Assembly: GCA_977862235.1 (NCBI GenBank)
Contig: OZ374560.1
Coordinates: 124,001-188,000 of the forward strand
Source of the DNA: Dudresnaya verticillata
Lineage: Eukaryota
Length of the DNA stretch: 64,000 bases
Direction: 5' to 3'
Shown: piece by piece, positions 1-64,000 of the stretch
Layout: every line of letters begins with the position of its first letter
Position numbering within the stretch: the first letter of the stretch is position 1
Notes under the pieces: generated by a model
Told to the model about the DNA's origin: nothing
Seen by the model: only the letters and a program-made list of their open reading frames with translations
Databases searched by the model: none
Position numbers and translations under genes: made by a program

Positions 1-179
1 AATCGCTGCGCCCAATCGCGCCGCCACTTCCTTTCGGAAGCGAAAAACAAATGCGGTGACGCGTCTCGAGCAAACGGTGAACACCGCGTGGCGCATCAGA
101 AATGTGCGGTGGCATCTCGCGCCCGCCATTCCTTTTTCACCGCATCCGTCCTTCCTATCGCCGCGGAGGCCACCCCCAC

Positions 180-274
180 CAACACCGTCGCTCCCCATCA
201 ACACCGTCGCTCCCCATCAACACCGTCGCTCCCCATCAACACCGTCGCTCCCCATCAACACCGTTGCTCCCCAT
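180..274 (+). repeat. 19-bp tandem repeat CAACACCGTCGCTCCCCAT x5
   Basis: Five units read directly, the last with one substitution; the paralog has a single unit near 3994-4012. Confidence 0.95.
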
Positions 275-318
275 CGTCACCGCAACCGCAAACCCTAACC
301 TCCCACAACCCGCTCGCA

Positions 319-1764
319 ATGAACGGCAGCATGAACGACAGCATGCACGACAGCTTCCTCGACAGCATCTTCAAACGCCTTGACGACTATGATCAACCGG
401 ACCCCTGGCCAAATCACCCCGACCATGAGTGGAGCATTCTGCGCTGCCCGGCGTCGCCAGTACCATCCTTTGCAGCGCCGCCAGGGAAGGTGCACGTCAT
501 GCACGACATGACGCACACCCCGAGCTGCCCGACTCGCCCGAAGGAACCGTTCTTCTCCGATTGCACCCCGTGCAATGGTGTGCAGCCCCCGTGCGAGCTG
601 GAGCCGCTATCTCTGCTGCCACCCTCCAGCGCCAACTACAGTTGCCTCCCAGAATTGGGCTCCCCGCGCAGCGCTCCGGCTGCGCAACGCAACATGGGGT
701 CGCAGGGTAATGCATTGGCTGCGCTTGGTGATACTCTGGTAAACCAAAGCCTGCCGCAGCATGAGTCCAACGCTATGACTGATACAACCGGTGCTCCGAA
801 CGCGAGCCAGCCTACTGTGACACAGGCCGAGGGTTCCACCTCGTGGTGGGAAATGCCAGGACAGCATCAGGTTCCTGTCTCCCCGAGTGGTACTATCGTC
901 GCCCAACACACATCGAACAGGGAGGTCGCTACTGGTATCATTCCCGCCGTGCCGAATGGCGTACTTGTCTCTCCATCGCGGAAGCATACTCGCGCTGCAC
1001 AGGGCGAGAACGATGTGGCCCTGCCGGGGACCCGAGGAGCGTCTTTGCCCATAGCGGCAACTCCCACGACGCCAGCTCTGTACCCCGGCGAGAGCAGTCC
1101 GCCCCTTAGCTCTCGTACAACTCCCGCGCCGATAGCAGGGGGTCGGGTACAGCGCTCTCGTGGGGCGTCCCGTCGTCGGGGTCAGCAGCAGCCGGTGCTC
1201 TCCATAGTGAATGTCCCACCGGAGCTGTTGGCGCCGACACATATTGCCGAGGAACTACGAAGTGTTCTGGACAGAGCAGAGGTGGCGAAAACTTCTGCGG
1301 TCGTTGGCAACACGACGTACGCTGAAGCAAAGGCGCGGCTGGACGGTGTGGAGGGACATGTGAGGAACTTTGTGCGGCAAGAGCGCATACCAGAGCGAAA
1401 TCAGCAACCGAGCCAGGAGGAGCGGACCAAAGTTTCATGCCGGATGTCTGCTCAAGTGCGGGATTGGTGCGGACAGGCGCGGTCGCAGGCGCTCGAACAG
1501 GAGCTGGCGCTCGCGTGCCAGATTAACACGATGCTGGTTGGGTTGCTGGATCACCGCGCAGGTTGCGGTGACCCTGTGACAACGGAGTTTCTCGCTGTGT
1601 TGGGTAACAGGCGGAGGGTTGAAATGAGCGGCGCCATTGGGCGCACGGTGCAGGCGAAAGCAAGGCAAGCGCGTGTTGTCGCGCGACGCGGTGTCGGGCA
1701 CAGCGTGGCGAGGCAGCTACCGCCAATGCCCGGGGCTTCGAGCAAACGCGTGGGGAAGCGGTGA
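319..1764 (+). CDS. Low-complexity N-terminus plus C-terminal basic/heptad (divergent bZIP-like) domain protein, paralog 1
   Basis: Long ORF; first in-frame ATG at 319 (MNGSMNDS) matches the ATG of the paralog at 3948. Contains RTKVSCRMSAQVRDWCGQARSQALEQELALACQINTML and a basic tail SSKRVGKR. Confidence 0.65.
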   Translation: MNGSMNDSMHDSFLDSIFKRLDDYDQPDPWPNHPDHEWSILRCPASPVPSFAAPPGKVHVMHDMTHTPSCPTRPKEPFFSDCTPCNGVQPPCELEPLSLLPPSSANYSCLPELGSPRSAPAAQRNMGSQGNALAALGDTLVNQSLPQHESNAMTDTTGAPNASQPTVTQAEGSTSWWEMPGQHQVPVSPSGTIVAQHTSNREVATGIIPAVPNGVLVSPSRKHTRAAQGENDVALPGTRGASLPIAATPTTPALYPGESSPPLSSRTTPAPIAGGRVQRSRGASRRRGQQQPVLSIVNVPPELLAPTHIAEELRSVLDRAEVAKTSAVVGNTTYAEAKARLDGVEGHVRNFVRQERIPERNQQPSQEERTKVSCRMSAQVRDWCGQARSQALEQELALACQINTMLVGLLDHRAGCGDPVTTEFLAVLGNRRRVEMSGAIGRTVQAKARQARVVARRGVGHSVARQLPPMPGASSKRVGKR

Positions 1765-1931
1765 GTTTGTTCGATAGATGTCTGGGGTGATGTTTCTGCG
1801 CGTGGAGGGAAAGGTGTTATCTGTGGAGTCGCCGCGGAAAGCGCCTATGCTGGACATAGACTTGGTGTAAACGGTATGATTGTTCCTGCAAATCCATTCG
1901 TCGAGTGTGGGTGTGCATTGCTTCCCGAACT

Positions 1932-2000
1932 TGGACACGCGTCCACGTGGACACGTGCCCCCGTGGACACGCGCCCACGTGGACAAACACGTGGACACGA
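1932..2000. promoter_or_regulatory. Cluster of G-box-like CACGTG/CACGCG motifs
   Basis: ggacacgcgtccacgtggacacgtgcccccgtggacacgcgcccacgtggacaaacacgtggacacg contains four CACGTG in ~70 bp; function inferred only. Confidence 0.4.
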
Positions 2001-2394
2001 GCCCGACCTGAGTGCACCTGAAACAGGTGTGCCGACGTTCGGTTGGGCAAAGCGGTCCAATCAAGTGCTTTGATGTGCCATCATTCGCATTGGTATTGGC
2101 CGATTGCCCCAAGCTGCGCAATGAAACCGCCACCCTATCCGCCTTCCACATTCATCTCGCTCCACCGCACCTCAGCGACAGCAACGCGCACTTCATCATC
2201 ACAATCATTGCCGCATGAAGAGTTGGTACCAATGTTCGAGCCACAGTTGCTGCATCATCCTTCCTTCTTTACAATCGTCAACACGCCTCGAACCGTTCCG
2301 TGCACCGACAACATCTTTACAGTTTAAACAACATCAACCAATACTATTACTTCGACGATTAGTGACACTACGTCGACCTTCCAGTCGAACAAGC

Positions 2395-3948
2395 TCACCG
2401 CTTCCTCACGCGTTTGCTCGAAGCGCCGGACTTTGGCGGTAGCTGTCTCGCCACGCTGTGCCCGACACCGCGTCGCGCGACAACACGCGCTTGCCTTGCT
2501 TTCGCCTGCACCGTGCGCCCAATGGCGCCGCTCGTTTCACCCCTCCGCCTGTTACCCAACACAGCGAGAAACTCCGTTGTCACAGGGTCACCGCAACCTG
2601 CGCGGTGATCCAGCAACCCAACCAGCATCGTGTTAATCTGGCACGCGAGCGCCAGCTCCTGTTCCAGCGCCTGTGCCCGCGCCTTTCGGCACCAATCCGA
2701 TACTTGAGAAGAGATACTGCGTGCAACCTTGTCGCGTGCCTCCTGCCCCTCTGCGCACTCCCGCTCTGGTATGCGTTCTTGACGAACAAAGTTCCTCACA
2801 TGTCCCTCCACACCGTCCAGCCGCGCCTTTGCTTCAGCGTACGTCGTGTTGCCAACAACCGCAGAAAAATTCTCCACCTCTGCTCTGTCCAGAACGCTTC
2901 GTAGTTCCTCGGCAATATGTGTCGGCGCCATCAGCTCCGGTGGGACATTCACTATGGAGAGCACCGGCTGCTGCTGACCCCGGCGACGGGCCGCCCCGCG
3001 AGAGCGCCGTACCTGACCGCCTGGTATGGGCGCGGGAGTCGTTTCAGAGCTAAGGGACGGACTGCTCTCGCCGGGGTACAGAGATGGCGTCGTGGGAGTT
3101 GCCGCTATGGGCAAAGACGCTCCTCGTGTCCCCGGCAGGGCCACATTGTTCCCGCCTCGTGCAGTGCGAGTATGCTTCGGCTGTGGAGAGACACGTACGT
3201 CGTTCGGCACGGCGTGAATGATACCAGTAGCGACCTCCCTGTTCGACGTGTGTTGAGCAACGATAGTACCACTCGGGGTGACAGGAACCTGCTGCTGTCC
3301 TGGCATTTCCCACCACCAGGTGGAACCCTCGGCCTGTGTCACAGTAGGCTGGCTCGCGTTCGAAGCGCCGGTTGTATCAGTCATAGCGTTGGACTCATGC
3401 TGCGGCGGGCTTTGGGTTTCCAGAGTATCACCAAGCGCAGCCAATGCATTACCCTGCAGCCCCATGTTGCGTTGCGCAGCCGGAGCGCTGCGCGGGGAGC
3501 CCAATTCTGGGAGGCAACTGTAGTTGGCGCTGGAGGGTGGCAGCAGAGATAGCGGCTCCAGCTCGCACGGGGGCTGCACACCATTGAGTGGGGTGCAATC
3601 GGAGAAGAACGGTTCCTTCGGGCGAGTCGGGCAGCTCGGGGTGTGCGTCATGTCGTGCACGACGTGCACCTTCCCGGGCGGCGCTGCAAAGGATGGTACT
3701 GGCGGCGCCGGGAAGCCCAGAATGCTCCACTCATGGTCAGGGTGATTTGGCCTGGGGTCCAGTTGATTGTAGACTTGAAGGGGTTTGAGGAAGCTGTTGT
3801 GGAAGCTGTCGGGGAAGCTGTCGGGGAAGCTGTCGGGGAAGCTGTCTGCGAAGCTGCCGGGGAAGCTGTCACGGAAGCTGTCGGGGAAGCTGCCGGGGAA
3901 GCTGTCGGGGAAGCTGTCGGGGACGCTGTCCTTCATGCCGTCGTTCAT
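2395..3948 (-). CDS. Divergent bZIP-like domain protein, paralog 2
   Basis: Open paralog of 319-1764; starts MNDGMKDS followed by an expanded DSFP repeat; ends SSKRVRKR. Confidence 0.65.
   Translation of the reverse strand: MNDGMKDSVPDSFPDSFPGSFPDSFRDSFPGSFADSFPDSFPDSFPDSFHNSFLKPLQVYNQLDPRPNHPDHEWSILGFPAPPVPSFAAPPGKVHVVHDMTHTPSCPTRPKEPFFSDCTPLNGVQPPCELEPLSLLPPSSANYSCLPELGSPRSAPAAQRNMGLQGNALAALGDTLETQSPPQHESNAMTDTTGASNASQPTVTQAEGSTWWWEMPGQQQVPVTPSGTIVAQHTSNREVATGIIHAVPNDVRVSPQPKHTRTARGGNNVALPGTRGASLPIAATPTTPSLYPGESSPSLSSETTPAPIPGGQVRRSRGAARRRGQQQPVLSIVNVPPELMAPTHIAEELRSVLDRAEVENFSAVVGNTTYAEAKARLDGVEGHVRNFVRQERIPERECAEGQEARDKVARSISSQVSDWCRKARAQALEQELALACQINTMLVGLLDHRAGCGDPVTTEFLAVLGNRRRGETSGAIGRTVQAKARQARVVARRGVGHSVARQLPPKSGASSKRVRKR
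3789..3930 (-). repeat. 12-bp coding tandem repeat (GGAAGCTGTCGG on +), ~12 units, encoding (DSFP)n
   Basis: Read directly; in-frame expansion relative to paralog 1. Confidence 0.92.
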
Positions 3949-4637
3949 TGCGAGCGGGTTGTGGGAGGTTAGAGTTTGCGGTTGCGGTGACGATGGGGAG
4001 CGACGGTGTTGGTGGGGGTGGCCTCCGCGGCGATAGGAAGGACGAATGCGGTGGAAAAGGAATGGCGGGCGCGAGATGCGGGCCATCGCACATTTCTGAT
4101 GCGCCACGCGGTGTTCACCGTTCGCTCGAGACGCGTCACCGCATTTGTCTTTCGCTTCCGGAAAGAAATGGCGGCGCAGCGATTGGGCCATTCGTCCGCG
4201 GATTCAGATGTAGTGATCCAAATAGTGTGGTGCGGCGACGAAAACATCACAACGCCATCATTATTGTCGATGTTCGATGTTCCGCACGAGTCAATGCAAC
4301 GTGCCGCTCGCGGCTCTCGTGCTCTCGCGGCTCTCGCGGCTCGCTGCACGCTGAGGAAGGAGGCAGTTGCCAACGGTTTGACGCGGCCGTCACGCTTCGC
4401 TGAGGGAAGAGGAGATCCTGGAAGCATTTGCCGTGGCGGCGATGCGCGCTTCATCGACTCCGCGATCACTCGAGCCGCGATGGCCATGGTGGCGCACGGT
4501 TTCACACGGTGCTTCCTGTTTGACAGCCATTCCAGCAACCGATTCCCGCCTACTTAACACAAAAGCGAACTCTTTTGCAACGGCATTACGTTTCCAACAA
4601 CAACTACTACAAAAGCCTCTTATTCCAGTTTCTGAGC

Positions 4638-6485
4638 TCACAACCTTACCGCCAGCGCACGCGTTTGCCCGATGCTCCGCCCTGGGGGTAGCTGCTGCGG
4701 GGTGCTATAGCCGACGACGCGCGGCGCGATGTGTATGTATCCCGTTTGCGGGGAGCCATCACCGTGTGCAGAATGGGAACCGCCCGGCGCAGCCGTCAGC
4801 GGAATGCCCAACGCCGCAAGGCAATCCTTCGCGAGACCCTGCTTTGCATTAAGGTTGCCGGGGACTGCCCAGCTTGCCACGCATGCGACTAACATATTGT
4901 TGATCTCGCACAAGTTGCGCGCCTCCAGCTCTAGCGCGAACAACCGTGTCTTCTCGCCCTTTGCAGTCTTTTGCGCGGATATTTTCTTCGAAATACTTTT
5001 CCTCTTCGCTTTGTCCTTCTCGCGATTATATTTTGGTCTCATACTCCGCTCAACGGACTCCTTTGCGTGCACTTCTACTTGGTGTAATCTCTTCTCTGTC
5101 GCAGCGTACGAAAAGACACCCTCGATGACAGAAACGTTGACCTTACTCTTCTGCAGGGCCCTACGAAGATTAGCGGCGAGATGCGTCGTTGACTCCCACA
5201 ATGGCTCGTTGCCCATCGCAGACGAGGCATTCCTCACAGCCGCCTGCCCAATGCCCAACGCCGCCAGACAATCCTTCGCGAGATGCTGCTTTGCAACAGG
5301 GTCACCGGGGACTGTACTGGAGCTCAAAAAGCATCCAGTCACCATCTCGGTGATCTCGCACAAGCCGCGCACCTCCAGCTCCAGCTCTCTCAATCGCGCC
5401 TTGATCTTCCCTTTCGACTTGGCCGATGCAATCTGGCAAGAGATCTTGTTGCGCTTCACCTGGTCATTCTTCGAGTCTGCCCACTCTTGTCTCTTTGGAC
5501 TTGATTCGATCAAGTTCACCTTGTTCGTCACCACTTTGTTTAGTCGGTCCTTTATCGCAATGTACGACATGGCACCCTTCGTGACAGAAGCACAGACGCT
5601 TGTCTTCTGCAGGACGCGACTTAGGTTGGTGGCGATATAGGTCGGTGCGGCCTGGTCCGGCGGGATGTCCATCGCAGGCGAGGCAGAGTGGCCTGGAGAG
5701 GAGGTAGGAGTTGCTGCATTTGGTAGAGATGTCCCAAACGACGGTGGTGGCGATGCGGACAGGGCAGGAGGGTCACTGGGGATAGCGGGATCATTTGTCG
5801 GCATTAGTGTGGCGGGCAAGTCGTGCGAGGCCGGTAGTGCTTGACATGCAGTCAGGCGTTCGTCTCGTGCATGAGGGGCGCTTAGCGACCAGCGCGATTC
5901 GGGGAGGCAAAGGGCGGGGACTGCCGGGGCGGGGGGGCGGGCGAGTTGGTGAGTGATGCGTGATGTGGGTAGGTGGTAATGGACGTTGCGGAGGGGGGTT
6001 GTATTGGGTGGTGCGGGCAATGCGTCGTCCGTCAGGGAGTACGAGTACGGCGAGAATGCAGCGCCACACCGGCGGGTCTGGGCGGTTGGAGTGCCGTGCA
6101 GCGGTGATGTCGGCGGAAGATGGTGGTGGTGCGGCGTGGGGCGTGGTTGGTGGTCGGTACACACTGGGAGCGTTTGGAGAAAGGTAGAGAAGTCCGCTTG
6201 TTCTTCTTCCCAGGTGCGGGCGGTTGAGACCGGGACAGGCGGGTGCTGCTCCGGCAGGGGGGGTGCAGGATTTTGTGGTGGTGGGACGCGCGGGGATGGG
6301 ACGCGGAGAGGTGTGGTGGGGTCATTGTCCAAAGGGCGGCCCCACCATTCCATGGAGTGGTCGGAAGGATTGGAGACGTGGTCTTGAATGGAAGCCATGG
6401 TGTGGTCGTGAATGGAAGCCACTATGTCGTTGACGAGGTCTCCGAATTCGGGCCTCGGCTGCGGCTCGCGCTGCCTACTGTCCAT
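4638..6485 (-). CDS. Paralog 3: Pro-rich N-terminus plus two tandem copies of the ~120-aa bZIP-like domain
   Basis: 615-aa ATG ORF. The internal repeats TYIATNL...ARLRELELEVRGLCEITEM...DCLAALGI and THLAANL...TRLFALELEARNLCEINNML...DCLAALGI align with THIAEEL...ALEQELALACQINTML of paralogs 1/2. Confidence 0.7.
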   Translation of the reverse strand: MDSRQREPQPRPEFGDLVNDIVASIHDHTMASIQDHVSNPSDHSMEWWGRPLDNDPTTPLRVPSPRVPPPQNPAPPLPEQHPPVPVSTARTWEEEQADFSTFLQTLPVCTDHQPRPTPHHHHLPPTSPLHGTPTAQTRRCGAAFSPYSYSLTDDALPAPPNTTPLRNVHYHLPTSRITHQLARPPAPAVPALCLPESRWSLSAPHARDERLTACQALPASHDLPATLMPTNDPAIPSDPPALSASPPPSFGTSLPNAATPTSSPGHSASPAMDIPPDQAAPTYIATNLSRVLQKTSVCASVTKGAMSYIAIKDRLNKVVTNKVNLIESSPKRQEWADSKNDQVKRNKISCQIASAKSKGKIKARLRELELEVRGLCEITEMVTGCFLSSSTVPGDPVAKQHLAKDCLAALGIGQAAVRNASSAMGNEPLWESTTHLAANLRRALQKSKVNVSVIEGVFSYAATEKRLHQVEVHAKESVERSMRPKYNREKDKAKRKSISKKISAQKTAKGEKTRLFALELEARNLCEINNMLVACVASWAVPGNLNAKQGLAKDCLAALGIPLTAAPGGSHSAHGDGSPQTGYIHIAPRVVGYSTPQQLPPGRSIGQTRALAVRL

Positions 6486-9400
6486 GGCGAGGCGAGGCGA
6501 GGGTGCGGCGGCGAGGGTGCGGCGGCAAGGAGGGTTCGGGGCAGTGCAGGTGGGAGACGATGCGGATGTCGATGTCGGGCGGGGTGCGGACGATGGCGAG
6601 GATGTGTCGGCAAACGCTGGCGTGCGAGAGAGAAGCGAGAAAGGACAGGCCGCTTGTTTCTAAAGAGGACGTGTGACGCGCGCACACACGCACACCGCGG
6701 GGAAACGCTGCCTTTAGATCTGCGAATGAAGGCATGTACGAGCCTTTGTGGCGCCACTCGGCGGTGGCTGCGATTGGCTGCGGCGGGTGTGCCGCCGATT
6801 GTTGGACCAATCGCGCGCGCGCGGTACGCCGCAGGCATTGCTGGGCGTTGTGCCGCGCGCGACGAGTGGACGCGTGGACGCGTGGCGCGGCGTGTCGGGA
6901 CGCGCAAACCGCGCTCGAGCCTCACATGTATCACACGTACTGTCGCTTCAGCACATATATCACATTGACAAAATGCCACCAACGCTGTCGTTGTCGTAGA
7001 TAGGTGCTGTAGTACGTGGCATATGAATGCCGTACAAGTGGACACGTTGGGAATCTCACTTTGACAATCACTCTAGCTCAAGCTAGAATTCCTTCCGACA
7101 GAAGCATCCACATCTCGACATTTACTTCAACCTCTTGCGCTGCTAATAGGCTACTTTCGATACCTTCGTAGGCTGCGGAAATGGAGAGTGATCTCTCGGT
7201 ACATTCCAGTACTGGATGCTATCCTTGGTACGCCTTCCCAATCCCACAGAGGTGTCTTCCAAAGTCTTCGAAGTCTCCGTAGCGGCCGCGGCCGCAGTAA
7301 GCGCTCTCACTGACCCCTTGGACGTCTCGGTACGAGTCGCAGGAACAGCCTTTCTGTATGGAAACCGTGGATCACTGGAAGGGCCAGGCAGATATGGCAG
7401 TATGGAGGAGCGGACGCAACACGTAATAAAGTGACCACAACTGCACTGTGATGTCTCCACAGAGTATGAACCGTGCCCGCGGCATGTAGACCCAGGTTGA
7501 CAAACCCCTTGTGCACGGTCGAGATAACGCCCTCGGTCCACAGAGCAAAACCGGTACCTGAAGTAAGGGCAGCATTCCACGCCTCTCTGATGTCCACAAT
7601 AATTCCCGTGCAGCGGCCGACACCCTTGGATACGGCAGATATAACCCGGCACACAGACACCACGGAGATGTCAACTGCTAGCAGAGCACAAATACGGCAG
7701 CACGAGTGCCACAAAAAGGACAAGTCGAGTAAACATATTGAGCTGTTGAGTCGGTAGCCGGCGGAGAGTTGGTGAAGGGGCAGAGTACCTGTGCAGTTCT
7801 TTTCACAATGTTTGTGACAGGTAGATGTGATGTGATTTGGGGTGTGCTGGGTCCGAATATGTTATACTGCGGTTGAGACGTTAAGGGCTTTAAGTACGGA
7901 ACGGAAGGAACTTTGTTTTACCAATTCGGTGCGAGAGAACTCCAACCTGTCATGCCTGGAAGAATAAAGTTGAAGGATGGTAAAGTTTGCAGCATCGGCT
8001 TGCAGCATGCAGCAGGACGCATTCGCTGCAGAACGCTTTGTCTCATACCATGTTGGCATTGCATGAAATGAGAAGTGTTGCAAATGTCGCAACTTCGAGT
8101 CTGTTCTGGCAAAGTAGTCTCAACCTTCTTCGACAGAATGAGAGGCCGGAAACTGTTCAGTCCTAAAACTGTAGTGTAGAATATGTAACACAGCGGTTTG
8201 AGTTCCATGGCATGCACACTGTCTGTATAGAGCTAGAAAAATAGCTATACTACATACTACAGACTCTAGATATTGTCAACGTAGAGGTATTCTGTTTGGG
8301 GTCGGGGGGTGAGTATATGGATAACATATAGCTAAAATAAAATATTGGTTCTGGTTTGAACACCTGTACTAAGGAAGCAGACTCGAAGCTTCGCAACAGG
8401 GCACGCAACTACATTCAATGTGCAGACAATGTGGCCCAATGTGACATGCGGCTATGGAAACAGTCGTGTTGAGTGGAGTGGAGAATGGAGGGTCTGAAAT
8501 ATCTGAACACAACCTCTCTTGCTCGCAGTTTTCAGCCGTTCGTGGAATGCGACCGTGAAGCGCTTCCGTTTGCTTCAATGGGCATTGAATTAGCACCATT
8601 GCATAGGGCTGTCCTCATTGCGTTCAAGTATTGTATGCATCAGCTGTTGACCACTCAAAGTCAAGGTCACAATGTCGCTATCTCCACGACGGAAGAAAAG
8701 CATAGCCAAGGAACGAAATACGTAGCACAGCACCGTCGCGATGCAGCCACCGTCCCCAGCAAGGCCCTTCTGGAATGCGCTTCGGAAGCTCTGAACAATA
8801 GTATCTAAGAGAAAGCTCGTGTGTCTTCAGCGCCAACGAGAGAACGCTAGAACAGCTGAACGCTAGATCCATAGTAGACCGCTAAAACAGTTGTGATGCG
8901 CCCCTGCCTTGTGGTCAGGCATAGTTGCAGAGCACCAAAATTATTATGCCCCAAAAGTGTGGTAATGGTCGCAAACAGTTTCACGCATGAAAACGGGGCT
9001 AACTTAATTGCCTCACAAAAACGTGTAGTAATATTATACTCTGTCCATAGCAGCCAAGCAAGTTTGGTTAAGTTTCACTAGCTACTGGACAACTAACTGC
9101 TTTAGAGTGCAATGGGCTTCCCGGACAAGACATTTGCATTCTATTCTATCACACATTCTATCACACACGGGGTGGTCTCACCTTTGCTATCCAGGCTTGT
9201 CGATTTTTTAGTATTCCCGCCCTCCCTCCCGTTCCTGTGATAACAGGGCGTTTTATATGTTTCTGAAATGCTTTTTACACTCGCATTACGCCACTACGCT
9301 CCTCATCTACAGTAGTCCCCCGCTTCCGAAAAATTCCTTTGTGAAGAGTTCCTTTTAAATACTTTAGTGGCTTTGTGAAATTTGCTCGGCTCATGGGAGA

Positions 9401-10575
9401 GACTGAAAAGTTGGCGGATTCTCGTGGAACAAATTGGTTACTCTGCCGGTCAAGGATCGCCCCATGCTCCGCAGGGTCCTATTGCGGGATGGTCCCGACG
9501 GAAGGGTGCGCTTCCACCGCTATCAAATTCTCATAAAATTGTATCGGTCCCTCGCTTATGACCGGAAGGACCCGACAGACGATATCGGCCCATACTGCGG
9601 TCTGGAGTATGGCCGGAAAGGCTGGCTTTTGGCAGGCTTTCCGGCCTCCAGAGTGGCCAGCAGCGAGGCGCCTCGTTGGTGTACAGCCGACCCGCAGGCG
9701 CGCGTCCGGCATTTCTTTGCAAGTCAGTGTGGAGCCATTTCCGAGACCATAATGCGAAGCAACCAAGCTGCCTTCCTAACCTCCCCTGCGGGGGCGCGCT
9801 CCACCAACTGCTTCCTGCACGACACTTGCCCGACTCGCAAACTGACGTCAGTGCAGCCGCCTCTGTAGCGCTAAGCTCGGCGCCCGCTTCCGCTCGGCAT
9901 GGACCCGTGTCGCCCTCGAGAAGACCTTTGGCCACGACCTTGCCTCATACGGATGGCTACGTGCGCTGGCAGCCCTCAATAGCTGTCGCTCGTGCACACC
10001 GAGCCCAAGACCTTCCGCATTTACCACTTCATGACAAAGGAGACTTTCCAGAACATCATCGATGATCCCCGTCTGCTTTGGCAACTCCATCTTCGAACCG
10101 CTGCTGTCACGTCGCAACTTAACAGCATCCAGATGACAATCAAGGGGCACTTTCGAGTCGAGGGCCGCTCCGGATACGTCGACCACGCCGGCATCAGCCG
10201 CGAAATCCTGCAGAACCACCTCCTGTAGATGCCCTCCCTGCTCAAAATGGGCCCCGCGTCATGTAAACCCCAGAGGACAACCGAGACGAGTAGGGCACGG
10301 TGCTGCGCGCCTTCCAGTCTTTGTCTGCTGCCGAGTATGCAGCTGGGCAGTACGATACCCAGCTTGCCTCCATCGAGTCTTATATCGAAGAAGAGGGTGT
10401 GATCGAAGCCTTGAGGACCCGTTTCGGCCGCAGGGAAAGTCAAAAGTCGGTTTCCAGCGAGAGGTTCGCAGTGATGAGACGTTATTGCAGTTGATTCGCA
10501 CTGTGCCTACGCGGGCGTCCATGCTTTATCTGCCGGTACTGTAACGAGTGGGAAGATTCCCACGCGTACCGCGCG

Positions 10576-11680
10576 CTAAAACTCACACATGTTTTCAGTT
10601 CTCCTACTGTAGCACTTCTGCTCCGGAATAGAAGTAAACGGAAACGCGGTTACTTCAAAGAAACGCGCAAGCTTTCTCTCTGTGATGTTATCAGGAACTC
10701 GTTTCATCCCCATGCGTACTCCGTGTCGCTTTGACACATCATAAGGATCACGAACAATCATTACAAGGCGTCGGAAACTACTTACGGGGATGCAATCCAG
10801 CGCGCAGTCGGTTTGGCAGTCCGGTGTATCATATTTGTGTCGTTTGTTCCCGTGCTCAAGAACAACCTTAGAGTTATTCGGATCGGGGTCAACTTCTACT
10901 AATCTCCGAACAAGAGCCATTTTGGAACTAATGCGACCTTTCTTCTCAAACATGGCCTGCAAGATACCTCTTCTGAGCTGGCCATGGCTGCAGTATTCAA
11001 TTGCGTCGAATCGCTGCTTTGCCTTGTACACATCTTTTCCGGCATAGACAATTTGGGAAACGGTTGTTGTCGGGCTGGTTCCTTTCCCTCAACCCAGCTG
11101 TACTACTGCACAAAAGTTGCGGACTTCTTTCGTATCCATGTTGGGGCGTTCGTTGCTGGGTATCTCATCTCCGCTACCTCCCTTTCCGCATCCTCAACGG
11201 TTTGGACAAATCGCAAAACTTCTCTCACGGCACTCAGCAATTCATATGAAAGGCATTCTGTTCTTTTCGCGATTGAATCCTGTTCAGGAGTGCTCTCCTG
11301 CTGTACGCCGCTATTCTGTATGCTTCCTTTCGGCGAAGGTCCCGACGTTGGAGTTCGTGTCAAGAGCAGCTGTGACGATACGGCCCCAGAAACTGGACTT
11401 TGTTCGTTGGAATGCGTCGCTCCAATGATAGTCCGTGCGGAAAAGAGCTGAGGGGCTACATCTTGGAGCTTATGATTCGTGCCCTTGTAAGCTTTTTTCG
11501 TCAGCTTATGCATGGTTTCGTTTGTGTCTGTTGCACCCTTGCGAAGACATCCGAAACTTAAAAGGTGAATCTTAACATGCCGCATGATCCCATGCAGCTC
11601 AGTGTTAATATTGACGTCAAGGGACTCGGCAAACAGCTTACCGGTGTGGTATAGACGCTGTGCGCAAAACGACTCCGTGG
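10576..11680 (-). pseudogene. Plavaka/CACTA-like transposase C-terminal remnant
   Basis: LHGIMRHVKIHLLSFGCLRKGATDTNETMHKLTKKAYKGTN resembles the H..H..FG....T..E..H..K.AY..TN motif of Plavaka-type transposases; ORF broken and cut by element B. Confidence 0.5.
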
Positions 11681-11685
11681 TCTAC

Positions 11686-12361
11686 TGTGGTAAAGTGAGA
11701 TTCGGCATCCAAGACGGTGGAAATGCATATAGTGTGGTCTCTACCGTTGTGAGACGTGTGAACGTGTATCCGTGTCGGTGTTGTGCGCATTGCTGTGCGC
11801 TGGTACGCATTGCTGTACAGTAGTGTAGCGCACCAACCATACCGGAGTATTTTTAGTATTTATTCTTTATTTTTAGTGAGTTTCTGTACAGTGTGTAGAG
11901 TAGCGCGCCAGCCAATGAGAATGCTGCGCATGTCCGTGTCGGAGATTGGAACCAGCAGGGCCGATTCCACAATGATTTCAGACCACTAGGGTCTGGCCCA
12001 CACGGACCGGACCGCTCGGTGCCACCCTGACTTGTATATCAGGGCGGCACCGCAGCGGCTCCTAAGGTAAACGGCAAAGCAACCCTTGAGCCTCAATCCC
12101 AATGTAGATCTTTCCTTTAGGGTTTTCCCCGCGCCGAGTCCGTTGCGGTCTACCACCACCACCGTTACGGAGTCCGTCCCGGCACTTTTACCCCCCCTTG
12201 TCTGTTGCTTCCCAATATCCGTTTCGGTTAGTCGCTCGCTGTTGTCCCATAACGGTGCAAACTGCTCTACCACCCCGTCGAGGTAGAGTTGCTCTCTCGC
12301 CCCGTGCAGGAACGTTACGCCAGCTGTCCGTTACGGAGTTCGTGGGTTTTAACTACACCCA
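11686..12361 (+). repeat. 5' LTR of element B
   Basis: Direct repeat of 35599-36272 with scattered substitutions. Confidence 0.95.
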
Positions 12362-13214
12362 TGTGGTGCAAAACGTCTAAGACGATGGACCGCCGAGCAG
12401 TTCGGGGCTCGGTGGGTAGCTGCGCCATCAGCGGTAGGTAGTCCCGCCGTGGGCGACTTGTTGGTAGAGCAAAGGAACACGCCTTGGGCGGACTGTAGAC
12501 GCCCGAGGCGGAAGGTGTGAAGGAAGGGAAAAGGGAACAGAAAGGAACAAAAGGAAAGCACGTCAAGGACGGATAGAGACGTGGAAGCACGGGAAGTAGA
12601 CGCTTAGCCGTAGGCAGCGGTAGGGTACGCGCGTGCGGAACGGGGAAGTCTGGACCAAAGCCGGCTTGTCCGGGATTTACTCTGCGTCTCAGACGGATTA
12701 CCTAATATACTACGTGAGCGACAGCGGCGGGCGTGGTGCGCGGGAACTCAGGACGCGTGTCGCGCCGTCGAGTGCCTGACACGTCGTCGTCGCCATGCAG
12801 CCGCGTGCGCGGGAGCTCAGGAGTAGCTTACAGACGCATGCGTGTAGCGGCGCGGGGAATCCGTATTCGGATCCAGATCCCTGCCAGCATTGCTGGCGCG
12901 CGGCCATTACAGGCGCGCTCCTTACATCACTGTGGATCCGGATGCCGGATCTCGATGTCCCATCCGGATCCGATCCGGATCCGGGCCAAGCTTACAGGCG
13001 GGCGCCTTGCGCCCGGCCGATCGGGATCGTGCATCCGGATCTGGCCGTACAGTGGGCGCGTGCGCCGCGCCGCGCGGGGTAACGGCGGCCGTATGCCCGT
13101 GGGCCAATCGTCCATGACGTGTTCGCGCGCCAACGGCGGTTGACGTGCCATCGATAGACGATGGCATATAATACGCTCACAGCGAAAAAGGGGCAGCCCT
13201 CCCCTTGCACCAGA
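12362..13214 (-). repeat. 3' LTR of element A
   Basis: About 8 differences from 24915-25767 by eye. Confidence 0.95.
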
Positions 13215-13671
13215 CGACCCCCTCGCAAAACGCGAACACGTCCGCCGCAAGCTTGCGTTTCTCTGCGGGTCCCATATCGTTGTGCGTGCGTTCCTGCGTT
13301 CCGGCTGTGCCGTGCTAACTTCGCGTGCTGCGCGTTGCGTCCGGCGAGCTCTCTCTCTCGTGCGTGCTTTTTTCACCGTACACCATCGCCGTTGGCGCCT
13401 TTCGAATCCCGTCAACGATGCCACATCCAATTCGTCGCCTGGGGCGTTTCAGTTGCATCGTCGTCGACGAGTTGTGTGAAGTTCATCGCCCAAGGCGCAG
13501 GTGTTTCCCGTCTGTGACGCAGCTTCATCGTAGTCGCCTGCGGCGCGGAACAAAAGGCGTCTTTGACGTAAGCCGAAAGGATAACCGCCGGTTGCGTGGG
13601 GCAAGAGTCGTCGTTGACGTTTGGTTGACCTTAAGCGCCAGTGGCGTAAACGAAGTTGCGTCGTTGACGAT

Positions 13672-15931
13672 ATGCCGACGTTCAAGTCGCGGCGCCCTCG
13701 GCCGCGCCGGTATACTTATCTCCATACGACTTCGTCGGGAAGAACCCGCAGGATCACGGGGACATCTTCGCGCAGGCCCCCTGGTTTGACCAGGAGGCCT
13801 TGCGCAATGAGGAGCTCATTGCTCATTGCGCTACTAGCGGATTTTTGCCGGGGGGACTCCCCCTTGCCGTCGTCTGGACGATGGATTGGAAGTTGCGCTG
13901 CGCGGTGCCGCCCGAGTGGCTGTGGGTTCGCGCAGGGCAATCGCGTGCGGGCGTTCATGCCAAGTTCGTCGCAGACGTGTATCGCCGCTCCACGCGTTAT
14001 CCGTGCTCGGCGTTAACGCCGACCATCTTCGAGTTTGATGCCGGTCAATACCGGACCAATGGCGAGATCGAGTATGGGAATCGTCTAGGGACGTTATCGC
14101 TCAAACATCTGAGCGTCTCGGCAGAGCCGCGTATCAGGCAGGAGGCGTACCTCCTGGGAGTACGCTTGAAAGCGGATTTTCGTTACCAACACCGAACGGG
14201 GACGTTCTTTTGGGAACGATGCATACGCTGGGAATGTGAAACGCGCCGCCGAAAGGGCGTCTTTGTGGCCTACCAGGATATGCAGGTCGATCATATCGAA
14301 CGCAGTAAGTTGCCTCACTGCTTCGTGAAGGTGCCGCCCGGTTGGCGAGAGTTCGAAATTTGCGAAGGTTTCGCTGCCGAACTTCCTCCGTGTCTCACGT
14401 ATATCGGGTCGGAGTTAATGACGGACCCGTACTCCAAGTGGGTGGCAAACGTAGCCTACGCTTGGATGTGGGAGGTGTATGACACCTTCCGCATTTATTA
14501 TCTGCCACCTCGCATAGTCGCGTCTCTTAGTAGCCTGGACCTAGCCGAGATACTCGGCGGGTCGAGGAACAGCCAGGAGTTCTGGGATTTGCGCTCAGTA
14601 GCGGATGAAATTAACTGGAACGACCCGACCCGGCGATGGTGCCGTTAGGGAACAACCGTCGTAAGACGAACCGCCCGCGATTCGCGATGAGTCGTACTCA
14701 CTCCGCCTGTGGCGATTGGATCCATTATAATCCATGGACAAAGCGTCGTACGGCGAAGAACGTTGCGGAGCGCCATCGCAAAACGGACCGCTTCACCCCG
14801 GGTAATCACCCGCGTGGTTTGCGTAAGAGCTGCGACTTTGTCGGTGATTTTCCTCCGCATTTGAGTGCCTTGATGGCTGAGGAAGATGCTTTTAACGCCG
14901 AGGGCGAACCGGGGAACCCGTCTGGGACGGCTGTCGCTACGCCTATGGCGGTTGAGTCATCTGCCGAGGCTGCGGCTCCATCATCAGCTTTGCCGCAAGG
15001 GTCTGCTGGTGGTGTTGTGGTGTCAGCTGGCTTGCCAGCTGTGGCACCCTTGGACCTCGCGGCTCCCGTCTCGGACGTTGATGGCGATGCCGTTATGGCG
15101 ACGCCAATAGTCGAGTCGGGTCCGCCGACCGTAACGCCTCAAGGCGGAGTATCGAACGTCATAGACGGAACTGTGAAGGCGCCCTCGGTGCCGGTCTGGA
15201 CCGAAGAATAGCGCCGCACCGTGCTCGCCTTGTTGCGTGCAGCGGGAGTCGCTACTAGCGGTTTGAGTGGCTCGCCCACTGAGTGGGTAAGCCAGTCTCT
15301 GGCGGCTGCGTCGCGTCCCCAGAGTGCGTCGGTGCCGGTGCCGATGATTGACGTAGGTTCTGCGTCGAAAGACGGTGCAGACGGAAAGTCGTCATCGCCT
15401 AAGGCGACTGGTTCAGCGTCCAAAGACGTAATTGCTACTGTACCGCCAGCGGCGAGCGAGGCAGATGTCGCTACAACGTCTCCGACGGTTGAGGAGGGCA
15501 CAGTGGCTCCTGCGTTGATGACGGATATAGAACCGATGACGCCAAAGGCGGGTGAGGGCTCTACGTCGGTTCAGACGGTTGCGACAGTTGCGCCGTCGGC
15601 GGTAGGTTCTGCGCCGCCGAAGGCGAGCGATGAGTTGAACTCTACGCCAAAGGCGGTTGCGGCTGCTTCGCCGTCCAAGGGGACAGTCCCTGCAACTACG
15701 CCGAAGGCGGATGTTATCGGGGCAGCGCCGGAGGCGAATGGACGACTTGGTTCTGCGCCGTCGGCGGTTGGTAAAGCCAAAGAGGCTTCGCCGCCTAAGG
15801 CGGGTGGTGAGTCGAACTCTTCGCCAGCGGCGCATATTACGCCTTCAGCTGTGGCGGTGGCGGTGCCTTTGCGGTCCGTCCCTGTTGCTGCTGTGGGTGT
15901 GCCGTCAGTGACGGAAGACGACCTCTATTAA
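13672..15931 (+). pseudogene. Accessory antisense ORF of element A (unknown Trp/Arg/Cys-rich domain plus Ala/Pro/Ser/Thr-rich tail), disrupted
   Basis: ORF pieces 13800-14648, 14636-15211 and 15221-15931 (last two in frame across a TAG); ATG at 13672 inferred from the homolog ending at 50028. Confidence 0.75.
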
Positions 15932-17562
15932 GAGGCGTTGAGGGAGTCCGCCGAGGTCGATGGTGCGGCGGGCTCGGCAAAACCGTCTGCGACGTGACGT
16001 AGTTAGCATCGTTTAGGGCGGAAGGCCTTCGCGGGGTGCGTATTGTGGTACCTTACCGGCTCCTTTGCGGAGTCGGGAGGTAAGGCATCGTACGTCGTTG
16101 GCGAATGTGTTAAATGTTCTGCGGCGTTTAGCTGCCGTGGCTTGTGGCTTAGGCGCGGGACTTCCCCGTTGCTTAGCCCGACTAAATTGTATCGTTGGTA
16201 ACGTAGTTTTTGGTTTCGTCCCGCTGCAACCATCGCGTTGCAGCCGTCGCGTCGTAGTGTTTTGCCACCGCGTCTTCCAGGTGTGTTAGCGAACTCGTGC
16301 TGCACGTATAGTGAGAAGTGGTGTCATTTCGGCGAGCGTTCACCTACTTCTTGTCTCGTCGTGATGACTTTATCGTATTAATCGTCGAGAGACGTTACTT
16401 GGGCGTTGTACCTCCCTCCTTGGTTCGCTGCGTTAGCGTTGTGTAGCGCGCCTGGGGCGTTGTTTTCGGAACTGCGTTTCGTTGACGGCAAATATTGTCG
16501 ACGTTGTCGGGGCCGAGCCTCTTGGTTATATTTCACTTAGCAAAGCGTTTCTTTGCGTTGCATTTCATCTTGCCACGCTCGACAGAGTCGTCATGGGGGA
16601 CTCGCTCAGAGCGTTGTTGGATGCTGTCGCGTTCGGTCCGCGGCTTGCGCGTGAGCGTGGGCCATTTGCACGCCAGGGGCGTATTATTTTCTCGCTTGGT
16701 GCGTAGCTTAGCTTCTTTAGCTTAGTTGTGCCTATCGTAGTTGACGGAGGTCGACGTGTGGTGGGTGAGGTGGCTTCTGGTGGGCGCGTTGCCTTGTTCC
16801 TCGTCTCTGACGTTTTCCTCCGAGGGTGGGGAATGGTCGTCGCGCGACCGTGTCGGCCATTCCCAGCGGCGGAGCCATTGCGCGTAGCGATTTGGTTGTG
16901 CGTCGTGCACGGAACCGTGATAAAGGCGTCCTCGATGACCATTCCCCTCCCGTTGTCGGCGGGTTCGGCGGCGTGCCCCTTCTGCGGGAGGTGCGTCGAC
17001 GGCGTCGTGCGTGTGTTCGTGCCCGGCCGAGCCGTTCGCTGGCTGGGTAAGGGAAGGCTGCAGCGACTTGGCCGTGGTGCGCAAGCGTGCGGCAACGTCG
17101 GGGGACGGTCCTCGCGCGTCGCGAAGTGCGTCTGGCGTCGTGCGTGCCGGTAGCACTAGTGCGGCCACTTGGCATACCGTGTTTGGCACAGTGGCCGATT
17201 GTCGGGTAGTGCGCCTCCCCTTTGTTTGGGCATTAAACTTTCCGGCTCTAGTCGGCGTCTGGTAACGGGATTGGTGAGGCGCGTACCTCGGCGAGTGATC
17301 TGAAGCCACTGTCAGCACCCTCGCATCCGGGGCGCTGTATGAGGGCCGTTTGGTGTGGTTGTCTTTGACGCCAGATTTGCGTCCTGCTCCGTCGGTGACG
17401 TGTGTGCTTGATTGTCGCCGCGGCGGGTGTGTCCGCGTCCACGCACGTTAGAGGGGGCTTCCACGCCGTTGGCGACGTTTGCGTGCCCGTGCAGTTTCTG
17501 AACGTCATTGTATTCGCTATTAGCGTTGTTTTCCTGATTAGGGTTATCCGCGCTGGGCGTCG

Positions 17563-20500
17563 TCAATATTTGGAGGCAGACGCGTGTGATCGCGGCAAAC
17601 TGGACACGGGCTCCCAGGTGTTCGCTGAAGCGGGGTATCCAAACCACTTGACGCGGTAGAGGATCTCACCATCATCCGCGTAGGCGTGCGACTCGATGCG
17701 TTCGATAACGTATTCTTTCCCGCTCACAGCGTTCTGCTTGGACCTGTGTCCTTCCAGCGCCTTTGGCGGTTCGTATCGTTGCGTTATGGGCGTCTGTTCC
17801 GGCTCGGCGAAGCGTACTCGACGAGTTGATCGCCGAAGGCGTTGGCCTTGGCCTCGAACGCTCGATCCGCGGTCAGTGGGTTGTTGCGTCTTGAGACGAG
17901 TTCATCGCTTGCAGCGCCTTGCTTCGTGCTTGCACGGTTAACGTCTTCGTTATCGGACGCGCTTTCAGCGGATTCATTGTTCTCATTCGGCAGTGCCGTA
18001 GCGACGTGTTCCAAACGGGTGCGAACCCCTGGGGTATTGTCGTCGTTGGAGACGGATTACGAAGCGCGGTCGTCGGGACCGGCGGCGAAGGGCGAAAGCT
18101 CTGCCAACCCTCGACTGCGTGACGCTGTGATCGTACGCTCTTGCGGATCTCTCGCAGTATGCGAAGTCTCTGCGTCCCCCTCCGGGTCCGCTGGTGGTGT
18201 GCTTGGGGTAGTCGTCCCTTCGTCTTGTGACGTGGGGGCGACTGCGTCCTGCTCCTCAGGCGGGCCTGATGGTACGACGATTGAAGGGGCCGCCTGACCC
18301 GGTGGGGTCGGCGGCCAGACCACGCGGTCTCGGGACAAACGTTCCCGCTCATCACGTCCCTTGTCGACGGTTACTGTCTCGTTATCAACGTGAGCTACCC
18401 GGTATGGTCCGTCCGCCACTGGCACCAGCTTATGCTTACGCTCTGCGCGATCCGTGCTCCCGCCTCGGGCGAAGTATTCCTTACGTACGAATACTAAGTC
18501 GCCAGCGGCGATTGCTTCCTTCGATTTCCTTAAGCGGGTATCGAAGTTTCGTTTGTAACGTGCTTGAGTTTTCTCTAACGACGCTTTAGCGGTTCCCATC
18601 AGTGCGGCCAGCCAGGTTCGCCACTTGGTGTAGTATTGCCCCGCGGTGGGTACGCTTTCGAGCTACGGTTCCGCTTCGAGCGATAGTGGCCGTGGTGGCT
18701 TGGACAGCACCAGTTCAAACGGAGCGAGATGCGTAGACGAATGCAACTGCGTGTTGTATGCGAACGTCAAGGCATCCGTGAACAGGTCCCAGTCTCTCGG
18801 ATGATCCGCAACGTAGTGACGCCGCGAGGCCAGGATAGTTCGATTGAATCGTTCTACCTGGCCATTGCATTGCGGATGGTACGTCGTGGTGAAGAGATTC
18901 TCCACGCCCAAAAGACGGCAGATATCCTGAAACAGCTTAGCCACAAACTGTGGTCCGTTGTCGGACAACAGTTTCTTGGGAGGACCGTACACGAAGACCC
19001 AATGTCGTACAAACGCCTTAGCGATTTCCAATGCCGTAATACTACGCAGTGGGACCGTCCGGACCAGCTTCGAGAAGCGGTCCACAATGACGAGTAGGAA
19101 CTTGTTTCCTCGCTTCGTGCGTATGAGTTCGCCCAGGATGTCGATCGATACGAATTCGAGAGTCTCGGTTGCCGGGAACAACTTCAATTGCTTGGTGTTC
19201 TTTCGCAGCAATACGCGATTCTTAGCGCAGGTTACGCAGTTGCGGACGGTCGCATAGCAGTCCACTGGCATCGATGGCCAATAGTATTCGCGTCGAAGCG
19301 TATGATACAACTTACGCCCCCTGGGTGCCCTGCAACTTGGCGTGGTGCCGGAGGTGGAGTAAGCGAGCGCATAACGTGGAGGGTACGACCACTTGCGGAC
19401 GAACTTCCACCGTTCGGACCAACAGACCCTGTTCATCCGTTGCGAACGGTAGCATGATCCCGTCATCCAGACGTTTCCTGACATCGTTACAGTATTTGTC
19501 ATCGCCTTGGGCGTGTACCAACTCTTCATGCGTCACTTGACGAAGGAGTACCTCATCCGCCGGTGGTGTGTTGTTGATCAACACTTGGTCGAACTCTTCG
19601 AACTCTCGTTCGGCGAAGTCGACCTCGCCTTCGGCGTCTGACAGATCGTCTTGTGACGTTTGATGGCCGCCTTCGACGTAGCTTCCGTGATAGCACGGTA
19701 TATCATCTTCAATGGGCTCGACGGTTTCTCCCTTCGTCTGTAGACGCGAAAGGGCATCTGCCTGAGTATTCAGGTACCCCTTTTGTACTTCACGACAAAG
19801 TCGAACTCGGAAAGGCGAAGGCGCCACCGCATTAACCGTCCAGAGGGGTCGCTGATTTCAATCAGCCACCTCAATGACGAATGGTCCGTATGGACTGTGA
19901 ACGACTCCATCTGGAGGTAAGGTCGCAGCGTCATGACGGACCATACTACTGCGAGGCACTCCTTTTCGGAGACCGAGTAGTTACGCTCTGGAGCGGTGAG
20001 CGAGCGGGACCAGAAGCCGAGTGGCTTGCGCTCCCCGTCGGGCTGCGTTTGAAAGAGAGCGCAGCCGACCTGGTACTCGCTTGCGTCACAGTCGACGGAA
20101 TAGGGGAGACCCTGTTGTGGTAGCGCCAGTATAGGCGGATGAGTCACGGCCTCGACGAGCGTACTGAACGCTTTGGCTTGGGTCTCATCAAACGGTTGTA
20201 ACCGGAAGTCCTGTTCCTTCCTCAGAAACTTGTTGAGGGGGGCAGCGACATACGCGTATCGCGAGACGAACCGTCGGTAGATGTTAGAAAGACCGAGGAA
20301 GCTCCGTAGCTCCTTCTGATCCCGTGGATGCTTGGCTTCGCGTAGCGCGGCAGTGACATTTCGGTCAACTTCTAACCGTCCTGGACGTATGACGTGTCCT
20401 AAGTAGTTGACGGTCGGGGTGAAGAAGTCACACTTGGTCAACTTCAAGGTCACCCCGGCGCGGTGCAATGTCGAAAGGATCTCGTCAACATGACGGAAGT

Positions 20501-22236
20501 GACTGTCGATGCCGCTGCAGAAGATTATTACGTCATCGAGGTAGACGAGGCACGAACGCCACTTGTAACCAGCGAGCAGTATGTCCAACGTTCGTTGAAA
20601 CGTAGCGGGTGCGTTCGTGAGACCGAATGGCATACGCTTATAGCGGAACAGTCCGGCGTGGCACTTGAACGCAGTCTTATTGCGGTCTCGCGGATTGATT
20701 GGCACCTGCCAGTACCCACTGTTACAGTCTAGGGTGGTGAAGACTTTTGCTTCCCCTAGACTGTCAATGCATTCGTCGATACGCGGCAGCGGGTACGTTT
20801 CCCGTATGGTTACTGCGTTTAAACGACGGTAGTCTACGCAAAAGCGGAGGGTCCCGTCCTTCTTGGGGGCGAAGACCACTGGTGACGCCCACGGAGATTG
20901 TGCGGGTTCGACAACCCCTTGACGCAGCATGCGGTCCTCTTCCGCTTGAGCGAGTTGTCTTTGCTTCGGCCCCGCTCGGTAGGGCGGGGACGATATCGGT
21001 CTAGAGCCGGGAAGCAAGTCGATGTAGTGCTCCGTGGTTGAGATTTCTCCCAACGAACCGTCCCACATAGACAAATACTTGCGTAACATCTCCTTAAGCC
21101 GACCTTGATGCTCGGCGGGGAGATGTCCCAGGTCCAGATCGTCTACTGACGGAGGTTTGGCAGTGGTTGCCTCGATAGACTTCGTGAAAGTATCCGGCTG
21201 TGCCGTAGTGTTATCGTTCGTTTGAAAACGGAAATCTTGGGTTGCCTTCTCTTCCTCGGCCTGTTCCTCTGTGAGGCCCAAAAAATCGGCTAGACTTACG
21301 TGACTGGGGAACACTGCTGTCGGATTTGGTAACGCCGTCGCGACGACTTGGCCCTTGGCCAGCGCCTGCGGGCGGGGAGAGAAGTTGGCAACCAGAATAC
21401 GAAACGCTTTTAGCGGTTCCACTTGAGCAATCCCGTTTGTAACGGCCAACCCTTGTTTGTCGTACAGCGTTCCGAACGGTTTAATTGTGATGATGCCGGC
21501 GCGCTCGGTGTTCACCGATACCCATTGCTGCGCCTTAGGCGGGATGATCGCGCGTTCGGCGACTCGGATCTTGGGCGACGTCCTCCCTTCGGCCTTGCCG
21601 TATTCCTGTTCCGTTGGTAACGGAGGATACGACGGAGGTCGGCGCAGCGGGCGGCGCGTTATAGGGACACGAGTCCCGTCATCCAATTCAACCTCGCGAC
21701 TTCGCGGATATATTGCTTCGACAAAGCGGTCGCAAAAGTCGCAGCCGTGTATAACCGGCGCAGCGAGTCGTTCGCAAACGATTAGTTCCAACTTGACGAC
21801 TATCCGTCCTAGACGAACGACCAGGTCGATGGTGCCTCTTGTCTAGATCGCCTTATTGTTGGCGTCGGCTATGACGGGGAGTCTCTTTGCCACGATGCGC
21901 GATCGCGCTTCCAGCGGAATGTCGTCAATGCGAATGAAATTCGGACCAGCCCCCGTGTCGAGGACAGTGCGTTTCGTGCCAAGGTACTAACGGTTGCGCC
22001 CAAATCGGCGTACACCTTATAGTTCCTCTTGGCCATTACGAACAACTGCCCTCGCGCCTGGGGGGCTGATACCGTCGCCATGGGCGTTTTAATGACGTCT
22101 TTGACGACTCTATCCGCCCGTTGGCATCATCAGTAACTAACTTCGGGCCCTCCTTCCGTGTCAGCACCCGAGGCCTAGGCCTCTCTTCACGGTGCGACAC
22201 CCCAGTGTCAGGATTTGGTGCCCGAGTTAGTTTTTC
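17563..22236 (-). pseudogene. pol: pol of element A: protease, RT, RNase H, integrase, chromodomain; several frameshifts
   Basis: VLDTGAGPNF (~21940-21968); FCVDYRRLN, LDCNSGYWQ, YLDD, DASEYQVG, EKECLAVVW (19770-21791); SDNGPQF, YHPQCNGQVERFN, GPY; EYVIERIESH...YRVKWFGYPASANTWEP (~17590-17720). Confidence 0.93.
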
Positions 22237-24787
22237 GCCTGCGGCGGTGGTTGTGGCGCTACATAGCGGTTGATCATCGTCGGATGACGTTCTGCCGCGT
22301 GCGGCATGGGTCCGCCTCGTGGAGATTGTGGTCGTGCAGCACGGCGAGCAGCGTCGCGGGTCGCGCGTTCCTTGCAACGTACATACGCATCAGCGGGGAC
22401 ACCAGCCTTCTCGGCCTCGGTTAGTCCTTTGTAGTTGGTAATAACATTCATGAAGTCGCTCATGCGGAGGAAGCAGTCCGGCGCGATGTGTCCACGGGCG
22501 TAGCATTGGTGGCATATCAACTGCCGACGCGCGTCTTGACGAGGCGGGCCTCTGTCCTGCCATCCGGGCCTTGCTCGGTGAACGTGAGGAGCATACTCGG
22601 AATAGGGGACGCGTGGCGCGGGTACGACCGAGCGCCCAAAGGCGAGAGCAGGGTCCGTATCCCTTTCGTCATCGTCATCGACGTAGCTGTCCGTCGGTAG
22701 AGCCGAGGTTGGCACTGACGCTTGCTCGTCTGCCAAGTACAAATCGCCTTCGGCGTGTATTTCCATGTCATCGACAGGGCGGCAAACGTCTCGGAACTCG
22801 ACGGAGGACTCCGCTATCATAGCGCGCGCTCCAGGCTTGGCGCCTCTCGTCTGCGGACGCAGTACCCCTCGGGCATCGCCGATGGCGGATCGCGGTGTGC
22901 GTACGGCTTGAGCCGGTTTCAGTAGGTCACGTCGTGCTGACGCGGAACCGGCTCTGCCGTGTCGTGCGCGGTTGGCATCCCCTTCGTCTTGTGCGAAGTG
23001 GACCAGCCGCTCAAATGACAACTCCGCCCTTGCCGTTTCTTCTCGGAAGCGAGCGACCAGGGACCTGATCGACGGGTCTAACCCGTCGATATACAGCGTC
23101 ATCTTTTCCCAATCCGGATATACATTACCGCAACGAATACACGCACCGGCTAGCCGCATCCCATAGGTCGTCTCGTCCTCGCCTTGCTTTTGGGCAGTCG
23201 ACCGTAGGGCGAGGACAGCGTCCCTGATCGCCGCTGGCGTAGCATACGTACGGAGGAGGTACTGTACCGCCTCCGGATACGAGGACACTCCGCCGCGATG
23301 GCGAGAAGACGTCGACTTGACGGAGCGGAATTGCGTCCCTGCCGTACCTCGCAAGAAGTACGGCAGTGCGATGAACGCTTGGGCTTCGCTCATCTCCAGC
23401 GTATCGGCTTCATCCGCGTAACGCGTCAGGAACTCGAGGACCATGACAGGGTCGCTGCCGTTGAAGGCGGCGTCCTTCATGGTCAGCTCCAGTCGCTTAA
23501 TGTGGTCCTTGACCTTGCCCGTATCGCGCTCTGAGCGTTTTGCCCTACGTCTTTGAGACGGTAAGTCCGGTACGACAATAGCTGATCGACAAGGGGGTTG
23601 GAGGGGCGTAGCTCCTTCAACCCCTTGAACCGCTTTCCGCGAGGTCTTGCGGCACTGCCGAGAGTCGGGAAGTCGTCGTCTTCAGACGAAGAGTCTGATG
23701 ACTCTCCGTCGCTTGACGAGTCCGAAGAGGACGAGGATGAGTCCCCACGTCGATGACGGTTCTTCTTCCGTCTCTGACGCAGCTTGCGGCGGCGTCTCTT
23801 CCGATCCTTACGTCTGTGACGATCTTCGCCTGAGCTCTCGTCACCCGACGGTGGGCCGTTGCGCCACTTGGCGGTTTCGAGACGCTCTAAGCGAGTCGCA
23901 AGGCGCTGAAAGCGTTCGCGTGAGCCAAGCTCAGAATGCGAATGAACCGTTACTGCCAGCGGTGGTTGTGTACCCTCGCCTTGGGCGGTTTGGTTCGTCA
24001 ATAGACGGTCGAGGTCGGATCGAAACCCTTGTAGGGCGCCGTTCCGATCTTCTTCCAACGTCTGTAGACGACTTGCGATTCCTCCGACACTGTCGTCCAG
24101 CAACCCGGCGAATCGAGCGAGCATCGCATCGTCCTCTAAGAGGCACACCTCTCGGATCCGTTCGCGTGGTATCGTTAAGTTACTCACGCGGACGGCCGAG
24201 GGTGACGCCGTTGGCGGTTGGCTTTCGCGGTTTGACCGGTCGGGTGTCGCTTGCGCCCTTTGACTTGGCGAATTCGGCTTAGCCGGCGAACAACCGGCAC
24301 TGCCGTGGGGAGTGGGGCAACATGCCCCGTGTGTCAATGGTTCGTCAACGACGTTGCGCTCCGCGGAGTGCCCTTGGTCGTCGTTGACGGGAATGGTTGG
24401 TTGATCCGGAAGTTCCGGTTGTCCCTCGACGATGTCGGCTTGTGTTCCGTCTACGACGTCCTGTTGCTCGGCTTGTACTGTATCAGCCGAGTCAACGTAG
24501 GAGCGGTAGGTGCGGAGGGCCGATCCCTCGGGGACTGAGGTGCGGACGATGACGGGGTTGTGCGTCGGCGGGGGAGGTAACTCTCCTCCGTTGAGCGACG
24601 CGTGGGAGCCTGCGTGGCCGTGGCCCGGGGGTAGCGTCGGGAATGCCGACGCGATCTCGGGGCTCACGAGGCGCCCAGACCTCTTTGTCATCCGCTGTAG
24701 CGACCGTTCTGACGCGGGTACACTCCCAGGCGTCGAAGACGGTCTCCTTGAACTTGGACCTCGCGACGGCGGCGGTCGTGAGGCCAT
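22227..24787 (-). pseudogene. gag: gag of element A (one frameshift near 23500-23560)
   Basis: ORFs 23483-24787 and 22227-23480; zinc knuckle CHQCYARGHIAPDC; aligns with the gag of B (YRL...L...M...DG..P..VL.FL). Confidence 0.85.
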
Positions 24788-24894
24788 GATACAATCGTAG
24801 AGTTGCTTGAACGTCGTGGACGATTAGTTACAAACGTCTAAAGACGAAGAGTCAGACGTCGCACGACGGAGAAACTCGTTGAAACGTAGCACAA

Positions 24895-24912
24895 TTCTAG
24901 GTCGGGACACCA
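24895..24912 (-). promoter_or_regulatory. Primer-binding site of A (TGGTGTCCCGACCTAGAA)
   Basis: TGG-initiated 18-mer 2 nt inside the 5' LTR; one mismatch to the PBS at 25779 and 48777. Confidence 0.85.
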
Positions 24913-24914
24913 GA

Positions 24915-25767
24915 TGTGGTGCAAAACGTCTAAGACGATGGACCGCCGAGCAGTTCGGGGCTTGGTGGGTAGCTGCGCCCTCGGCGGTAGGTAGTCCCGC
25001 CGTGGGCAACTTGTTGGTAGAGCAAAGGAACACGCCTTGGGCGGACTGTAGACGCCCGAGGCGGAAGGTGTGAAGGAAGGGAAAAGGGAACAGAAAGGAA
25101 CAAAAGGAAAGCACGTCAAGGACGGATAGAGACGTGGAAGCACGGGAAGTAGACGCTTAGCCGTAGGCAGCGGTAGGGTACGCGCGTGCGGAACGGGGAA
25201 GTCTGGACCAAAGCCGGCTTGTCCGGGATTTACTCTGCGTCTCAGACGGATTACCTAATATACTACGTGAGCGACAGCGGCGGGCGTGGTGCGCGGGAAC
25301 TCAGGACGCGTGTCGCGCCGTCGAGTGCCTGACACGTCGTCGTCGCCATGCAGCCGCGTGCGCGGGAGCTCAGGAGTAGCTTACAGACGCATGCGTGTAG
25401 CGGCGCGGGGAATCCGTATTCGGATCCAGATCCCTGCCAGCATTGCTGGCGCGCGGCCATTACAGGCGCGCTCCTTACATCACTGTGGATCCGGATGCCG
25501 GATCTCGATGTCCCATCCGGATCCGATCCGGATCCGGGCCAAGCTTACAGGCGGGCGCCTTGCGCCCGGCCGATCGGGATCGTGCATCCGGATCTGGCCG
25601 TACAGTGGGCGCGTGCGCCGCGCCGCGCGGGGTAACGGCGGCCGTATGCCCGTGGGCCAATCGTCCATGACGTGTTCGCGCGCCAACGGCGGTTGATGTG
25701 CCATCGGTAGACGATGGCATATAATACGCTCACAGCGAAAAAGGTGCAGCCCTCCCCTTGCACCACA
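24915..25767 (-). repeat. 5' LTR of element A
   Basis: TGTGGTGCAA...TTGCACCACA termini; adjacent PBS. Confidence 0.95.
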
Positions 25768-25778
25768 ACCCAATCGTT

Positions 25779-25796
25779 TGGTCTCCCGACCTAGAA
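25779..25796 (+). promoter_or_regulatory. Primer-binding site of B (TGGTCTCCCGACCTAGAA)
   Basis: Lies 6 nt after the B 5' LTR once A is removed. Confidence 0.85.
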
Positions 25797-25921
25797 CACC
25801 GTCACGGTTGAAAGAAGCAGCCGTCGAAATCCTCTACGGTAGGAATTCGGTTGTAACGATAACCCGCTGCGGAATATTGCATAGACAAGCAATAACAACC
25901 GTTTTGTTCCGTTAATATATC

Positions 25922-28900
25922 ATGCAAAAAGAAGAACACACGGACCCTCCCGTTACGGAACCTACAGCGGGTGACACTGCCCCCGCCTCACGCATTCTGC
26001 GCAGTGAAGGAGGTGAAATTCGTTCCGGAGTGGAGAACCGGAAGACATCTTTAAGGGTGCTTCTGGTAAAGCTCCCCGTTGCCGTGTCGGATCAGACGCC
26101 TCTAAGAAGGCAGCTCCGCAACCCAAGCCGGAATCCCATCGGGTCCACCGGGTCCAGTCCGAGGTCCTTCCTAGGGTGTTAGAGCATCTCCGATTGGAAG
26201 TACAACCTGGAATGGTGAAATAGGTGGAGATATCCCTCTCGGAAACTGTTCTGTCTTTGGTTAAGTCGTATCTGGAACAGCAACTTCCTCGGATAGTGCA
26301 AGCTTTGCAGGAAAAGTGGCCTCTGAGCTCGAGAGCGAGATTTCTCCCGGCATGGCAAGGCCTCCCGCTACGGAATCTTTTACTGAGCAACCACCGTTAC
26401 GGACGGAATGACTTCCCGGTCGAGGGAAGAACACAGCAGCCGCAACAACCCCCCGTTATGGGATTACAGCCGGGTACAGTACCCTCTGGGTAACTGCCAC
26501 CGGGTCCCGTAACGGATTCTCAACATCAATACGCCCCTAAGGGACCAACACACACTCAGTCACTGTCCCGGTCTTCTCTGTAGTATCTCTAAAGCACCAC
26601 CGCGTACGGCGGCCAAACGAGATCCCAAGAAAACCCAAAAGACCTGTCGGATTTCGTAGAAACTGGCCAAGCGTAGAACGGACCTGCGCGCCGGTAGCAA
26701 GCGTGGTACAGGGGGAGCGCGCAGACGAAGTCGTGACCAAAATCTGCGATGAGGACAGAAAATGGCCAAGTCGGGGGTTCAGTTGCTAACTTTACTCCCA
26801 ACCTCTGGCGGGACGGCTTCGTGCCTCTGTTGGCTGAGCCGAGGTATGTGACCGTCTAAGTAGACCCAAAATCGGCCATCTGAGCTATTCTAAGGCTATT
26901 CTACAGTTAGTGGCCGAGGTTACTCACCATGGCCCAAAACATCTTCTCGAATCCTGGCTTCGGGCCAATATTAGAGCCCTACCGAATTAAATCGAGTGCT
27001 TGTCAGTTGATCAGTGGTTGTAGCAGTTAGATTTCCCTTGATTTTTTCGTGCTTGATTCCTTGATATGGTGTCTCGGCCAAATTCTTTTTCCGTAATCCG
27101 ATCCCGTTTTGATCCCGATTGCCCTATCCAGATTACCTCAGTCGCCCAGATATGATCACTCTTCCTTGCGCTGGCCGCGTGGTTGACACGTGCACGCGTG
27201 TGACCCACGTGTCATGCGTGTGGCTCCCTGCCGGTGTCCACCGCCGTCCGCGTGGCCGTACAGTAGTGACTTCGGCCAAGTGTCTCTTGTGAGTTGGCCA
27301 ATTCGGGCGCGTGGCCCGGTCGATAGGCGTGTTTTCGGAGGCTCCTTGCTGTTGCACCACATTCTCCTGGACACGTAGATGTGCCTACGACAGGGCGCTA
27401 TCAGCAAGAGCGCTATACCGTTCCGGTTCGATCAGGTGGAGGCAGCGACCATCTCAGCGATGCGTCCAGCTCACCCCATCCGAGTCAGAGGACCGGTCGA
27501 GGTCGGCATAATCGAGATGCCCGACACTCCTGCTCTGACCCGCCCCGTCGGTCGCACATGGGCGCCCACACCCAGCGACGACGCAATCAAACTGGTACGG
27601 AATCTAATGAGAGCAGCTCAGAGGATAGCCAACACCGCCGCCGAAAGAGGAGAGACAGAAGATCGCGGAAACGCGGAAAAAGGCATGACCCCTCTTCCTC
27701 TACGGATTCAGACTCAGAGAGTTCTTCCGTAACAGATAGAGAGAACAGGCACCGGGCCAGAAAACACGGTGCCAAATCCGGAAAAGTGAGGGTAATCCGG
27801 CCGCTACATGACAAGTTTGTCAAGGCGCTGGACTACTGCATCTACCGATTGGATAAGAGGAGTAAGACTTATGGCTCTAAGTTCTCACAGAACATGAGCC
27901 GTATACGGAAGAAACTCGACGTCCAGATGTCTTCCCATACACTCGATGGGACGGCCCCTATTACCGTCTTGGGATTTCTCGCCAAGTTCCGTGACGGTTG
28001 TAATATCAATGGCATCGCCGAAGGGGTTGCCGTCTGGTGCTTCCAGCTTTTCCGAAAAGTACAAGCCGAAGCCCTTCTACAGGCTAGGCTTGTTGGAGGT
28101 ACTATGGCGGTTGATGTGGTGCAGGCTGAGATGCTCCGCTCATACTCCGAGGTGGTGAATTTCCTACTGAGGACTTACGCTACGGATGAAGTAGTCGCTG
28201 AAGCCTTTACTGGTGTCAGTAATTTCAGGCAAACATCCGCCATGACGGAAGAGCAGTTCTCTAACCAACTCTGGGCAAAGGCTCTCCGCTGTGGTACTGT
28301 ATTTTCCGATCGGGCATTGAAGTCACTGTTCGTCGAGGGGCTCCTACCTGGGACGCGTCAACAGATGCGAAATTATCTTGCAAAGCATTCCCAGCTGGAT
28401 TACCAGGCCATCACTTGTTACGCGACTGGTCTGGGGCAGTCCCATCGGGCAGCTGGACGCCAAACCGTTCCGGCTCACGTCTTTGATGGGTGCACTAAAG
28501 CGCGCCCGTCTAAGGTGTTATCGCTGGATTCCGTACCGGATGTACACTACGAGACGCAGGGACATCTTTCCGCTACGGGTGATCAAGTGCTAGCAGTCGA
28601 GGGAGGCCACGTTGCCGCTACGGTAACAAGTACGGGGGTTACCTTTTCAACCCCGTACTCTTCACCCCCACAAAGCGTTCACCCTACGCCGCCCAGGATG
28701 CCACGCGCGCAAGGTCCCCCCTATGGTGTATCTCGCCCGGCTCCTGGCCCTCAACAGCAGCCGAGTCACCGTTACGGAAATAATGAAATAATGCCCACGA
28801 TGGGTGAGGACAGCAGCAACCAGCACCTCCGCTACGGGATGAGTCGGATTCTCGGGTCCGACGCCTTTACGGAAGTGGCAATTGCCGCATCTGACTTTCC

Positions 28901-29194
28901 GCAGAACATGTCGTTTGCCCGTGGATAAACGACGCCGATCGGGTTAAGCTCATGGAAGAGCGTGAGCGCAACTTCCAGAAGCACTACCCTGTAGCCCGCA
29001 GGTTTGTCGTGGGAACCAGTTCGAATCCGCAAGGGAATCGGGGCAAGCCGCAAACGCGCCCTCCGCAACGGAATGCCCCGATATTATCGGTGGAGGACCG
29101 TGACGGAGTGGAATACGCCGAATTGCGCGAGCCCATGGAGGCGGACCCGACTGGTGCACCCTTGATTTCGGAAAACGCAATGGGGGACGCGTAA
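25922..29194 (+). pseudogene. gag: gag of element B, disrupted by stops and a solo LTR
   Basis: ORF 27381-28928 is homologous to the A gag (LLRTYAT, LRCGTVF, LFVEGL). Confidence 0.75.
26579..27361. mobile_element. Solo LTR inserted in B gag
   Basis: TGTAG...CCACA termini with perfect TSD TTCTC (26574-26578, 27362-27366). Confidence 0.88.
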
Positions 29195-32100
29195 GGGCGC
29201 CGCCATCCCCGCCCCACGGCGTTACACCTCTTGTGAGTGTGGACTCGCCCGGGGATCGGCGAGATACCGATACGGAACTCACATTGGCTTTTCAGACCAA
29301 TGATTCTATATGTGTTATGCAACAACAAAATTATAAAATTCAAATTACCGTGGGACGGACAGATAGCGTGATGCTTCCTATAGTCTCCGTATTGGACTCT
29401 GGCGCGAGGCCAAATCTCATTAGTGCCAGGCGACCTCCCGTGAATGGCTACCCCTCATTCGCCCCGCGACCAGTCCTCCGCTACGGGATGCATCTAATCG
29501 CGCTATCCGCCCCCTTGGTCAGATCCAACTTTTCGTCCGCACAGGAGAGAGCTCCGTGCTCGAGTCCACTCCCTCGTGGTCGCGAACCTAGCTGCTCCAT
29601 GTATTTTGGGAACTAACTTCATCGACCGCTATGTAAAGGCCATCCTTCCCCGTTACGGAAAGTTGTTTTCACCATTACCCCCGGTATCCCTTGTTGGTCA
29701 AGCCAAACTTCCGAAGACGGGTACCGCTGCAACCCTACAGCCCTCATCTTTATCCACCGCTACGGTTTCTTAGAACATTCGTTTAGCAAGATCTACCCTT
29801 ATTCCCCCTATGACTCAAACCCCCTAACAGTTAATACCCCACGGGTGGGTTATGCATTCTACAAAGTCATCCTAAGCCGGCTTTTAAGCACCTTAAGTTA
29901 ATGGCTAATGGTTTTATGGATGTTGTACCTAACAAGCCGTTTCGGATCTGGGTCTCTAATTTTTCTAACAAGCCGGTACGGTTGCCCAAATCTACTGTCG
30001 TGGGCCCGGCTGCTGCTGCCCCTTCTGCTATTTTTACCGTTGACGGTATACCTCCATTTAAGGAAGGGGAGGAATTATTCAATCATTTAATTCTAACCTT
30101 ACCTCCGAAAAGGCCAGCAGCATCTCCCCTCTCGACAATGAAGTAAGCAACCCCGTAACGGAAACTACAAACACTACCGACTGGAATAATCAAGTCCAGA
30201 TCGATAGAGAAGAAGCATCGCTCCGTAAACGGATTTTAACCCTACTCGAGGAATACAAGTCGATGTGGAGTGGCGATCTTGGCAACATTACAGCTGCCAA
30301 GCACCGCATCGAGTTAACTTCCAGAGCTAAGCCAGTATATCAAGCCCCATACTGTGACGGACATAAGCAGCGAGATCTCGAAAAGACAGAGATCGATCGC
30401 ATGCTTTCCGCTAAGGTAATTGAGCCAGCCTCATCGGAGTGGGCCAGTCCCGTGGTTTTCGTTCCAAAAAAGGACTGCACCATGCGGTTCTGTGTTGACT
30501 ATAGAAGGCTCAATTCCGTAACGGTTAGGGACTCATACCCCTTGCCCAGGATGGATGAGTGCATAGATTCCCTTGGGGAAGTTACTGTATTTACAACTCT
30601 GGATTGCAATAGCGGATATTGGCAAGTCGAGATTCCGGAAGAGGAAAGGTTCAAAACTACCTTTACTAGCCATTTTAGCTTATACCGTTTTCGGAGAATT
30701 TGGATTGAATAATGCGCCGGCAACCTTCCAACGGGCAGTGGAAATAATCCTTTCTACGGTTAAACGTTAATTCGCCCTCGTCTACCTAGACGATGTAGTT
30801 GTCTACTCAAAAATCGTTACGGAACATTCCCGCCACCTGAAGGAGGTCCTTACGCTTTTACGATCCGCTGGGTAACGTTGCAGTTGTCAAAGTTTGACTT
30901 CTTCAACGCGTCTGTACAATACCTGGGGCATGTTATACGTCCCGGAAAACTAGAAGTGGATAATCGGAATATCTAATCCGTTAAGGTCGCGAAGCCGCCG
31001 ACTAACCAAACGGAGTTACAATCCTTCTTGGGAATGTGCAACGTGTATCGTCGCTTTCTACCCAACTTCGCTCGGATTTCAGCGCCGCTGAATAAGAAAA
31101 CCGGCAAGGGCTCACCCTTTGAGTTCGGTATATTATCCGATACGGAATACGAAGCCTTCGAGGAACTGAAGAGACGCCTTATCTCTCCACCTATGTTGGC
31201 TCTACCCCGTCACGGATATAAATATACGTTGGACACTGACGCATGTGACCGTCCAGTCGGCTGTGTCCTTCTGCAGGAACAACCGAATAGCGATCACCTC
31301 CCTATTGGATACTGGAGCCGAAGCCTCACCAATGCGGAGAAAAGTTATACTACAACCGAAAAGGAATGCTTAGCCGTGGTCTGGAGCATGTTGACACTCC
31401 GACCATACCTTTACGGCGACACGTTTATTCTCCGAACGGATCACGATGCCCTGCGGTGGATCCTGAACCTCGCAGACTCATCTGGCCGCCTAGCTAGGTG
31501 GAGGCTCCGCCTATCGGAATTTGAATTTGAGGTGCAATACCGTCCAGGAATTAAGCACCAACTCTCCGATGGGATGTCGCGACTCCGAACGGATGGAGGT
31601 GACGATAGACCTTTGGATGAAGAAATACCTTGCTTTGTCGCCGAAAATACCGTCGACGGATTGCATATGAGCCTGCAGTTTATTTGACCGATTGGGCCAC
31701 ATCACAAGAAACCGCTACGGAAAATAACCTAATATGCGCCGTGGAGCCGGCCAGTGGGAGTGCATCCGCCTCCCCTGACAAGCCCGACGCAATACCGTCA
31801 CGGTTTACTGTAATCCAAGAATCCGACGATAAGGATGAGACAATAACCAGGGAGGAGTTCCTCGAAGCGCAAGCCCGAGACCCTTTCTGTCGTCTCAAAG
31901 CCGATACGGTAGGCTCCCCTGGATCACAATTTGACTATGACCGTAATGGATTCTTGGTACGCAAGTCTCAATTGGATGGTGCTCTGCAGAAGGAGGTGCC
32001 AAGCGAACTCCGTGGACGGGTATTGTATTTATCCCACTACACACTGATGTCGGGTCACCCAGGCGGAATTAAGATGTATTATACACTCCGACAGCATTAT

Positions 32101-34340
32101 TATTGGCCTCATATGGCCAACGATGTATTTGAATCCGTTCGGACATGTCGCTCCTGCGTGATGACGAAGGGGAGCCGCTTTCGGAATCAAAGGTTTATGA
32201 AACCTTTCCCCGCTAGCGGACCTTTGGGGTTCGTCGCTATCGACATCCTCGGGCCACTTCCGAAGACAAAACGGGGTTGCAGCTACGTTTTGGTAATTAC
32301 TGATCGGTTCTCTAAGCTGACGCGCTGCATTCCGTTACGGACAACAACAGCCATTGTGCTGGCTAACGCCTTCTTGGACGTTTGGGTGTACGCCTATGGC
32401 GCACCCCAATTTGTCCTAACCGATAACGGACCGCAGTTTACTGCCAAGTTCTTTGATGCAGTGTGTTCCTTACTCGGAGACAGGCATCTACTCACCGCTG
32501 CCTACCATCCGCAGACAAATGGGCAAGCTGAGCGATTTAATAAGACAATCGCCCAGCGTTTGCGCCATTACGTTGAGGATCATCACTCCGATTGGGATTT
32601 GTACCTGCAACCGTTGACGTATGCGTACAACATGCAGGTACACCGTAATACGGAAACAACGCCATTTGATTTGGTGCTGACACGCTGTGGCGCACGGGGG
32701 GCCGAGCTTTTATTTCCTCGCCATGGGCGTCAAGGGGCTCGTCGACCGACGGATGGTCGCCTGAAACGCCTCATTCGCCGTTGGCGCGAACACGTCATCG
32801 ACGATTGGCCTACGGACGCGCGGGCGCCACAACCCCGCGCCGCACACGCCGATGCCCTGTACGGCGCAACGCTGTAGAGCGGATCTGGATGATGCCTCGG
32901 GATCAACGAGGTGTAAGCGGGTTGACTGTCAATTTGGCCCGGATCCCGATTGAATCCGGATCCGACAGTCGGATCGGACATCGGGATCCACTGTAAGGGA
33001 AACGCGCCCGTAATACGGTGCCAATCGCGATCCGAATCCGGATCGCCTACAGTACCGCACAGGCGCCTCTCTGTAAGACGCATGCGCCGGCGTACAGCGG
33101 CTGTATGGTCCGGGACCTGTCAGACGCAACTCCATGCGACACGCGTCCCGGGTTCCCGCGCACTACGTCATGCAGCCGCCGCGCCGCGGCCCCATAGCAT
33201 TACTTAGGTACCTCGTCTAGGACGTAGCAGTAAAGCCCCGGTCAGCCGGTTTGAGTCTAGACTTCCCTTCCGCGACAGTGCGCGCCCTACCGCTGCCCTG
33301 AAACACAAGCGTCTACCTATCCGTGTTTCCACGTTCATAACCGGTGCTAACGTGTTTTCCTTTGGGTTTCTTAGCCCCTTTTCTCTCTCGCCTTGGGTGT
33401 TTACAGTCCGCCCTAGGCGTGTTCAACCTGCTCTACCAAGTTCGCCACCAGCGGCTACCCAGCGGGCTCTCGAACGGCCCCGAGGTGTTTTCCGTCTCTG
33501 GACGACGTCTGCACGACACACGTCACCCATCGGACATTGTTGTACGAGGGGCTCCTGTCGAGAATCAAGAAACCGTTATGGAAGGGCGTGTGACCCCGGT
33601 GCTACAGAAGCGGAGCACCATGCGCCGTTTACGGTATGCGCTCCAGACAGCGCGCACGAAGCAGACAGTGGCTCAGCAAAAATCCAAGGCACTGTTTGAC
33701 CGTAAGGTGCGCTTTAGGCCCATAATCCGTAGCGGAGATCAAGTGTATGTCGACCGGCTGTCCCATAACTTGCGGCCTGCCGAACGCCGTGAACGGGACC
33801 GATTGGAAGGTAAACGGGATGACGTGGGCAAGGTGGCTCAGGAAATGAAGAAACTCCTTCCGAGAGCCACGGGGCCTTATGAAGTGGAATCCGCAACGGA
33901 ACATATGGTTACAATCCGCAAGGAAGGGGTATTAATCAAAGTAAGTTATCAATCGCATCACGAAGGTTCCGATCGGAGTTGCGGTTCAGCCGGCACCCTT
34001 AACAGTGCCGCCTGTCACGCCATCAACCGTCTACGGAGAAGTAGTGCCACATCCAGAAGGTACTACAGTAGCGCCTACACCGTCAGCCGGCATTACACCC
34101 TCCGTAGCGGAACCCCTGCAAGCCGATACGGAATATGTGATCGACAAGATTGTCGGTCACCGCGACGAACCTACTGGGATGACGTACAAAGTCCGCTGGT
34201 ATGGCTACCCGCCGGACCAGGATACATATGAGCCTGCTGAGGAGTTACCGCAAAACGTCATTCATTGCTATCGCAAACAAAAACGCAAGAGCTCCGCTAA
34301 GGGAAAACCACTGCGACGCGCAGCCAAGGTGCGCCGTTAA
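29170..34340 (+). pseudogene. pol: pol of element B: protease, RT, RNase H, integrase, chromodomain; many stops and frameshifts
   Basis: VLDSGARPNL; FCVDYRRLN; VYLDD near 30780; DACDRPVG; TDNGPQF, YHPQTNGQAERFN; GPY; EYVIDKIVGH...YKVRWYGYPPDQDTYEP. Confidence 0.92.
32686..33518 (+). mobile_element. Solo LTR (related to A LTRs) inserted in B integrase
   Basis: TGTGG...CGACA termini; TSD CACGC/CACGT; removing it restores ...LVLTRHPSDI; shares the GATC block and U5-like sequence with A LTRs. Confidence 0.88.
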
Positions 34341-35598
34341 CCGTAACGGAAGACAAGCTACTGTCGCTTGCGGTAATCGCAACTCCCCGCGATGTGCGCA
34401 ACTCCCCGCGATGTGGCGACCCGGTTATGGGAACTGCGTCTTGTCGACGCCTGCTACCGTTACGGGATGTCGTTGTTGCTCAAACTGGGGCATTCCACTC
34501 CGTCACGGATTTTGCCAGCGTGGGTCGCGTACCCTGCTGATGACGCGACCCATTTCCCGAAACGGTACTCTCGTTTTTCCGCAAGATCTCAGCCGGCGTA
34601 CTCTGCTGAGGTTCCACCACTTACGCGGCACTCTTCCGTCACGAAAATCGCGGGAGGGGCACGCCTTTTTCTTGCCATGGGTGGCCGCCCCAGCACGTTT
34701 GGACCAGGAACGGCCTCTTCCGCGACGGTACAGGAAAATTCCTCGGTCTCATTCTTCTCAGAGTCCCGGGTATATGTTAATATTGATGTTAATCTTAATA
34801 TTTTATATAGTTTTCAATATATTATTATATTGAAAATAATATATTAACACCGTCGCGGGTTGTGTTCATCTCAAGAGGGAGGGCTTCGTAGCGTGTCTAA
34901 TAAGGGCAGGGGTGAAGGTATTCGCCCGTAACCGCTACGGATTCCTGATACACGCGGCCTGCGCCGGTTTGTGGCGTACCTAGTCCTCCAGCTTCTCGCC
35001 ACCCAAGTCGGAACACCGTCCGTCAGGGGATAGCTGGTGTGAAGTACCGTCGTCCGATCGGAGTACGAATTGTCCATTGTGGATATGGGAGCGTAATCGA
35101 CTGCGCGTTTGGGCAGACAGTTGGGGAAACTTATTCCGCTACGGTGAGAACAACACTCTCCAAAGGTGTTTGCTCCTTTAGGAGTGGTAGGACCCCCATG
35201 TTGGATTTTTGCAAATGAGGCTGTCTGCGAGGTGCCTGGATTGCAATCCCGTTACGGTGAAAGTGGTACAAGACCTAGTGTCTGCTCCCCTGACACACGG
35301 GAGGAACCCGTTGCGGATGGGTTATGAGCTAGAAGACGACGACCAGCCTGGGCCGTCATCTCTTGCGGATGAGCGCGCCACTCGCGTCAAGCGCGTTTCG
35401 GTTATTCTCCGCGACGGTAGTCCTGGTATCAGAGGTGCGTGGAGTTTCCCAACGCATCGAAGCAAACCGTGACGGCAGTAGAGCAGTTGACGAGAGACCT
35501 GGAAAAGCTGCTCGAACCCGTTGATGGTGCGTTGGACCCTAGTCGGAACTCCGTTAACTTGGGCGCACGAGGACGTGTCGCCATTTAAGGAGGGGGTC

Positions 35599-36272
35599 TG
35601 TGGTGAAGTGAGATTCGGCATCCAAGACGGTGGAAATGCATATAGTGTGGTCTCTACCGTTGTGAGACGTGTGAACGTGTATCCGTGTCGGTTTTGTGCG
35701 CATTGCTCTGCGCTGGTACGCATTGCTGTACAGCAGTGTAGCACACCAACCATACCGGAGTATTTGTAGTATTTATTCTTTATTTTTAGAGAGTTTCTGT
35801 ACAGTGTGTAGAGTAGCGCGCCAGCCAATGAGAATGTTGCGCATGTCCGTGTCGGAGATTGGGACCAGCAGGGCCGATTCCACCATGGGTCCAGACCACT
35901 AGGGTCTGGCCCACACGGACCGGACCGCTCGGTGCCACCCTGACTTGTATATCAGGGCGGCACCGCAGCGGCTCCTAAAGTAAACAGCCAAGCAACCCTT
36001 GAGTCTCAATCCCAATGTAGCTCTTTCCTTTGCGGTTTTCCCCGCGCCGAGCCCGTTGCGGTCTACCACCACCACCGTTACGGAGTCCGTCCCGGCACTT
36101 GTACCCCCCTTGTCTGTTGCTTCCAAATATCCGTTTCGGTTAGCCGTTCGCTGTTCTCCCGTCTCGGTGCGAACTGCTCTACCACCCCGTGGAGGTATTG
36201 TCGCTCTCGTCCCGTGTAGGAAAGTTAGGCCAGCTGTCCGTTACGGAGTTCGTGGGTTTTCACTACACCACA
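35599..36272 (+). repeat. 3' LTR of element B
   Basis: Preceded by a polypurine tract, followed by TSD TCTAC. Confidence 0.95.
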
Positions 36273-36739
36273 TCTACGGAAAATAATCGAGAAATACGAA
36301 TTTCGAAGCGACTGCATGAATGCGCACGCCACGATGGCAAACGTATCACAGTACGCATTCTAACAAAGTGACAAATCTGTAGCAAGCACAAAAAACAAAC
36401 AAACAAACAAAAAAGGGTGGATGGACTGGTGGACTGCGGATATGGACAGCTGGCAATGGACTGTCAGTGGACAGTGGAAAGCGGGCGTCCGCATTCCGGC
36501 ACGCTCTCACTGTGTTTCCCGCAGCACCTGTTCTTCACTGCGACACTGACGAAGCTTACATTTCGGGAGGTTCTGACGTTCGTACAGCAAGCTGGAATGT
36601 AGCGCTCCTGCTCGTTTTCAAACTATCCCCAGAGTGTAAATTCACGGGTTTGAACTGTGCATGGTAGATTCCCTTAGTACCCAGGTTTCTCATTCACTGT
36701 CCTGAACCCACCGGTCCCTCTTTTCTTTTGATGATAACT

Positions 36740-37008
36740 GCCTTCGGGGCCATGAGGAGTTTGTGAACGTCCTTCTTGACGCTGGCACAGAAAGCAATGC
36801 TCTGACGGACGACAATAGAACCCTGTTCTGTCAGGCGGCAATGACGAATCATAAGAGCTTCGTCAAGGCCCTCTTGAACAAAGGAGCCGATACTGGTGCC
36901 AAGAGCCCGGACGATAAGACTGCGGAGTGCCGGCCGGCTGATGTGACGAATAACGAGGATATTAAGTCTCGTCTCGCGGACGCGGCAGCGAAGCGTCGTA
37001 AGGGGTGA
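36740..37008 (+). pseudogene. Ankyrin-repeat fragment (relic or terminal exon)
   Basis: VNVLLDAG...TLFCQAAMTNHKSFVKALLNKGAD...KTA fits the ankyrin consensus. Confidence 0.6.
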
Positions 37009-38348
37009 AGATACTAAGTGCTGAAGGATAGTGGTACCCGAACACAGCCCGCAGCTCTAGGCAGGAACCATAATCCATTGTACGAAAACCTGAACAAAAA
37101 CCTACGTTCGAGTCTTGGCCGTGACCCAAATGCCGCAAGCTATGTCAAGATGTTGCAACAGACTAACCTTGTAACCTCATTCATTGCGATTTTATCCGCT
37201 GTCTAGTTAACATGGCATTTTTGTGGTACGTTGTACAGTTCGGTTAGTCGTCCCAAGAATCTGGAACGTTTTAATCTATAGCACTTCTGGAGGTTGTGCT
37301 GGTAATCCGTTTCGCATCTGCATTCATTCCCAGACCGAAGCGTACACATTCATTCCACTGGTTTTCAGAAGTTGTGAAAAGCAAGCTCTGAGGCCTCTGA
37401 GGTTCGCAGTTTGCAGCTCCAGTGATATTTTGAGACGCTGGCCTATGCACAGCGACACCTTTTCGCGCTAGAAGCGACGTTCGGGCATGTTGAGCCAGCT
37501 CTGATGTGCTGAACGCAACATTCACCAAGGGTAACAGCCCTGTGAGGTTCGAGGACATGGTAGATCTACCTTGAGATGCGACCCTGAATGTGACCGAAGC
37601 TGAGCCTCGACTTGAGATTCGATCTGGGCAGTTGCCAGAAACGATGTGGAACCGGCAACATGAACGGTTTATGTCATTGAATCATCTTCGTGGACGGCCG
37701 TCCGCAGGCCTGCGTCTGCTCTAGTGTCCCTATGCACGACACTAATGCAACGCCAACTCCTTTCCTGCGTCGTCAGCCCCGCTTGCAGCGCACCGCGTTC
37801 AGTTTCAGTGACGTCTCGTGCGCAGTTCCAAGCAGTACTGCATAGACTGCACAGATGTTCGTTGCTTCCAACCAGCGAGCAATGAAAAGACACAGTGAAA
37901 CATTTTCTTTCAACACATACACCGAGTTACTCAGAAACAAAAGGAAGGCACTTCCAAGCTCTCCGAGATACTCCCCCGGTTGCGATGACATTAGGCATTC
38001 GCGGCACCTGAATTCCCCGAGTTATTTTTGCGGCAGATAACCCACTAATCAACCCTCGCATCTGCTCTATTGTTCGTACAGCGGTAACCGCCATCCTGCA
38101 TTTTTGGCGCACCTTCGAATGAATACCTCTTAGATCATTATGTAATAGCGTACTGCTAAGGTTTTCGGGAACTGGGAGCCATCTGTGCTGCAAAGCAGCG
38201 TTGGCGGTTAGTCGCAGTTCGGGTCGAATCTGAAGCAGGGCTCTAACGTTCTAGACGCAAGAGGGCTTGCAGAGGTTGGGTGAGGGATCGGGTCTTCGCT
38301 GCTTCTTAAGAAGCTATCAGGGTTAGATGGGGTATCCTAAGGATATCC

Positions 38349-38651
38349 TTGACCTCCTACTGGTTGAAGGCCAGAAATATGCTACAGTTCGTCTCTGAGA
38401 CTGCACAAGTTGACAAGACGGTAACTCGAGTGCTTTGCGACGTGTCGGACCTAACCGTCGCAAAGAAACCTTTATTCGGAAAGTTTCTACCGTTGCCAAT
38501 TGAACTGTCTCTGGATAAGAACTTGGTGAACGCTGTGCTGCTGGAGATGACGGCTGGGAGATTTAGGACGTTTAAGGATGGAATTGATTTCATGGCAAAG
38601 AGATTCTTATTCCAGAGGTTGAACACTAATCCGAGGTATTGCGGACAATGA
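38349..38651 (+). pseudogene. Ski2-like (Brr2/Slh1/Mer3 family) helicase winged-helix fragment
   Basis: PLPIELSLDKNLVNAVLLEMTAG...DGIDFMAKRFLFQRLNTNPRY resembles P.ES.L...L.D...AEI......DA.D.L...FL..RL..NP.YY. Confidence 0.55.
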
Positions 38652-38839
38652 ACATAGTCTCAAAAATATTGTAATGGAAGAACTGGAGTTCGGAATGGTA
38701 GCGATGCTGTTACTAGCATCTGACAACAATATACGTCACTTTGTCTACAAGTCTGTTCTCGACATTCCCTTAATTCGCACCGGTTCAAGTTGGAACTGGT
38801 GAACACGTCATTGTTATCACAGCTTATTAGAACATAGCA

Positions 38840-41800
38840 TTGAAAGGTTGCGTTTACATTACAATGCAACTGCTACCTACCTCGCTGGGGCCGTCTGTAC
38901 TACCGCACTCCATCAGCATATGCTCCTCAACACTTCTCCTTCCTCCGACTACTACGATACATCAATTTGCAGGCATGCAAGGTAGGGGAAAACTTACAAC
39001 ACCGATCAAGTCTGGTACTAGATATGTTGTTACAGCTGTTGTCGATGACATACTTAATGCCGTTTTCTCTCAGATTCAAGCTTCTACAAAAGGGTTTGCT
39101 GGAAACGTTTATGCAGACTTCTCATGGAGGGATCTAGCATTGGAACTGGGGGAAGCTGACAGCTCTTTGTTTCCGATTAAGTCCGCTAACAATGTCGACT
39201 TTTATCGATCCCCGTCTAGACGGACAATCGTCTTAGCTACAGAGGAAGTTTCTAATCGCTGGTTTTACCAGACCGGGCGGGATATTCCATTCTTTCGGAG
39301 TCGGGGTTGCAGAATGGATGATCCAGCTTTTAATGGACGAAAAATTCTACCGCCAACATTTGCTCCGGTCTTTCGTAGTTCCACGCGTTCAGTACGACGA
39401 GAGGGACGACAACGCAGATGTGCGTTCATATCGAAGGTCCGGAGACTTTGCGATGGAACCTTTGTACAATATACCGACTTTGTGACGAAGGTCCGGTGCA
39501 GCTGGAGTGCCTGTATATTGTACTCCTGCCCTGCACTTTTACACATTGTGGCATGCACTTCTGATTTACAACGTTCTAGCCTGTCCGAAGAGTCTGCGTC
39601 TAAAACTTTGCAAGTTCAGTGCGTATGGGAAGCTGGATGTGAGCATCAGCTAGGGGGTTTGTCAGAAAGTCCATGGTTCAAAAGTTATCAACTAATACAT
39701 TGCCCCCAAGGGGTTTCTGTCATGCCACCTTACAACACACCATATATGGCCGTGGCTGCTGGTAATCGCTCGTTTGATCCCGTAATTACCTCCACAGCAC
39801 GTCAGCTTCAGCACAGAAGCATAATGGAGACGTTTTTACACTCTCGTAACGTTTTAACGAATCTAAATCTCATTGCTAAGCAGCTGTCGTCTACGGATCT
39901 CAAGGAGGACCCGGAAAGGCAGAAGCGTTTCAAAGGTACTATACATGATATAAGAACAAGTGCGAGCGGCGACCTAATAAGTGCCTCAATTTACTCCGAT
40001 CGATCCGTCAAGCTTATGGCAAACGCGTTATTGGCAAACGGCCTGTATACAACTATATTAGATTGCTCTGGAAATCTAGCAGCCCTGGGTTGTTCTTCAC
40101 CCTCCTTGGATATGGTCAGCAGGTCTCTTCTGAATAAGGTTAAGAAAAAGGAACAAACACCGTATGGTTCACTGTAATTTGACTACTAAATTTCCATTTA
40201 TTAATACTACTGGCTACTGGACCTTTTGTGGTTCTGGAAGCAGTAACCGTTTACCGTACGGCGTTCGTTTTCGAGGATATTCTAAGACAGTTGTACCGGA
40301 GATTGATGAAAGTTAGCGGAAATGCGTACCCACAATACGTTGTTACTGATATGTCGGGTCCTTTGACTATAGCAGTCATCTCAGTCTTCAATCGCATTTC
40401 CGTACCGGAGTACATGGCTACACTTATCTGTACCTCGAAGCTCTTGGACAAAAATGGACAAAAGCCATCTAGTACAGTTTCCCATGTCGTCAGAACAACT
40501 CTGACGTGGTGCAACGTGCACGGAGACAGAGCTATATCACGCAAGGCAAAAGAAAATTTCAAACACCTGCCAGAAACATCTCTTAGAGAAATGATTTTCT
40601 TCATGAGGAACATAAGACTTTGCCTCAAGTCTGCCAATGCATATGAAGACCTTTGTTTGCTCGTAGGCTTCTTGCAGAGATTTTTGGCGCTGAAATACTT
40701 GCAATCAGTACCCGGGGGCCACCGTAGTACTCTATTTGTTGTGGCATCGGACGAAGAACTCATAGAAGAGGGCGAAGCTTCTATTTGGTGCCATCTAGGT
40801 GGCGTACCTCCCACAGGAGCCGATATAGATACCGTACGGGTCCGGGCATGCTTCAAAAGCGCTTTAATCCGTCCTTTTATGAGGAAAGGTTTAAAAATGA
40901 CTTATCCGATGCTTCGGAGTTCAATGAGAAGACTATACCTGATTTCAAAGCTCACGCCAAGCAAATTTCAAAGGATATTGCCGATTGTGAGGCCATTGAG
41001 CATGGCACACATGGCACGGTTGCTATGAAATTTGGGTCGATCAACTGTTTTGTGGTATGTCGAGAGCCAGACATTGGGCGTTATAGAGTCTACATTCCGG
41101 CTCTATCTTGCTTCCCAGGTTCAATTGGAAGCTTCAACACCTACAAATGTAGGGAACAGTCCGTACCTAACATTATCTTCTGTAGTGGAACGACGCTGGA
41201 CTATTTGCGAGAACAATGATTTCCCAACGTGGCCATGTTCTCTCAGGCAGTTGCCAGAGAGACCCCGCTTTCCCATAATAAATCTGTGGAGGTAAGCTTA
41301 AATATTCGTAAGTATCACTCTGATTGCGGAGTGCTGTCCCGAATAAGAACGGGTGGCATGATGAAAGACGAGTTTGTGAAACGTGCGGCAATTGAGCACA
41401 ACAGTGAGTGCAAGCGGGTCATATCTGAACTTGTGAGGATGGGGAGAGAGAATCGTGCAAAGAGAGGAGCTTCAGATGAGTACGTTTTACATCAGACGAG
41501 TAGCTCTTCAAAGACGATATCATTAGCTGGTATCGCAAGAAGTTTTGACTTCAGGGCAGCAAACGAAACTATTCTACAATCAGTGTTCAGCGTTAAATCT
41601 GACGTTCCAACAATCCCTGCTGGGGCTGCTCATGTGGGCGTGAAAAATAATACAAAGCCGCTCAGGCAGATGTCGCAACAAGACATAATGGATACAGAAG
41701 AGAGCTCGTTTAAAGATAGAAATGGAGTATCCAGAAGTATGGCTATTATAAAGTTTTGCAAGCTGTTTTCCGAGTCCCGTGAGAAGTATTGGCCTTCCTG

Positions 41801-41966
41801 GACACTAAGAAGGATTGCTTTCTTTATCACTCAGTATTGTGTGAAGATTGACGTCTCGACCGTATCGAGGATACTATCTAAGGCGGACAGGCTACCTGGC
41901 AAAAGGAAACGAGAGCTAATAACTAAGTTCTTGCTAAATGACTTGAAACGATTACTAGAGACATAG
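38840..41966 (+). pseudogene. Decayed MULE-superfamily (NOF/Rehavkus-like) DDE transposase
   Basis: Co-oriented ORF pieces with ILDCSG, VVTDMSGPLTIAVISVFN...EY, WCNVH, NKSVEVSLNIRK and an HTH-like tail (IDVSTVSRIL); no TIRs found. Confidence 0.55.
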
Positions 41967-42156
41967 GATAAGTATCTACAATTCGCATCTGGAAAAATCT
42001 GTTATATTTAATGAATGCATCAGCCTTCCTCCAAACACGGGGAACCAACGGTATCTGGGTGCTGCTCAGGAAGGGAAGAGCTCAAGCGTCCGTCTTTGTA
42101 TGTCTCAAAATGCCACAGGCGCTAGAGGGCGTCCCAGACGTGCAGACATGTCTGGG

Positions 42157-42520
42157 ATAGTCATCATGGTTCTGGTGCGACAAGCGGAATTGGGCTTCAT
42201 GCTGCAAGGTTGTTTACAAAGCGGGGGAAAAGGTCCTGATGGCCTGCCGGAACGCAGAGAAGGTGGATGCGGTGGCAGGCATTTTATTTAGAGAAGAGAT
42301 TGCGGACGCTGACCTTGTCTTCATGCAAATCGATACAAGCGATCTGGACAGCGTACGGAGATTTGCAGCCCAGTTTCAACACATGGGAATTAACGGCATT
42401 GACGTGCTGTTACTTAATGCTGGCGTGGCGTACGGTCCGTACAAGACCTCCCCGCAAGGCTTTGAGTGTCATTTCGCAACTAATCATCTCGGACACTGGT
42501 TGCTAGCAACTGGCACATCT
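42157..42520 (+). pseudogene. Short-chain dehydrogenase/reductase (retinol dehydrogenase-like) N-terminal fragment
   Basis: SGATSGIG...LMACRN...DLDSVRRFA...IDVLLLNAGV...FATNHLGHWLL; frameshift at the 5' end and no recognisable C-terminal half. Confidence 0.75.
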
Positions 42521-45500
42521 GCAGACACGCAAGACCGGTCAGCTGTGCCTCGGCTTCCTCACCACGGCTCAAATCATCTCGCACCTCTCTGTCCTCTCCT
42601 CCCCAGACACTCGCATTTAGCCATAACTGCGCCCTTTCGCAATCAGCGTGATGCTTATTGTGCAGTTCTTTCGTAGCATATGAGACGATTTGCATTTGAA
42701 TTAAGAGGGGAATATTTTCGTACGTAGACTTCCCGCCTTACTTTAGCTACTAATAGAACATAACTTTCTTTAAATGCGAACCAACAAACGACTGTACAAT
42801 GCAGCATACATGTCGGAAATGCCACACTGTTTGTTGGCTTGCTAAGGGCCTAACGGGCCTCTCACTGCTGCATAAAACGAAAGCCCATCTTGTACACAAC
42901 AATAGTACCTATTTTTCAAACCCTGATTGTAGATGATGGAGTCCCTTAACACACGAAGGGTGAATGCACCCCCAGCAATAACACTTAGAAGAGGTATTGG
43001 GTCAATAGAAAGAGATCGAAAAAGGCTTGTAGAAGGGAAATTCTGGTTGAACTAGGAACGCCAGTCAAATCAGCGATGGACTAAGTTTAAAATCCCAATC
43101 GCAAAGCTCAAGTTCCTCTACAATCTCCGCCAGGATGTATTCGAATCAATCACGAAGGCATCTTGACATGGCGTTGTGGCTAATACTTCGGACACTAGCT
43201 CCAGTACTTCGGAGCGACGCATAAGACTGAAAAGCACAAACGTTATGAGGCAAGATATTTCGCAGCAATACTCATTTCTAAGTATCGAATCCCAAGTACT
43301 GATTTTCAGTGTGCCAAAGGGCTTTCCACTGCCCGAAACAAGCGTGTTGCTCGCTCCTACTCCAATTCTGAGCATCGGAACTGGCCACCGCGTCCGGGTA
43401 TTTTTGAGAACTGCCCGGATGCAGTTCAAGACGGCGTTTATGACGATGAATTAATGGAAGCATTAATTGAGAACAGCTTCCCTAGGCATGGTGAGGACGT
43501 ATCAAGAACACCTGATGAAAACTTTGACCGAATGGATTCAAGAGGGGCTGATATTAATTACGATTCGAATGAGAAGAGGGAAACACAAAACGGTTTTGAC
43601 ATCAAATCAGTCTCTTTTATGAGGCATCTTTGTCTCAACTACAGTGAGTGGGACACAGCTGAGGATATTGACGTTTTGTATGAAATCGGAAGATCGAAAG
43701 CATACGAGAAATATTCCGCCATTGAAGCGCTTAAGTACGGAAAACACCTGGCGTCACTTGGTCGGGTTTCCAAGACACGTTTGATCGGCATGAGTTGATG
43801 TCAATGCGTCTACAGAAGAATAAAAGTGACTCCATTTTACAGGTTGTACGCTTGTCAGAAAGGATGTCACTACGGGAGTTGAACAACAGGTGCAACGAGT
43901 ATTTTACAGAAGCTATTAACTGATTAAAGAACCCAAAGGGTGTTCCTTGCGAAACTTCTAGCTCTATTAGTCCATATCACTGTGTTTGTGTTTTATGTCC
44001 GTACGCTACGATCTGAAAACCGGCGCCTTGGCTGCAACAGATTTGCACTTCTACGCTTCTCATCAAACAGTGGTCTTGTGTGATGAGCTACTGGGAGATA
44101 TATCTTTCCAGCCAGCTGTCACAGACGAAGACTGGATGGAAGTTTACAGAACTGTCACCCATGTGGTGTCTTACGGTACCGAGTTTGAAAAATGCGTGTG
44201 TGGTAACTTACCACTGGTAAGACGAGATGGAGGAGCTGGGCGGTCTTTCTGGAATTCAAAGTAGCCAGTGTGGTTGGTGGCGATCTCATCAGTAAAATCG
44301 AAGCCGCCGCCTGACTTCCAGTTGGAGGCGATGGGGACCGTTTGATAGGGCAAATTGCATTGAATGCGGTCGAAAGCGAGCTGTTGAGTTGCAGATGAGA
44401 TATGCAGGCTGAATTCTTTTGTTTTGTTTTGCTTGTAGTCGTTGCGTGCTTTTTATGCTCAATACGCGTTCTACATGCATTGCGAACCTCACATTGTGTG
44501 ACGCTGGTGCGTGAAGCTCACACGCACTACATAAAGTTCGGATGTACGCGCACGATATGTGCACTGTCAAAATGTTTCTGTTAGCGATGAGTACTGGCGA
44601 TACTAACTGGTGCAATAGACGTGCATGAGCGCTGCAGTTACGACTGTTCTGCATACCCACCACCATTCTGCACTCTTACTTCAGTGTACGTATAGAATTA
44701 TTACGAACCACGGAGGTATGTCTGTGCACGGCTCCTAACGAGATGTGGATCATAATGAATTCGTTAGCCGTGGACATATGTGCATAGAAATTCTGTAGGC
44801 ACAAACAATGTTTTACATTCGAAGGGGCGTGTGGCATTTGCCACGTGCCCCAAGGGTTCAAGGTAATCGCATCCATTTAATTGCAACACATAAAAACTGT
44901 GTACAGGACTTCCTCTACATTCAGAGCGCCACGCTGCACATCGAAGGGAAGGAAAGACTATGGCGTGTGGCTTTTTCTGTGCACGTGACTATCAGCGCAA
45001 TCTACCCTAGCAATTTACGAGAGCATCCTCATTTTATTACAAGCGCCGAAATTTTTAAGACATCCGAAAGGTCGTTAGTCGGCGCATAGATGGCAAGTGG
45101 CATTATGGGAGACGAAAATGGCGGGTCGGAGCTGTGGGAAGAGGCTTTGTAGCGCCGGATGAAACTGTAATACATCCCTGCTTTGTGCTTCGTAGTTCAT
45201 TGCTGTGCCTATCCCTGCCCTTTGTCTGCTGTTAAGGGGTTCCATGGCTTAGGCGCCAGCTCGAGGAGCTCATTCTACTATGCAAGATCAATCCTTTTCG
45301 GAAGAAGATGTCTTTGCTGCTACCAAGGCTATGAGAACATTAGAGAGAGAGGGCTACCCCCGTGAGAAGTGTTTAAGTGTCCTAGGAAAAGTATTCGAGG
45401 AGCAAAACGGAAAGCTACCAAGCTGCCAAGGAGAGTTGGTATCAGATATTCGCAGTAAGTTAGGAGACATAGTAGAAGCTTCAAACGGCTCAAACTAAAC

Positions 45501-46349
45501 TTCAGACGACACGAAAAAACCACACCGCTAGGACATCCTACTGCCCTTACTTCCCCGTCGCGTCCGGGTGCACGCGTGGCACGTTCTGGGGGCCATCGGG
45601 CTCCGCGCGCCGCTACGGTTTTCCGTTCACCATGGAGTGGGTCGTTATGCCATTCTCGCGAGTGCCGCCCAGACCGGTGTACGACCGCGCCCTGTGATTT
45701 CTGAACCGGTAGTTGGGGAGCGCGGGCTAAGCTACCGAACGACGACGCATGCCGCCGCACGGCGATGCTGGCTAGTGAAGGGAGGGGATGTTGCGAAGCA
45801 CAGAGGCCAACACTGGGAAGATTGAGTCCCTGCTTGGAAACGAATATATGAGCATGGGCGTCTAAGGGAGTCAACCGCCTGTATCGAGTGAAGATCAACA
45901 CAAGTTTGGCACAGACGAAACTAGCTCAGGTCTACACGCAGAGCGAAAATCTATTCTGCTGCAGTCGGAAGTGGAGCAGGCTTTTCGCTTATACTTTCAC
46001 GGTCCGACCCATACCGTCGTTAGAGCAGTTGCTCGATCGCTCAACTGTTCTTACTTGCACCTTGCGTTGGGGAGAGACCCGCGGCGTGGGGAGAAGGATG
46101 CCCTGCATCACGCAATGGACAACACCCCTGCGCGGGTTCATGGCGGCGACAACGGTGAGGGCAGTCGTCATGGCGATGATGGTTCCTGAGCAAAAACTGA
46201 CTATATGTCAGCTCGTCAGCTACGTCGCACTGACCGTTTCCTTACATCCAGCGAATTGGTTCCACTACTGTCGGTCGTACGAATCAATCTATGGAATTAC
46301 AGTAGCGTGTCAAAATGGAAAAAGCCATTTTGTTGCTGCAAGGAATGTC

Positions 46350-47079
46350 ACTTTGTTGCGCATTCTGTGCGCGCCACGATGGCAATTCGCATTACACTGC
46401 GCATGCGATACGAAATCGCTGACGCCTCCAGACGAATTCGGAGCTGACCCCGTGATCGCGCGCGCCACGACGGCAATCCGCATTACAGTGCGCACCCAAT
46501 ACGAAATCGCTGATAACTTCGTGGTTTTCCTGTTGTTTCCTGCGCGTAACGGCTCCGAGGCCCACGACGCGCGTGGACCTCCGTATGCATCGCTGGCGCA
46601 CTTCGTAACCGCCACCATACGTGAGATGACCGTTCTTTGACACCGAGGCTGTTACGAATCATTCGAGTACGAAACATCTCCCGCGTTGACGAGTATTCGT
46701 GTTCACGTAGTGGTACTTAGCCATTCGTCTGGCACAACCTCCGAGGGTTTCCGTTAAGCGACTAGCGCCCAGACCTCGGAGTCCTCGGTAAATGCCTGTT
46801 TCTTCGAGTTCGTTGTCCTCGTCTTCGTGACTGCGGACACGGTTGAGCCCCGCTTTCGATAGCCCCGCGCACCTGGAGTCATCGCCGGTGATCGATCGCT
46901 CGAGGCCTCCCTTCCGCGCCCGAATACATTGACACCGTAGTCCTTCGTTTTGTTCGCTCCGTTCTACCACGCTACCACCCCTTTTCCTTTCTCCGTTAGG
47001 CTACGAGGCCACTCATTAGGCTCCGAGGCCTTTGTTTACAGTGCTAGACTCCCTCGCATCACCATGGACTTCGTTATAC
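46350..47079 (+). repeat. Probable 5' LTR of a third gypsy element (H); left boundary unresolved
   Basis: Removing the two solo LTRs gives ...TATACCACA-C-PBS; contains a ~55-bp duplicated block (near 46368 and 46460). Confidence 0.45.
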
Positions 47080-47993
47080 TGTGGTCCAAACGCGTCTGTT
47101 GACGTACTGCACCTCCGGACCGTTCGAAGTCCGGTGGGTAGCCCCTAGAAGCGGGTAGGTGTTGTAGAGCAAAGGGGTCTCGCCGAGGGCGGACTGTAAA
47201 CGCCCTGGGCGGTAAAAGAAAAACAAGGGAAAAAGGGAAAAGGAGGGCAGCAAGAAACACGTCTTGGACACAGTGCGGACTCGGAAGCGCGGTAGGTCAG
47301 ACGCTTGGGCCTCAAGGCTAGCGGGTAGGTACAGTACGCGAGAAAGGTAGTCTGGACCAAGGCCCGCTTGCCGCGAGTTTACCTCAACGTCTGGGACGGA
47401 TAAACTAAGTATAGAACTACCTATCGGCGGCGGTGTGTGCGTGCGCGTCGCGCGGGAACTCGGGACGCATGTTGTCCCGAGGCGCGTCTGACAAGTTCCA
47501 TCCGTCATGCAGCCGCGCGTCTGACAGATCACGCGTAGATCGCCGCGTGAGTGCTTATACGTACACGTGGATGTGCCCCCTTACAGCCACACGCGTCCTG
47601 TAGACCGTGCGATCTTCATTCGTACTAATCCCGATCCAATCCGGATTCGGGTCAGCCATGCGGATGCGCGAGGCTTACAGGCGCGTGCCTTACACTTCTT
47701 GATCCCGATGTCTGATCTCGATGCGGGATCCCGATTGAATCGGGATTCGGGCCACGCTTACAGCGGACGTTCCTGCCACTGTGCGCGCACGCGTGGCGTC
47801 GTACAGTGCTGCGGCGTCTGGCGCGTGATCTGTACGCCAAATGAGCCGTTCTGGTCCGGGTGGCCAGCGTTATGCGTCGGTGACGTGTTTGCGCCGCGGG
47901 CGGGTTGAGCGTGCCGTTGACGGTTGGCCGTCGGTGGACGCATGCTTAGCAACCCGCTCAGAGCGAAAAGAGGGACCCACTCCTGGCACTACA
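47080..47993 (-). mobile_element. Solo LTR related to A
   Basis: TGTGG...CTACA termini; TSD TATAC/TATAT; colinear with LTR A (gggcggactgta, tctggaccaa, GATC block, gcgaaaag). Confidence 0.85.
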
Positions 47994-48003
47994 TATATCA
48001 CAC

Positions 48004-48773
48004 TGTAGCAGTATGGCACCAGCCGGGAACAGCAAAGAACGGAAAAAGACAGCAGTCCGGTATCACAAGCTAATGGGTGGTAGCTCGGAGGAGGTTTGGT
48101 AGAGGCTTAGAAGGGGGCGAGCCCTGATGGCCCGAAAAGGGGCTTGTGGAAGCGCGGTAAAGACTCAGCGCGACCGACTGAGCGAAAATGTAGAGGTTGC
48201 GACCCGGTGTTCCGTAGAGTACTTGTCGTACGATTTCCGGGCCTGTACTAGGCGACCCCTGCAGGCGCGGAGCGTCCGAACGACCAAAAGGTGAACACTT
48301 TCCGAACAAATCCGCTGATCTTTTATTCTGAGGGCGCCGGCTATTCTGGCGCCCATACGTAGGGCTTGACAGCCGTAACGTCTATCAGCCCGAAAGGGGG
48401 TCTAAGTTAGTCTATGATTATAGTTACGTAGGTAAGTACATTCAGTACAAGTTAAAGGTGGGAATGCGTTCCAGTTAGGGGACGTGGTGGCGGATGCGCC
48501 GGTGCTCAAGCCGGGGTCTTGGCTGCATTGTCGATACCCTAAGCGCGGGGGCGCTCCTCGTCCATGAGTAGCAGCGCAGCGGGCTTCATAAATCAGCCAA
48601 TACGAGGCGTGCAGTTGGCGCCACTGTAATGCCACGTGTAGGCCACGTGTACACACGTGTCATCCACATGCATCGCGATGAAAGGACAGCTGTCTCGATT
48701 AAGGGACAGCTTGTCCCGCAAAAAGGAGTGCGCTCCTGTAAGCGCTCCTGCTGACAGCGTCCATTCTGCCACA
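48004..48773. mobile_element. Solo LTR of a different family
   Basis: Terminal inverted repeat TGTAGCAGTATGG / CCATTCTGCCACA; flanks CACAC and CAC (TSD overlapping a CA run). Confidence 0.65.
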
Positions 48774-48776
48774 CAC

Positions 48777-48794
48777 TGGTCTCCCGACCTAGAA
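48777..48794 (+). promoter_or_regulatory. Primer-binding site of element H (TGGTCTCCCGACCTAGAA)
   Basis: Identical to the PBS of B; followed by an ATG ORF at 48847. Confidence 0.85.
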
Positions 48795-48846
48795 CGTGGT
48801 TGCGAAGTTTCGCATTTATTCGTAATTCGCTTCTATCCGAGACACG

Positions 48847-49204
48847 ATGTCTCACGCTCCGAGTCGTCCCGATTCGTCTGCACCGAAACCCGATGACGTA
48901 CCGATTCCGGAGCTTCCGTTGTTCCAATCGAAGCCGAGTGACCGAGAACCGTTTTCTCGCGCTCGCGCTTCGCGTATGACGGAACCCGATCTTCGCGCAG
49001 ACTCGCGTTCGCAGGCTCACGGTAGCCTCTCCGACCTTTCGTATACGTACACTCCGCTGGAAACCGTTCCTTCAGATACCATCGATCGACTCTTCTTGAT
49101 GAAGGAAGTCTCTGGTGCCGAGCTGCGATTACTCTACGAAGAGGTCATCGACGCGCTGTCCACCGCGTACCGTATCACGCAGCTTTCAATTCGTAATACG
49201 CAAA
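48847..49204 (+). pseudogene. gag N-terminus of element H (continues at 51413-51456)
   Basis: ATG ORF just after the PBS; frame continues ...IRNTQ-KLNAIRGIVSAAPPK when 49205-51412 is removed. Confidence 0.55.
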
Positions 49205-50028
49205 ACGTGTATGCTACGTTGGTCACCCACTCGGTATAGAACGGGACCCGATATCTCGAATACGGATCGGTCATCAGCTTGGAACCAAGATACCTTACAC
49301 ACGGGGGGAACTCTGCTGCGAAACATTCGCATATCTCGAACTCACGCCACACAGGCGGCACCTTCAAAAAACAGTGAGGTAACTTACTTCGCTCAATGAG
49401 GTCGACCTGCTTGTCCTGGTAAGGCACAAACACGCCCTTTGGCGATGCGTTTCACATTCCCAACGGATACAACGCTTCCAGAAGAACGTACCCGTCCGAT
49501 GCAGATAACGAAAATCCACTTTTAAGCGTACACCTAAGACGTAAGCCTCTTGCAAAACGCGGGTCTCGATTGACACGCTCACGTGCTTCAGCGATAACGT
49601 CCCAAGACGAGCACCATATTTGGCCTCGCCGGTTGTCCGATATTGCCCGGCGTCAAAGTTGAAGATGGTCGGCCTCAGTGCCGACCCGGGGTAACGCGTG
49701 AAACGTCGATAGACGTCGGAGACGAATTGTGCATGGACATCCGCACGCGACTGCCCAACCTGGACCCAAAGCCATTCTGGACGAACGGCGCAGCGCAACT
49801 TCTACTCTAACGTCCAGACGACGCCAAGAGGCAGGCCCCTGGCAAGCATCCGTTAGTAGCGTAATTAGCGCCCAGTTCATCGCTGCGCGAAGCCTCCTTT
49901 TCGAACCAGGGGGCCCGCGAGAAGAAATGCGCGTAATCGCGAGGACTATTACCGACAAAGTCGACGGGCGATGCGTACACGGGCGCGGCCGAGGGCGACG
50001 CCACCTGCATGCCATTGAATATCGGCAT
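49205..50028 (-). pseudogene. Homolog of the element-A antisense ORF (frameshifted, truncated)
   Basis: RCAVRPEWLWVQVGQSRADVHAQFVSDVYRR...FDAGQYRT...LGTLSLKH...HRTGTFFW.RCIRWECET...IERSKLPHCF matches 13800-14648. Confidence 0.85.
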
Positions 50029-51407
50029 AACGTCGAAGACGAAGAGCCGATTTACGCCGCTGGCGATGTATTCACGAACGTCAAAAGAAGACTACTATCC
50101 AACCCCACAGGCGAAAGGGTCACAACGTACGTCAAAAACGATTGCTGTTCAACGCCACAGGCGATACAAAGCAATCTGTGTCAACGACGTTCGGTCACAA
50201 CGCCACAAGCGATAAGAGAAAGACGATAACGCCGAGGATGGTTGAGGTTGCGACGCCAAGCGGCGAGGGAAACTGCACGACGTCAACGACGGAAATCGGA
50301 ACGCGCCACGGGCGGTGATGTCGGTGTAGTGCAAGGGCACGCAGCGCGCAACACGAGCGGAGTTCGCACGGCACAGCCGAAGTCGCAAAGCGCACGCCCT
50401 GACGCACCAAGATGAGGCGCAGGAGCGGTCAAAGACGAAGGCAAGCGCGCAGCAGCAGGTTGAGGCTCGGACGTGTTCACGTTTTGGAGGGGGGTCGTGT
50501 GGTGCAAGGGGGGTGAGTCCCTTTTTCGCTGAAAGCGGAGTGACAAATACGTCGACCGACGGAGAAACCGCCACCGGCGCTCACTACCGCCGTTGGCGCG
50601 CGAAAACGTCATCGACGGCTCACTGGGGCGCGCGCCCACGTTGCGCGCCGCGTGCCATGCCGGCACTGTACGGTGACAGGCCGACATGGCGCCCCAGGGT
50701 ACTGTAACATGGATCCAGATTGGATCCGGATCCGGTATCCAGATTGGCTATCTGGATCGCCTACGCTGTGATGTACGCGCCTGTTAGACTGCGAGTGTTC
50801 GCATTGCTGGCCCGGATCGGGATTGGGGTCAGGATCGGACAAGTATTGGATTAGATCAGGATCGCGCGCTCTACAGTGCACGCGCACGCAGAACTGTAAG
50901 GCGCACGCGTCCACGTGTGTGTAAGCGCCCACGCAGGGTGCGTCGTGGCAATCTGCCAGACGCGCGGCTGCATGCGGTGAGCGATCTGTCAGACGCACCT
51001 CGGGACGACACGTGTCCCGAGTTCCCGCGGTGCGCACCCACGCCGCCGCCGCCGGCACGCCGTAGTGCTACACTTAGGTAAACCGTCCCAGACGTAGCAG
51101 TAACTCCTGGTAAAGCCGGTCTTGGTCCAGACTACCCCTCCCGCGCTACGCGTACCTACTCGCAAGCCCTGATACACAAGCGTCTGACCTACCGCGCTTC
51201 CGCGTCTACCTACCGTCCGAGACGAGCTTCCTTCTACCCCTCTTTTCCCTTTCTGTCCTGTGTTTCTACGCTTTCCGCCAAGGGCGTTGTACAGTCCGCT
51301 TTTGGCGAGTCCCTTCAGCTCTACCACCCTTTCCCCGCCATCCGCGGCTACCCACCGGACATCGAACGGTCTGGGGTTGCAGCTCGTCAACAGACTTTTG
51401 CGCCACA
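49205..51407 (+). mobile_element. 5'-truncated A-family element (D): antisense-ORF segment, PPT and 3' LTR (50498-51407)
   Basis: Homologous to the reverse complement of 12362-14460; GGAGGGGGGTCG before TGTGGTGCAAGG; GCAAA on both flanks. Confidence 0.85.
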
Positions 51408-51456
51408 GCAAAAATTGAACGCTATTCGTGGCATCGTGTCCGCCGCGCCACCGAAG

Positions 51457-52228
51457 TGTAGTATAGCTGTCAGCACACTATCAGCAGCGGCTGTAAGGTA
51501 TGCTAGCCGCCCCTCACTGTAATGTTGCACACGATGACGCCCGCTGGCGAGTCGTGGTTGGGCAGCGTGCCCTTGATTTTTTCGTTGATTTAGTAGCGGT
51601 CGACCGCATTGCTGCCGGCAGCGGCCGCGCGCCGTGCCGCACACGGTGCGCCCCAGTGACGCTCTCTGGCATCGAGCCGTTGAGAGGGCCGCTGCCCGTT
51701 ACGCCCCGCGCGCGACCACGGGTAGCCGTTACCCGGACGTGTCGACACGTGTATGGGCGCGCTCGCACGCCTCCCGCGTTGGTGTTGTGGGGCGCACCTA
51801 CTGTAGAGTAGCCGTAGTGTACATAGCGTAGGGTATTTAAGGCCGTCTGCCATCGACGGCTCAGTAAACCGGGCAAGCAACAGCTCGCGCTGAAGCTTGC
51901 CCCCAGCCTCTTCGGGTTCGATCCCTTTGCCTTACGCCAGCGGGCGGTTTCCCTTTTTCCCTTTGCCTCGCTAGGCTTTTCCCCTTTCCTTTTCCTTTCC
52001 GTTGGCTTCTTGCTGCCCTTCGACAGGGACGCTGAGATCAGGCCGCTGCTTACCCGCGTACGGTACGCCCCGTGCGCGCTCCGGCATCGACGCCGTCGAT
52101 CCGCACCTGCGGGGCGCACGCGGCCGACACCGCTCTACCATACACAACAGCTACCCATCGACGGGTCTGTGTGGCGCCTTCGGACCAGCGAGTATTAGAC
52201 GTCGGATCAACCCCACGTCTATACTACA
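51457..52228. mobile_element. LTR (family E) without matching TSD
   Basis: Perfect 10-bp terminal inverted repeat TGTAGTATAG/CTATACTACA; partial second copy at 53552-53800; followed by a gypsy protease-tail-like fragment (IDVESRRLTLRNGGSLPIL). Confidence 0.75.
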
Positions 52229-53551
52229 CGCGGGATCGACGTCGAGTCGAGAAGGCTGACGCTGAGGAATGGAGGCTCGTTGCCCATCCTCAGCCGCCCT
52301 AGCGAGGGAAACGGTCCGGCAGCGCAGCCGAAGAACCCATCGAAGGGTTTGTCGAAGAAGCACCAGCGGGAGCTCCTCGACTGGGGTCACGACACCCACA
52401 CCATACGCCTAGCTAGGCAGGTGGTTGTCCCAGCCTACTCGCAGAGCTCGTCTCGGTGACGTCCCTCTTGTTCCTCACTACCTCTTATGTTTTGATTAAT
52501 GCGTGAGGTTTTTCAATTGTGGGGGTAGCAATTGATTCAAGACAAGAACTTTATGTCCCCCAGTCAGTAGCTCACGCACTTTTCACTTCTGACAGTGTAA
52601 TGCTGAAAATCGCGCATCGTTATGTATCAGACTATCGGTATTCAGCGAAAAGTGCAGCCAATGGGCAAGCAAACACAACTGCATAAGACACACCTCAAGG
52701 AGGTGGAACTGCTACTGCGGAGTCGGAATCTGCTTGGAGACGTTTTGATGCTGCCACCCGGAGATTTAATGGGAAAAGTAAGTACAGCGGGATTCTGGCC
52801 GCGTCCTTGTATCTAACTGAAGCGAGGAATGCGAGTGTTACTTTTTGCAATCAAAGGGATTTCCTCGCCCTGATCGTGTCCACCGTGGCGCTTGCCTCCT
52901 GAAGGGGGCTGTTCTGAACTACAGCAACGTACATATTGATGGGAAGCCGCAATTAACCGAACTAGGAGCTTATGTCATGAGCTGGAATCTCAGTCCGATA
53001 AACCTGCATAGCACCGTCAAACAGAGTCGCTAGCGCTCTCGCTGACAATGAAGGCTCCGAGATAGAAGCACAAGTGTAGTCCTATTGCAGCCCCAGGGCT
53101 ACTTTACCACGAAGTTGCCGACACAATCAGCCACTTCCAACAGGGAAACGTCGGCCCGCCTTTCGCATTCAGACGATAATGAAGGTTGTAGAAAAGTATG
53201 AGTGATCACGCACAGCAGAAGAATAAGTAATGTAAAACAAAAAAGACTATGATAAGCTCTATATGAAGCTTTCTGGAGCATTGGAGCTCTGGGAGGGTGA
53301 AGTTGAGCGTTCTGGACAGGATACAGACGCCGTTGATGCCTTGAAAAGGCGTGAAGCAATGTTATAGCTCTTATAGGGTACGGAGCTCACTACGAAAACC
53401 GTATTGTATCTAGGAAGACACAGAACAAAAACACCAGCCATGTCTCGGTTAGGTCATCCTCGTTTTGGGACGCACTACAAATCGATGACAACATCGCCGT
53501 TCCACTACTACTGCATCTCATAGACAACAGTCAAGTCCTTTTCCATGTACC

Positions 53552-53800
53552 TGTAGTATAGCTGTCAGAACCCTATCAGCAGCGGTTGTAAGGGGTGCGC
53601 AGCCGTGCACTGTAATGGTGCGTGCGATGACGCCTGCTGACAAGCCGTATTTGGGTAGCGAGCCCGTTAGTTTTTTCGTTAATTTTAGCGGCGCTCGATC
53701 GCCTTGCTGTCGGCAGCGCTCGTGAATCGTGCCGTAGACGGCGCGCCCCAGTGGCGCTCTCCAGCATCGAACCGTTGAGAGGGCCGCTGTCCGTTAAGCC
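53552..53800. repeat. Truncated copy of LTR family E
   Basis: Colinear with 51457-51705. Confidence 0.8.
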
Positions 53801-54604
53801 TTGTTGAAAGTTTCTACAGGGCGTAGGCCTGTTCGATCTCTACTCAGATCGTCGCAGGTTTCAAGGTACCTTACTTATACGTTTGTGGAAGCGAAAAGCG
53901 CTCGCGATCTGCAACTTTGCACAAACGGCCAAGCCAATTGCCCTGTCTGGAACGTATCAATGTAACAACTCGCACTCGCTGGCTGCGTTGCCCAACAGGT
54001 CATAGAACAGGGGTTCGTGTGTTAGGTTTCCGAAACATGGTTCCTCCTGGGCTTGTAAGCGAAATCACTCCCTCTGTTTAGTTTAGCCTTTATATAACTA
54101 CCAAGGCGCTGAGCTAATGGCTACATGTCCGTTTGTTTGGCACGACTGAGCTCATGGCGGCACAGAACATCTTCTCTACCTATTCTGGTCTGTCTGATCA
54201 GGCAGGGCGTTCCATTTACTGTGAGATCCAGATAATAGGGTGACGGAGGCGGCTGCAGTTGTGGAACTGATTTACGTACGGTGGCGCGTTAGAGGGCGAT
54301 AGGCCAGAAGGAGGAGCGTAGCACCTCCGACGCGCTTCGCATGTCACCACTAGGGTGCTTCTCTGAACGCGACTAACTCGTGCGTAGTATAAGGCCTCCC
54401 GCCTTCCGAGTAGCAGAAGCGGGAGAAGGGGGTGAGGATTTTAGCTGTACTACTGCGGACCCCAGCCAACATTGGCTACGGTCGCTCAGTAAAGCCACCC
54501 GCCGTCGGGTAATCCTGAGCCAAACGACATTCGCGAATTAGCGGCTCGTTTCAAATCTATCCGCGAAGCGCAGCGAGCGCACGCCTCGCAATTAACCCCT
54601 TCCG

Positions 54605-54985
54605 GTCGCGAGACTCCCGCCGCGCGCGTACTTCCACTCGAGACTCCCGCCGCGCGCGCACCTCCACTCCATTATCAGCACGCCACCCACGCCTCTTGGC
54701 GCGTGCCCACCACCCAGCGCCCCACCGCCGCCGCGCACCAAGCACTGCGCCGCCGCGCCCCAAGCGCCGCGCCGCCGCCGCGCACTAAGCGCCCTGCCGC
54801 CGCCGCACACTAAGCGCCCCGCTGCCGCCGCGTGCTAAGCACGCCCGGCCGCCGTCGCGTCCCAAGCGCCTGCCACCGCCGCCTCGCACACTGCAGTGTG
54901 CAAGGGCCCGCCGCCGCCGCCGCGCACACTGTGCAAGTGCCCGCCGCCGCAGCCGCGCACACCAAATGCCCGCCGCCGCTCCTGC
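54605..54985 (+). repeat. GC-rich degenerate tandem repeats (CCGCCGCCGCGCAC-based; one 30-bp duplication) inside the copia LTR
   Basis: Read directly. Confidence 0.8.
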
Positions 54986-55700
54986 CAGTGGCGCATACTG
55001 GCAGCCGGGACCGTACTGTGCATCCTTCTACTGTACAGTGGTGCCGGCCCACTCTCCCCCTGGGCATTGCGCTGCCGCTTCCCGTGGCATGCCCCGCCGT
55101 TCTACAAGCTCGTGCGCTCCGCTCGCCGAAACCTAAGGTTTGCGTGGGAATCCGTCAAGGTGATACGTGGTATCAGCAGCTGGCGCTTCGAAGAATCGAT
55201 TGACCGCTCTAACCCGCGCCGGTGATGAGTATATACACGCAGTGACCCCCATAGCAGCGTCATCTTCATACGCTTGCGTCCCTGTGGTACTTCATAGCCC
55301 GGGTGGGAGTCACTGTGAGAGGATAGTGCTTACGGGGTGACTTCAGTCCGCATGCAGTAAACCCCCGTCAATTCGTGGTCGACCCCTTCGGGAAGACTAT
55401 CCTTACCAGGGCTGCAGCCTATCGACCTCCCCGACTAATCGCTGCACGCAACTTCGGTTGCAATAGCGTGGGACCTTAGGTGGCTTAAGCAAAGAGCAAA
55501 GCGTGAGTAGGACCTTGCGCACAAGTCAAAGGCGACTTGTCCAGCGCGCCTAAACTCTTGCTGTTGGTATTCCCGGGTTAGGGAAAGGTGTCTTTGAGTG
55601 TTTACCGGTTGCGAAGGACCGGTCCTTGGCCAACTACCGTTAGCCACGGGGGATACCGACCGTATACACGGGTCTTTTTGTTGCTGATATTGCTGCTGTT

Positions 55701-55772
55701 CAGGAAGAAGTTCAGGTAGACGTTTTCAGGAAGAAGTTCAGGAAGAAGTTCAGGAAGAAGTCCAGGAAGAAG
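55701..55772 (+). repeat. 12-bp repeat CAGGAAGAAGTT, ~5 units, in the copia 5' leader
   Basis: Read directly. Confidence 0.85.
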
Positions 55773-57975
55773 CTATTGCAGAGAAAGTTACAGGTCTGAG
55801 GGTATCCTAACCCGACCTCCAATATGTCGACACCTGCTGGGACCGGTGGACCGCCGGGTGAAACACCCGGGGATGGCGACGACCCGGTATTCCCCACTAC
55901 ACCCGAACAGCCGCCGAGTCCGACCTTCATGGCAAACCTCCCTCAGCGAGAGGTTGATGGCATGAAAAACATCCAGCGGGGTTTTATAACAACAATTCGT
56001 CTATTGGACGTCAAAGAAAACCTCATGGGTCCGTCATTGCTTCGATGCGCCGCAGAAATGTTTCTGCCGGCCGTGCTGTTTAGCCCCGACCTCCGTGCCA
56101 TCCCAATGGTGCACGTCCAGCTTCGCAACTTTCTGGAGTCAAGAGGCGCAAACATGCAGCCACACGCTTCTCGTCGCATAGTCATGACGTCGGCACAACA
56201 TTTTCAGTCATGACGACGAAGACAAGGAGGCGGCAATCGCCATTGTTAAGGACATAACTGCGCACGGCCGCCGAAACCCGAACCCATTCGGCGCCCGTGC
56301 AAGTTCCCCGGCACCTCCGTCCGAAGATAGCCCCCATCATAGGTCATCCGGAGGGGGCCCCACGTCAGATAAGGTCGCCCTTAATGTGGACATGCGCCTC
56401 AAGGAGAACTCTCGAAAGTTCTCCGGCGACATAGGGGAATGTTGGCAGGAATTCGTCGATAAGTACCGTGAGATAGCAAGAGACTACAACTTATCTCTAC
56501 AGCAAAAGCTGCAGTATCTACGCAACCGACTCCGAGGCGATACCAAGCGGTTCTACCTGGACAACATCGACGGCTATGCACAAGGATTTCAGCACGCCGT
56601 CGACATGATCGAGAAGGAGTACAACTCCCTTGTCCGGCAGAACAAGGTGAAGAATTACCTTAAGTCCCTCAGGCTAAGCAAGTTTATAGCTGAGGGATCC
56701 GAGGCTGCTGAGGCCCTGGAGAAGGTATATCGGGTCATCACCAAACTCTCACGCGAAGCCACTCCGACACACCGAGGCGACGCTCACAAGGTCGAATTCT
56801 TGGCCGCAGCAGTGGCCGGATAAGAATGGTCCATCGAGCCTCTAAGCCGCATCGCCAGTCGGGCTTAACTTTCAAAAGCTGTATGGAGAATTGGAGTGCC
56901 AACTACAGCTAGCAAAGGAAGCTGAAGTGGCAAGACTCAAAGATGAGATTTTCGCGCGGTCGTGAACCAAGAAAGTATCTCATGACCCCCATCTCCCCGG
57001 ATTCTATACGCCGGGAAAGCTCGATACGGTCGTCAGCAAGTCACATCATATGGGGGACGAGGCAGGATGGGTTAACGACTAGGTGGTAAGGCGGCCACCT
57101 TCAACCCCCTTTCAGTCACTGGGTGCGTCAACTGCGGCGACCCGAATCACATGTTGAAGGACTACAAGAAGCCTCGGAACCTTGCCCGAGCTGCCTCGAG
57201 GAAGCTCGAGTACTACGCCAGGAAAAGGTCGCAAGCCAATGCCGGCGTCCACTTAGTATTAGCTGATATATGCTACCAGATGGACCGGTCGAACTTGGAA
57301 GACGGAAGGAGGGAAGACGAAGGCGAGACAGCCGCGGAGGAAGATTCCCCTTCGGACCGTGAAATGCTTGAGGCTTTCATGTCCACCGCGGAGCCCACGA
57401 TATACCTGACCCACTCCCGCTCGCAAGGTTCATTCTTCCCAGCACTTTTCTTCTGCTTACCCGAGGCCCAGATGGCCGATGTCTTTATCCTGCTGCAACG
57501 GGACTTGGTCTAGACAGCTGCGGCACGCGCAGTTTGCCGAGCGCGCCGAGCCGCCCGACGTCCCAACTAAAATTAAAAGAAGAGAAGGTAACTAAATGAG
57601 GGGTGGGAGGTGGGCCGAACCAGGAAGAAATCAGAGCTGCCGGGGTCAACCGTGCGAAGCTTACGGGGAGGACCTCCTAAAGAACTCAGCACTGAGTCAC
57701 CCGCTAACGCGCTCGCTCTCCACCAAAACTGTTTGACCCCGGGCCTGTCCCTGACCCTTCCGCCCCCAAAGCGATATTTCCAGCGCCAGGCGTCCCTGAC
57801 CCTTCCGCTCTACGCGATATCCCCAGCACCAGGCTCAGCGGAACTCTCGGATTTTTCGAATAAACCGTGCTGCAGAAACATCTTCTGTCGAAACACCATT
57901 CTGCCCAGCACTCTTCTTCTGCTTACCCGAGGCCCAGATGGCCGATGTATTTATCCTGCTGTAACGGGACTTGGT

Positions 57976-58966
57976 CTAGACCGCGGCGGAACGCGCAGTT
58001 TGCCGAGCGCGCGCCGAGCTGCCCGACGTCCGCACCCTCCCCACGCTGGAACGTGCCCAGCGTTCCGCATAAGCTGCAATGTCTTGAGAGGAGGTCGGAG
58101 AGAGCTGTACCTTGAGTAGCAGTCCTTTTCCGGCTTGTAGATAGCGCGTGCAGGACGCGTCGGATGCCCAGCGTCCTTTGTGCATAACCTCAGCAAACGG
58201 CTTGTTGGACAACCAGTCAGCGGTGGCTCCTCCGCGCCTTAATGACTGCAGCATGAAACCAAAACCGGACAGTCCGAAAATAAGATAAACTGCGGCTTAA
58301 GGCTGAGCTGAACGCAACGTACTTGAGGTCGAAGAGCATGATGTCTGCCTTGTCGCCGCGAAACGTGAGCCACGCGGGAAGGAGGCGGAGTAGATGGGCA
58401 TCCTCCAACGGCACGAATTGATTACGGCCGGTCTTAGCACCGCGAACAACGCAACCAGCTCGGCTAGGTGCGGTACCATCCGCCAGCCGAACATCTCCCG
58501 GCAGATCAATATCGCCGACGCGCAGTGATAACAGCTCCAGGGCACGAAGGTAACCGTGATGTGTCAGGGCGAAGGCGATAGCGAGGTCTGGCCGAGCATC
58601 CTTCGCACACTGTGCGCAGATCGCGTTCACAATCTGTTTAGAAAGCGGAGGTGGGGACTTGCTTGGCACCAGTGTGTTCCAATCGTCTAAGGCCTGCCGT
58701 GCCAACGGCAGAGTACGCCGCAAGGAGGCACCGAAGAACTCAATACCACAAATCGCGTTGACCGAGCGTTGTCGGCTGCCTCTGCGGGGATCTTCATCAA
58801 AGCGGAACGTTATGTAAGCGAAAAGGCCGCTGTCCAGCTGCTGTGGGTAAAGCGTTGTTGGGACATTACAAGAAAGCCATCTACAAAAGTCCGTAACAGC
58901 TTCTTGGTATGCTCGCACTGTCCCCGGCTTGAGCGAAGCACTAGCGAGGACGCCAATCATTCGCAT
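57976..58966 (-). pseudogene. Tyrosine recombinase (one frameshift)
   Basis: GYLRALELLSL, KTGRNQFV, SLRRGGAT, HKGRWASDASCTRY provide the R/K/xSxR/W/Y catalytic pattern. Confidence 0.88.
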
Positions 58967-60762
58967 TTATTCGCGCAGCGCCGAATGCGCGCGACGGGGC
59001 GTCGGCGGGGTTACACTCGGAGTGTACCCAGTAGAGGCAGATCTGTACATTGTAGAAAACCAAAGCAGCTGCGATGCGACGACAAAGCTTGTTTAGTTTC
59101 CAAGAGCTGGCACGGCCTTTTCGAAGCGCTCCCAGAACGGCGGTGTTGTCGATTAATAGCACGACCCCTTGCCCAGATGTGAGGGCAGAGCGGCGCATGT
59201 GACGGACTGCGAGGAGGGCTACTTCCATCTCCAAGAGATTGATATGCTGGCCCCGAATCCGCCAAGCGGTTGCAATGGCTGTTTTGAACGAGACTCCTGC
59301 GAGCGTAGAACGGAATTTTTCGATACTGTGAGCGGCTGCTGCACAGCGGTTGCGTCGGGTATACAGTTCGCGAGAGCTGATAATCCCTGCTCGTTCTCGG
59401 AGCCGAGAGCTAGCTCTGCTGCGAAACCGCACGCGTCGTGGTCGGGGGTACTCTGCGCCATGGTGTACCACCCCTTTTTGACTCTGGTTTCTCGGATACC
59501 TTCCAAAAAGTGCCGCAGCTCCTCAACGCCGAAATCAACGTAAGTGACAGCACCCCCTTTCTTGGTCGCATCGGATGCGTAGACTCGGGTGCACTCCGGG
59601 CCGCGAAGGTCCGCGTTCATCAGCGGGAACAGATCTAGCATCATCTCCAATTCAAGCTCCTGTCCGGCCGTTAGTGGGCGACGTCTGTTCGGTCGCTGAA
59701 GAGCGCATAGGTAGTACACCTCGCTTAGCGTAGATAGCGGACAGCGGCGAAGCAGACACGCCCATGTCCAGCGTCCCAGCAGGGTCTGCATTTCTCGGGG
59801 GCTGGAGGCTCGGCGGCTCAAAACGGCCTCCGTTTCGTCGAGGATGGCCTGAGCCAGGGCTAGCTTCACCGTAAGGATCCCTTGCCGCCGCCACCACAAC
59901 CCAAATGCCACGCCGGGGTGCTCCTTAGATGCGCGTTGGCGCTTAGCCGTAGCCTCCTTCAGACCCAAGCGTGCCAGCATGCGCTGAATCCGTGCTGGCT
60001 CCTCGTTCTCAACGGACTCCCTTGTAGTGACGGTGTTAAAATCATCCAGGTACACAATCTGCAAACCCGGACGTTCATCTAACCTGCTTCTACCATCAAC
60101 AGACAGGATGCCTGAACCTAGCCCGGACCGGCGGACGACTGCGAGTGACGCGGCCTGCGCGAAGCTCACCGCGAAGGAAGCCCCCATTGGATACACAGGA
60201 GGCAGGGCACTACATAAGCCGAGCGGAGGTTCGTCTCGACCAGCGAGGTGGAGATGGGAGGTAACCCCATAAAAGGGACTAGGAAGGACGGGGCCATCAG
60301 ACGGTTATAAAACTGCGATATATCGCAGGAGGAAACGAATAGTTCCTCATCGACTGGTAGGCAGATGTCCCCGAGCAGATCTGGTGCCGGGAGCTCGACC
60401 CGGCTTGCTTCAGGACGGAAGAGCTTGTTAGAGCGACTCCCGCCCCAAATAACCCGTTGACTGACGCCTTTCTCCTTCCAGACCCCAAACAGGGAATTCT
60501 CCACGACGTCATCCCCCGGGGTCTTAAAGCAAATCATACCACTGCGATGCATCCGAGCAAGCCGGGCGGGGTCGTGTCTGCTCTTAACCCCCAAGTGAAT
60601 GGGCTCCTTGCATAACACCGCCGTTGATATTCGCTCGGTCGGAGGGAGTAACAAATGTTCTTCTTTTATCAAGTAATAGTATTCCGGGAACAATATGTCC
60701 TGGAGGTCAGCAGTTGCAGCACTGAGAGGCTCGGGCACTGCAGCAAGACGGTGGTCGAGCAA
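58941..60762 (-). pseudogene. Reverse transcriptase / RNase H of the YR element (frameshifted)
   Basis: CDISQFYNRL, PMGASFAVSFAQ, VYLDDF, YASDAT, HINLLE, IDNTAVLGALRKGR, WVHSECNPADAPSR. Confidence 0.9.
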
Positions 60763-60837
60763 GCAGTAATCGTCCTTTCCCGAGGGGGCAGCCTCCCACA
60801 GTAATCGCCCTTTCCCGAGGGGGCAGCCTCCTGGCTG

Positions 60838-62764
60838 CTAACTCATCCGTGCCGAGTTACGCGGAGAGTGCTGCTGCCGCATGGAGATCCAGAGTCCGCT
60901 TCGCAGCAGACTGCAGGAACGCATCGACAGGGCCCTTGATGCCGAAAAACGCCATCTGGGAAATCTCGAATTGTCCACGTGTCGCTCGGTCCCCCCGTCC
61001 GAGACCCACTTCTCGCCCACAGCTAGATAGCGGACCATCCTCTCCACGGCAGTTGTGTAGCACGCTGTCCTGGGGTGGAACTCGTCCAAGATTGACGCCA
61101 GGGTCAATCCCACCACAAGGACTTGCCTCGACGGATAGCCGTCCGCGTTGTCCTTCTCGGCTGCTCCGACCCTGCTGGCGAGGTTCTTGACATACGGCTC
61201 TAGTGAGCCGTTTGTCAGCCAGCCCTCGATCTCGAACGGGGCGATACAGTCCGGCGCCCGGAAGGCCAAGCCGGCGGCGCTCTCGCGGCCGCATGTGATG
61301 CAGACTCACGGAGGTGAAAATGTCTTTGCAGCCCTTTGGGGAGATCGGCAGCCCGCGAGCGTGACACACTTGGTCCGTGGCTCGTTCTTGTTCTTGAAAA
61401 ATATCCAAGAAATGCTCCAGCTAGGCCACATTGGAAAACTGTGAACGATGCGACTCGTATTGTGCGACCAACAAGGGCCCCCCGTACCGCAGAACGCGCC
61501 TGAAATTCTTCGGAGCGTGAAGGTACGTCCGTCTCTTCCTATGGTTCAAGTCCCTCATCTCAGCGGGAAGCGCGGCCTTCCCGCCGCCCGAATCCTCCTC
61601 GGAACCTGAAGACTCCTGTGTTCCTTCGGCTTCCGAGTTGCTCAAGCTCATACTGCCGCTGCCAGCATCTCCGTGCCGGGAACCTTTACGGCTCACATCA
61701 ATGAGGAAAGACGGGGCTTGTTGCGCCGCAGAAGAACCAGCGACGCGCCGTTTCCCTTTCGCGCTCTCCTTGCGCTTTTCAGCGCTTCCCTTTCCTCCCG
61801 ACTGCCCCTCGGTAACAGGAGCGGGAAGGCCCCCGCCCAGGTCGGCGTTTTGCCAAGCACGCGTGCCGGCCTTCTCGGTCCGGCTGCCAGGCTCTGGCTG
61901 CAATCTCCGGCCAGTCGGGCGACCTGCTGCAGGCAAAAACGCTGGCGGCGGTGTGACATCAGGGGCGGCGACCGCGGTTTTCAACAGCGAAAGGAGCAAG
62001 GCGCGGCACTTTGTAGCCTTCGGCTAAAACGGGCCTTCAGCATCAGCCAAAACCCCAGCGAGATTCCCCGCCTCATCTGCGTCTAGATCACATACTAGAG
62101 CGGCACTCCAGTGTTCCTTGAAGGCAACGAGGATCTCCTTCTTGGCATGGCCGACAAGGCGACCCATGAAACCTTCAACACTCGATTTGGTTGTAGAAAG
62201 CTCCCAGAGCTGGACCAAGCACTTCAAAACTGTTTTAGCAGCAACACGGTAAGCGAACTTGCGTTCGCTGTTATCCGGATCCCATTTCACTCCGAGTTGA
62301 TCCAAAGCCTTACCGATTACGATGGACAACGCGTGCGGCTCCTCCTTCAGGAACAGGGGGTCTAGCGCCGCCCCAACGCTCAGCCGACCTGCGTCCACAG
62401 ACTCGGAGGCCTGCCATACACGATGCACATCGGCGACGATCGTATCCGCGGTGCGTTTCCTGGGTTTCACCTCGACGTAGCAAGCAGGCAGGAACTCCCT
62501 GTAGGCCACACGCTCTTCCTCTATAGACGGACAGCTCTTTTACTGGTACCCGGCCTCAGTTGAGCCGATCTCAATCTCCTTGGCGATCTGATGCAGTTCC
62601 TTCTCCGCGGTCCCTTCAATATAAGCGTTGAGCAAGTTTCTCCAGGACAGCGATCTGAAGAAGGAGATGAGCTCGGAGCCTTTCAGTGTCACGAGCTTCT
62701 GACCCGCGTCAGGCGCCACCAACAAAACGGCAGGGGCAGCCATTGCAATCACGCAAGAGAACAA
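60838..62764 (-). pseudogene. gag-like ORF1 remnants of the YR element
   Basis: Series of minus-strand ORF pieces between repeat A1 and the RT; assigned by position only. Confidence 0.45.
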
Positions 62765-64000
62765 ATATGCAACCAGAAGAAACGCGGACTCTTAGTCTGA
62801 ACACCGAACCAGGAAAAACACCGAGCTGCCGGGGCCAACCGTGCGACGCTTACGGGGAAGACCTCCTAAAGAACTCAGCACTGATTCACCCGCTAACGCG
62901 CTCGCTCTCCACCAAAACTGTTTGACCCCGGGCCTGTCCCTGACCCTTCCGCCCCCAAAGCGATATTTCCAGCGCCAGGTGTCCCTGACCCTTCCGCTCT
63001 ACGCGATACCCCCAGAACCAGGCTCAGCGGAACTCTCGGATTTTTCGAATAAACCGTGCTGCAGAAACATCTTCTGTCGAAACACCGTTACCCTCACTAG
63101 GCTCTGCTGGATTGTCTGATGAATCGTACGAGATGCCGGAAGACTTTGATGAATGCTCAGACGAGTCATACGGGCAAGAGAACGACGATGTCGACGAAGT
63201 TGCGCCTGAAGAAATTCAGGTAGTTCACGACGCCACACAAGCGGCGAGACTATTGTTCACCGACACAGATCATGCACGCCCATTTCAAGGAGCATGCGTC
63301 GACACGGGGGCACAGCGGTCGGTCGTAGGCAAGCAGCAGGCGATCGCATACTGCCAACATATGGGGATCCAATATAACCTGACGGAAGAAGGCAGCAACC
63401 AAACGAGATGGTCTTATCGTTTCGGCGACAAGCGGTATGAGGGCCTTGGCCTCATACAGGTCAGGATACCTGTCGAAGACGACCTGTTCATAACCATCGA
63501 CCTAGAGGTTGTGAACGTGGATGTGCCTATGCTATTTGGGCTCGATTACATGGAACAATACGCTGTCGTTATCGATGTCGGCAAGAGTACTATGGCTTCG
63601 AGAAGCAGAAACTGGAGCGTCCCACTGACCCACAAACGGGGCCACCTTTATGTGACATGAGACAAAGCCATTCTGTACTCGGTCGATGAACTGCGAAGGC
63701 TAAACGGACACTTCTAGCACCCGAACTCGCAGCGATTGTGCAGTGTCATGAGAAGAGCGAATCCATAAGACTGCTCGCCTGATGACCTGCCGGAGTTGAA
63801 AGCCATCGAGGAGTCCTGTGACATATGCCAACGCTTGGCGCAGGCTCCGCACCGGTTCAGGGCGTCGCTCCCGGCGAAATATGTTGTGTTCAATCGTACC
63901 CTGAGTCTAGATCTAATGGCACTGGAAAAGCGTCCAGTACTCCACGTGGTTGAGAAGGACACGAAAATGAGCGCCGCGTGTTTCCTCAAGGCGGAACACG

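What the first reader, a model, noticed from the sequence alone, without database searches (positions are those of the whole stretch)
11686..36272. Element B is stamped throughout with a private quasi-palindromic motif, CCGNNACGG (~40 copies)
Seen: by eye I count 40 exact CCGNNACGG matches on the + strand in the ~9.5 kb that belong to B itself, mostly CCGTTACGG, CCGCTACGG, CCGTAACGG and CCGATACGG. Examples: 12162, 12328, 25950, 26365, 26394, 26507, 27989, 28570, 28615, 28769, 28829, 29267, 29478, 29650, 29757, 30153, 30516, 31137, 31207, 31712, 31795, 31901, 32332, 34123, 34341, 34457, 34932, 35136, 35249, 36075, 36238. Seven fixed bases give roughly 0.6 expected at uniform composition. They occur in LTRs, gag, RT, RNase H, integrase and the 3' region, in different reading frames (PVTE, HRYG, NSVTV), so this is not a protein repeat. 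I noticed no exact match in the nested element A or the two nested solo LTRs. Knowledge: CCGTTA/TAACGG is a Myb-type core, and Arabidopsis VANDAL transposons accumulate family-specific motifs bound by their VANC anti-silencing proteins. Inference: a family-specific barcode for a DNA-binding protein (anti-silencing, transcriptional or packaging), kept even through codon choice. I know of no description of this for a gypsy element.
Basis: partly seen in the sequence, partly recalled or inferred. Interest (0 to 1): 0.88.

Follow-up and report, generated by a model that had tools for sequence, protein, structure and literature searches.

The report
Retrotransposon families' private palindrome barcodes
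A broken retrotransposon, likely from a red seaweed, carries about 60 copies of one short palindrome written even into its genes, the family nested inside it carries a different one, and many relatives carry short inverted repeats of their own size, which likely serve as a family-specific self-tag read by a protein that has not been identified.

Summary
Confirmed and wider than reported. Element B, a chromodomain Ty3/gypsy element sister to Chondrus crispus elements, holds 41 plus-strand CCGNNACGG. The real unit is the dyad CCG-N3-CGG: 64 sites, 56 vs 4.3 expected with one LTR left out. It survives synonymous-codon shuffling (16 vs 1.4), and in pol it fills 13 of 16 sites the protein permits, against 0 of 8 in element A. 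Lone half-sites and Myb cores are not enriched. Of 68 near relatives, 41 show a 1.5-fold or greater excess of short inverted repeats with family-specific geometry (5 of 102 distant ones); none of 170 has B's word. Best reading: a selected self-tag, likely read on DNA by a dimeric, family-specific protein; RNA packaging hairpins are the main rival. Reader and purpose are untested, and B has no detectable extra gene. Nine literature searches found no description. This scan noted a similar palindrome earlier in a fungal retrotransposon (unchecked).

The parts
11686..12361 (+). B 5' LTR, 8 CCG-N3-CGG sites (11.8 per kb); target-site duplication TCTAC at 11681-11685 and 36273-36277
   Evidence: 93.8% identical to 3' LTR
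12362..25767 (-). Nested element A (Ty3/gypsy with chromodomain-like end, LTRs 12362-13214 and 24915-25767, 99.2% identical, TSD ACCCA); carries 130 CG-NN-N3-NN-CG inverted repeats internally and 11 per LTR
13387..13669 (.). Dense run of A-type palindromes at about 22-28 bp spacing just before A's antisense ORF
13668..14648 (+). A's antisense extra ORF, conserved domain (326 aa); 285 homologue clusters, confident model, no fold or Pfam match; no counterpart detected in B
25773..26578 (+). B primer-binding site (about 25779-25796), leader and decayed 5' gag; 7 sites
26579..27361 (.). Solo LTR 1 inserted in B (TSD TTCTC); no B motif, no A-type palindrome
27362..29274 (+). B gag and gag-pol junction (broken by stops and frameshifts); 10 sites plus one at 29267 across the boundary
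29275..32685 (+). B pol: protease, RT, RNase H, integrase core, broken by frameshifts; 13 sites in all three frames
32686..33518 (-). Solo LTR 2 inserted in B's integrase (66% like A's LTR, inverted); no B motif, 5 A-type palindromes
33519..34340 (+). B integrase C-terminus and chromodomain (PF00385, E 4.8e-11); 4 sites
34341..35598 (+). B 3' region, 12 sites (9.5 per kb), no recognisable gene; polypurine tract at about 35587-35596
35599..36272 (+). B 3' LTR, 9 sites (13.4 per kb)
46900..51500 (.). Decayed relative of A (antisense-ORF homologue at 49206-50019) with 30 A-type palindromes and no strict B motif

Best explanation
B carries a fixed-spacer palindrome, WW-CCG(T)N(A)CGG-WW, throughout its length, likely kept by selection because a family-specific dimeric protein likely binds it on the element's own DNA, which would let the family tell its copies from other families and from the host. 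Shown: the enrichment, its independence from protein sequence and codon usage, its dyad symmetry, its absence from A and 170 other loci, and that A and many relatives have different tags. Inferred: selection rather than mutation; a protein reader; DNA rather than RNA as the substrate; coating of the whole element by many weak sites, densest at the LTRs.
For: Only CCG-N3-CGG is strongly enriched (56 vs 3.4; N4 13 vs 4.5; the other 42 spacer/orientation combinations 8 or fewer), and free half-sites are not (ACGG 40 vs 40.7). 54 of 56 sites keep at least one of T4/A6, with no pairing excess inside (22 vs 26.9) or in the first flank pair (14 vs 17.8). Flank and spacer preferences match their reverse complement (r 0.79) rather than their mirror (r 0.17). 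Synonymous shuffle 16 vs 1.39, 0 of 2000; 13 of 16 permitted sites filled in B and 0 of 8 in A; reciprocally A's word fills 18 of 31 in A and 1 of 14 in B. Density 12-13 per kb in LTRs vs 3.8 in pol. In A, only CG-anchored stems are strongly enriched (130 vs 10.6; GC-anchored 2 vs 6.8), and gaps of 11-19 nt are rare (2 vs 11.1) while 20-30 nt are common (30 vs 12.1), like a footprint. In relatives, internal G-T pairs are not favoured over the A-C strand control (loop-4 group, 5-bp stems: 1.18 vs 1.37) and favoured loops occur in both orientations (TTCA/TGAA 9:10 in L098, TTGCT/AGCAA 5:5 in L094). The six sister proteins keep motif-compatible residues at 5 of 16 B sites, e.g. A[ED]TV 6 of 6 vs 5% of 114 others.
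Against: A's inner bases covary as Watson-Crick pairs (83 of 98 vs 29.0; 60 of 74 vs 25.6), which a plain homodimer on duplex DNA does not explain. B's spacer is strand-biased (centre T 30 vs A 11, p 0.004; NTA 23 vs TAN 7), and stop-codon avoidance can account for only the 5 frame-0 sites. G..A loops outnumber T..C loops 146 to 104 over nine tetraloop loci (my sum; loci not independent), hinting at the sense strand. No candidate reader in B: the antisense-ORF profile has no hit there, and 4 of the 12 loci that carry that ORF lack the repeat excess. Spacing exclusion is not significant in B or L096. No DNA of a second B-family copy was obtained.
Confidence: 0.45

Rival explanations
1. The repeats are small RNA stem-loops that act as multiple dispersed packaging or routing signals read by each family's Gag, giving it preference for its own RNA among many co-resident families.
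For: A's stems covary. Both A and B favour a 3-nt spacer with a minor 4-nt class and B lacks 0-1 nt spacers. Sense-strand bias in B's spacer, A-rich loops in A's gag-pol (p 0.022) and G..A loop excess. Gag and Pol are the only proteins all these elements share. Dispersed signals with a shared motif and defined spacing are known in RNA viruses (PMC6281560, passages).
Against: No G-U preference. Loops appear in both orientations. B's 3-bp stem has a predicted mean pairing probability of only 0.32 as RNA, equal on both strands, and shows no covariation. In yeast Ty3, nt 429-4979 are dispensable in cis (PMC4974528, passages).
Confidence: 0.27
2. Mutational drive: the family's reverse transcriptase folds back at short quasi-palindromes and copies one arm from the other, so perfect short inverted repeats accumulate without any reader.
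For: Predicts strict Watson-Crick covariation, no G-U, strand symmetry and family-specific geometry, as seen in A and relatives. Would make stems look conserved (L027/L028: 53 shared vs 61 private; control L001/L003: 9 vs 36).
Against: Cannot give one fixed arm sequence in B. In A only CG-anchored stems are strongly enriched although GC, GG and CC stems are as stable (stability from general knowledge). Spacing exclusion in A. Complementary double changes are few (28 vs 39 non-complementary over 12 pairs).
Confidence: 0.1
3. The element has accumulated sites for a host transcription factor (Myb, or a dimer reading everted CGG triplets) to boost its own expression.
For: Highest density in the LTRs; dyad with fixed spacer; everted CCG-N4-CGG sites are known for fungal Zn2Cys6 factors (recalled).
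Against: Myb cores: 17 of 56 sites, no excess outside the dyad. Saturation of pol codons and a different tag in each family are not expected for ordinary enhancers.
Confidence: 0.09
4. The repeats are centromere-type short dyad symmetries that help these chromodomain elements sit in or seed centromeric chromatin.
For: Short dyad symmetries are enriched at many centromeres (PMC5889037, passages); B has a chromodomain.
Against: That paper describes bulk dyad density, not family-specific words. B has little general stem excess (1.2-fold). Chromosomal position of the window is unknown.
Confidence: 0.06
5. Chance, base composition, codon usage, peptide repeats or tandem duplication.
For: CpG is not depleted in these elements (observed/expected about 1.0-1.4).
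Against: (shuffles); three reading frames; no tandem array contains a B site.
Confidence: 0.01

Closest known systems
VANDAL/VANC sequence-specific anti-silencing in Arabidopsis (PMC5735166; passages read)
   Same: Short family-specific motif at high density in one transposon family, different motifs in related families.
   Different: VANC motifs are non-palindromic, mainly non-coding, arrayed in one orientation and amplified as tandem repeats, with a dedicated VANC gene. B's are dyads, dispersed singly, fill coding sites, and no extra gene is detected in B. Mutator DNA transposon vs LTR retrotransposon.
Multiple dispersed packaging signals of ssRNA viruses and HBV (PMC6281560; passages read)
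   Same: Many short stem-loop-like sites with a shared recognition feature spread through a coding genome; spacing matters.
   Different: There the shared motif is in the loop of RNA hairpins; here arms and geometry are fixed, loops are loose, G-U is not favoured and both strands look alike.
DNA uptake sequences of Neisseriaceae and Pasteurellaceae, with their dialects (recalled, no call)
   Same: A short self-tag written into coding DNA in all frames, shaping codons and residues, with lineage-specific variants.
   Different: Bacterial, non-palindromic word read by an uptake pilin; no covarying form.
Centromeric short dyad symmetries (PMC5889037; passages read)
   Same: Excess of inverted repeats with arms under 10 bp over shuffles.
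   Different: No family-specific sequence or fixed geometry reported in the passages read; satellite DNA rather than codon-level maintenance.
Chondrus crispus Ty3/gypsy Pol proteins CDF40922, CDF38306, CDF38169, CDF39905
   Same: B's nearest named relatives (RNase H up to 78% identical); motif-compatible peptides 2.2-fold over shuffle in the six-protein sister group vs 0.95 in others.

Membership tests
Ty3/gypsy LTR retrotransposon with chromodomain | LTR pair with TG...CA ends and target-site duplication | tested here: met
   93.8% LTR pair, TSD TCTAC
Ty3/gypsy LTR retrotransposon with chromodomain | pol order PR-RT-RH-IN plus C-terminal chromodomain | tested here: met
VANDAL/VANC-type anti-silencing system | Short motif enriched in one family and rare in related families | tested here: met
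VANDAL/VANC-type anti-silencing system | Motifs mainly non-coding and amplified as tandem repeats | tested here: not met
   24 coding sites placed in frame; no tandem array holds a B site
VANDAL/VANC-type anti-silencing system | Element-encoded extra protein that could read the motif | tested here: inconclusive
   No Pfam or homologue hit above cut-off in B's 3' region, no antisense-ORF hit in B; B is decayed. A has an orphan antisense ORF of unknown function.
VANDAL/VANC-type anti-silencing system | Binding of the motif and loss of methylation at targets | not testable with these tools
   needs EMSA, ChIP and methylome data
Dispersed RNA packaging signals | Repeated stem-loops supported by covariation | tested here: inconclusive
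   Met for A, not seen for B; predicted pairing 0.32-0.39 as RNA
Dispersed RNA packaging signals | Sense-strand specificity (G-U pairs, oriented loop motif) | tested here: inconclusive
   No G-U preference and loops in both orientations, but mild sense bias
Dispersed RNA packaging signals | Specific binding by the capsid or Gag protein | not testable with these tools
   needs CLIP or in vitro binding
Myb binding site (YAACKG core, recalled) | Core present in most sites and enriched by itself | tested here: not met
   17 of 56 sites; free cores 18 vs 17.5
Centromeric dyad symmetry | Location in CENH3 chromatin | not testable with these tools
   no genome held

The most novel reading that the evidence does not exclude
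A whole clade of algal LTR retrotransposons uses a self-recognition code made of mini-palindromes, in which each family is defined by stem length, loop size and a few fixed bases (B: CCG-N3-CGG; A: CG-NN-N3-NN-CG; others C-NNN-N4-NNN-G or 5 bp + 3), written through the genes by codon choice and read by a co-evolving element protein that senses paired shape in DNA.
Probability: 0.35. Interest if true: 0.93.

Novelty: new variant of a known kind. Interest (0 to 1): 0.82.

Why it matters
How a retrotransposon tells its own genome from host transcripts and from dozens of competing families is poorly defined even for yeast Ty1 and Ty3 (PMC4974528, passages: Gag binding sites not precisely mapped). 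Here two nested, related families carry mutually exclusive tags at one site per 90-150 bases, strong enough to fill most permitted codon positions and apparently to shape residues. That gives a ready-made reciprocal test (protein of A or B against tag of A or B). It also offers a sequence-only way to sort families, and a constraint on codon evolution that standard models would misread.

Tried and rejected
No genome is held, so no genome-wide background or second B copy. Sequencing-run search: none was listed, so no reads were laid. Three locus scans gave 170 loci but no B-family member. A's antisense ORF as universal reader: rejected because it has no hit in B and occurs in 4 loci without the repeat excess. 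Its model found no Foldseek match at E 0.001 or better, best VIA Z 2.4, one PDB sequence hit at E 0.33, no Pfam family beyond one weak hit among 78 members, and no usable Atlas hit for the Gracilariopsis homologue; these blanks do not show a new fold. B's 3' region: no homologue among longer proteins (proteins of similar length were not searched), no Pfam hit above cut-off. A Reb1_MybAD hit in B gag (E 0.008, below cut-off) was treated as chance. Extended stems around B or A sites: none. Compensatory changes between relatives: too few to decide. Regular spacing in B: only the 3' block is more even than random (p 0.01; middle block p 0.33). Literature searches listed no paper describing such a motif in a gypsy or red-algal element (two returned nothing); the library lacks most subscription papers, and no supplements were read.
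Full report
Anatomy. B spans 11686-36272 with LTRs 93.8% identical and a TCTAC target-site duplication. It has gag, PR-RT-RH-IN and a chromodomain, all broken by stops and frameshifts. Three insertions interrupt it: element A (12362-25767, minus strand, LTRs 99.2% identical), a solo LTR at 26579-27361 and one at 32686-33518. B's own DNA is 9560 bases (earlier scripts used boundaries about 50 bases wider, with the same site counts). In a quick RNase H tree of 85 rows, B groups (SH-aLRT 95) with six proteins, four of them named Chondrus crispus, so the host is likely a red alga. No genome is held.

All 31 listed coordinates match; 41 of the window's 42 plus-strand CCGNNACGG lie in B's own DNA. 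On both strands the window has 91 matches vs 13.6 in shuffles. The real unit is the dyad CCG-N3-CGG: 56 vs 4.3 with the 5' LTR left out, 64 with it. Other spacers and orientations are near background except N4 (13 vs 4.5); free ACGG (40 vs 40.7) and free Myb-type cores (18 vs 17.5) are not enriched. Density is 12-13 per kb in LTRs, 9.5 in the 3' region and 3.8 in pol. No tandem array contains a site.

It is kept by codon choice. In 4116 nt of B pol, 16 sites are seen vs 1.39 after synonymous shuffling (0 of 2000 reach it). Where the protein permits CCGNNACGG, 13 of 16 positions carry it in B and 0 of 8 in A. The six sister proteins show motif-compatible peptides at 2.2 times their shuffle (others 0.95) and keep compatible residues at 5 of 16 B sites examined, such as PRYG (6 of 6 vs 28% of 109 others) and A[ED]TV (6 of 6 vs 5% of 114); at the other 11 they differ or do not align. 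These proteins are kin, so this is a hint that the tag is old, not independent proof.

A has its own tag. A holds 130 perfect CG-NN-N3-NN-CG inverted repeats vs 10.6 expected, plus 46 vs 10 with a 4-nt spacer; stems with other outer pairs show at most a 2.7-fold excess. The inner positions covary: 83 of 98 complementary vs 29.0 under independence, and 60 of 74 vs 25.6; loops and flanks do not pair. A's word fills 18 of 31 permitted pol positions in A and 1 of 14 in B. Gaps of 11-19 nt are rare and 20-30 nt common (2 vs 11.1; 30 vs 12.1), also in gag-pol alone (11 vs 5.0, p 0.012). A decayed relative at 46900-51500 and solo LTR 2 carry the A-type tag.

The trait is clade-wide. Three scans gave 170 loci. 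None has B's word (highest ratio 2.7 on 2 sites; highest strict density 1.2 per kb vs 6.4 in B). Counting perfect 4-bp stems with 3-6 nt spacers in the first 12 kb of each locus, 41 of 68 near relatives reach 1.5-fold and 21 reach 2-fold, against 5 and 0 of 102 distant ones. I set the grouping from identity, coverage and the tree; 13 near loci and most distant ones were not in the tree, loci include flanking DNA, and many near loci are sister families, so the 68 are not independent. Geometry is family-specific: 5 bp + 3 in L014, L037, L047; 4-5 bp + 4 in L025, L027-L029; C-NNN-N4-NNN-G in L096, L098; 4 + 5 in L094. The excess exceeded all 60 synonymous shuffles in 11 of 12 enriched loci tested and in 0 of 4 control loci. 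One near clade (L001-L007, L009, L012 and kin) has no excess. Stems are shared between diverged relatives more than in controls, with few compensatory changes, which looks like site turnover under conservation.

DNA or RNA. For DNA: B's preferences are dyad-symmetric (r 0.79 vs 0.17), 54 of 56 sites keep at least one full half-site, nothing covaries in B, G-T pairs are not favoured over A-C in relatives, and favoured loops occur in both orientations. For a sense-strand hairpin: A's covariation, B's spacer bias (T 30 vs A 11), and G..A over T..C loops 146 to 104. Predicted pairing is 0.32 as RNA and 0.45 as DNA for B, the same on both strands. The question stays open; I put DNA ahead.

Reader. 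A encodes an antisense ORF with 285 homologue clusters, one from Gracilariopsis chorda, and a confident model (pLDDT 92). Its profile hits 12 loci, four without the repeat excess, and not B, so it is not a universal reader. B's 3' region yields no recognisable gene. A reader shared by the clade would have to be Gag, Pol or a host protein. This is inference.

Mechanism and rivals. A purely mutational fold-back process fits A's covariation but not B's single arm sequence, A's CG-only anchor or A's spacing. A host Myb site fails its own test. I therefore favour a selected self-tag read by a family-specific dimer on DNA (0.45), then dispersed RNA packaging hairpins (0.27), mutational drive (0.10), a host transcription factor (0.09) and centromeric dyads (0.06).

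Known systems. VANC motifs are non-coding, oriented and tandem-amplified (PMC5735166, passages). Dispersed packaging signals are RNA stem-loops with a loop motif (PMC6281560, passages). Yeast Ty cis signals lie near the ends (PMC4974528, passages). Centromeric dyads are bulk features (PMC5889037, passages). DNA uptake sequences are a recalled analogy. Nine searches (listings and abstract starts seen) showed no description in gypsy or red-algal elements.

Verdict. Real, highly significant, family-specific and part of a broader pattern. It works like known self-tag systems but is not a member of any tested. Interest 0.82.

Noticed in passing
window 13668-14648 (+), continuing to about 15931: Antisense extra ORF of element A: large unnamed protein family (285 clusters), confidently folded, no structural or Pfam match; homologues lie antisense to pol in 11 of 12 loci that have them.
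   Followed up: partly
window 30054-30069 and 35581-35596: B has a near copy of its 3' polypurine tract and upstream bases inside pol just before RT, possibly a central polypurine tract (seen).
   Followed up: no
window 34775-34850 and 34984-35469: Strongly AT-rich island in B's 3' region followed by a Cys/Trp-containing frame with two stops; no homologue found among longer proteins.
   Followed up: partly
window 10-4188: About 1.8-kb inverted repeat (88% identical arms) ending in a 12-bp tandem array (3789-3930); not identified.
   Followed up: no
window 57615-63089: 286-bp direct repeats (96%) 5.2 kb apart, possibly another LTR-type element; two internal ORFs scanned had no Pfam hit and no palindrome excess was seen.
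   Followed up: no
L091-L102: Contigs filed in bacterial MAGs encode full eukaryotic-type gypsy Pol with chromodomain, likely host-alga contamination; several carry strong family-specific repeats (L094, L096-L098).
   Followed up: partly
L001-L007, L009, L012, L024, L065: A well-supported near clade without any short-repeat excess, some members with the antisense ORF: a natural negative control or a loss.
   Followed up: partly
window 24891-24912 and 25779-25796: A and B have almost identical primer-binding sites, so they likely share a tRNA primer while differing in tag.
   Followed up: no

Follow-up and report, generated by a model that had tools for sequence, protein, structure and literature searches.

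What is a long gene doing on the opposite strand of a retrotransposon, between pol and the 3′ LTR, and is it kept by the element or only carried along? This question is raised by element A of the 64-kb window analysed here (the window being the whole stretch of DNA, 64,000 nucleotides in length). Grande, RIRE2, Retand, PvRetro13 and the fungal Boty are known to have antisense ORFs in the interval from pol to the 3′ LTR, with no function assigned to them (PMC7264820), and what such ORFs do in LTR retrotransposons stands as an open question of the field in that paper and in the accessible text of PMC11963269. The gene of A has the sequence-level features of the antisense additional ORF (aORF-3R) class. 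Our preferred reading, to which we give a probability of roughly 0.55, is that it is a broken copy of an accessory gene of one chromodomain Ty3/gypsy lineage, likely red algal, which lies antisense between pol and the 3′ LTR and encodes a protein that would be nuclear and keep the element expressed or mobile.

Element A is a Ty3/gypsy LTR retrotransposon on the minus strand, with outer bounds at 12362-25767 (LTR to LTR) and the following parts:

24915-25767, minus strand: 5′ LTR, from LTR-LTR alignment
24894-24912, minus strand: primer-binding site (PBS)
22227-24823, minus strand: gag, split over two frames
18195-21983, minus strand: pol, comprising a protease region, RT, RNase H and integrase and disrupted by stops and frame changes
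17593-17712, minus strand: chromodomain at the end of pol, downstream of integrase (PF00385, E 1.6e-10)
13215-13226, minus strand: polypurine tract (PPT)
12362-13214, minus strand: 3′ LTR, 853 bp, aligned to the 5′ LTR
12357-12361 and 25768-25772: target-site duplication, 5 bp

The two LTRs differ by 8 mismatches in 853 positions and have TG...CA ends, except for one terminal base of the 3′ LTR. Pfam matches place RT, RNase H and integrase in gypsy order, giving the succession protease, RT, RNase H and integrase, and the chromodomain at the integrase C-terminus bears out the initial annotation of A as a chromodomain gypsy element. The stops and frame changes in gag and pol indicate that A is a decayed copy. 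It sits inside the 5′ LTR of element B, 6 bp ahead of the PBS of the latter. Element B (11685-36280, plus strand) is also a chromodomain gypsy element, with LTRs 94% alike, a pol 46-53% identical to that of A, and an integrase split by an LTR-like piece at 32776-33439. It is complete, and no antisense frame longer than 126 aa was found in the 1257 bp between its chromodomain and its 3′ LTR.

The antisense gene of A and its surroundings consist of:

13225-13671, plus strand: non-coding leader of the antisense gene, 447 bp, constrained between A and D, putative promoter or 5′ UTR
13672-15931, plus strand: antisense accessory gene, broken, opposite to gag-pol of A
13686-14821, plus strand: conserved core domain of ~380 aa, in two frames, from the family profile
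15212-15313, plus strand: small helix-Gly-loop-helix module, a weak match (profile E 0.022 among the 71 tails searched)
15314-15931, plus strand: Ala/Ser/Val/Pro-rich disordered tail with [STP]PKA motifs

The gene begins with an ATG at 13672, 458 bp from the LTR end at 13214 and thus close to the ~460 bp first estimated, and its stop codon is at 15929-15931 on the plus strand, opposite to gag-pol. The single open frame of ~750 codons that had been described does not exist. The reading frame changes just past the ATG (near 13685) and near 14622-14654, it is interrupted by a TAG at 15209-15211, and, compared with D and the family, it lacks 24 nt in frame at 14433/14434, and with them a tryptophan that 121 of 128 aligned relatives retain. 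The conserved domain, taken initially for ~300 aa, extends over ~380 aa, and a second small conserved module lies directly behind the TAG; a family profile built without the window rows matches 13719-14654 (E 4e-93) and 14636-14821 (E 7e-8). The (T/P)PKA-repeat tail is real in A, which has seven [STP]P[KS][AG] motifs, but is no feature of the family, since [ST]PK occurs in 9 of 52 long members. As raw counts, 8 of 52 long members share with the tail of A (15840-15930) a short motif, [LI]RS[VI], and 15 of the 52 have an acidic stretch that contains Tyr.

A second copy of the gene belongs to remnant D:

49205-50028, minus strand (49205 approximate): antisense gene, first ~260 codons, broken and truncated
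50029-50497, plus strand: leader (read on the minus strand) and PPT
50498-51407, plus strand: LTR, about 72% like the LTR of A in blocks

The order in D is PBS (48777), ~430 bp without a match to the other sequences compared, the start of the antisense gene, PPT and one LTR. The gene, with two frame changes and one stop, aligns to that of A over the leader and the first ~260 codons, and the protein motifs first quoted as shared by both copies are present in it on the minus strand. The claim that D holds the gene in the same place and orientation as A therefore stands for a homologous copy adjoining PPT and LTR but not with respect to pol, as none was found in the remnant. As assembled, both window copies are decayed and unlikely to produce protein. 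A further LTR-like stretch, inverted and 72% like the LTR of D, lies at 47079-47746.

The copies nevertheless retain the record of selection on the protein. Differences between A and D number 38, 32 and 115 at codon positions 1, 2 and 3 in 255 codon pairs, the third-position bias remarked on from the outset, and over 254 sense codon pairs dS is 1.17, dN 0.139 and dN/dS 0.119 (bootstrap 0.069-0.181). Together with an independent pair from relatives, L001 versus L002 (dN/dS 0.21, 0.12-0.32, 220 codons), this substantiates the purifying selection proposed for the antisense frame, although both window copies are broken, so that the selection seen there is historical. In a six-frame check of A versus D, four of the five other frames gave dN/dS of 1.9-2.2. 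The fifth, antiparallel with third positions shared, is also low at 0.25, as it would be if the gene were a chance frame or a shadow of sense-strand constraint; however, it has stops in 13 codon pairs against 1, and this reading, with a practically negligible probability, is refuted by those stop counts, by intact frames of 782 and 1007 aa in relatives and by a confident fold from the family alignment.

Constraint extends upstream of the ATG. The leaders of A and D align with a global score of 117. Simulated neutral divergence at d=1.17 scored -94 ± 26 and shuffled sequence -123 ± 12 (100 runs of each); at d=0.8 the neutral simulation gave 31 ± 37, with a maximum of 108. Judged by these scores the leader is under constraint, which may serve either the antisense gene or the replication of the element itself. 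Since its conservation exceeds that of neutral DNA, it may contain promoter or 5′ UTR signals, and by analogy with gene23 of maize Grande it would be a likely promoter or 5′ UTR.

The encoded protein is a member of a large family. An initial search yielded 1 match among 1406 candidates, BWQ96_10156 of Gracilariopsis chorda (34% identity), whose 90% cluster holds four near-identical G. chorda proteins on contigs of four differing sizes, the pattern expected of a repeat. A profile search added 6 further proteins and, in a 50%-identity library, 984 clusters with E<=0.001; 414 of these reach 1e-10 and 95 reach 1e-30. The median pairwise core identity is 30% (68 rows covering three quarters of the core). 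Members with a species name are annotated as host hypothetical proteins, and 16 other clusters that were looked up all came from ENA, JGI or Logan. From one named species, G. chorda, the hosts of the carrier elements are likely to be red algae. No description of the family was found in the literature searched, which lay outside Repbase and closed journals; relative to the libraries and literature reached, the protein family, its likely host group, the chromodomain carrier and the unmatched fold are new, and the arrangement itself is of a known kind.

Genomic context could be followed in metagenome contigs. In a scan of these that used only the protein family, two of the 223 pattern matches (L001 and L002) were confirmed, and both adjoin an LTR end and a PPT. 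L001 is a whole element, with an LTR at about 297-918, PPT, antisense frame, pol and gag; the antisense frame is intact (782 aa, 26% identical to that of A) and convergent with pol, which is likewise intact (1745 aa, 48% identical to that of A) and includes a chromodomain. L002 has the LTR end, the PPT and the same antisense gene in a broken state. An integrase scan gave 33 loci, among them 8 close relatives (L006-L013) at 51-61%. L009 has, besides a gag-like frame and pol, an antisense frame of 1007 aa at 7213-10233 (minus strand), whose core match is confined to profile positions 180-336 (E 4e-17), and L011 the 3′ half of such a frame (38% identity, 6695-8119, minus strand), ended by the contig edge. 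The order protease, RT, RNase H and integrase is intact in L001 and L009. Neither a core match nor an antisense frame longer than 186 aa was found in the 0.4-2.0 kb after pol of L006, L007, L008, L012 and L013, and the contig of L010 ends too early after pol to show the gene region.

At all six loci with visible context (A, D, L001, L002, L009 and L011, out of a family of 984 clusters) the gene is thus antisense and inside an LTR element; beyond these six, some members may be host genes or lie in other elements. Its presence is patchy: it is carried by some relatives and missing, where the sequence is seen, from B and five others, indicating that it is accessory and dispensable for transposition in the wider clade. 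The initial view of an element-borne antisense accessory gene is upheld by the independent elements L001, L002, L009 and L011 that carry it and by the relative B without it, and we consider it very probable that the gene is element-borne and under selection. In an RT-RNase H tree, A, L001, L009, L011, L006, L012 and L013 form one clade against seven outgroups (SH-aLRT 100), in which A pairs with L001 (SH-aLRT 96). The carriers as a single clade are neither rejected nor shown (p-AU 0.295), and these comparisons fit a putative single origin with vertical descent, with or without losses. The gypsy elements L006-L013, several of them at high coverage, come from bacterial species-representative MAGs and represent eukaryotic repeat contamination.

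Family members consist of a core of ~380 aa, a variable acidic linker and a tail (median 135 aa). For the natural member P0018, AlphaFold2 with 141 rows gave a model of pLDDT 91.5 and pTM 0.89, in which residues 1-384 are ordered and mostly helical. Foldseek found no match to this model at E<=0.001 in PDB or BFVD, and the best Z of VIA among 48161 chains was 2.5, well below the 7-8 that the tool gives as typical of unmatched models, which suggests, as far as a predicted model allows, that the core is a new fold. The most strongly conserved residues, numbered as in P0018, are P26, W27, W62, D112, R117, E121, E175, E216, Y231, W246, L291, G292 and P371; no column is invariant in 141 rows, and none has Cys or His as the majority residue at 60% or more. 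Basic clusters resembling nuclear localization signals are found in 32 of 52 long members, compared with 12 (maximum 19) in 200 shuffles, with related proteins counted as independent. Pfam includes a PMD family, and neither PMD nor SET, methylase or ParB was matched in the window pieces or relatives; a PMD-like fold was not among the structural matches listed by Foldseek and VIA. Membrane segments are absent: a 19-residue hydropathy above 1.8 is reached in 3 of 60 members, and this, with the antisense orientation, led to the rejection of an env-like ORF.

A pattern search recovered the small module, a helix-Gly-loop-helix of ~36 aa, from 33 of 69 tails, and its profile finds further ones, including those of L001 (E 0.0003) and, weakly, of A right after the TAG (E 0.022). 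Its Pfam matches, Ish1 in 2 of 33 (best E 0.041) and HeH in 1 of 33 (E 0.19), are below significance. One search gave no SAP chain; another, with a poor model, gave a 50-aa domain of Tho1 (E 9.2, TM 0.56), which we take to be its SAP domain, so that any likeness to SAP/HeH domains is below significance. The predicted architecture is a globular and mostly helical core followed by a linker, a small helix-loop-helix, replaced in proteins of the L009 type by a coiled coil with a basic end, and a disordered tail. The antisense proteins of L009 and L011 have basic C-termini, and this variant further shows a long N-terminal extension, a half-matching core and, by eye, a long predicted coiled coil; weak coiled-coil Pfam matches were obtained for L011.

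The nearest known parallels are the antisense ORFs of Retand/Tat elements (TRP28, PF04195; Grande gene23, RIRE2 and Retand ORF4), which, to judge from PMC7264820 and the accessible text of PMC11963269, also lie antisense between pol and the 3′ LTR of Ty3/gypsy elements, are kept across families, occupy a long pol-LTR region and include coiled coils in some variants, as in L009; the coiled-coil variant of L009 and L011 echoes their SMC-like domains. Grande gene23 has a nuclear location and its own promoter (PMC7264820), TRP28 is predicted to bind DNA (PMC7264820; accessible text of PMC11963269), and TRP28 is present in 97% of Retand clusters and, in the same accessible text, reported from flowering plants only. 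Unlike Retand, described there as a non-chromovirus lineage with flowering-plant TRP28, the present elements have a chromodomain, and Transposase_28 (PF04195) had no Pfam match in the window pieces, 7 relatives, 50 relatives, L001 or L009, so the initial impression of no similarity to Retand antisense ORFs is supported. The brtn gene of Boty/BcGypsy1 in Botrytis cinerea, an antisense extra gene in the pol-3′ LTR interval (PMC7264820; accessible text of PMC8365987), offers a likeness outside plants, by description rather than sequence; its host is fungal, whereas no fungal protein is among the named matches here. An integrase chromodomain in Ty3/gypsy outside plants and fungi is shared with Chronos of oomycetes, which, as far as PMC5348765 is accessible, has a second, archaeal-type RNase H in addition, while Pfam matches in the pol of A, L001 and L009 comprise RT_RNaseH families only. 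Chromodomains have been gained by several algal gypsy lineages apart from chromoviruses, according to the accessible part of PMC12477816.

Given an element-borne gene under selection, a nuclear chromatin or transcription regulator has somewhat less than an even chance. A separate antisense transcript would arise from the 3′ LTR or the conserved leader, and a soluble protein could enter the nucleus by its basic clusters. There near-invariant Arg, Glu and Trp residues may allow the core to bind a conserved partner, such as nucleic acid, chromatin or a silencing protein of the host, and the small module may tether or oligomerise the protein, so that the element would be kept expressed or mobile by the binding of chromatin or a host silencing factor. 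The near-neutral charge of the core (mean +0.5) is not as expected of a plain nucleic-acid binder and counts against this proposal. The functional model adopted is that of transposon-encoded proteins that counter or modify chromatin silencing, namely VANC/PMD of VANDAL, where VANC derives from MAIN-like proteins (accessible text of PMC13547354), and the chromatin-modifying accessory genes PAG1-3 of red algal Plavaka, among which PAG1 has no assigned function (accessible text of 10.1101/2025.02.11.637652), although those are DNA transposons and the present carriers LTR elements. The latter source, in its accessible text, calls transposon silencing in red seaweeds unexplored and attributes most red algal genome growth to LTR elements. 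The silencing suppressor or targeting factor first suggested is thus a tentative proposal. That a large, old, undescribed family of new fold would free the chromodomain gypsy elements of red algae from silencing by the host, as a retrotransposon-encoded anti-silencing system and a third convergent origin of an antisense accessory gene, separate from TRP28 and brtn, is an extension that we regard as rather doubtful.

Other roles for the same gene have to be weighed. It is unlikely that the protein acts on element RNA or the particle, as an RNA-silencing suppressor, an export or packaging factor, or in a Rev/Vif-like role. Many conserved core Arg and aromatic residues (R117 in 102 of 105 rows, R179 in 110 of 124, W27, W62, W246, Y231) would suit such a role, and viral nucleoproteins have a folded core and a disordered tail with a short helical module, which the present architecture resembles; nevertheless, no nucleoprotein or RNA-binding structure appeared among the Foldseek or VIA rows, the core charge is neutral, and antisense transcription would uncouple expression from gag-pol. 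A small chance is left to an integration cofactor, which would transport the pre-integration complex to the nucleus or, together with the chromodomain, direct it to particular chromatin: the same role was proposed for plant antisense ORFs (PMC7264820), the family has basic clusters, and the carriers with pol in view (A, L001, L009, L011) all have an integrase chromodomain, but so do the non-carriers B, L006, L007, L008 and L012.

A slimmer chance is left to an enzyme of unmatched fold, acting for example on DNA or RNA bases or a host protein. A confident single-domain model of 380 residues with near-invariant D112, R117, E121, E175 and E216 is compatible with it, as are the accessory enzymes of red algal DNA transposons (accessible text of 10.1101/2025.02.11.637652), but the missing Cys/His majority and invariant columns speak against it, and so does the N-terminal half, with several key residues, that is unmatched in the L009 variant. 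A captured host gene or passenger, conserved by selection from the host rather than the element, would explain why named members are annotated as host hypothetical proteins, and is very improbable in view of the near-identical multi-copy state in G. chorda, a location and strand that stay the same between elements about 48% identical in pol, and a protein kept between element copies despite synonymous saturation.

Under the preferred reading of an element-borne accessory gene, it is the family with its intact members that is of value, the window copies being relics. The family supplies what the plant cases lack, namely a deep alignment, a confident model, testable conserved residues and intact natural members, with close relatives without the gene to serve as controls. 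The unmatched 380-residue fold is a structural target on its own, and the family accounts for multi-copy 'hypothetical proteins' of red algal annotations.

The window holds further features apart from these elements. An inverted repeat (10-4188 and 4638-6659) with 1.8-kb arms of 88% identity contains two related minus-strand frames of 602 and 673 aa, which have a Pro-rich N-terminus and a C-terminal unit of ~150 aa that is repeated; neither frame had a Pfam match. A low-GC (44-49%) block at 38831-43798 includes several long plus-strand frames without Pfam match and a short-chain dehydrogenase fragment at 42161-42676. At 58217-62539 (minus strand), frames without a Pfam match at E 0.01 resemble by eye a tyrosine-recombinase retrotransposon, to which type we presume their motifs to belong, and lie between the two copies, at 57615 and 62804, of a 286-bp direct repeat. 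Matches to DUF1759 and aspartyl protease at 56188-56823 and 62989-63660 (plus strand) likely represent another retroelement, interrupted by the element at 58217-62539.

What the first reader, a model, noticed from the sequence alone, without database searches (positions are those of the whole stretch)
47070..48794. Two solo LTRs inserted 5 bp apart at a host 5'-LTR/PBS junction
Seen: removing 47080-47993 (TSD TATAC/TATAT) and 48004-48773 (target CACAC) reconstructs ...CGTTATACCACA-C-TGGTCTCCCGACCTAGAA, an LTR end followed by its PBS. Two different LTR families hit adjacent 5-mers. The first is antiparallel to the host, and the second probably is too. With the A-in-B insertion this makes three events at the same landmark in one window. 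Inference: an integration hotspot or true targeting of other retroelements' LTR/PBS junction, which disables the host element and avoids genes.
Basis: partly seen in the sequence, partly recalled or inferred. Interest (0 to 1): 0.75.

Follow-up and report, generated by a model that had tools for sequence, protein, structure and literature searches.

The report
Retrotransposons piling up at primer sites
In this red-alga-like DNA, three separate retrotransposon insertions lie within 11 bases upstream of the primer-binding site of older retrotransposons, all facing backwards, which likely marks an insertion hotspot, though five other nested insertions lie elsewhere and no genome-wide test was possible.

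Summary
Observation confirmed, with one correction. LTR1 (47080-47993, flanks TATAC/TATAT) and LTR2 (48004-48773) are solo LTRs of different families, both antiparallel to host H, inserted at adjacent 5-mers directly upstream of a primer-binding site (PBS, 48777). LTR2's right-hand duplication is 3 nt (CAC), not 5. Element A sits 7-11 nt upstream of the identical PBS of element B. A and B are chromodomain Ty3/gypsy elements whose closest named relatives are red-algal. So 3 of 8 events hit the junction (uniform chance about 3e-7; 6e-5 if LTR1/LTR2 count once; the landmark was chosen after the fact). That indicates a hotspot, not strict targeting. None of 23 relatives with this PBS from other organisms shows the long-gap signature of A-in-B, and none of the 20 that could be oriented shows an antiparallel insert, but these are short, mostly collapsed contigs. 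No genome or reads were available. Best reading: a junction-positioned hotspot on top of chromodomain-type nesting (0.5). The scan had not noted this on other DNA.

The parts
46520..47079 (+). 3' (U5-like) part of host H 5' LTR; start coordinate approximate, true LTR start not found
   Evidence: Pyrimidine excess +0.25 and CTACCAC motifs shared in position with oriented LTRs; no TGTGG start matching its end found in 45000-46800
47075..47079 (+). Left TSD of LTR1 (TATAC), 10 to 6 nt upstream of the PBS on the empty site
47080..47993 (-). LTR1: solo LTR of the A family, antiparallel to H
   Evidence: 64-71% identity to A, L3 and L4 LTRs; global z 20-37 only as reverse complement
47994..48003 (+). 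10-nt spacer: right TSD of LTR1 (TATAT, one mismatch) plus left TSD of LTR2 (CACAC)
48004..48773 (-). LTR2: solo LTR of an unrelated family, antiparallel to H
   Evidence: Terminal inverted repeat 7 of 8; minus-strand U5 composition, motif, AATAAA and TATA-like sites; no relative in window
48774..48776 (+). Shortened right TSD of LTR2 (CAC)
   Evidence: loss of one CA unit is inferred
48777..48795 (+). PBS of host H, 19 nt identical to B's PBS
   Evidence: same motif follows an LTR end in 23 external loci
48847..49203 (+). ATG-initiated gag-position ORF of H, cut by E4
   Evidence: no Pfam hit and no homolog found, so 'gag' rests on position only
49205..51407 (+). E4: 5'-truncated A-family element (3' region, PPT, 3' LTR 50498-51407), sense to H, flanked by GCAAA/GCAAA; nested insertion away from the PBS
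   Evidence: protein similarity to A's antisense ORF stops at this boundary
11686..36272 (+). Element B, chromodomain Ty3/gypsy, TSD TCTAC, LTRs 94.2% identical; PBS 25779-25797
12362..25767 (-). Element A, chromodomain Ty3/gypsy, LTRs 99.1% identical, TSD ACCCA 11 to 7 nt upstream of B's PBS; its own LTR/PBS junction (PBS 24894-24912) is not hit
26579..27361 (-). L6: probable solo LTR in B's gag region, TSD TTCTC/TTCTC, about 800 nt downstream of the PBS
   Evidence: scan; weak similarity to A-family LTRs as reverse complement (z 2.2-3.8); TSD plus termini alone arise by chance 0.23 times per shuffled window
32686..33518 (+). L3: A-family solo LTR in B's integrase, sense, TSD CACGC/CACGT

Best explanation
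Three integrase-type insertions (A, LTR1, LTR2) lie within 11 bases upstream of an identical 19-nt primer-binding site in two older Ty3/gypsy elements, and this likely reflects a real but non-exclusive insertion hotspot at the 5'-LTR/PBS junction. Shown: separate target duplications, antiparallel orientation, two incoming LTR families, two hosts, and insertion of A long after B (LTR identity 99.1% against 94.2%), so the target was chromosomal. Inferred, step 1: the chromodomain-bearing integrases draw new copies into older retrotransposons generally; all four A-family insertions in the window lie in other gypsy elements. Inferred, step 2: within such a host, the junction is favoured because something fixed at or beside the PBS (a bound protein or a nucleosome edge) positions the intasome a few bases upstream, as the Pol III machinery does for Ty3 and Tj1. 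Later LTR-LTR recombination would have reduced two of the inserts to solo LTRs.
For: 3 of 8 nested events fall in 3 x 15 bp of 26,351 host bp: P = 2.8e-7; 2 of 7 with LTR1/LTR2 merged: P = 6e-5; with a 30-bp window 2e-6 and 2.4e-4. The hit 5-mers differ (ACCCA, TATAC, CACAC) and the upstream LTRs of B and H are unrelated (z -0.2), while the PBS downstream is identical. 2 of 3 U5 ends followed by this PBS are hit; of 8 U5 ends without a PBS, at most one has an insert within 15 bp (LTR2's own end, if LTR1 came second; tallied). No shared hairpin or palindrome at the sites (fold z between +0.85 and -2.2; palindromic pairs 0-4 of 10 against a background of 2.5). Chromo domains in A and B (Pfam PF00385, E 1.6e-10 and 1.8e-11).
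Against: Five of 8 events lie elsewhere, including 2 of 4 from the A/LTR1 family. A's own junction is not hit. The landmark and the window were both chosen after seeing the cluster, so the P values are optimistic. In 23 external loci with this PBS the LTR end lies 1-4 nt from the PBS in all 23. Of these, 20 could be judged native by composition or by family alignment, and none of the 20 carries an antiparallel insert; no reverse-complement PBS (up to 3 mismatches) was found elsewhere in them. In land plants LTRs are the least-hit regions (PMC6911290, section 7 read). No positioning factor was identified. LTR2's TSD is imperfect, and B's LTR-to-PBS gap (6 nt) is longer than any other seen.
Confidence: 0.5

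Rival explanations
1. No junction preference: chromodomain elements nest broadly in older elements, and this window was picked out of a very large scan because of a rare cluster. LTR1 and LTR2 may be one non-independent pair (second insertion drawn to the first), leaving a two-event coincidence.
For: Five of 8 events are elsewhere; 0 of 20 judgeable external junctions are hit; double insertion at one site is documented in Drosophila (PMC5932611, passages read). With a 30-bp window P is 2.4e-4 before allowing for several landmark types and many windows.
Against: Needs two coincidences: two hosts hit at nearly the same offset (TSDs at -11..-7 and -10..-6) and a second family hitting the adjacent 5-mer. 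The external loci are short or collapsed contigs from other organisms and have little power.
Confidence: 0.24
2. The attraction is the LTR end itself (the CCACA/CTACA integrase-binding terminus) or a taste for alternating purine-pyrimidine DNA, not the PBS.
For: All three TSDs lie in or overlap the last 9 nt of the host LTR. Purine-pyrimidine alternation is 8, 7 and 8 of 10 at LTR1, LTR2 and L3 (background mean 5.0; 19% reach 7, 7% reach 8).
Against: U5 ends without a PBS are mostly not hit (0-1 of 8). A, E4, L6 and B sites have ordinary or low alternation (6, 6, 2, 5). A 7-19% motif cannot give a roughly 200-fold local excess.
Confidence: 0.18
3. LTR2 is not an insertion but the native 5' LTR of the PBS at 48777 (LTR end, 3-nt spacer, PBS), leaving one insertion here.
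For: A 3-nt spacer is normal for this clade (1-4 nt in 23 of 23 external loci). LTR2's right flank is not a full 5-mer duplication. LTR2 has no relative to orient it by alignment.
Against: Four U5/R features lie on LTR2's minus strand and none on its plus strand, and the stretch before 47079 carries plus-strand U5 features.
Confidence: 0.05
4. The tRNA primer left on the incoming cDNA pairs with the chromosomal PBS and guides insertion, or nesting happened between cDNAs before integration.
For: Incoming A and hosts B and H share nearly the same PBS.
Against: Primer pairing would put the incoming U5 end next to the host PBS in sense orientation; all three inserts present the opposite end. A's LTRs are much younger than B's (99.1% against 94.2%), which excludes joint integration.
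Confidence: 0.03

Closest known systems
Tj1 (Schizosaccharomyces japonicus) and Ty3 (S. cerevisiae): Ty3/gypsy elements that integrate just upstream of Pol III genes (PMC4600332, abstract and passages read)
   Same: Ty3/gypsy integrase, 5-bp TSD, insertion within about 12 bp of a short conserved landmark; Tj1 also has a fixed orientation.
   Different: The landmark here is another element's LTR/PBS junction, not a tRNA gene (no tRNA gene in the window). Preference is partial (3 of 8), not 16 of 17, and is read from old insertions, not from a transposition assay.
Chromovirus nesting in heterochromatin (MAGGY chromodomain reading H3K9me2/3; as summarised in PMC3350952, passages read)
   Same: A and B have a chromodomain downstream of the integrase; all four A-family inserts lie in other gypsy elements.
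   Different: Chromodomain targeting is regional and does not by itself give base-level precision.
Region-biased nesting of plant LTR retrotransposons (Jedlicka et al. 2019, PMC6911290; section 7 and passages read)
   Same: Nested gypsy elements are unevenly spread along their hosts.
   Different: There the 3' UTR and interdomain regions are favoured and LTRs are the least hit; no LTR/PBS peak appears in the parts read.
Double insertion at one target (McGurk and Barbash 2018, PMC5932611; passages read)
   Same: Two elements end to end with target-duplication sequence between them.
   Different: Here the two LTRs are of different families and use adjacent, different 5-mers.

Membership tests
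Ty3/gypsy LTR retrotransposons (elements A and B) | RT, RNase H, integrase order between two LTRs | tested here: met
   Pfam RVT_1, RT_RNaseH, then Integrase_H2C2/rve in both
Ty3/gypsy LTR retrotransposons (elements A and B) | TG...CA LTRs, PBS, PPT, 5-bp TSD | tested here: met
   A's 3' LTR start and B's 5' LTR end each differ slightly from their partner LTR
Chromoviruses | Chromodomain downstream of the integrase core | tested here: met
   PF00385 in A (17563-17898, minus) and B (34080-34337); frame continuity with the integrase not checked
Chromoviruses | RT phylogeny inside the chromovirus clade | not tested
   No tree built; best named RT hits are Agarophyton chilense proteins at 53-57%
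Solo LTR (LTR1) | Single LTR of a known family bounded by a TSD | tested here: met
   TSD 4 of 5
Solo LTR (LTR2) | Single LTR of a known family bounded by a TSD | tested here: inconclusive
   Termini and U5 features fit; no family relative found; right TSD 3 nt
Ty3/Tj1-type position-specific integration | Target is a Pol III gene start | tested here: not met
   No tRNA gene in the window; the landmark is an LTR/PBS junction
Ty3/Tj1-type position-specific integration | Most insertions fall in a narrow window at the landmark | tested here: not met
   3 of 8 nested events; 2 of 4 for the A family
Ty3/Tj1-type position-specific integration | Integrase tethered by a factor bound at the landmark | not testable with these tools
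   Needs biochemistry or de novo insertion mapping

The most novel reading that the evidence does not exclude
A red-algal chromovirus clade whose integrases home on the primer-binding site shared by the clade, landing antiparallel within about 11 bp upstream of it. That would be a Ty3/Tj1-like precision mechanism aimed at other retrotransposons instead of tRNA genes, cutting a competitor's promoter off from its primer site.
Probability: 0.25. Interest if true: 0.8.

Novelty: new variant of a known kind. Interest (0 to 1): 0.45.

Why it matters
Base-precise targeting by LTR retrotransposons is known for host landmarks such as tRNA genes. A hotspot on the LTR/PBS junction of other elements would be a new landmark and a direct route by which retrotransposons inactivate each other in repeat-rich red-algal genomes. 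It would also bias annotation, because tools that need a PBS next to the 5' LTR would misread or drop such hosts. It is cheap to test with one long-read genome. If no peak appears, this is an ordinary nest.

Tried and rejected
No whole genome is held for the window. Viral contigs: 0 PBS matches and no RT relative. Of 10 PBS matches in prokaryotic genomes, 4 (L018, L020, L024, L026) were dropped as chance bacterial hits (no LTR end before the motif, no RT similarity); 6 were kept. A search of the two MAGs G001 and G002 gave no new PBS sites. H's ORF: no homolog among longer proteins (weak evidence) and no Pfam hit; two further search tools were busy and gave no answer. Local alignment could not orient LTR2 or H. 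Termini-plus-TSD scans are unspecific: 2.8 hits with up to one mismatch per shuffled window against 2 observed, so the candidates at 8170-9017 and 7813-8671 were not counted. Hairpin and palindrome explanations were not supported. The primer tRNA was not identified; the PBS string is in no searched paper. Seven paper searches showed no report of an LTR/PBS junction hotspot or of red-algal insertion preference; most were seen as listings only, and subscription journals are not covered. PMC6317226 was searched for red-algal terms without result. No supplements were read; those of PMC6911290 list hotspots and may bear on novelty.

Full report
Setting. The window is eukaryotic and rich in retrotransposons. 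Elements A (12362-25767, minus) and B (11686-36272, plus) encode RT, RNase H and integrase in gypsy order, and both have a chromodomain. The best named relatives of A's RT region are Agarophyton chilense proteins at 53-57% identity, so the source is probably a red alga (inference). No genome was held and no sequencing run was listed. All counts therefore rest on this window and on 23 external loci.

The junction. LTR1 spans 47080-47993 with flanks TATAC and TATAT. LTR2 spans 48004-48773 with left flank CACAC and right flank CAC, followed at once by the PBS at 48777. The 8-bp terminal inverted repeat and the TGTRG start shared by the LTRs here favour the end at 48773, so one CA unit of the duplication was probably lost. 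The 10 nt between the LTRs match both outer flanks, so these are two integration events. On the empty site the two targets lie 10-6 and 5-1 nt upstream of the PBS. Their order cannot be told.

Orientation. LTR1 belongs to the A family and aligns only as reverse complement to LTRs oriented by their PPT or PBS (z 20-37 against at most 2.5). LTR2 has no relative, so I tested whether it could be the native 5' LTR of the PBS; its 3-nt gap would be normal, since 23 of 23 external loci have 1-4 nt. In 17 of 17 external loci with at least 200 nt upstream, the U5 end is pyrimidine-rich (+0.06 to +0.26). LTR2 shows this only on the minus strand (+0.22 against -0.01), along with a CTCTACCA motif at the position it has in four oriented LTRs, AATAAA and TATA-like sites. 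The stretch before 47079 has the plus-strand signs. LTR2 is therefore an antiparallel insert and H is a plausible host, although H's LTR start and a second H copy were not found and its ORF has no detected homolog.

The third event. A is bounded by ACCCA/ACCCA, 11-7 nt upstream of B's PBS, which is identical to H's over 19 nt. A's LTRs are 99.1% identical and B's 94.2%, so A entered a chromosomal B. B's reconstructed LTR end lacks one base against its 3' LTR and stands 6 nt from the PBS; this is unexplained.

L3 (32686-33518), an A-family solo LTR, sits in sense in B's integrase. E4 (49205-51407), a 5'-truncated A-family element, sits in sense in H's ORF between GCAAA copies; its protein similarity to A's antisense ORF ends at that boundary. 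L6 (26579-27361) is a probable antiparallel solo LTR in B's gag region, with weaker support. Two more events have no checkable TSD: the LTR-like L5 at 51457 and a copia-like element from about 53802 in L5's second repeat. A's own junction is untouched. The tally is 3 of 8 events at the junction (3 of 6 with TSDs), and 2 of 4 for the A family.

Chance. With three 15-bp windows in 26,351 bp of host sequence, 3 or more of 8 has P = 2.8e-7, and 2 or more of 7 (LTR1 and LTR2 merged) has P = 6e-5; with 30-bp windows 2e-6 and 2.4e-4. These ignore the after-the-fact choice of landmark and the size of the scan, so chance is unlikely but not excluded. Three of three antiparallel is not significant, and sense inserts before a PBS would be easy to miss.

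Outside evidence. The PBS was found in 17 metagenome contigs and in 6 retroelement-like contigs inside two bacterial MAGs (4 further hits dropped as chance). All 23 have an LTR end 1-4 nt from the PBS, so none shows the long gap of A-in-B. Twenty could be judged native by composition (17) or by alignment across the junction to family members (3 more), and none of them carries an antiparallel insert; 3 were too short to judge. One (L013) lies antisense inside another element's RT, a nested insertion away from any PBS. These are short or collapsed contigs from other organisms, so they show only that the pattern is not universal in the clade.

Mechanism. The hit 5-mers differ and the host LTRs are unrelated, while the PBS is shared. 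U5 ends without a PBS are mostly spared (0-1 of 8, against 2 of 3 with it). No common hairpin or palindrome was found, and purine-pyrimidine alternation is raised at only three of seven sites. I therefore favour regional nesting by chromodomain integrases plus positioning by something fixed at or beside the PBS; both steps are inferred. Guidance by the tRNA primer predicts the opposite orientation and is disfavoured.

Comparison. It works like Tj1 and Ty3, which insert within about 12 bp of Pol III genes, Tj1 in fixed orientation (PMC4600332, abstract and passages), but it fails their defining features: no tRNA gene and only partial preference. Chromodomain targeting is regional (PMC3350952, passages). 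In land plants LTRs are the least-hit regions (PMC6911290, section 7). Double insertion at one site is known (PMC5932611, passages). Seven searches showed no report of an LTR/PBS hotspot, and the scan's earlier notes held none.

Verdict. The anatomy is real. A non-exclusive hotspot is the best reading (0.5); true PBS homing remains possible (0.25). One long-read genome would settle it. Interest 0.45.

Noticed in passing
window 49200-51412: E4 is cut exactly at its left target duplication (GCAAA/GCAAA) with no trace of a 5' LTR: an LTR element integrated with one normal and one truncated end, or a deletion ending exactly at the TSD.
   Followed up: partly
window 13668-15931 (+): A carries long reading frames antisense to gag-pol in its 3' region, conserved at protein level in E4; no Pfam match.
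   Followed up: partly
window 25773-25778: B's LTR-to-PBS gap is 6 nt and its 5' LTR end lacks one base; every other junction seen has 1-4 nt.
   Followed up: partly
window 57431-63089: Split direct repeats (57431-57563/57897-58031 and 57615-57900/62804-63089) around minus-strand frames with a weak tyrosine-recombinase hit (E 0.029): probably a DIRS/Ngaro-type element inside a copia-like element (DUF1759 at 56188, protease at 62989).
   Followed up: no
window 18-1774 and 2385-4177: Inverted repeat of about 1.8 kb, 88% identical, with a 12-bp tandem array in one arm.
   Followed up: no
window 51457-53800: LTR-like pair (51457-52149, partial copy 53552-53800, 80%) with no tRNA-type PBS after the first repeat; short internal stretch.
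   Followed up: no
window 46369-46513 and 36320-36360: 91-bp tandem duplication upstream of H's U5 region; a similar motif lies in B's right flank, perhaps a small dispersed repeat.
   Followed up: no
L019, L021-L023, L025, L027 (G001, G002): Two bacterial MAGs contain gypsy retrotransposon contigs similar to this window's elements, probably algal contamination.
   Followed up: partly
L016 and L025: The LTR upstream of the PBS is itself preceded by a purine-rich PPT-like tract: collapsed assembly or tandem elements sharing an LTR.
   Followed up: no

What the first reader, a model, noticed from the sequence alone, without database searches (positions are those of the whole stretch)
57420..63100. 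Full-length YR retrotransposon with split direct repeats and a reconstructable crossover
Seen: the minus-strand layout is A1-[gag, RT/RH, YR]-B1-A2-B2. On +, the internal A/B junction reads AAACAC-C-ATT, the left end AAGGTT-C-ATT and the right end AAACAC-C-GTT. The empty site is therefore AAGGTT-C-GTT, with crossover at the shared C of a C(A/G)TT core. Excision restores the host copia frame (...SQGSLPSLGSAGLSDE...). Knowledge: A1...B1A2B2 is the PAT/Ngaro arrangement and implies a circular intermediate integrated by the recombinase. Inference: the RT/RH wording (PMGASFAVSFAQ; RKGRASSWKLNKLCRR) looks unlike canonical DIRS1, so this may be a poorly described lineage in this host group.
Basis: partly seen in the sequence, partly recalled or inferred. 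Interest (0 to 1): 0.7.

Follow-up and report, generated by a model that had tools for sequence, protein, structure and literature searches.

The report
Decayed Ngaro-type retrotransposon with hairpin junction
This is a full-length but mutation-broken jumping gene of a known, uncommon kind that carries a tyrosine recombinase instead of the usual integrase; its ends show where it likely crossed into another jumping gene, and the spot where its repeats meet is predicted to fold into a small hairpin of untested role.

Summary
Observation confirmed. A 5.66-kb minus-strand element reads A1-gag-RT/RH-YR-B1-A2-(51 nt)-B2 (A 96%, B 93% identical) and interrupts an LTR-element polyprotein without shifting its frame (5,655 nt). 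With no later mutation the crossover falls at one shared C and the target was CAAGGTTCGTTACCC; one later substitution would allow a CATT target. No empty site or second copy could be found, so this stays inferred. The copy is broken (at least four stops, three frameshifts, recombinase H-x-x-R reads QSLR). There is no room for a methyltransferase and YR follows RH: Ngaro-like, not PAT, DIRS1 or VIPER. The odd RT wording is shared by a large family (1,079 representatives); the window sits in an 11-sequence clade (SH-aLRT 100); the one named relative of 21 looked up is a dinoflagellate. No named Ngaro/VIPER reference could be placed in the tree, and the host is unidentified. New here: the B1/A2 junction forms an 11-pair stem with the crossover at its top (26 of 2,544 window positions do as well). 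The scan noted Ngaro-type elements and a junction hairpin before, on other genomes. Verdict: new member of a known kind.

The parts
62804..63089 (-). Repeat A1 (5' end of the element)
   Evidence: 95.8% to A2 over 286 nt
60857..62743 (-). ORF1, gag-like by position; stops at 62542, 62026, 61423; frame changes near 61300 and 60960 judged by eye only; no CCHC knuckle
   Evidence: no Pfam match; label is positional inference
58941..60963 (-). pol: RT (CDISQFY, PMG, YLDD) and RNase H (DA-T, E, D, NPAD); stop at 60840, frameshifts near 60185 and 59410
   Evidence: tblastn of intact relatives in three successive frames, 45-52% identity to P0002; alignment; 46 of 65 relatives match RVT_1
58060..58966 (-). 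Tyrosine recombinase, directly after RNase H; frameshift between 58412 and 58278; R, K, R, W, Y motifs present, H-x-x-R reads QSLR (58248)
   Evidence: ESM features 0.97 to integrase clusters; weak Pfam PF00589 E 0.029; aligns to the YR of RT-RH-YR fusions P0083 and P0131
57897..58031 (-). Repeat B1
   Evidence: 92.6% to B2
57897..57900 (.). B1/A2 overlap (CATT on +), internal copy of the recombination junction
57867..57911 (.). Imperfect inverted repeat across the B1/A2 junction: 11 pairs, 2-nt bulge, 21-nt loop; crossover at the loop-side end of the B arm
57615..57900 (-). Repeat A2
57564..57614 (-). Unique 51-nt spacer between A2 and B2
   Evidence: no other copy in the window
57431..57563 (-). 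Repeat B2 (3' end of the element)
56188..57430 (+). Host LTR element, 5' part: gag (PF03564), degenerate zinc knuckle, acidic linker; many stops
63087..64000 (+). Host LTR element, 3' part: linker, aspartic protease, then an integrase-like HHCC stretch (by eye)
   Evidence: PF09668 E 1.5e-4; integrase not confirmed

Best explanation
This is a mutation-broken, full-length retrotransposon with split direct repeats, a reverse transcriptase/RNase H gene and a tyrosine recombinase but no methyltransferase, which likely belongs to the Ngaro-like type and was likely inserted by its recombinase at a C-R-T-T site inside another LTR retrotransposon. Shown: anatomy, gene order, breaks, the three junction sequences, an unchanged host frame. 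Inferred from the known model: a minus-strand RNA is reverse transcribed, the internal B1/A2 copy templates the missing ends, the ends are joined into a B/A junction identical to the internal one, and YR recombines that junction with the target, exchanging strands beside one shared C (target most likely CAAGGTT-C-GTTACCC, about 0.8), with no duplication or loss. Inferred and weaker (about 0.3): the recombinase reads the junction as a folded single strand rather than as a duplex circle. The copy then decayed (repeats 4-7% diverged).
For: Repeats and junctions. Only cuts just before or after the C need no later substitution. A random 4-mer matches CATT at 3 or more of 4 places with p 0.04, which hints at a preference for TT; NTT ends, some with one mismatch between the two ends, are reported for DIRS1-like elements (PMC3266345 passages). 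RH ends at 58986 and YR starts at 58966, no room for a methyltransferase; no DPPY/NPPY-type motif in that stretch; 0 of 65 relatives match a methyltransferase family, 46 match RVT_1, 2 match Phage_integrase; 66 of 70 long relatives end within 36 residues of the RT-RH profile match, and two (P0083, P0131) run straight on into a YR that aligns with the window's YR. Same layout as Cafeteria Ngaro (PMC8547959 passages). Junction stem: z -3.0 and -2.9 in 59-nt windows, 1 of 200 shuffles as stable; 26 of 2,544 window positions and 0 of 460 coding positions reach 11 pairs.
Against: No empty site, second copy, sequencing run or related DNA locus was obtained, so target and crossover rest on one insertion. 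No named Ngaro, PAT, DIRS1 or VIPER protein was in my tree, and methyltransferase loss is known to be homoplastic (PMC4157794). The RNase H leans weakly towards the hepadnavirus profile (5 of 65 relatives), a trait reported for VIPER, not Ngaro (PMC6681497). The hairpin fades in 81-nt windows (z -1.0, -1.6), several coding windows fold better, my stem score was chosen after seeing the stem, and the B2 copy breaks one pair.
Confidence: 0.8

Rival explanations
1. The element belongs not to Ngaro proper but to a separate, unnamed lineage of YR retrotransposons (PMG-type RT, VIPER/hepadnavirus-leaning RNase H, Ngaro gene order) that includes SymbioDIRS-like dinoflagellate elements.
For: 1,079 representatives, nearly all unnamed; the only named one of 21 looked up is Prorocentrum cordatum; window RT pieces and P0001 give no RVT_1 match; ESM nearest clusters are unnamed, hepadnaviral P at 0.87; SymbioDIRS RT is reported to fit Pfam poorly.
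Against: Structure meets every Ngaro criterion I could test; stramenopile elements of this layout are already filed as Ngaro; the Prorocentrum row is a long branch far from the window; YR-group RT trees are poorly resolved in print.
Confidence: 0.3
2. The target read CATT, a perfect 3-4 base core as in the DIRS1 trinucleotide model, and the G at 63087 is a later substitution.
For: Needs one substitution; A1 and A2 differ at 4.2% of sites; the host codon is Ser either way.
Against: A change at this one site has a prior of roughly 1-2%; mismatched ends are tolerated in some DIRS1-like elements.
Confidence: 0.15
3. A PAT-like (Toc3-type) element that has lost its methyltransferase.
For: Same repeat layout, no zinc knuckle as in Toc3; such a loss is reported once in C. 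briggsae.
Against: No methyltransferase in any of 65 relatives that are only 23-42% identical to P0002, so the absence is family-wide, not a recent loss.
Confidence: 0.05

Closest known systems
Ngaro-like retrotransposons (order DIRS), e.g. the Cafeteria burkhardae types (PMC8547959, passages), Xenopus DIRS-53_XT (PMC9210276, passages), fungal Ngaro 1-4 (PMC3783388, passages)
   Same: A1-gag-RT/RH-YR-B1-A2-B2, about 6 kb, no methyltransferase, insertion into another mobile element (Cafeteria), YR in frame with or shifted from pol among relatives.
   Different: RT too divergent for Pfam RVT_1 in this copy; 51-nt spacer between A2 and B2; no SGNH hydrolase; phylogenetic membership untested.
SymbioDIRS elements of Symbiodinium (PMC5890265, passages)
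   Same: A-coding-B-A-B repeats; RT reported as fitting Pfam poorly; a dinoflagellate protein is among the RT relatives.
   Different: No cytosine methyltransferase here; the dinoflagellate relative is distant (about 30% identity, long branch).
VIPER/TATE of kinetoplastids (PMC6681497, passages and section 6)
   Same: Split direct repeats, no methyltransferase, RNase H leaning to hepadnavirus.
   Different: In TATE the RT/RH is ORF3, after YR; here YR is last. Reported only from kinetoplastids.
Integron attC sites (PMC8876359, passages) - mechanism analogy only
   Same: A tyrosine recombinase crossing beside a TT-containing core; a folded strand with a bulged stem is the substrate there.
   Different: Here the crossover sits at the loop-side end of the stem and the core is not paired as in an attC R box (attC geometry recalled); nothing shows this YR uses single strands.

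Membership tests
Ngaro-like | Split direct repeats A1-ORFs-B1-A2-B2, internal repeats downstream of YR | tested here: met
   criterion in PMC4157794 section 7
Ngaro-like | No methyltransferase domain | tested here: met
   20 nt between RH end and YR start; 0 of 65 relatives with a methyltransferase family
Ngaro-like | Order gag, RT/RH, YR on one strand | tested here: met
Ngaro-like | RT/RH groups with named Ngaro references | not testable with these tools
   1 of 21 looked-up relatives named; the reference alignments of PMC6681497 are unreadable .fas files
PAT-like (Pat1, Toc3, kangaroo) | Methyltransferase after RH | tested here: not met
PAT-like (kangaroo) | Inverted YR, internal repeats between MT and YR | tested here: not met
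   YR is on the same strand as pol and upstream of B1
PAT-like (Pat1) | Zinc finger in gag | tested here: not met
   no CCHC match in ORF1; the only match lies in an off-frame of RT; ORF1 is decayed
DIRS1-like | Inverted terminal repeats with internal complementary region | tested here: not met
   0 inverted pairs of 25 nt or more in 50000-64000
VIPER-like | YR before RT/RH | tested here: not met
   YR is last; TATE ORF3 holds RT and RH
VIPER-like | RNase H close to hepadnavirus RNase H | tested here: inconclusive
   PF00336 E 0.0024, below cut-off; 5 of 65 relatives at E 0.01
Copia (host element) | Order protease, integrase, RT | tested here: inconclusive
   protease hit; integrase only by motif (negative); RT beyond the window

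The most novel reading that the evidence does not exclude
A widespread, unnamed lineage of methyltransferase-less YR retrotransposons (Ngaro layout, VIPER/hepadnavirus-leaning RNase H) integrates through a folded single-stranded junction, needing only one shared base and an adjacent TT in the target, in the manner of integron cassettes rather than through a duplex circle.
Probability: 0.15. Interest if true: 0.7.

Novelty: new member of a known kind. Interest (0 to 1): 0.3.

Why it matters
As it stands it is one dead copy of a known class, useful because nesting inside a coding sequence fixes both ends to the base and suggests a crossover with only one base of identity. How YR retrotransposons integrate is still untested (PMC7192593). 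If the junction stem is conserved with compensatory changes in sister families, it would give a concrete substrate to test and would fit the single-stranded cDNA seen for DIRS-1. The 1,079 mostly unnamed relatives show that this RT lineage is large and under-described.

Tried and rejected
No whole genome is held. No sequencing run was listed for 57000-63600, so no reads across an empty site or circle; this is no evidence either way. Word-based protein searches gave 1 hit for RT and none for YR or RH. Locus searches found no relative in viral contigs, metagenome contigs (44, 82) or prokaryote genomes (84). The predicted empty site had 0 matches in the window and 29 exact short matches in viral contigs, none with blastn or tblastx similarity to host or element: chance. 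No other copy or solo repeat in the window. Single-sequence fold of YR was useless (pLDDT 36) and was not searched. PDB searches: YR only XerC-like E 0.34, RT piece none, family profile hits LTR/retroviral RTs. The window's gypsy RT could not serve as outgroup (no usable match, dropped); the tree is the quick IQ-TREE run with SH-aLRT only, 70 relatives of 560 residues or more out of 151, P0044 cut to its first RT copy. A motif search in one VIPER supplement found nothing. No TpA or CpG depletion sets the element apart, so the hypermutation noted for diatom copies does not apply. A loxP-type dyad centred on the core was looked for and not found. [quoted passage not shown]

Full report
Observation. 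On the minus strand this is A1-ORFs-B1-A2-B2. B1 and A2 overlap by four bases (CATT on +), and a unique 51-nt spacer lies between A2 and B2. No other copy or solo repeat is in the window.

Junctions. Left end AAGGTT-C-ATT, internal AAACAC-C-ATT, right end AAACAC-C-GTT. Assuming the joined ends equalled the internal junction, only cuts just before or after the C need no later substitution, and they imply the target CAAGGTTCGTTACCC; three cuts further on need one substitution and imply CATT. The C-to-C distance is 5,655 nt, so the host frame is unchanged, with acidic linker on both sides between a gag and a protease. This is a 1-in-3 test and cannot separate the two targets because both codons are Ser. 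A random 4-mer would match CATT at three or more places 4% of the time. DIRS1-like elements begin and end with NTT, and some show one mismatch between the ends (PMC3266345, passages), so a CRTT-like preference is plausible. I put about 0.8 on the G target. It was not observed: no genome, no run listed, no related locus, and the short-pattern hits were chance.

Genes. A profile of the RT C-terminal half plus one Logan relative found 1,079 representatives at E 0.001 and 22 at 1e-30. Intact relatives align to the window in three successive frames (P0002: 48, 45, 52% identity), placing two frameshifts in pol; a stop lies at 60840. Catalytic motifs of RT (CDISQFY, YLDD) and RNase H are present. The YR scores 0.97 to integrase clusters by language-model features and aligns in two frames with the YR of two RT-RH-YR fusion relatives; its H-x-x-R reads QSLR where they read HSLR. 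ORF1 has three stops and no Pfam match; 'gag' is positional. The copy cannot be autonomous.

Class. RH ends 20 nt before the YR start. Of 65 long relatives scanned, 46 match RVT_1, 5 the hepadnaviral polymerase C-terminal profile, 2 Phage_integrase and none a methyltransferase; 66 of 70 end within 36 residues of the RT-RH match. By the published structural key (PMC4157794, section 7) this excludes DIRS1-like and PAT-like elements, and YR last excludes the VIPER/TATE order (PMC6681497). It matches Cafeteria Ngaro (PMC8547959, passages). In a quick tree of 71 rows the window lies in nested clades of 4, 7, 10 and 11 rows (SH-aLRT 97, 98, 96, 100). Only 1 of 21 looked-up relatives has a name, Prorocentrum cordatum, on a long distant branch. 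No named Ngaro, PAT, DIRS1 or VIPER protein could be included, so phylogenetic membership is open. Symbiodinium elements with A-coding-B-A-B repeats and a Pfam-poor RT are in print (PMC5890265, passages).

Host. No tool named the organism. That the window looks like a florideophyte red alga is my recollection only. If so, the order DIRS is already counted in Kappaphycus striatus (0.92%; PMC11822179, table passage), though my searches found no description of a red algal Ngaro family; the Bostrychia preprint's main text has no mention (passages) and its supplements were not seen. Ngaro is abundant in the brown alga Ectocarpus (PMC12477816, passages). The interrupted element has gag and protease hits; its 'copia' label rests on an integrase-like motif seen by eye right after the protease.

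Junction hairpin. An earlier AI note on another genome (e1-9809039) suggested that Ngaro junctions fold. Here the end of B1 pairs with the start of A2: 11 pairs, a 2-nt bulge, a 21-nt loop (57867-57911), with the crossover at the loop-side end. In 59-nt windows z is -3.0 and -2.9 (1 of 200 shuffles as stable); in 81-nt windows only -1.0 and -1.6. Among 374 windows across the element, junction windows holding the whole stem rank 2 to 24. Eleven pairs are reached at 26 of 2,544 window positions and 0 of 460 coding positions, and the real ends score 4 and 5; I chose this score after seeing the stem, and B2 breaks one pair. It could be a folded single-strand site, paired binding sites on a duplex, an RNA signal or chance. 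DIRS-1 cDNA is mostly linear and single-stranded, while the duplex circle remains the model for integration (PMC7192593, passages and section 26). One search found no paper drawing the attC parallel.

Mechanism. Shown: anatomy, breaks, junction sequences. Inferred from the known model: transcription, reverse transcription, end repair from the internal B1/A2 copy, joining, and YR crossover at the C without duplication. Speculative: a folded single-strand substrate (about 0.3).

Verdict. Real and correctly read; a decayed new member of the Ngaro-like type from a large unnamed RT lineage. Interest 0.3.

Noticed in passing
window 10-1774 and 2385-4188: Two convergent copies of a roughly 590-codon ORF, 87.8% identical, with no Pfam match for the copy scanned; a third related-looking ORF with two internal repeats lies at 4638-6659.
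   Followed up: no
window 12361-13212 and 24914-25765: 852-nt direct repeats, 99.2% identical, bracketing a gypsy-type RT/RH/integrase at 18666-21839: a young LTR element, itself between an older 93.8% pair at 11685-12359 and 35598-36269.
   Followed up: partly
window 60764-60831: 35-nt tandem duplication near the 5' end of the YR element's pol.
   Followed up: no
window 57747-57810 (and the same place in A1): Repeat A holds a 17-nt word twice at about 45-nt spacing, seen by eye.
   Followed up: no
window 55562-55792: TG...CA stretch with a 12-nt tandem array upstream of the host gag, a candidate 5' LTR; no partner in the window.
   Followed up: partly
window 38831-41966: Three long ORFs in a lower-GC stretch (44-47%) with no Pfam match beyond a weak HTH; possibly a decayed DNA transposon.
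   Followed up: no
proteins P0083, P0131: Relatives in which RT, RNase H and YR form one continuous ORF.
   Followed up: partly
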